DNA from: an uncultured Deinococcales bacterium
GTDB lineage: Bacteria; Deinococcota; Deinococci; Deinococcales; JAAFIG01
Length of the DNA stretch: 15,188 nucleotides
Assembly (NCBI GenBank): GCA_964247135.1
Contig: CAXTTL010000117.1
Span: 1 to 15,188, forward strand
Direction of reading: 5' to 3'
Shown one piece after another: positions 1-15,188 of this stretch. The translations under genes and the position numbers were made by a program. The notes beneath the pieces were generated by a model. The model was given only the letters and a program-made list of their open reading frames with translations, did not search any database and was not told the DNA's origin. Position 1 is the first letter of the stretch, and each line of letters starts with the position of its first letter.

Positions 1-279
1 GATAGGCTTGAGCCTCGAGCGGCTTGGAGCAACGAAAGTCATCTTGCCTGCAACGCAAGTCATTTTTAAAAATTTACGCCTTGAAAACAACACCGTCTCG
101 AGTTTTGCCTATTCGCACTGGTTGAAACTCAGAATTCCTCGAGAACCTGTGTGGCACTTAAAATTTGCTCAAAATTTAAGTACTTGGTCAGAACTCGAGC
201 GCGATCAACAACGCCGCTCGAAAAAGCAAAAAATTGTTAAGAAACCGCGCAAGCGTGATTTGAAGTCTGCGACGGGCAT

Positions 280-311
280 TTGACACGGAATTCCCAAACT
301 GCGTATAGAAT
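280..311 (+). promoter_or_regulatory. Putative sigma-70-type promoter, probably giving a leaderless transcript of the DUF2207 gene
   Basis: TTGACA at 280-285 and TAGAAT at 306-311, 7 nt before GTG 319, with no Shine-Dalgarno. The -35/-10 spacing is non-ideal (20 nt, or 18 nt to TATAGA). Confidence 0.5.
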
Positions 312-318
312 TAATGTT

Positions 319-2163
319 GTGAAGCCCATACTGCGATTGATTCTGGTTGTGTTGATGCTCTCGGGCATGGCAGCCGCCAAAGATTTTAAGTTCGCCAAAA
401 TCGAACAAGACGTCTACCTTCAAGCCTCCGGTGTGACCCGCGTGGCAGAAACCCGAACCTACGATTTTCAGGGAACGTATCACAACGCCTTTATCACGAT
501 TGATCCAGCCGCAAACGGCACTGTTACCTTTGACAAGGTTGAGGCGATTGACGGCAAAGCCTTTTACGGCTCGAGCGTTGAGGGCAACAAGATCAAATGG
601 CAGTACGACGCCACCGACGAACAACGCACGTTTAAGATCACCTACACCTTGACAAACGAGTTAAAAGTTTCTGACGATGCGGCGCAGTTTGACCGCCAGG
701 TCTTGTATTCAGACCACAAAGACGTAGACCAGTACATCGTGCGGATTCATGCGCCCAAGCCAAACCCAAGTCTGTTTCGGGTTTTCGTTTTTAACACCCA
801 AAGCCGCATCGGTAAACTCGACATCGACACGGCTCGGGGCATCGCCACGATCAACATGAAACCTGTCGGCGAGGGAGAGTTTGTTCGCACTCGGGTCTTC
901 TTGGCACCGGATCAATTCAATGTTCGCAACATCAAAGGCAAGACGTTCTCGAGTTGGATCACGGAAGTCAAAAATGAAACCCAGGGTTTCAGGGATGCCT
1001 CGAGCGCGGCGATCAACCGTGGTTCGGTGGATTCTGGCGGGTTTGCGCCGCCGCCACCACCGCCGCCGCCGTGGCAACAGGGTTTGCCAGTCGTGCCAGT
1101 TTTGTTGCTCGGTGGTTTTGTCTGGACGCGTTTTCAAAAATTTGGACGCGAACCGGTGGTTCAAGACATTGGACCGTACTACCGCGAACCCGCCCAAGAA
1201 ATCGCACCAAGTTATGTGCCGTACCTTTTAACCCAAGGCAACCCGGGCGCGGGTGCGCTCGGTGCGGCGATCAGTGCAACCCTGATTGATTTTACGCGAA
1301 AAGGTTATCTCAGCCTGCTCAACGTTCATCGCAACGGCGTGTTTGGCATTGGCGCGAGGGATGAAACACATTTCAAACTCGAGAAACGCCCGACTGGCAA
1401 GCTCAGCCCGTTTGAAACCGAGATGTGGCAAATCATCGAAGCGGCGCACGGCGGCGACGGGATTCTCAGCCCGAGCGAACTCAAAGCTTACTTTCAACAG
1501 AGCACCAGTTTGGCGAGCACCCTCAGCGCCCTGCCTCGAGATTCGTATGAGCAGCAATACGGTCATCTGCTCGATCAAGCCAGTGAATCGCAAAAAGGTT
1601 GGACGATTGCCGTGGGCATCTTGGGTGCTGTGGTTTGTTTGGGAGCGGCTTTCTTTTTGAACCTGTCGCCAGGAATCTCGGCAAGCTTGGTCGTGGTTGG
1701 TGTCGGCTGCGGGATTTTGACGGCGGTCGCCGGTTCGGTGCTCTCGAAATGGAATGCCGACAAACTCTTAAATGCCCGCAAATGGTTGGCGTATAAAAAA
1801 TTCCTCTCCGACTTTTCGCAAATCAAAACCGCCCCACCCGAACATTTCAAACTCTGGGATTATCATTTTGTTTACGCCACCGCACTCGGGGTCGCCACCC
1901 AATACATTGGCAACGTCAAACGGATTGCCGAGAGCAACCCAGGTTGGGTTCCAGTGCCGTACTGGATGGGCGGCGGAGGCATTGACAACTTTGGCAATGC
2001 CGTCAGCGCTCTGGAAAGCATCAACAGCCTCTCCGACATCGCCAGCAACCTCGGCAACCTGCAAAGTGCACTCAGTGACATCTCGAGCGGGTCGGGCGGC
2101 GGATTTGGTGGCGGTTCAAGCGGCGGCTCGAGCGGCGGCGGCGGAGGAGACGGCGCTTCTTAA
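319..2163 (+). CDS. DUF2207-family membrane protein (signal peptide, extracytoplasmic N-domain, TM segments, Gly/Ser-rich tail)
   Basis: The long ORF 280..2163 probably starts at GTG 319, which gives a signal peptide (MKPILRLILVVLMLSGMAAAKD). Motifs typical of DUF2207: 'AISATLIDFTRKGYL', 'W..YKKFLSDFS', 'LWDYHFVYATALGV' and a C-terminal GGGFGGGSSGGSSGGGGG. It lies next to lemA. Confidence 0.85.
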   Translation: MKPILRLILVVLMLSGMAAAKDFKFAKIEQDVYLQASGVTRVAETRTYDFQGTYHNAFITIDPAANGTVTFDKVEAIDGKAFYGSSVEGNKIKWQYDATDEQRTFKITYTLTNELKVSDDAAQFDRQVLYSDHKDVDQYIVRIHAPKPNPSLFRVFVFNTQSRIGKLDIDTARGIATINMKPVGEGEFVRTRVFLAPDQFNVRNIKGKTFSSWITEVKNETQGFRDASSAAINRGSVDSGGFAPPPPPPPPWQQGLPVVPVLLLGGFVWTRFQKFGREPVVQDIGPYYREPAQEIAPSYVPYLLTQGNPGAGALGAAISATLIDFTRKGYLSLLNVHRNGVFGIGARDETHFKLEKRPTGKLSPFETEMWQIIEAAHGGDGILSPSELKAYFQQSTSLASTLSALPRDSYEQQYGHLLDQASESQKGWTIAVGILGAVVCLGAAFFLNLSPGISASLVVVGVGCGILTAVAGSVLSKWNADKLLNARKWLAYKKFLSDFSQIKTAPPEHFKLWDYHFVYATALGVATQYIGNVKRIAESNPGWVPVPYWMGGGGIDNFGNAVSALESINSLSDIASNLGNLQSALSDISSGSGGGFGGGSSGGSSGGGGGDGAS

Positions 2164-2224
2164 TTTGGGAACGATAATCAATCAAAACGCGTATTGAAAA
2201 ACAGTGGTTTCACAGGAGGAACAC

Positions 2225-2773
2225 ATGGGATGGATTGTCTTATTGGTGATCGTGGTCGGACTCGGAATTGTACTCGTCGGCATTTTCAACAACATCACCA
2301 GCCTCGAGAATCGCGTGGCGAATGCTTTGTCGCAAATTGATGTGCAATTAAAAAAGCGCGGCGACCTGGTGCCAAACCTGGTCAACACCGTCAAAGGTTA
2401 TGCCGCACACGAAAGCGGCGTGTTTGAAACCGTCACCAAAGCCAGGTCGATGCTGCAAACCGCCAACACCGTCGAAGAAAAAGCCGCCGCCTCGAGCGCC
2501 CTTTCCGGCGCACTGCGCACGGTTTTTGCGGTCGCCGAAAATTACCCGCAACTCAAAGCCGACACCAGCTTTTTAAACCTTCAATCCGAACTCTCAGACC
2601 TTGAGGGCAAAGTCGCCTATTCCAGGCAGTTTTACAATGACACTGTTTTAATGTACAACAACTCGATCACCACCATTCCTGGCGTGTTTTTGGCGGGTCC
2701 AATGAACAAAACCAAAAAGAGCATGTTTGAAGCCAGCGAGGGTGATCGTGCCGTACCAGAAGTGAAGTTTTAA
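2225..2773 (+). CDS. lemA: LemA family protein
   Basis: N-terminal TM helix, 'IDVQLKKRGDLVPNLVNTVKGYAAHE', 'AVAENYPQLKAD..F..LQ.EL...E.KVAYSRQFYND.V..YN'. SD AGGAGG at 2214-2219 selects ATG 2225. Confidence 0.95.
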   Translation: MGWIVLLVIVVGLGIVLVGIFNNITSLENRVANALSQIDVQLKKRGDLVPNLVNTVKGYAAHESGVFETVTKARSMLQTANTVEEKAAASSALSGALRTVFAVAENYPQLKADTSFLNLQSELSDLEGKVAYSRQFYNDTVLMYNNSITTIPGVFLAGPMNKTKKSMFEASEGDRAVPEVKF

Positions 2774-2786
2774 ACAAGCGAATAAC

Positions 2787-2827
2787 AAAATCTCGAGCAT
2801 CAAAATACTGATGCTCGAGATTTTTTT
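2787..2827. terminator. Bidirectional intrinsic terminator built from CTCGAG-containing repeats
   Basis: AAAATCTCGAGCATCA (2787-2802), loop AAATAC, TGATGCTCGAGATTTT (2809-2824), with a T7 run at 2821-2827. It lies between convergent genes. Confidence 0.85.
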
Positions 2828-2839
2828 GATGCTCGAGAT

Positions 2840-3370
2840 TTAAGCTTTTTTCTCGTCGTCTTTGGCTGCGTCTGTCGCTACTTCTTTGGCTTTGTCGCCG
2901 CCACCGAGCAAACCGCCCAACAAGTTCTTCGCGCCTTCAAACACACCCTTGGCTGCACCTTCGACGGCGTGAACAACATCTTCGGCAACGTCTTTGGCTT
3001 TTTCAAAGGTGTCTCCAGCAACTTCGGCGGCTTTGCCTGCCAGGTCTTCGGCGGCGTGTGCGGCTTGACCAGCGGCGTTGCTGGCTTTGCCCATCAAGTC
3101 CCCAGCCACCTCTTTGGCTTGTCCAGCAACTTCACCCGCCTTGCCTGCCAAGTCACCGGCAACATCTTTGGCTTTGTCGGCTGCGCCCGCTGCTGCTTTT
3201 GCGGCAGAATCTGCCATATTGCCTGCTGTTTTGGCGGCAGAATCGACGGCTCCCGCTGCGGCATGTGAGGCATTTCCAGCCACGTCGGCTACTTTACTGG
3301 CGGCAGTGTCCGCTGCGATTGTGGCGGTTTTGGCTGCGGCGTCTGCGGCATTTTTGACTTCGTCGGACAT
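2840..3370 (-). CDS. Ala/Lys/Asp-rich repeat protein (LEA/apolipoprotein-like amphipathic helical repeats)
   Basis: 176 aa with imperfect 11-mer repeats (AKDVAGDLAGK, AKEVAGDLMGK, AAHAAEDLAGK, AAEVAGDTFEK). SD AAGGAG precedes ATG 3370, and a TAGAAT -10-like box lies at 3423-3428 (minus strand). Confidence 0.8.
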   Translation of the reverse strand: MSDEVKNAADAAAKTATIAADTAASKVADVAGNASHAAAGAVDSAAKTAGNMADSAAKAAAGAADKAKDVAGDLAGKAGEVAGQAKEVAGDLMGKASNAAGQAAHAAEDLAGKAAEVAGDTFEKAKDVAEDVVHAVEGAAKGVFEGAKNLLGGLLGGGDKAKEVATDAAKDDEKKA

Positions 3371-3462
3371 GATGATCTCCTTGTTAAATACTTGAACTCA
3401 TCTGGCATTGCCAAACTCGACCATTCTACGACTTCGAGCCGTGAAAAGTTCCAGGTGAAAGA

Positions 3463-6400
3463 TCAATGGCTCGAGTGTTGCCAATCTTGTAAACTCGAAA
3501 CGCCCAAATCAGCATCTTTGGCGTGTTTCAGCGCCTCGGCAATCCAGGTCGCCGCCTCGAGCGTGGTGTAGTGCGCCGTGCCATTCTCGAGCGCTTGGCG
3601 CAGATACTTGGATTCGGTCAGGTCAATCACCAAGTCTGGCAGGGGAAACTCGAGGTTCGCGGTTTCCAGGGTTGTCACAGTCCAACCGCTCGATTTGAGA
3701 CTTTGGGCGACCGGCTCGAGGTTTGCACCGATGAGAACCGCGCTGCCAGTCAGGGGCAGTTTGACATTTGCACCCAACTGGGCGCGGTAGTAGGCAATGT
3801 AAGGATCGCGGTCGATGCCCATGCTCTCACCCGTGGATTTCATTTCGGGTCCAAGTACCGGAATCACGCCCGCAAACTTCAGGAATGGCAAATGAACCTC
3901 CTTGGCGCTGTAAAAATTGGGAACCGGTGCAGTCGTGAAATTCAAATCCTCGAGCGTCTTGCCCGTGGCAATCAATGCCGCGTATTTTGCCAGCGGATGC
4001 CCGATGGCTTTGGAAACAAATGGCACGGTGCGGCTGGCTCGAGGGTTCGCTTCAAGCACGAAGACCTGTCCCTGATAAATGGCATACTGGCAGTTCATCA
4101 AGCCTTTCACGCCAATCTCGAGCGCCAGTTTTTTGGTGTGGGTGTGAACTTCCTCGAGCAATTTGGCTGAAAGGTGAACGGGCGGCAGCACGCAGGCGCT
4201 GTCGCCCGAGTGAATGCCTGCGGCTTCGATGTGCTCCATCACGCCAGCGATCACGACATTTGTACCGTCGCAAAGGCAGTCCACGTCCAACTCGAGCGCC
4301 CCCTCGAGGAATTGATCGAGCAGAATACTCGGGCTGCCTTCAACGGCGCTGTAAACGTCCGCCAGGTAGGTTTCGAGTTCGGATTCGCTGCGCACCACCC
4401 GCATGGCGCGACCGCCGAGCACGTAACTCGGGCGTGCCATCAGCGGATATCCCAGGCTCGAGGCGAGGGTCATGGCTTCGCTGGCATTGTTTGCCACTGC
4501 GCCTTTGGGCTGAGGAATGCCCAGTTGGGTGCAGAGTTGATTGAACTCGAGCCTGTCCTCGGCTTTGTGAATCGCGCTCGGTGATGTGCCAATAATCGGA
4601 GCGCCCGCCGCCTCGAGCGGTTTGGCGAGTTTCAGCGGTGTCTGCCCGCCGAGTTGCACGATCACGCCGACGGGTTTTTCGTGCTCGATGATGTTCATGA
4701 CGTCTTCAAAGGTCAGCGGCTCGAAGTACAGTCGGTCGGCGGTGTCGTAATCGGTCGAAACCGTCTCAGGGTTGGAGTTGACCATGATGGTCTCATAGCC
4801 CGCCTCGCGCAGCGCCCAGACCGCGTGAACCGTGGCGTAATCGAACTCCACGCCCTGCCCGATGCGGTTTGGACCGGAACCCAAAATCACAATTTTGGGT
4901 TTATCGGTGGGGCGCACTTCATCCTCCCATTCGTAACTCGAGTAATGGTAGGGCGTGTAGGCTTCAAATTCGGCGGCACAGGTGTCCACGGTTTTGTAAA
5001 CGGGCAAGGCTTTGGCGGTTTTGCGCAAGCTCCGAACCTCGAGTTCGGTATGCCCAACAATCTCACCGATTCGGGCGTCGCTCAAACCCAGGCGTTTGAT
5101 CTCGCGCCAGATTTCGTATTTCCAAGTTTCAATGTTTCCCAAGGTTAAGATTTCTTTTTCGGCTTCTAGCACCTCGAGCAACTGATACAAGAACCAGCGA
5201 TCAATCTTGGTTTTCTCGAACAGATCATCCACACCCATGCCGCGCCGCAACAGCTCGAGCACCGCCATGAAACGTTTTGGGGTCGGGATCAACAATTGCT
5301 CGAGCTGCGCCAAGTTCATGTCCTCAAAACCGCCGCGAATGTCGGATTCGAGGCTGCGGAAGGCTTTCATAAAGGATTCCTTGAAGGTTCGCCCAATTGC
5401 CATGACCTCACCGACGCTGCGCATTTGCGTGCCGAGGGTTTCGGGCGTGCCTGGAAATTTCTCAAAGGCGAAACGCGGAATTTTGGTGACCACGTAATCG
5501 ATGCTCGGTTCAAAACTGGCTGGCGTGCTTTTGGTGATGTCATTCGGCAGTTCGTCGAGGTGATAACCCACCGCCAGCAGCGCCGCAATTTTGGCTATCG
5601 GAAAACCCGTGGCTTTGGATGCCAGCGCACTGCTTCTCGAGACCCGAGGGTTCATTTCGATCACGATGATCTCGCCGTTTTTTGGGTTGACCGCAAACTG
5701 AATATTGCTGCCGCCCGTGTCCACGCCGATTTCGCGGATGATGGCGAGGCTGGCGTCGCGCAGTTTCTGATAGTCTTTGTCCGATAAGGTTTGCGCCGGC
5801 GCGACCGTGATGCTGTCGCCCGTGTGAACGCCCATCGGGTCAAAGTTTTCGATGCCGGTGATGATCACCACCGTGTCGTTGTGGTCGCGCATGACCTCGA
5901 GTTCAAACTCTTTCCAGCCGAGCAAGCTGCGCTCGAGCAGCACGGTATGAACGGGGCTGTCATGAAGCCCTTGGGTGATGATTTTGCGCAACTCGAGTTC
6001 GTCGTAAGCGATACCGCCACCCGTGCCACCGAGCGTAAAACTGGGGCGGATGATTGCGGGATAACCAATTTGGGTTACAAACTCGAGCGCTTCCTCGAGG
6101 CTGCCGATGGTTTTGCCCTGCGCGGTTTTGATGCCAATTTTGTGCATGGCTTGCGCGAACAACTGACGGTCTTCACCTTTTTGAATCGCCTGCACGTTGG
6201 CGCCAATCAATTCCACGCCGTACCTCTCGAGTATGCCAGCCTCGGCAAGCTCCAAGGATCGGTTTAATGCGGTCTGCCCGCCCAAAGTCGGCAGCAGCGC
6301 ATCGGGTCGCTCGAGTTCGATGACTTTGCTTAAATACTCCAAGGTTAATGGCTCCAGGTAGGTGCCGTCGGCGAGGTCTGGGTCGGTCATGATGGTGGCA

Positions 6401-6552
6401 GGGTTGCTGTTTACCAGAACGACTTGATATCCCGCATTTTTCAGGGCTTTGACGGCTTGGGTTCCCGAATAATCGAACTCGGCGGCTTGCCCGATTTGAA
6501 TCGGTCCCGAACCAACGATCATGATTTTTTTGAGGTCTTCACGTTTTGGCAT
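3463..6552 (-). CDS. carB: Carbamoyl-phosphate synthase large subunit
   Basis: '[33 protein letters not shown]', two ATP-grasp halves ('[24 protein letters not shown]', '[16 protein letters not shown]', '[16 protein letters not shown]'). SD AGGAG at 6558-6562 selects ATG 6552. Confidence 0.98.
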
Positions 6553-6576
6553 CTTCACTCCTGATGATGTGCGTCA

Positions 6577-6623
6577 ATTGTATAACCCGTGCAAATATAC
6601 CCGAAAAACTGCATAAAAATACA
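6577..6623 (-). promoter_or_regulatory. carB-proximal -10 element with tandem ARG-box (ArgR)-like operator
   Basis: TACAAT on the minus strand at 6577-6582. TGCATAAAAATACA (6610-6623) matches TGMATWWWWATKCA at 13/14. A weaker box, TGCAAATATACCCG (6590-6603, 10/14), is offset by 20 bp. Confidence 0.55.
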
Positions 6624-6645
6624 AGCCCCCAAATTTGGGGGCTTG
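6615..6645 (-). terminator. Intrinsic terminator upstream of carB and downstream of the envelope-protein gene
   Basis: Perfect inverted repeat CAAGCCCCC-AAATTT-GGGGGCTTG (6622-6645), followed on the minus strand by TATTTTT. Confidence 0.85.
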
Positions 6646-6675
6646 CGAAAGTCCTATCTCATAACCCAAGTGAGC

Positions 6676-6703
6676 AGTTTAGCAGGTCTGGCGCTGGAAT
6701 CAA
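6676..6703 (-). promoter_or_regulatory. Putative promoter pointing towards the terminator and carB
   Basis: Minus-strand TTGATT (6698-6703), a 16-nt spacer, then extended -10 TGc-TAAACT (6676-6684). Confidence 0.4.
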
Positions 6704-6739
6704 TAGGCTTGACGGCATTGCGAGTTTATACACTCGAGC

Positions 6740-7495
6740 TTATGGTTTAAAAGCGCCCTCGATGCCCAAAGAACCTGGTTTGAGGGCGATCAAGCCGCGC
6801 AAGCCGACCACAAAGCCGCCGTTTGTAAAGGCGTTCGAGAACAAGTTGTTGTAACCCGCGTAAAGCCCCAACTTAAATTGCGGCACGATGGTGTAGTACA
6901 AACCGCCGATCAAGCTGTAGCTCGCATTGGCGGTGCTGTTGTTAAAACCAGCCTCGCCCCGAGCAAACAATTCAATGCTTTTGACCGGCTCAAAAAACAG
7001 ACCGACGGTGCCGTTCGCGCCGTAAAACACCGCGCCAGCCGAAAAGTTATAACCAAATTCGCCCGATGCGGCTGCCAGGAATTTCAAGTTCGGCATAATC
7101 ACATAATTGATATTGATGCCAGCATTCACATCAGCCGCGACAGCGACGGCAGGAACAATCGCCACGTCAACGCCAACCCCAATTGGCACATCAACGAACA
7201 AGCTCGAGGTTTTGACAATGCTGACCACGTATTTCGCGCCGACCCGAGAAGCCAAAGAAAACGTGCCGACGCCCGTGTTGGGGTCAATCACAAAGCGTGG
7301 GCTGAGGCTTGCGCCAACAAAAAGTCTTGGCATGACTTCGATGCTGTAATTGAGGCTCGCACCAATCGAGAAATTAAATTGATTGCCTTGAAACACGGGC
7401 GCATCGACCGCCGCCGAAAATCCGTCTGCGAAGGCACTCGAGCTTAAACCAATTGCAATGAGGGCGACCAAGGATTTTAAGATGTTGCGTTTCAT
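6740..7495 (-). CDS. Secreted beta-strand-rich protein, probable outer-membrane beta-barrel of unknown family
   Basis: SD AAGGAG precedes ATG 7495. Signal peptide MKRNILKSLVALIAIGLSSSAFA|D. The mature chain is made of alternating Gly/hydrophobic strands with aromatic ends (GASLNYSIEVMP, GININYVIMP, GGLYYTIVP). Confidence 0.7.
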   Translation of the reverse strand: MKRNILKSLVALIAIGLSSSAFADGFSAAVDAPVFQGNQFNFSIGASLNYSIEVMPRLFVGASLSPRFVIDPNTGVGTFSLASRVGAKYVVSIVKTSSLFVDVPIGVGVDVAIVPAVAVAADVNAGININYVIMPNLKFLAAASGEFGYNFSAGAVFYGANGTVGLFFEPVKSIELFARGEAGFNNSTANASYSLIGGLYYTIVPQFKLGLYAGYNNLFSNAFTNGGFVVGLRGLIALKPGSLGIEGAFKP

Positions 7496-7763
7496 GTATT
7501 GCTCCTTTTGGGCATCAAACGTTCCCGTTGAACGTTTACTTATGTGTTGCACCCTAGGGTACAAAGACCACAAACTGATGCCAAAGAGATGAAGAATTCA
7601 TCTCAAAAATGAGTATCTCGAGAATCATGAGGAAATCCCCAAGCAGCCGAAGCTGTGTCACACGTCGCAGCTCAATTCAATTCGGGCTTGCGTGAAGGTT
7701 TCTTTAAACTTGTGACGCTGACGAAAATGACCCGTTCGGCTCGAGTTCGCCTGCGAATCGGGG

Positions 7764-7769
7764 TACACT
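7764..7769 (+). promoter_or_regulatory. -10 element of an apparently leaderless guaA transcript
   Basis: TACACT lies 7 nt before ATG 7777 and no SD is present. This arrangement is common in Deinococcota. Confidence 0.65.
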
Positions 7770-7776
7770 AGCCGTC

Positions 7777-9303
7777 ATGAGTTTGGTCATCCTCGATTTT
7801 GGTTCTCAATTTACGCGTTTGATTGCGCGTCGTTTCCGTGAGTTAAATGCTTTCAGCGTGATCTTGCCAGGCAATGCCAGCCTGGAAGAAATTCAGTCGC
7901 ACAACCCTCAGGGCATCGTCCTTTCGGGGGGTCCCGCCAGCGTTTACGACGCCGACGCGCCCGTTCCAGCAGCGGGCGTCATGGCACTCGAGTTGCCAAT
8001 TTTGGGCATCTGTTACGGAATGCAGTATTTGGTGTTTGCCGGTGGCGGCAAAGTCGAACGGATTGGCACTCGAGAATACGGCAAAGCCGTGCTCGAGTCG
8101 TATTCCGGCGATTTGTTCGCGGGTGTGAGCGGCGAATTTGTCGCCTGGATGAGCCATTCGGACACGCCGACCAGTTTGCCCGAAGGTTATTTCGTCTCTG
8201 CCAGCACCAGCGACACGCCAGTCACCGGAATCGAAAATCCGAGCCTCAAACGTTACGGCATTCAATTTCACCCGGAGGTCGTGCACACGCCCAAAGGCGC
8301 GAAATTGCTCGAGAATTTCCTGGGCATCTGCAATATCACCCGCGACTGGACGCCCGCCCATATCCTCGAGAATCTGATTGCGGATGTCAAAGCCAAGGTT
8401 GGCACGGACAAAGTGCTGCTGGCGGTTTCAGGTGGTGTGGACTCGAGCACCCTGGCATTGCTCTTATCCAAAGCCATTGGCTCGCAACTCAGTGCGGTTT
8501 TTGTCGATCACGGTTTGCTGCGCCTTAACGAACGCCAAGAGGTCGAAAAGGCGCTGCGTCCACTGGGCGACGAAAACCTGATCACGCTCGACACCAAAAA
8601 AGAATTTTTCGCCGCGCTCGAGGGGGTCAGCGAACCCGAAGCCAAACGCAAAATTGTCGGACGAGAATTCATCCGCGCCTTCGAGCGCGAAGCCAGACGG
8701 CTCGCCTCGAGCGGCTTTAAGTGGCTGGCACAAGGAACCTTATACCCCGACGTGATCGAAAGTGCGGGTGGCACCGGCGCAGCCAACATCAAGAGCCATC
8801 ACAATGTCGGCGGGCTGCCCGACGACCTCGAGTTCAGCCTGCTCGAGCCTTTCCGAACGCTGTTTAAAGATGAAGTCCGCGAGATTGCCAAACTCCTCGG
8901 GCTGCCCGAAGAAATTCGCACGCGTCACCCGTTTCCAGGTCCTGGCTTAAGCATTCGCGTGCTGGGCGAAGTCACTCCAGAAAAAGTTGACATCTTGCAG
9001 CGCGTGGACAATATTTTTATCTCGAGTTTGCGCGAATTTAACTTGTACCACGAGGTTGCCCAAGCCCTGGCGGTGTTGACGCCCGTTCAAAGCGTCGGCG
9101 TCATGGGCGACTACCGCACGTACTCGTACTTGGTGGCGCTCCGAGCCGTGACCAGCGCCGATTTCATGACCGCCGATTGGGCGAGGTTGCCCCAAGATTT
9201 TCTCGAGGTCGTGGCAAACCGAATTGTCAACCTTGTCCCAGAAGTCAACCGTGTGGTGTATGACATCACCAGCAAGCCTCCAGCCACGATTGAATGGGAA
9301 TAA
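7777..9303 (+). CDS. guaA: GMP synthase (glutamine-hydrolysing)
   Basis: '[15 protein letters not shown]', '[10 protein letters not shown]', 'QFHPEV', 'SGGVDSS', '[11 protein letters not shown]', 'RHPFPGPGL', '[16 protein letters not shown]'. Confidence 0.99.
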
Positions 9304-9337
9304 AATTCGAGCGGTTTTTTAGTTGAAACTCGAGCGT

Positions 9338-9370
9338 AAAAAAAGACCACCGATTTTAGGTGGTCTTTTT
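9338..9370. terminator. Bidirectional intrinsic terminator between guaA and the PEGA gene
   Basis: AAAAAGACCACC (9340-9351), loop GATTTTA, GGTGGTCTTTTT (9359-9370), between convergent stop codons. Confidence 0.88.
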
Positions 9371-9388
9371 GGGTTTTGATGCTCGAGA

Positions 9389-9826
9389 TTAATGCTGTAA
9401 ATGACTTGGGATCAACTTTGTTGCCCAGTTTGGCAACGGATCGTTGTTCATCAGTGACGGTGTAAGGTCAACATTTACTTGTGTCGTATCAAATTCGTAC
9501 CACGCGCCGGTGGCGGCATCGATCACGACGGGAAACAAGCCGCCCAAAATGTCCAAGACAATCCAAAGCGTGCCGACATGGTTGTTCAAGACAATGTTTT
9601 GATCTTTTCGCCCCGCGAGGCGAATGGTGATGTTGTAGCTGCGATTGGTTCGCAATGAGATTTTTGCGGGTGTCGTTCCCAACACGTTTCCGTCAACCAG
9701 AATTTGTGCACCTTGCGGATTGGAATTGATAAAGACACCCTGCGAGTCACCTTTAAAAATCAAGGCACAACTCGAAGTTGATGCGATCAAGGCGATGAGT
9801 GCGACGAACATCAACAGTTTTTTCAT
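9389..9826 (-). CDS. PEGA-domain-containing putative lipoprotein
   Basis: Signal peptide ending TSS|C (lipobox-like), PEGA signature 'INSNPQGAQILVDGNVLGTTP', and C-terminal hydrophobic 'LWIVLDILGGLFPVVIDAATGAWY'. SD GAGGGGG upstream. Confidence 0.8.
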   Translation of the reverse strand: MKKLLMFVALIALIASTSSCALIFKGDSQGVFINSNPQGAQILVDGNVLGTTPAKISLRTNRSYNITIRLAGRKDQNIVLNNHVGTLWIVLDILGGLFPVVIDAATGAWYEFDTTQVNVDLTPSLMNNDPLPNWATKLIPSHLQH

Positions 9827-9856
9827 AATAGCCCCCTCGAGCTGCTGCTCGAGATG

Positions 9857-9865
9857 AGTATAGCA
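9857..9865 (-). promoter_or_regulatory. Extended -10 promoter of the PEGA gene
   Basis: Minus-strand TGc-TATACT about 30 nt upstream of ATG 9826. Confidence 0.55.
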
Positions 9866-9954
9866 ATGGGTTTGGGTTAGATGTAAAAACCCTCAAAAAA
9901 ATCTTTTGGAAACGCAATTTTTGTACTTTGGTTTTTGATGCTCGAGTCAACATC

Positions 9955-9989
9955 AAAAGTTCCAAACCCGAGCCTCGAGTTTGGAACTT
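9955..9989 (-). terminator. Probable terminator of the rimP-nusA-ylxR-infB operon
   Basis: Minus-strand AAGTTCCAAACTCG-AGGCT-CGGGTTTGGAACTT (one G-U pair) ending in a short U run, 22 nt after the infB stop. Confidence 0.65.
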
Positions 9990-10011
9990 AGGTTTTTTAA
10001 GCTGTACGGCT

Positions 10012-11871
10012 CTAAGCTTTGACTTCAACCGTTTCGGTGACCACAATCAAATCGCCAATTTCAAATTCGTCAAAATTGGAAACATTGATACCACACTCGA
10101 AACCAGTTAAAACTTCCCGTACATCGTCCTTGAAGCGCTTCAGACCAGAAATCTGACCTTTGGCAACCTCTTTGCCCTTGCGCATGACGCTGGCTTTGCC
10201 CGAACGCATGATCTTGCCCTCGAGCACATACGAACCGGCAATGTTGCCGCCCGCTTTGGGCACTTTGATGATCTGCCTGACTTCGGCGCGACCGACAAAT
10301 TTGTCTTCAAACACGGGTTCGATGGTGCCGCGAATCATTTTTTTGACTTCGTCGATCATTTCGTAAATGATGCGGTAGGTCTTGATTTCAACTTTTTTGT
10401 TGTCGGCAATTTTTTGCACACCAGCCGATGGCGTGACCGAAAAGCCCATGATTTTGGTGTCAACCGCCGTCGAAGCCAAAAGCACGTCGCCCTCGGTTGG
10501 AGCGCCGATGCCCGCGAACAAAATATGCACCTCGACATCGTCGTTGTTCTCGCGCAACAAAATGCCCTCGAGCGCCTCGAGCGAACCTTGGGTATCGGCA
10601 CGCAAGATCAAATTGACCTGGCGTTTTTCGACTTTGACCTCGCCGACCTTGCCCAGCAAATCCTCGATGCTCATGCCAGCCGCAGCGCCCTTGCCTTGCC
10701 CGACGGCTGCCTCGCGCTCGGCGTCGTCGGCGGCATCGACACGGGTTTCTTTGCGACCCGCAATGATTTCCCTGGCATCGTGTTCGTTTTTGGCTCGCTT
10801 CACGAGTTCACCCGCGATAGGGGTTTGCGAGAAACCCAGCACTTGCACCGCCACACCAGGTTTGGCGCTGGTGATGCGGTTGCCGAAGCTGTCGGTCATG
10901 GCGCGAACCTTGCCGTACAATTCGCCGACCACCAAGAAATCGCTGACCTCGAGCGTTCCGCCCTGCACCAACACGGTGGCGAGGACTCCCGCCTGCTTGT
11001 CCACTTTGGCTTCAATAATCACACCAGCCAGTTCGCCGTCGGGATCGGCGCGTAAATCCTCTAGTTCGGCGACCAAACTGAGATTCTCGAGCAGATCGTC
11101 CACGCCCTGTCCGGTGCGGGCGCTGATCTGCACCACAATCGTGTCGCCGCCGTAAGCCTCTGGAATCAATGTGGCGTTGGTGAGGTCTTGCATGACCTTG
11201 TCGGGGTTGACGCCCGCAATGTCAATTTTATTGATGGCAACTACAATTGGCACTTTGGCGGCTTTGGCGTGCGCAATGGCTTCTCGGGTTTGCGGCATGA
11301 TGCTGTCGTCGGCGGCGACCACAATCACGGCGATGTCAGCCACCTGGGCACCTCGAGCGCGAATGCTGGTAAACGCTTCGTGCCCTGGTGTATCAATGAA
11401 CACGATCTTGCCTCGAGGCGTGTTCGCCTCGAACGCGCCGACGTGCTGCGTAATGCCGCCCGCCTCTTTGCCAGCAATGTTGGAATTGCGAATGTAATCG
11501 AGCAAACTGGTTTTACCGTGATCGACGTGACCCATGATCGTGACTACAGGCGGACGGTGCGGGATTTCTTTGGCGGGTTTGACAGGCTCAGTCTTGACCG
11601 TCTCAGTCTTGACCAGTTCTGGCTCGCTTGAATCCGTGACACTCGAGCTTGGAGCTGGTTTCTCACGATCTGAATCGACTGGCGATCCAACAACGCTGGC
11701 ACCGCTTTTTAACTCATCTTCGACCAGACCCTTCACAATTTCTGCCGTGTCATCATCAATGGTGCTCGAGGCGGTCTTGGCATCGACGCCCATTCCGTGC
11801 AACAACTCGAGCATTCGTTTACTTTCAATGCCAAGTTCTTTGGCAAGCGCATGAATTCGTACTTTCGACAT
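10012..11871 (-). CDS. infB: Translation initiation factor IF-2 (short form)
   Basis: IF2_N 'KVRIHALAKELG', G-domain 'RPPVVTIMGHVDHGKTSLLDYIR', 'DTPGHEAF', 'NKID', C-terminal 'LKRFKDDVREV..GFECGI'. SD GGAGG at 11877-11881. Confidence 0.99.
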   Translation of the reverse strand: MSKVRIHALAKELGIESKRMLELLHGMGVDAKTASSTIDDDTAEIVKGLVEDELKSGASVVGSPVDSDREKPAPSSSVTDSSEPELVKTETVKTEPVKPAKEIPHRPPVVTIMGHVDHGKTSLLDYIRNSNIAGKEAGGITQHVGAFEANTPRGKIVFIDTPGHEAFTSIRARGAQVADIAVIVVAADDSIMPQTREAIAHAKAAKVPIVVAINKIDIAGVNPDKVMQDLTNATLIPEAYGGDTIVVQISARTGQGVDDLLENLSLVAELEDLRADPDGELAGVIIEAKVDKQAGVLATVLVQGGTLEVSDFLVVGELYGKVRAMTDSFGNRITSAKPGVAVQVLGFSQTPIAGELVKRAKNEHDAREIIAGRKETRVDAADDAEREAAVGQGKGAAAGMSIEDLLGKVGEVKVEKRQVNLILRADTQGSLEALEGILLRENNDDVEVHILFAGIGAPTEGDVLLASTAVDTKIMGFSVTPSAGVQKIADNKKVEIKTYRIIYEMIDEVKKMIRGTIEPVFEDKFVGRAEVRQIIKVPKAGGNIAGSYVLEGKIMRSGKASVMRKGKEVAKGQISGLKRFKDDVREVLTGFECGINVSNFDEFEIGDLIVVTETVEVKA

Positions 11872-11889
11872 CCGAACCTCCGAGGGCTT

Positions 11890-12237
11890 TTAACCCTGAA
11901 TAACTTGAGTGACTGAATTTATCTCATAAGCGGGTTTGCTTTCTTGAGAATGATTTTTTTGCCATACCTGAAGTGCTTCAACCAATTTTGAAGCCTCGCC
12001 TCGAGCAAACTTTCCCAAACCTTTGATGCCCATGCACTCGAGTTTGTCTTTGCAGACGTACCAACCGCGTCCCTCGAGTTTGCGAAATGTATCGGGTTCC
12101 AAACCGTTTGGTCCTTTGGCAATCCGAAGCAATTCGGCTTGAGGTCGTCTCGCTCGGCACGCCACGCAAGTCCGCACCGGAATTCGTTTTCCAGTCGCGT
12201 CGTGTTGTTTGTGTGGCGCTCGAACGTTGCGACCCAT
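11890..12237 (-). CDS. ylxR: YlxR/DUF448 family RNA-binding protein (RnpM-like)
   Basis: 'PVRTCVACR......ELLRI', 'GRGWYVC....C', and its conserved position between nusA and infB. Confidence 0.9.
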   Translation of the reverse strand: MGRNVRAPHKQHDATGKRIPVRTCVACRARRPQAELLRIAKGPNGLEPDTFRKLEGRGWYVCKDKLECMGIKGLGKFARGEASKLVEALQVWQKNHSQESKPAYEINSVTQVIQG

Positions 12238-12239
12238 GA

Positions 12240-13433
12240 TTATTCCTTTTGACCCTCGGCTCGAGCGTCGATCACTTCGCCGTCCGGCGTGGCGCTGAAC
12301 AGCGCCGCGAACTTGTCGGCGGCGGCACTCGGACGCGCCGTTGCGCCCCCGTCCTCGGCGGCGTCGCGCATGGCGGCGTCGAGGTCTGAAACGCTGGCGC
12401 TCTCTTGCAGGTCAATTTTAAAGCCAGTCAGTTTCGCCGCCAGACGCACGTTTTGACCGCCCTTGCCGATTGCCAGCGACAACTGATCGCTGGTCACCGT
12501 GACGGTGGCTTCCTTGCCGTCCACGTCAACCTCAATGCTGCCAACTTTGGCTGGCGAGAGCGAGTTCTTGATGAATTCCCTGGGGTTGGCGTCCCACTGA
12601 ATCACGTCCACGCGCTCGCGCCCAATTTCGCTGGTGACGGCTTGAATGCGGTTGCCACGATGACCGATGCAGGCACCAATCGGGTCAACATTCGAGTTTC
12701 TCGAGAAAACCGCGATTTTGCTGCGCTGCCCCGCCTCACGCGCGATGGCTTTGATTTCCACCGTGCCGTCATTCACTTCAGGCACTTCTTGCTTCAACAG
12801 GTGCAACAGCAGTTCTGGCGCGGCTCGAGATGCCAAAATGCTCGGACCTCGGTTGCCCATCTCCACGGTTTTCAAATACACCTTGGTTCTCGAGCCTGAA
12901 GCCAGCCGCTCGCCAGGAATTTGTTCTTTCGGCGGCATGATCGCCTCGCCGCGCCCGAGTTCGACAAAGGTGTTGCCCTTGTTGTCCTGACGGGCGACCT
13001 GCGCCGTAATGACCTCGCCCTGACGGTCCTTGTACTCGTTGTAAACAATGTTGCGCTCCGCCTCGCGCATTTTTTGCGTGACCACTTGCTTGGTGGTCTG
13101 AATGGCGATACGGCTGAACGACTCGGGCGGCACCGGAAATTCCATCTCCATGCCCAACTCCACACTCGGGTCAAGCTCGAGCGCATCGGCAAGTGAGATT
13201 TGCTTGTCGGCATCCTCGACCTTTTCGACCACCTCACGAATGATCAAAACCTCGAGTTCGCCCTTTTCGGCGTCAAGGTGAACCTCGACGCGCTTGTCAG
13301 GTTCGACGTTGCGCGTGTACGCCTGTTGCAGCGCCTCTTCAAATGCCGTGATGAGCTGCATTTTGTCCATCCCTCGAGCCACCGCGATTTCCTCGAGCGC
13401 ACTGACAAATTCTCTCTGCTGGTCTTTGTTCAT
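12240..13433 (-). CDS. nusA: Transcription termination/antitermination factor NusA
   Basis: 'FSRIAIQTTKQVVTQKMREAER', S1 domain, KH domains 'AREAGQRSKIAV', 'DPIGACIG.RG.RIQAV..E', 'QLSLAIGKGGQNVRLAAKLTG'. Confidence 0.99.
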   Translation of the reverse strand: MNKDQQREFVSALEEIAVARGMDKMQLITAFEEALQQAYTRNVEPDKRVEVHLDAEKGELEVLIIREVVEKVEDADKQISLADALELDPSVELGMEMEFPVPPESFSRIAIQTTKQVVTQKMREAERNIVYNEYKDRQGEVITAQVARQDNKGNTFVELGRGEAIMPPKEQIPGERLASGSRTKVYLKTVEMGNRGPSILASRAAPELLLHLLKQEVPEVNDGTVEIKAIAREAGQRSKIAVFSRNSNVDPIGACIGHRGNRIQAVTSEIGRERVDVIQWDANPREFIKNSLSPAKVGSIEVDVDGKEATVTVTSDQLSLAIGKGGQNVRLAAKLTGFKIDLQESASVSDLDAAMRDAAEDGGATARPSAAADKFAALFSATPDGEVIDARAEGQKE

Positions 13434-13448
13434 ACAAACTCCTCAACT

Positions 13449-13895
13449 TTAACGATGCGAATCTGGCCACTCCGCCAAAAATGCGCGAATTCCTGCTATC
13501 GGCACGGTTTCGATCACGCCACCATCCAACTCGAGCGTCACACTGTCTGGCGTGACCGCCACGATTTTGCCAATGATTGAAGCATCCATGCGTTTGACCT
13601 TGATTTTCAAACCTGTGTGCCGTTCAAAATGCCGTACCGTAATGAGCGGTCGCTTCGGACCTGGCGACTCGAGATCGAGCTTGTACTCGCCCTGAATTGG
13701 GTCCAGATGGTCGAGTTCCAAGCCCAGCACGTTAGAAGCCCGCGTCAGGTCATCCACCGTGACTGGCGTTTCATCAATCCGATCAATCCGCACAATCAAC
13801 GACGTGCTGACCCGTCCACTCGAGACGATCACTTCCAAAACCTCATAGCCGAGCGGCTCGAGCACATCGCGGGCAATGTCTTCCAATGCGTTCAT
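13449..13895 (-). CDS. rimP: Ribosome maturation factor RimP
   Basis: 'VTVDDLTRAS......LD..DPI.GEYKLDLESPG..RPL....HF'. SD GGAGG at 13900-13904 selects ATG 13895 rather than the ORF-track start at 14063. First gene of the nusA operon. Confidence 0.95.
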   Translation of the reverse strand: MNALEDIARDVLEPLGYEVLEVIVSSGRVSTSLIVRIDRIDETPVTVDDLTRASNVLGLELDHLDPIQGEYKLDLESPGPKRPLITVRHFERHTGLKIKVKRMDASIIGKIVAVTPDSVTLELDGGVIETVPIAGIRAFLAEWPDSHR

Positions 13896-13964
13896 TTCAC
13901 CTCCAATTGACTGCTCGAGGTTTTCAAACCCGAGCCTAGAAACCTTCCCATCGAGGCTTTTTCC

Positions 13965-13997
13965 ATAAGAACGGGGCGGGTTCAAAAACCCGCCCCG
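13965..13997 (-). terminator. rimP leader hairpin / attenuator-like weak terminator
   Basis: Perfect 11-bp stem CGGGGCGGGTT (13972-13982) / AACCCGCCCCG (13987-13997) with a 4-nt loop, followed on the minus strand by the imperfect U tract TTCTTAT. It lies between the promoter and the rimP start. Confidence 0.7.
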
Positions 13998-14027
13998 GCT
14001 CAAAGTCGAGGGAACAACAACAGCGGT

Positions 14028-14056
14028 AGTATACAACTTGAACCGTTTATACTCAA
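14028..14056 (-). promoter_or_regulatory. Sigma-70-type promoter of the rimP-nusA operon
   Basis: Minus-strand TTGAGT (14051-14056), a 17-nt spacer, TATACT (14028-14033). Confidence 0.75.
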
Positions 14057-14102
14057 GGGGCATTCAAAAAAGCTCGGGAAAACACTTTAAGGAGAAGCCA
14101 TC

Positions 14103-14489
14103 ATGCGATTTGAACACACCGCCTACAACGTTCCAGAACCCGTAGCCCAAGTCAAATGGTACGTCGAACATGTTGGCATGAAAATCCTGCGCGAGAACCT
14201 AACCGCGCCGTTCATTCACTTCATTTCAGACAGCGAAAACCGCTTGACGCTCGAGTTTTACCACAACCCAAACGGACAGATTCCAAATTACTGGGACATC
14301 AGCGTTTGGACGCAACACATTGCATTCACCTCGAGCGATATTGCCGCCGACATTGCCAGGCTCGAGGCGGCAGGTGGGAAGCAAGAAGGCGAAGCCGTCC
14401 ATTTTCCGAATGGCGATTCGGTGGTGTTCGTGCGTGACCCTTGGGGGTTGACGCTGCAACTGGTGTACCGAAGCGCACCTTTGTTTTAA
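14103..14489 (+). CDS. VOC (glyoxalase/bleomycin resistance/dioxygenase) family protein
   Basis: 'FEHTAYNVPE......WY.EH.GM', 'LEFY', 'QHIAF...DI.A...RL.AAG', 'FVRDPWG..LQL'. SD AAGGAG at 14089-14094. Confidence 0.92.
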   Translation: MRFEHTAYNVPEPVAQVKWYVEHVGMKILRENLTAPFIHFISDSENRLTLEFYHNPNGQIPNYWDISVWTQHIAFTSSDIAADIARLEAAGGKQEGEAVHFPNGDSVVFVRDPWGLTLQLVYRSAPLF

Positions 14490-14496
14490 GACACGT

Positions 14497-15188
14497 TTAG
14501 TGCCAAAGCGGCGTTTCTCGAGTTTTTTGGATCAACCAAAAACTGCTGACCAAACATAGCGCAATCGTGATGATTCCAGCCTCGAAGCCAAACGCGCCAC
14601 CCGTGAAGAATTCAGCCCCCTGAATACGTGGTTGGATCAAGCTCTTAAACGTATTGCCTGACACCGCCACACCAAAAATTGGTCCCTGCATAAAGTTCCA
14701 AAAAACATGAACGCCAGTCAACAACCACAAATCCCTGGTCCAAACAAACAATGACCCAAGCGCCACGCCAGCCAAACCGACGGCGACGGCACCAATCAAG
14801 GTTGCGTTGGTGTTGCCCAAATGCAAAACACCAAAGAGCATTCCGCTGAGCGCCAACGCCCAGCCTGTTCCAATCGATTTCTCGAGCGTTAGAAACAAGA
14901 TACCGCGAAACAAGACTTCCTCAAATGCTCCTGCGAAAACGAGCAAAGCAAAAGCACCAGCCAAAGCACCCGCATCAAAAGAAATGGTTCGCACCGAATA
15001 CCAGCCCGCCAGTGCAGCAATTAACACAATACCACTGTACAAAATTACTCCTGCCACTGCACCAAAAAGTAAGCCTCGAGCCGGTTTTATCGGCTTTAAG
15101 CCATTTGTTGTTGCCTGCAACCAGTTGATTTTGCCAAGTCCCAGAATTGCGCCAATGCCAACCATCAAGCCAAGTGCTCGAGTGACCA
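14497..15188 (-). CDS. CPBP (CAAX protease/Abi, Rce1-like) intramembrane metalloprotease, 5' end outside the window
   Basis: 'FEEVLFRG', 'FGVLH', 'HVFWN', 'TGGAFGFEAG' and multiple TM helices. The frame stays open to the window edge. Confidence 0.92.
   Translation of the reverse strand, partial: VTRALGLMVGIGAILGLGKINWLQATTNGLKPIKPARGLLFGAVAGVILYSGIVLIAALAGWYSVRTISFDAGALAGAFALLVFAGAFEEVLFRGILFLTLEKSIGTGWALALSGMLFGVLHLGNTNATLIGAVAVGLAGVALGSLFVWTRDLWLLTGVHVFWNFMQGPIFGVAVSGNTFKSLIQPRIQGAEFFTGGAFGFEAGIITIALCLVSSFWLIQKTRETPLWH

Follow-up and report, generated by a model that had tools for sequence, protein, structure and literature searches.

The uptake sequences of Neisseria (DUS) and Pasteurellaceae (USS) are 9–12 nt long, asymmetric, and not palindromic, and they occur about once per kb, roughly ten times more rarely than the hexamer CTCGAG in the genomes described here. 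In E. coli, the sequence-specific bias of Dcm/Vsr very-short-patch repair alters the frequencies of CCWGG and CTWGG. HIP1 of cyanobacteria, the octamer GCGATCGC, has been known for about thirty years without an agreed function (PMC13756078). It is described as conserved within and between ORFs (PMC5861425), and a short-patch ratchet model has been put forward for it by Elhai (PMC4390886). Recent work argues for a role of HIP1 in transformation (PMC13756078; bioRxiv 10.1101/2024.09.10.611283), and the preprint reports that transformation is raised by methylated HIP1 (bioRxiv 10.1101/2024.09.10.611283). The HIP cases we found in the literature are all cyanobacterial, and their correlates (two methyltransferases, competence genes, and polyploidy) are inseparable there.

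We analyzed a window of 15,188 nucleotides, the whole stretch introduced above, together with the uncultured Deinococcales genome that contains it and the relatives of that genome. Like HIP1 and the alternate HIPs, CTCGAG is a short GC-rich palindrome that is hyper-abundant lineage-wide, occurs in all coding frames and in noncoding DNA, is conserved among related genomes more than codon constraints require, and has no evident role at the level of genes. Unlike HIP1, it is a hexamer, with a different sequence and in a different phylum. Its density of ~6.7/kb is about six times the ~1/kb quoted for HIP1 (PMC4390886), and it leaves a footprint on proteins. HIP1 variants are reported to be conserved, whereas the one-mismatch words of CTCGAG, as a group, show no enrichment. 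DUS and USS resemble CTCGAG in being lineage-wide words that saturate resident DNA, intrude into coding sequence, and form inverted pairs at terminators, but CTCGAG is a six-base palindrome with weak flank preferences. It is also the XhoI/PaeR7I word; restriction targets are normally avoided, as CTCGAG is in family f3 (0.03–0.1/kb), while here the word is amplified. No earlier report of a CTCGAG excess in the motif-rich family was found in the literature searched.

A sequence-only reading of the window had claimed ~99 copies of CTCGAG, and the exact count is 99, the first at 14–19 and the last at 15177–15182. Across 200 dinucleotide-preserving shuffles of the window, the word occurred 3.17 times on average (sd 1.74, maximum 10), and none of the 200 reached 99. 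The same reading had divided the sites into 82 coding and 17 noncoding, which was reproduced with ORF-based gene calls plus a 115-aa ORF: coding DNA (13,956 bases) holds 82 sites at 5.9/kb, and noncoding DNA (1,232 bases) holds 17 at 13.8/kb. The one-mismatch words it had placed at 217, 3433, 9306, 9967, and 13929 are all present. It had also described variable flanks around a hexamer core, and we observed G at −1 and A at −3 in 36–39% and 35–43% of sites, respectively; because the flanks vary, the unit is the hexamer. No gene in the window resembles a methyltransferase or nuclease, in line with its statement that the responsible gene lies elsewhere. The features are collected in Table 1.

Table 1. 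Genes, ORFs, and CTCGAG sites in the 15,188-base window (frames are given as 0/1/2).
Feature	Position	Strand	Details
CTCGAG array, 99 exact sites (82 within ORFs, 17 intergenic)	14–15182		Coordinates and shuffle expectation 3.17
Four noncoding sites (14, 97, 138, 194), upstream of DUF2207 gene	14–199		
DUF2207 membrane-protein gene	280–2163	+	7 sites, frames 1/1/5
LemA gene	2204–2773	+	2 sites
Terminator-like hairpin 3′ of LemA	2787–2824	+	CTCGAG in each arm (2792, 2814), then U-run
176-aa ORF, no Pfam family	2840–3370	-	0 sites
carB	3463–6558	-	27 sites (8.7/kb), frames 22/1/4
Noncoding site between carB and 277-aa ORF	6733–6738		
Two noncoding sites (7617, 7740), upstream of guaA	7617–7745		
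guaA	7777–9303	+	12 sites, frames 8/1/3
Two noncoding sites (9329, 9382), after guaA	9329–9387		
PEGA-domain ORF	9389–9826	-	0 sites
Four noncoding sites (9836, 9848, 9941, 9974), gap between PEGA gene and infB	9836–9979		
infB	10012–11871	-	10 sites, frames 6/2/2
115-aa ORF between infB and nusA	11890–12237	-	3 sites
nusA	12240–13433	-	8 sites, frames 3/3/2
rimP	13449–14063	-	5 sites
Two ORFs, 128 aa (+) and 223 aa (-)	14103–15168		3 sites each

The hairpin downstream of LemA folds at −23.9 kcal/mol (z −9.2), with none of 200 shuffles equally stable, and a third CTCGAG at 2832 lies near it within a repeat of the arm sequence. The site at 9382 sits in TTTTGATGCTCGAGAT, and the same flank is found again at 2806–2821 and 2824–2839. 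A dispersed repeat element (REP or MITE) was considered as the source of the word and rejected: a conserved sequence beyond the core is lacking, the commonest core-containing 13-mer accounting for 41 of 13,664 noncoding half-sites.

The sequence-only reading had proposed a genome-wide process, and the excess is indeed not confined to the window. The containing genome (G000; 5,091,702 bp in 386 contigs) holds 33,925 copies of CTCGAG (6.66/kb), which is its commonest hexamer. Every contig carries the word, at 2.56–11.28/kb, and only 6 of the 1,930 called genes of at least 900 bp are without it, gene calls being crude ORF calls made for this analysis. Density is nearly uniform across genes and GC classes, with an observed/expected ratio (O/E) of 22–28 in every GC class. 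Coding does not explain the excess, as had been argued from the window: noncoding DNA (6.84/kb) and short spacers (8.85/kb) are no sparser in sites than coding DNA (6.63/kb). Just 3′ of stop codons the density is 12.2/kb, and motif pairs occur in terminator stems. All three frames are used by coding sites (17,042/3,915/6,147), and the sole periodicity seen in short-range spacing is period 3. The ~25-fold excess first proposed holds as a zero-order ratio (24.8 genome-wide) but not as a codon-aware figure. Five synonymous shuffles that preserve each gene's own codon usage expect 3,726–3,816 coding sites (mean 3,763) against 27,104 observed, a 7.2-fold excess, while noncoding DNA shows 32.7-fold. 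A maximal-order Markov model, the refuting check suggested in the sequence-only reading, gives an O/E of just 1.24, which is a model artefact because the subwords themselves carry the excess: CTCGA is followed by G in 87.6% of cases, and CTCGAG contains 62% of the TCGA occurrences. Outside the motif, TCGA is at ~1.05 of expectation.

The excess belongs to the exact word. In noncoding G000 DNA, where perfect CTCGAG stands at 32.7, one-mismatch words have an O/E of 1.09 and two-mismatch words 0.88, so the check for enrichment or depletion of one-mismatch variants revealed no class effect. Just three of them, the transition neighbors, are raised (1.65–2.20). The iterated word is not HIP1 proper; the word here is CTCGAG, and CGATCG occurs just 47 times.

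By IF-2, the closest named genomes are Deinococcus, at 58–63% identity, which agrees with the Deinococcota-like host first suggested from the window. When the count was repeated across relatives, all 19 of 19 genomes from one uncultured Deinococcales family (5 genera) carried the word at 4.3–6.8/kb. Eighteen of these genomes are incomplete; the complete one (G011, a single 5.09-Mb contig, GC 60%), from which 400 kb was taken in, has 4.83/kb, or 5.5 times the shuffle expectation. The other four Deinococcales families (12 genomes) have 0.03–2.9/kb. Other Deinococcales at GC 58–69% show zero-order O/E of 3.7–8.2, yet 1.6–2.6 times the shuffle expectation, which was computed on crude stop-to-stop ORFs. 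GC-rich viral contigs have 5–7/kb, ~2 times the shuffle expectation. Within the motif-rich family, recently acquired AT-rich islands and 23S rRNA lack CTCGAG. Islands of this kind, with reverse-transcriptase-protease, AbiEii-like ATPase, and Wzy genes, make up the longest stretches without the word, and in G011 the 23S rRNA (2,933 nt) contains 1 site compared to 8 and 10 in its 1.5-kb flanks.

Conservation was evaluated between the congeners G000 and G005 (259 kb aligned, 85.5% identity). Coding sites were conserved in 1,258 of 1,589 cases (79.2%, vs 46.4% for all hexamers) and noncoding sites in 155 of 219 (70.8%, vs 42.5%). Codons inside the motif were retained more often than the same codons outside it: 87.5 vs 54.4% for CTC, 87.1 vs 65.5% for GAG, 74.8 vs 49.3% for CGA, and 84.9 vs 65.0% for TCG. 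Congeners nevertheless differ at roughly one-quarter to one-third of their sites, and single sites are therefore dispensable. In a 22.5-kb alignment of three genomes, 89 sites were common to three, 59 to two, and 39 to one, and the carB site matrix over 15 family genomes is a mosaic. Conservation above background fits selection and biased repair alike.

The excess overrides synonymous-codon choice and even amino-acid sequence. CTCGAG spells 17,042 of the 21,985 Leu-Glu dipeptides of G000 (77.5%), and Leu-Glu is its most over-represented dipeptide (O/E 2.36). Across 78 orthologue pairs, G000 has 434 Leu-Glu against 291 in other families, and 102 of 367 motif-coded Leu-Glu are matched by Leu-Glu in the partner; relative to these orthologues, the Leu-Glu excess is derived.

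HIP1 and the alternate HIPs each accompany a cognate orphan methyltransferase, whereas none was found for CTCGAG in the genomes searched. Searches with five Pfam methyltransferase families covered G000 plus five other genomes for PF01555 and PF02384, and those five without G000 for PF07669 and PF02086. The proposed correlation with a methyltransferase returned no orthologue common to all, with most genomes incomplete and the specificity of several enzymes unassigned. Every methyltransferase followed up is patchy across the family. A PvuII-like type occurs in 3 of 17 genomes and as a fragment in one more; among 19 genomes, 4 have a HaeIII-like type, 5 the C207 type, 3 a 693-aa type, and 7 a D12 type. 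The complete genome G011 lacks any PF01555 enzyme, and no conserved cytosine methyltransferase was found in the family genomes searched. Of the mechanisms offered in the sequence-only reading (methylation-coupled repair, biased DNA uptake, a binding protein), the one built on methylation gained no supporting gene.

Our main reading, to which we give a probability of roughly 0.45, is that CTCGAG is a HIP-kind iterated palindrome held family-wide by an ongoing site-specific fixation bias at ~1 per 150 bp of resident DNA. Such all-or-none reliance on six palindromic bases would suggest a dimeric protein that recognizes DNA as specifically as a restriction enzyme does, a candidate methyltransferase or a reader that nicks the site or leaves it uncut. 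If cyanobacterial HIP1 is a guide, the sites probably mark resident DNA for recombination, repair, transformation, or nucleoid organization. Each site would be weakly favored, with a scaled advantage of ~ln(30), roughly 3.4, an estimate based on the perfect/one-mismatch word ratio of noncoding DNA. A stronger version, which we put forward only tentatively, is an independent second invention of a HIP-type architecture outside cyanobacteria. A novel reader or repair system as exact as restriction enzymes, and drawing on no known CTCGAG methyltransferase, XhoI, or Vsr family, would tag resident DNA at 150-bp intervals and bias gene conversion or recombination toward the tag with enough force to rewrite ~12,000 dipeptides of the proteome.

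The alternative that survives best, though we think it unlikely, is a non-adaptive molecular drive in which biased mismatch repair or gene conversion makes or restores CTCGAG from one-mismatch words, as in the ratchet model for HIP1, and the sites have no function. Such a drive would suit the enrichment of the perfect word alone, the high turnover at stable density, and the near-uniformity over genes and GC classes, and it would override protein sequence more easily than 34,000 separately useful sites could. Polyploidy, known in cultured relatives, would aid it. Lost or gained sites are also most often paired with a transition neighbor (87, 95, and 69 cases for the three half-site positions), but where a one-off word was common to two genomes, only 6 of 47 changes led toward CTCGAG. 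Dcm/Vsr has a small effect on word frequency, and here the Vsr endonuclease (PF03852) was found in 0 of 19 family genomes, and the search for a conserved cytosine methyltransferase gave none. A Vsr-type system would deplete the deamination products TTCGAG and CTTGAG, whereas both are raised in noncoding DNA (O/E 2.04 and 1.65).

It is improbable, in our judgment, that CTCGAG spreads as DUS and USS do, through competence machinery that prefers DNA carrying the word in uptake or recombination. This would account for resident DNA being saturated and acquired islands bare, and the crowding of sites after stop codons and in terminator stems recalls uptake sequences. Natural transformation is known from cultured relatives. 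A six-base palindrome at 150-bp intervals, however, represents a different regime from that of known uptake sequences.

A tolerated XhoI-type restriction-modification target, with sites protected by methylation, was rejected as very improbable. XhoI-family nucleases with neighboring methyltransferases do occur in the sister-family genomes G021, G033, and G045 (with a pseudogene in G031), and G021 is not depleted in the word (1.7/kb). Protection, however, ends avoidance and creates no 25–33-fold excess; the XhoI nuclease family (PF04555) was found in 0 of 17 family genomes searched, no cognate methyltransferase was detected in them, and two methyltransferases beside the sister-family genes have no close homologue in the motif-rich family. 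Least credible of all is a by-product of codon usage (CTC, GAG, CGA, TCG), Leu-Glu preference, or TCGA richness, which does make the word common in GC-rich DNA such as other Deinococcales and viral contigs and has the Markov ratio on its side, but which is refuted for the motif-rich family by the codon shuffles, the noncoding excess, the better conservation of codons within the motif, TCGA at expectation outside it, and the derived Leu-Glu excess.

On the main reading of a HIP-kind palindrome, a second independent case would allow comparison with cyanobacteria, and a gene or property common to both lineages would become the prime suspect. CTCGAG is a sharp marker of resident versus acquired DNA in these genomes, and its excess will skew binning as well as models of codon use and substitution.

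The sequence-only reading had counted about 99 copies of the palindrome CTCGAG in the window, 82 of them coding and 17 noncoding, and from this roughly 25-fold excess had proposed a genome-wide process. Its manual count proved exact: there are 99 sites, the first at 14-19 and the last at 15177-15182, and our own ORF-based gene calls plus one added ORF assign 82 of them to 13,956 bases of coding DNA, leaving 17 for the 1,232 noncoding bases. In 200 dinucleotide-preserving shuffles of the window, the count averaged 3.17 and never exceeded 10. The genes are an ordinary core set (DUF2207 protein, LemA, CarB, GuaA, PEGA protein, IF-2, NusA and RimP), which carry from 0 to 27 sites each with all three frames used, and an Rfam search of the window returned no match. 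Across the whole source assembly (G000; 5,091,702 bp, 386 contigs, GC 52.7%), in which the window forms contig C117, 33,925 sites were observed (6.66/kb). This is 24.8 times what a zero-order model predicts, and no other hexamer is as common. The word is present on every contig, at 2.56–11.28/kb, so the excess is not confined to the window. A maximal-order Markov model, proposed in the same reading as a check, gave an O/E of only 1.24. We rejected it as a test, since the sub-words themselves hold the excess: the pentamers and TCGA are mostly built from the motif, G follows 87.6% of all CTCGA, 62% of all TCGA sit within CTCGAG, and TCGA elsewhere is at ~1.05 of expectation.

Site spacing is near random (mean 148, median 108, CV 0.96, largest gap 2,644), and the only short periodicity seen was period 3, with no helical or other short period. 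A spacing of exactly 6, which would create the avoided word GAGCTC, was never found, and a spacing of 8 is rare (11 cases vs ~90–130 at neighbouring spacings). The flanks are weakly biased, with G at position -1 in 36–39% of sites and A at position -3 in 35–43%; the longer forms GCTCGAGC and CCTCGAGG exceed expectation 44-fold and 6.8-fold. A dispersed repeat element was rejected as the source, as the commonest 13-mer containing the core accounts for only 41 of 13,664 noncoding half-sites. The top noncoding 13-mers genome-wide follow TTTGA[GAT]GCTCGAG, each below 0.3% of half-sites, and a longer flank, TTTTGATGCTCGAG(A/T), recurs at intergenic sites of the window (2806-2821, 2824-2839, 9374-9391 and 9933-9946).

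Density is similar in called genes (6.63/kb) and outside them (6.84/kb), and reaches 8.85/kb where two called genes are separated by a short spacer. Of the copies inside genes, 17,042, 3,915 and 6,147 begin at codon positions 1, 2 and 3. The excess withstood a codon-shuffled control: 27,104 sites were observed against 3,726–3,816 expected, a 7.2-fold excess, in five synonymous shuffles within each gene that left the protein unchanged and preserved that gene's codon usage, itself already distorted. The zero-order ratio is 22–28 in every GC class of called genes, and only 6 of 1,930 called genes of at least 900 bp lack a site. CTCGAG spells 17,042 of 21,985 Leu-Glu dipeptides (77.5%), and in the other two frames it occupies 42% of [SPTA]-R-[VADEG] and 49% of X-S-[SR] contexts. 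Leu-Glu is also the most over-represented dipeptide of the proteome (O/E 2.36). Compared with orthologues from other families (78 pairs, 28,357 aligned residues), G000 proteins contain 434 Leu-Glu vs 291 in the partners; only 102 of 367 motif-coded Leu-Glu are also Leu-Glu in the partner, where most of the others differ by one residue (for example LA, LD, VE, LR or IE). Hence the pressure is exerted at the DNA level and has altered proteins.

The preference is for the exact word. In noncoding DNA the O/E is 32.7 for CTCGAG, 1.09 for one-mismatch words as a class and 0.88 for two-mismatch words, so near-cognate words earn no credit, unlike those of the cyanobacterial highly iterated palindrome HIP1. 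Among the one-mismatch variants, which the sequence-only reading had singled out for comparison, an excess is seen for the three transition neighbours alone (TTCGAG 2.04, CCCGAG 2.20, CTTGAG 1.65), the pattern expected if a large pool of perfect sites loses and gains members by mutation; transversion neighbours lie at 0.23–0.91. Such sharp recognition would be more characteristic of restriction-type enzymes than of nucleoid proteins or regulators.

To place the genome, we compared IF-2 across named genomes; the closest were two Deinococcus species (58–63% identity), with all else at or below 49%. The excess extends to relatives: all 19 genomes of the Deinococcales family holding G000 (five genera, completeness 57–94%) have 4.3–6.8 CTCGAG/kb, calculated on rounded genome sizes. 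The reversed word GAGCTC has at most 25 copies in 16 of the 19. The lower-density members are G008 and the single-contig, 5.09-Mb genome G011 (4.3 and 4.6/kb), with 12 and 14 sites in carB vs 17–30 in other members; G008 tolerates GAGCTC, with 568 copies. In 12 genomes of four other families of the order, density ranges from 0.03 to 2.9/kb. One of these families, f3, avoids the word, with 128–457 copies in 4.2–4.8 Mb (G020, G024, G028), and despite this avoidance no XhoI-family nuclease was found among 16 f3 genomes searched. A 400-kb sample of G011 (GC 60%) has 4.83/kb, an O/E of 14.9 and 5.5 times the shuffle expectation, while nine other-family genomes of GC 58–69% have zero-order ratios of 0.1–8.2 and shuffle ratios of 1.6–2.6, leaving aside the depleted f3 genome; all of these shuffle ratios rest on crude stop-to-stop ORFs. 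GC-rich viral contigs, chosen for three clustered sites, showed 5–7/kb at about twice the shuffle expectation. A high count is therefore ordinary in GC-rich DNA, and the family is set apart by its excess over codon-aware controls together with a noncoding excess at moderate GC. A three-site pattern scan of viral contigs gave at least 120 stretches, and among the matches listed none resembled this family. Of the sampled words, only a twentieth occurred in four public runs from a single study, and the contigs from these runs, ~86–90% alike, represent relatives.

Sites are retained and turned over at the same time. Over 259 kb aligned with the congener G005 (85.5% identity; third codon positions 72% identical), 1,258 of 1,589 coding sites (79.2%) are conserved vs 46.4% for all hexamers, as are 155 of 219 noncoding sites (70.8%) vs 42.5%, and CTCGAG ranks 2nd of 1,602 hexamers for conservation in coding DNA. 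A codon is far more likely to be conserved when it lies within the word than when it does not (CTC 87.5 vs 54.4%, GAG 87.1 vs 65.5%, CGA 74.8 vs 49.3%, TCG 84.9 vs 65.0%); this test has been applied to HIP1 with the same result, according to an excerpt of PMC5861425. The Jaccard index of sites between the two genomes is 0.70, and where a single base separates one genome from having the site, the difference is usually a transition (87, 95 and 69 cases at the three half-site positions). In 22.5 kb of three-genome alignments, 89, 59 and 39 sites are common to three, two and one genomes, and sites common to two were changed in the third in 39.9% of cases vs 60.7% for hexamers generally. The carB gene has 59 site columns over 15 genomes, of which one is filled in all 15 and 19 in at most two, in a pattern that often does not track genus. 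Retention above background, combined with constant loss and regain at stable density, indicates a force that is active now and not a relic.

The longest motif-free stretches (1.5–2.6 kb) are mostly AT-rich islands with sharp edges and a GC of 21–40%. Among the proteins they encode are a fusion of reverse transcriptase and trypsin-like protease, two ATPases (AAA_21, AbiEii-like, and AAA_16) and a Wzy-type ligase, and several further ORFs match no family; the islands are likely acquired DNA, probably with defence genes. Six contigs have about half the usual density at normal GC (C42, C75, C137, C78, C112 and C289; 2.6–3.7/kb) and may be mobile elements partly adapted to the host. C42 carries HNH endonuclease and helicase genes and C75 a one-strand block of large ORFs; PHROGs searches of two low-density contigs matched nothing beyond helicases, HNH proteins and, weakly, one terminase, the last on C75, whose large prophage-like protein found nothing among viral contigs. 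No rRNA gene was matched in G000, where none is assembled, so the rRNA comparison raised from the sequence alone could be made only in G011: a single site lies in the 2,933 nt of its 23S gene, and the 1.5-kb flanks have 8 and 10. Of 66 tRNAs predicted by aragorn in G000, 8 contain the word, with 10 copies in 5.1 kb. Density around genes is flat (5.4–8.4/kb), but over the 30 nt immediately downstream of stop codons it climbs to 12.2/kb, partly because terminator stems hold the palindrome in both arms, as in the window hairpin listed in the table.

Features located in the window and on other contigs of the source assembly
Feature	Sequence	Position	Strand	Details
Hairpin	window	2787-2824		palindrome in both arms, U-run after; -23.9 kcal/mol, z -9.2
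D12-class methyltransferase gene	C320	2119-2988		in-frame TGA in the G000 copy
466-aa protein	C4	28577-29977 (L085:475-1875)	minus	DPFCGTGST, then TSPPY ~190 residues on
AT-rich CTCGAG-free island	C1	102560-104482
AT-rich CTCGAG-free island	C4	51524-53437
AT-rich CTCGAG-free island	C13	4757-6745
AT-rich CTCGAG-free island	C13	11892-14536
AT-rich CTCGAG-free island	C20	7985-9673
AT-rich CTCGAG-free island	C70	14167-16418

We searched for an agent that could act on the word. Four restriction-modification loci were identified in G000: a HaeIII-like C5 methyltransferase with an upstream partner gene (contig C14, locus L088), a PvuII-like N4 methyltransferase (C36, L082), an Eco29kI-type pair (C178, L089) and an MvaI/BcnI-type pair (C189, L081). 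The last two were missed by the codon-usage-based gene caller and so look recently acquired. All four types were rejected as the cause, since none points to CTCGAG and the words they would be expected to target rank with the most strongly avoided (CAGCTG 15 copies, GGCC O/E 0.02, CCGCGG 11 copies). Nearly all other palindromes are strongly avoided: O/E is below 0.2 for 36 of 64 hexamer palindromes in the whole of G000, and for 37 and 24 in 400-kb samples of G005 and G011, with a Spearman correlation of 0.94 between the G005 and G000 profiles. The rarest words in G000 are GAGCTC (0), GGGCCC (1) and CGGCCG (3), and CTAG has an O/E of 0.07.

The remaining methyltransferases (the C207, D12-b and 693/798-aa types and the 466-aa alpha-type enzyme) were rejected as patchy or of no assigned specificity. 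Close orthologues of the PvuII-like enzyme were found in G000, G002 and G007, with a fragment in G010, among 17 family genomes searched; the HaeIII-like, C207-type and 693-aa N6-type enzymes have them in 4, 5 and 3 of 19. The D12-class type occurs in 7 of 19, its six orthologues outside G000 being 76–81% identical, and the cytosine-5 enzymes of the five genera are only 27–35% alike. The 466-aa protein, an amino-methyltransferase whose motifs follow the alpha-class order, has a counterpart of 86% identity in G005 and a 24% relative in G009; a PF01555 search of the complete genome G011 found no enzyme of that family and no match to the protein. The XhoI nuclease family was found in none of 17 family genomes searched. 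Its genes occur in three genomes of family f4 (G021, G033, G045), with a pseudogene carrying two stops in a genome of family f2 (G031); the methyltransferases adjoining XhoI in these sister families, used as probes, gave generic catalytic-motif matches only. Across five Pfam methyltransferase families, and with 18 of the 19 genomes incomplete, we found no known CTCGAG enzyme, short-patch repair nuclease or family-wide methyltransferase.

Several causes can be excluded or are very unlikely: composition, codon usage, a repeat element, an artefact of assembly, and a restriction target that is simply protected. A fixation bias for the exact hexamer remains. Our tentative first choice, at a probability of about 45%, is selection on many weakly useful sites. 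Under a simple equilibrium model, the ~30-fold ratio between perfect and average one-off words, set equal to e^S, would correspond to a per-site scaled advantage or conversion bias of S ~3.4. A non-adaptive repair or conversion drive towards CTCGAG we consider less likely; Vsr was found in none of the 19 family genomes. An uptake drive for the word is more doubtful still.

Among known systems, CTCGAG comes closest to the cyanobacterial HIP family, with which it has in common hyper-abundance, use of all frames, noncoding presence, conservation and a lineage-wide distribution. It is not HIP1 itself, being of another word length and in another phylum, and its density is ~6.7/kb in G000 vs ~1/kb for HIP1 as given in a passage of PMC4390886. 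HIP has a cognate methyltransferase, whereas no family-wide one was found for CTCGAG within the five Pfam families. Our literature search, with supplements and most subscription journals outside its scope, found nothing linking CTCGAG with 'highly iterated palindrome' and no report of its excess in Deinococcota, the passages found concerning other organisms; the excess in this family is apparently unreported.

If selection on weakly useful sites is at work, CTCGAG would serve as a mark by which resident DNA is read. The missing agent and the high turnover stand against such a mark. We nevertheless lean towards it because of the close HIP1 parallel, because methylated HIP1 raises transformation and recombination in Synechococcus (in the portion of bioRxiv 10.1101/2024.09.10.611283 consulted) and HIP1 co-varies with DNA-transfer machinery (likewise a portion of PMC13756078), and because resident DNA in this genome is saturated with the word while acquired islands are bare of it.

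Follow-up and report, generated by a model that had tools for sequence, protein, structure and literature searches.

Recurrence of an extended CTCGAG repeat at gene ends

The question raised by this locus is why one extended word, the 14-mer CTCGAGCATCAAAA, recurs directly past stop codons in a stretch of DNA from an uncultured Deinococcales bacterium (contig CAXTTL010000117.1; 15,188 nt and 14 genes, hereafter the window). Its source clade is uncultured and mid-GC. A motif search of both strands of the window returned four exact matches and three carrying two mismatches, seven matches in total; 200 shuffles averaged 0.20, and none of them (0/200) reached seven:

2792-2805, plus strand: exact 14-mer copy
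2824-2837, minus strand: exact 14-mer copy
9374-9387, minus strand: exact 14-mer copy
9933-9946, minus strand: exact 14-mer copy
2806-2819, minus strand: copy with two mismatches
9329-9342, plus strand: copy with two mismatches
10549-10562, plus strand: copy with two mismatches

The last of these lies inside infB without a CTCGAG core and is probably a chance match. The other six, four exact and two near, are confined to three intergenic gaps containing gene 3' ends. All four exact copies are intergenic and the coding DNA of the window holds none, as an earlier note on this DNA had reported; the distances that it gave from the preceding stops (18 nt for lemA, 2 nt for a LEA-like gene, 1 nt for a PEGA gene and 65 nt for infB) likewise match the ORF list and the sequence. 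Three copies have in common a 17-mer, AATCTCGAGCATCAAAA, which overlaps a TAA stop in two of the three cases and is identical at its three sites amid unrelated flanks.

Each CTCGAG site offers two oriented flanks. The 8-nt extension CATCAAAA follows CTCGAG in four of the 198 flanks, every other 8-nt extension occurring at most twice, and a multiplicity above two was reached in 0/2000 column shuffles. Sharing expected among the 198 flanks is 0.005; what was seen is 14-17 identical bases at three unlinked loci. Sites with CTCGAGCATCA fall among the 12 intergenic ones of the 99 CTCGAG sites in five cases out of five (hypergeometric P = 1.1e-5), a figure that becomes P = 1.4e-3 when they are counted as three loci; the copies occupy three intergenic regions only, two arms in the lemA / LEA-like gap being an 18-nt tandem duplication. 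The shared extension is not due to chance, in agreement with the earlier note, whose estimate of some 99 hexamer cores was also borne out by our count.

The CTCGAG hexamer and its extension form two classes of sites

The hexamer has a strong drive of its own, apart from the extension. The window contains 99 CTCGAG sites where 3.17 are expected, an excess of about 30-fold (6.5 per kb), with 87 sites in coding DNA (6.1 per kb) and 12 in intergenic DNA (12.9 per kb of non-coding sequence). Leu-Glu dicodons are written CTCGAG in 52 of 70 instances, whereas outside these dicodons CTC makes up 73 of the 377 Leu codons and GAG 89 of the 248 Glu codons, and the dipeptide itself is 2.3-fold over-represented (70 vs 30 expected). 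Spacing of the sites is slightly more even than random (CV 0.86 vs 0.98, P about 0.09), with 10 gaps of 30 nt or less vs 17.4. On the first 50 kb of the D. radiodurans megaplasmid MP1 the hexamer is, in contrast, under-represented (8 vs 18.9 expected).

The earlier note had suggested that the hexamer is the codon-compatible core of a longer, protein-recognised DUS-like consensus, a reading that the window does not support. Neither CATC nor the 8-nt extension was found in any of the 172 coding flanks, so the extension is not a graded consensus of the hexamer. Coding flanks show no A-richness at +5 to +8 (A 0.16-0.21 vs a background of 0.23) and a mild C excess at +1 (0.38), and the extension is likewise missing from five other intergenic CTCGAG sites. 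Comparison of intergenic with coding flanks, which the earlier note had recommended, thus yields two classes of sites and no graded consensus.

Intergenic copies form or adjoin predicted terminator hairpins

Every intergenic copy either forms one arm of a predicted 3'-end hairpin with a U-tract or lies directly beside such a hairpin. The gap between lemA and the LEA-like gene has the following features:

2771-2773, plus strand: lemA stop TAA; the 14-mer copy begins 18 nt later
2789..2805, plus strand: 17-mer copy 1, AATCTCGAGCATCAAAA, 5' arm in the predicted terminator hairpin of lemA (motif search and fold)
2806..2822, minus strand: arm 2, the two-mismatch copy AATCTCGAGCATCAGTA, complementary arm of the hairpin (motif search and fold)
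2787..2826, both strands: predicted bidirectional intrinsic terminator of lemA and the LEA-like gene (fold prediction)
2824..2840, minus strand: 17-mer copy 2, a third arm, its 14-mer beginning 2 nt after the LEA-like TAA
2840-2842, minus strand: stop TAA of the 176-aa LEA-like gene; its last base is the first A of the 17-mer

The predicted stem is a perfect 13 bp (ATCTCGAGCATCA/TGATGCTCGAGAT), or 16-17 bp with A:U pairs, closed by a loop of 4-6 nt and followed by U7 on the plus strand and UUUGUUAUU on the minus strand. Folding of 2765-2850 gave -27.2 (plus) and -30.5 (minus) kcal/mol, with z-scores of -5.1 and -7.7 and none of 200 shuffles as stable. A simple terminator scan omits the 2790-2822 hairpin, probably because A:U pairing in the stem consumes the T-run. 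The third arm belongs to the 18-nt tandem duplication (2809-2826 / 2827-2844) and is predicted to be able to pair with arm 1 in place of arm 2 in an 18-bp stem; in the terminator of the LEA-like gene, the motif is the hairpin's own 3' arm. This duplication shows that local copying occurs.

In the guaA / PEGA gap, the copies enclose a hairpin of a different sequence:

9326..9342, plus strand: degenerate copy AAACTCGAGCGTAAAAA, three mismatches over the 17-mer, 22 nt after the guaA stop
9340..9370, both strands: inner hairpin of 12 bp, AAAAAGACCACC / GGTGGTCTTTTT, a predicted bidirectional terminator with a U-tract on each strand (scan and fold)
9374..9390, minus strand: 17-mer copy 3, whose two initial A's coincide with the final two bases of the PEGA TAA
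9389-9391, minus strand: PEGA gene stop TAA; the 14-mer follows 1 nt later

The degenerate copy is followed by an A-tract and then by the inner hairpin, which in the predicted fold is clamped from outside where CUCGAGC pairs with GCUCGAG (7 bp). The U-tracts are U5 for guaA and U7 for PEGA, and the fold of 9300-9395 (-32.6 and -25.5 kcal/mol; z -4.8 and -6.1) was matched in stability by 0/200 shuffles.

Downstream of infB, the copy lies behind a complete terminator. The hexamer past a 277-aa gene, which the earlier note had described as a bare CTCGAG 1 nt after the stop of an envelope-protein gene, was found as described and is given here for comparison:

10012-10014, minus strand: infB stop TAG; the 14-mer follows 65 nt later
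9957..9989, minus strand: predicted intrinsic terminator of infB; its 15-bp stem bears CTCGAG (9974-9979) at the apex and is followed by UUUUGAUG
9933..9946, minus strand: 14-mer copy 4, immediately behind the infB terminator
9933..9958, no strand assigned: second predicted hairpin, in which TTTTGATG pairs with CATCAAAA over 8 bp and CTCGAG falls in or close to the loop
6733..6738, no strand assigned: bare CTCGAG without the extension, 1 nt past the 277-aa gene's stop
6740-6742, minus strand: stop TAA of the 277-aa (beta-barrel-like) gene (ORF list)

On the plus strand the order is CTCGAG-TCAA-CATCAAAA, then the infB hairpin. The infB 3' region folds at -40.6 kcal/mol (z -4.5; 0/200 shuffles as stable). 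The terminator of the 277-aa gene (6621-6646, minus strand) has no CTCGAG adjoining it.

A hairpin with a T-run was thus found for lemA (plus), the LEA-like gene (minus), guaA (plus), PEGA (minus) and infB (minus), in all cases less than 100 nt from the stop and with the makings of an intrinsic terminator: a stable GC-containing stem with a short loop, and a U-rich tract immediately 3' of the stem, past the stop. Overall, the folds of these regions range from -25 to -41 kcal/mol (z -4.5 to -7.7). Along the terminated strand, the terminator hairpin is followed in turn by a U-tract (4-7), GAUG (or ACG), 0-4 nt and CUCGAG; on the opposite strand the order is CUCGAG-CAUC-A-tract, then hairpin. Among seven strand-specific terminators (six in the window and one in L073, a locus of a related Deinococcales MAG), five have CTCGAG 3-8 nt from the T-run, namely lemA (plus), guaA (plus), PEGA (minus), infB (minus) and L073 (minus). 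A consensus scan of the window ranked 9340-9370 (plus) and 9989-9957 (minus) among its best terminator-like sites, and such sites were not in excess overall (25 vs 22.9 in shuffles).

Orientation of the motif and related loci

The earlier note had proposed that the motif is oriented with the upstream gene. This holds throughout the window, and carries little weight (about P = 0.125) since an inverted pair in a convergent gap automatically gives each gene a sense copy, leaving only three independent trials. At L073 the sense strand of the gene ending there carries the motif as TTTTGATGCTCGAG, which contradicts the rule. The layout at L073 is that of the window, with a 19-bp terminator, U7, GAUG and then a GCUCGAG/CUCGAGC hairpin (predicted fold -47.1 kcal/mol, z -8.1). 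Two further copies in related MAGs, one in a divergent 5' region (L088) and one inside an open frame (L111), may each be chance matches, of which about 0.6 are estimated per genome (~20,000 CTCGAG sites per 3-Mb genome x 2 strands x 4^-8).

A terminator-linked repeat and its alternatives

We consider it an evenly balanced proposition that the 14-mer represents the conserved half of a small repeat linked to terminators and that this repeat, best written as AATCTCGAGCATCAAAA, acts at the level of transcription and RNA. The predicted hairpins would stop transcription in vivo. Because CTCGAG is self-complementary and the A-tract can pair with the U-tract, the module could serve in three ways: as the two arms of a long bidirectional terminator with perfect pairing (lemA / LEA-like gap), as a clamp that lengthens an unrelated terminator hairpin (guaA / PEGA gap), or as a second hairpin just behind a terminator (infB and L073). 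Its effect would be to block read-through between tightly packed genes and to protect 3' ends from exonucleases, the abundance of CTCGAG providing ready-made hairpin seeds for terminators; in a CTCGAG-saturated genome, the identical extension may have spread among terminators via local duplication or gene conversion. This anatomy, with hairpins and U-tracts at every copy, favors the other suggestion of the earlier note, namely a very small REP-like element of the 3'-UTR that contributes to 3'-end formation or to the stability of the mRNA. Against the terminator-linked repeat stands that it is represented by three independent loci in one 15-kb window and that two of these have an unrelated terminator stem, the motif being unneeded for the hairpin there; its predicted contribution at these two loci, a clamp of 7 bp in one and a weak second hairpin of 8 bp in the other, would be modest. 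A purely structural role, moreover, leaves the fixed 8 nt unexplained, as any complementary pair would suffice. Were the module to act in this way, the lineage would be making and strengthening its terminators out of a single recurring word. Operon ends in uncultured Deinococcales could then be predicted from a simple sequence cue, and the motif would be a natural example of a hyper-abundant palindrome recruited to RNA 3'-end formation.

Alternatively, CTCGAG may be recognized by a protein genome-wide, as an uptake signal or a cyanobacterial HIP would be, the 14/17-mer being its full, unconstrained site, which shows only where coding leaves room for it and which terminators have co-opted. This DNA-level signal, which we regard as unlikely, draws on the clear drive of the hexamer (codon choice and dipeptide bias included), its slightly even spacing, and the LEA-like and PEGA genes, which have no internal CTCGAG and carry the motif directly after their stops. 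Precedents exist in that HIP1 may bear extensions (PMC4390886) and that, in the portion of Kingsford, Ayanbule and Salzberg (2007, PMC1852404) drawn on here, short motifs of high abundance are recruited, together with their complements, to build terminator stems, the uptake signals USS and DUS likewise forming inverted intergenic terminator pairs. The absence of CATC from all coding flanks, their lack of A-richness and mild C excess, and the five unextended intergenic sites speak against it, as do the asymmetry of the extension, all reported HIP1 extensions being palindromic, and the density of the hexamer. Uptake signals run at about 1 per kb, and 6.5 per kb is far denser than any described. 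In its strongest form, to which we attach the same low probability, a Deinococcales clade would possess a HIP- or uptake-like CTCGAG system whose full recognition sequence, the asymmetric 17-mer AATCTCGAGCATCAAAA, is kept only at terminators and whose drive, on this reading, recodes three quarters of Leu-Glu pairs and doubles their number. Deinococcota are known for natural competence and extreme DNA repair, and such a system would be the first outside cyanobacteria, Pasteurellaceae and Neisseriaceae.

The copies might instead belong to a mobile mini-element (REP, PATE or MITE type), a small single-stranded DNA hairpin repeat spread by a Y1 (HUH) transposase such as a RAYT or an IS200/IS605 TnpA, with insertions at the ends of genes that in some cases contribute the stop codon. 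This would account for identical 17-mers amid unrelated flanks and for the two overlapped TAA stops; the copies are extragenic, palindrome-forming and at 3' ends, like REPs as described in parts of PMC12306157 and PMC5861425. The complementary strand also contains TTGAT, and insertion of the D. radiodurans element ISDra2 takes place 3' to this pentanucleotide according to a section of PMC2806898; the match is a lead only, as a 5-mer easily occurs by chance. We judge this origin rather improbable. The search for a RAYT/TnpA or IS proposed in the earlier note found no transposase among the 14 genes of the window; the 13-17 nt unit has no terminal inverted repeats with target duplications, and duplicated flanks, as a MITE would have, are absent around the 2787-2826 and 9326-9390 units. 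Nor does the unit contain GTAG or CGTC, the tag associated with palindromic repeats (REPs). Conservation ends 2 nt past CTCGAG; the left end of such an element, with its subterminal hairpin, would have to extend beyond this point. Six relatives of the PEGA gene (77-94% identity; chosen from nine BLASTP hits at >=80% identity) all share the same end residue, so that the stop predates, or is independent of, any insertion. Least probable, in our view, is that the copies have no function of their own and are by-products of the hexamer drive and of slippage or gene conversion in AT-rich gaps, harmless beside terminators. The tandem duplication, the mere three loci, and the mixed contexts in three CTCGAG-rich Deinococcales MAGs (at least one match each among the matches listed) agree with it; 14-17 identical bases at three unlinked loci and the constant placement relative to hairpin and T-run do not.

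Comparison with known repeat systems

By analogy, the 14-17 nt word built on CTCGAG resembles the uptake signals of other bacteria that double as terminators. As in the USS/DUS terminators of Pasteurellaceae and Neisseria, insofar as covered by the excerpted PMC1852404, an abundant word shapes the proteome (here Leu-Glu) and its close inverted intergenic copies, found here at 2789-2822 and 9326-9390, form a stem with A/T runs at its foot. The word differs in being a 6-bp palindrome, and the 14-mer in being extragenic only within the window and in flanking rather than forming the terminator stem at two of three loci. Uptake signals, generally present at 1,000 or more copies per genome in that same excerpt, are 9-12-mers. 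Their hundreds to thousands of copies lie inside genes and between them; the hexamer alone would reach such abundance, and the extension is on 0/87 coding CTCGAG sites of the window.

HIP1 (GCGATCGC) and other cyanobacterial HIPs, in the parts of PMC4390886 and PMC5861425 concerned, are palindromes over-represented tens-fold in coding and non-coding DNA via codon choice, and the CTCGAG hexamer behaves alike in another phylum and with another word. HIP1 extensions stay palindromic (PMC4390886), whereas that of CTCGAG is one-sided; the 14-mer is neither palindromic nor present in the window's genes, among which no cognate (orphan) methyltransferase was found. REP/BIME elements of proteobacteria are likewise repeated, extragenic, hairpin-forming and located at gene 3' ends, with proposed roles in mRNA stability or termination. 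They are imperfect palindromes of ~20-40 nt with a 5' GTAG-type tetranucleotide, whereas the present unit (13-17 nt) is half that length or less, and its copies carry or adjoin canonical U-tracts, the criterion by which RepRanger, in the part of its description used here, separates terminators from REPs. With ordinary bidirectional intrinsic terminators of convergent genes the loci share the A-tract, GC-containing stem, short loop, T-tract and position within 100 nt of both stops; those terminators have no stem or flank sequence common between loci, whereas here 14-17 nt are identical at three.

The larger question concerns the cause of the ~30-fold CTCGAG excess, given the deficit on the D. 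radiodurans MP1 stretch; the intergenic copies are the only places whose flanks are free to reveal the preference of the responsible factor. Inspection of the PEGA 5' leader revealed one further, partial copy:

9846..9855, minus strand: partial copy ATCTCGAGCA in the PEGA 5' leader (sequence inspection)

A second CTCGAG downstream of it overlaps the GAGGGGG ribosome-binding stretch.

Recurrence of the extended CTCGAG word

The 14-mer CTCGAGCATCAAAA, made up of the hexamer CTCGAG and an 8-nt extension, was found in the window in four exact copies, at 2792(+), 2824(-), 9374(-) and 9933(-), and in three further copies at two mismatches. The seven matches at ≤2 mismatches compare to a shuffle mean of 0.20, and 0 of 200 shuffles reached this number. 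The extension was common to 4 of 198 oriented CTCGAG flanks, whereas any other extension occurred at most twice, and an extension multiplicity above two was obtained in 0 of 2,000 column shuffles. These counts uphold the claim of an earlier note that the four exact copies are beyond chance, and its distances from the stop codons were all correct when checked against the gene list and the sequence. The recurrence of the 14-mer is genuine and not random. The repeat extends further than first reported: a 17-mer, AATCTCGAGCATCAAAA, has exact copies at 2789(+), 2824(-) and 9374(-) and three further ones at ≤3 mismatches, compared to 0.03 expected. In two of the 17-mer copies, the leading A or AA is part of a TAA stop codon. 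An exact CTCGAG lies ≤2 nt after the stop at 3 of 9 gene ends (P ~0.004). At 9304-9320, AATTCGAGCGG and then T6 directly follow the guaA stop, giving a one-mismatch CTCGAG 2 nt past the stop; including this case, a CTCGAG-like word lies ≤2 nt from the stop in four genes.

The window (15,188 bp; GC 0.48-0.59) carries 14 genes.

Features of the window (coordinates, strand, product)
280-2163, +, DUF2207
2204-2773, +, LemA
2840-3370, -, 176-aa Ala/Lys/Asp/Glu-rich repeat protein, without family match
3463-6558, -, CarB
6740-7573, -, 277-aa protein with signal-peptide-like start, without family match
7777-9303, +, GuaA
9389-9826, -, PEGA-domain protein
14063-10012, -, operon rimP-nusA-ylxR-infB
14103-14489, +, glyoxalase
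14497-15186, -, CAAX protease

Pfam and NCBIfam returned no family for the 176-aa or the 277-aa protein, and the labels "LEA-like" and "envelope protein" earlier given to them are supported by composition only. The 176-aa protein contains an internal repeat of 54 nt (18 aa). No internal CTCGAG was seen in its gene or in the PEGA gene.

Predicted hairpins at the 14-mer copies

Every copy of the 14-mer has a hairpin context in the predicted folds. In the 66-nt gap between the convergent lemA and LEA-like genes, ATCTCGAGCATCA pairs with TGATGCTCGAGAT across a 6-nt spacer in a perfect stem of 13 bp, which is lengthened by A:U pairs to 16-17 bp and followed by U7 on the plus strand and by UUUGUUAUU on the minus strand (-27.2 and -30.5 kcal/mol; z-scores -5.1 and -7.7). 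As folded, this hairpin is a textbook bidirectional intrinsic terminator built wholly of the motif and its complement. At 2824-2840, a tandem duplication of 18 nt contributes, as its second unit, a third arm that is predicted to be able to replace arm 2 in pairing with arm 1. The duplication itself (TGATGCTCGAGATTTTTT / TGATGCTCGAGATTTAAG) spans 2809-2844 and extends into the stop codon of the gene for the 176-aa protein.

The 85-nt gap between the convergent guaA and PEGA genes harbors a 12-bp hairpin (AAAAAGACCACC / GGTGGTCTTTTT) that is unrelated to the motif, has U-tracts on both strands and is bordered by a degenerate copy, CTCGAGCGTAAAAA, on one side and an exact copy on the other. In the minimum-energy folds, the ends of these flanking copies, CUCGAGC and GCUCGAG, pair as an outer clamp. 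The gap from infB to PEGA, which lie on the same strand, displays a 15-bp terminator with an apical CTCGAG, followed by UUUUGAUG, 4 nt and CUCGAGCAUCAAAA; a small second hairpin is predicted from the pairing of UUUUGAUG with CAUCAAAA. Likewise, at L073, a locus with a 14-mer match in a related CTCGAG-rich Deinococcales MAG, a minus-strand gene has a 19-bp terminator with U7-GAUG-CUCGAG behind it, the CUCGAG pairing with a second one 8 nt off (-47.1 kcal/mol, z -8.1).

The common layout on the terminated strand is hairpin, T(4-7), GATG or ACG, 0-4 nt and CTCGAG, which reads CTCGAG-CATC-A-tract-hairpin on the opposite strand, and it was present in five of the seven strand-specific terminators examined. 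In the terminator of the LEA-like gene the motif is itself the 3' arm; the terminator at 6621-6646(-) has no motif. Because a terminator consensus scan of the window gave no overall excess (25 terminator-like sites compared to 22.9 expected) and did not list the 2790-2822 hairpin, probably as the extended stem of that hairpin takes up the T-run needed for detection, the case for terminators rests on the folds.

Each copy in the window is oriented with the gene ending upstream, whose sense strand carries CTCGAGCATCAAAA, as the earlier note had described. Of the three loci, however, two are gaps between convergent genes, in which an inverted pair with inward A-tracts gives a sense copy to both genes at once, leaving three independent orientation trials (P ~0.125). 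At L073, the complement of the 14-mer lies on the sense strand of the gene just ended. What is constant is the orientation of the motif relative to the hairpin, not to the gene.

The CTCGAG hexamer in the window and in related genomes

CTCGAG occurs 99 times in the window compared to 3.17 expected (~30-fold over-representation), with 87 sites in genes and 12 in 932 nt of non-coding DNA on our gene list; placing the start of rimP at its likely ATG would transfer one more site, at 13914, to the non-coding set. Leu-Glu dicodons are encoded as CTCGAG in 52 of 70 cases, whereas elsewhere CTC accounts for 19% of Leu codons and GAG for 36% of Glu codons, TTG and GAA being preferred. The Leu-Glu dipeptide is itself raised (70 vs 30 expected, 2.3-fold). 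Coding sites fall in frame as CTC-GAG 52 times and in the other two frames 13 and 22 times. The CTCGAG sites are spaced slightly more evenly than random. The hexamer is certainly driven.

Its over-representation is a lineage-specific trait: the hexamer reaches 5-11 sites per kb at three loci from mid-GC Deinococcales MAGs, and the first 50 kb of D. radiodurans megaplasmid MP1 (a plasmid, not the chromosome) has 8 vs 18.9 expected. NusA from 120 homologues, used as a proxy for hexamer drive across lineages, was uninformative, the window protein having 3 Leu-Glu vs 2.9 expected and the others being alike. The window NusA is 78-80% identical to Deinococcales MAG proteins, 74% to that of Deinococcus roseus and 96-99% to metagenome proteins, whose contigs reach 235 kb. 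These identities mark the source as an uncultured Deinococcales bacterium of mid-range GC. No report of CTCGAG over-representation in Deinococcota was found in the literature searched; in an excerpt of a preprint (10.64898/2026.06.24.734251), CTCGAG is among the methylated motifs given for hot-spring genomes (Fimbriimonadia and "Group 2"). A second 14-mer, CGCCGCCTCGAGCG, occurs three times on the plus strand (2485, 3550 and 4606), always in genes (lemA sense, carB antisense), and GCCTCGAGCG-type 10-mers occur 7-9 times in the window; both probably reflect Ala/Arg codon context around Leu-Glu.

A proposed terminator-linked repeat and its alternatives

The earlier note had proposed, as one of two readings, that the 14-mer is the full consensus of the signal of which the hexamer is the core. 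Coding flanks do not bear this out: CATC was found at 0 of 172, positions +5 to +8 show no increase in A, and C at +1 alone is mildly raised (0.38). Strand asymmetries in these flanks track gene orientation (for example, CG after the site 26 times on plus vs 4 on minus). The extension is also absent from the other intergenic sites at 6733, 7617, 7740, 9836 and 9974. Since hexamer and extension do not go together, we regard the 14/17-mer as a separate intergenic sub-family containing the hexamer rather than as its graded consensus, a reading of one small window that whole-genome data could change. That the 14/17-mer is instead the complete word recognized by a HIP- or USS-like system in Deinococcales is disfavored by the same coding flanks and appears improbable; a CATCAAAA signal in CTCGAG flanks outside terminators would favor it. 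Cyanobacterial HIPs are the closest parallel for the hexamer; they are described as not highly abundant outside cyanobacteria (PMC5861425) and their extensions as remaining palindromic (PMC4390886).

The best-supported meaning of the 14/17-mer, to which we give about even weight for and against, is that of a short repeat linked to terminators, with a hyper-abundant palindrome as its basis. From its recurrence, positions and predicted structures, we infer that the module works in RNA 3'-end formation. It would form the stem of a terminator, lengthen or clamp one, or act as a back-up hairpin, which might also block 3' exonucleases, and a self-complementary hexamer saturating the genome would provide a free supply of hairpin seeds. 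USS/DUS pairs as terminators are the closest functional parallel, and an excerpt of PMC1852404 makes the same hairpin-seed argument for them. REPs are alike in location and hairpin but differ in size and tag; one published method, as excerpted (PMC12306157), tells terminators from REPs by the T-tail.

Structure alone does not explain identical extensions at three loci, which require either copying or a sequence-specific partner. Local copying is evidenced by the 18-nt tandem duplication, and copying at a distance could be the work of gene conversion or of a small mobile unit; alternatively, a factor might recognize these particular bases. One lead for a mobile unit is TTGAT on the complement strand, which matches the ISDra2 insertion target given in an excerpt of PMC2806898, but conservation ends 2 nt past CTCGAG and no transposase lies within the window. 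PEGA C-termini were compared as protein to ask whether the motif had created the stop, a comparison not decisive without the relatives' DNA: six close relatives (77-94% identity in alignment) end at the same position, and seven more distant ones (54-61%) are 1-8 residues longer. A promoter reading of TTGATG was set aside for want of a -10 element at the right spacing, as was a plus-strand mini-ORF, ATG-CTC-GAG-ATT-TAA, which has no ribosome-binding site; GCATC as a type IIS restriction site was considered and dropped.

Occurrence in other genomes

An exact 14-mer scan of genome contigs (596 Gb; chance expectation ~4,400) gave at least 118 loci. Among the matches listed, 115 were from taxa other than Deinococcales, nearly all of them chance matches, and three were in CTCGAG-rich Deinococcales MAGs (L073, L088 and L111), in different contexts: a terminator flank, a divergent 5' region and an open frame. 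A single match per MAG could arise by chance in genomes so rich in CTCGAG, so these matches do not show that the motif has spread beyond the source organism. Rfam at gathering thresholds gave no match in the window, and blastn of 2780-2845 against 72,556 plasmids returned 10 records, all at E ≥2 and none from Deinococcota. In L088 (1-614), CA follows six of seven CTCGAG sites on the same strand, with open frames on both strands; this bias may denote a strand-biased extended word in that species.

Leader regions of rimP and PEGA

The RimP ORF as annotated encodes 204 aa, and an ATG near 13894(-), preceded by GGAGGTG, is the probable true start. The minus-strand region upstream of it (13894-14063) contains TTGAGT-17-TATACT (14056-14028), which resembles a promoter, a strong GC hairpin of 11 bp (13997-13972) with TTCTTATGG behind it, and a CTCGAGCA site at 13914. 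The hairpin and TTCTTATGG could form a leader attenuator of the rimP-nusA-infB operon. The PEGA gene leader (9827-9860, minus strand), ATCTCGAGCAGCAGCTCGAGGGGGCTATTATG, carries two CTCGAG sites 12 nt apart, the second overlapping the ribosome-binding stretch.
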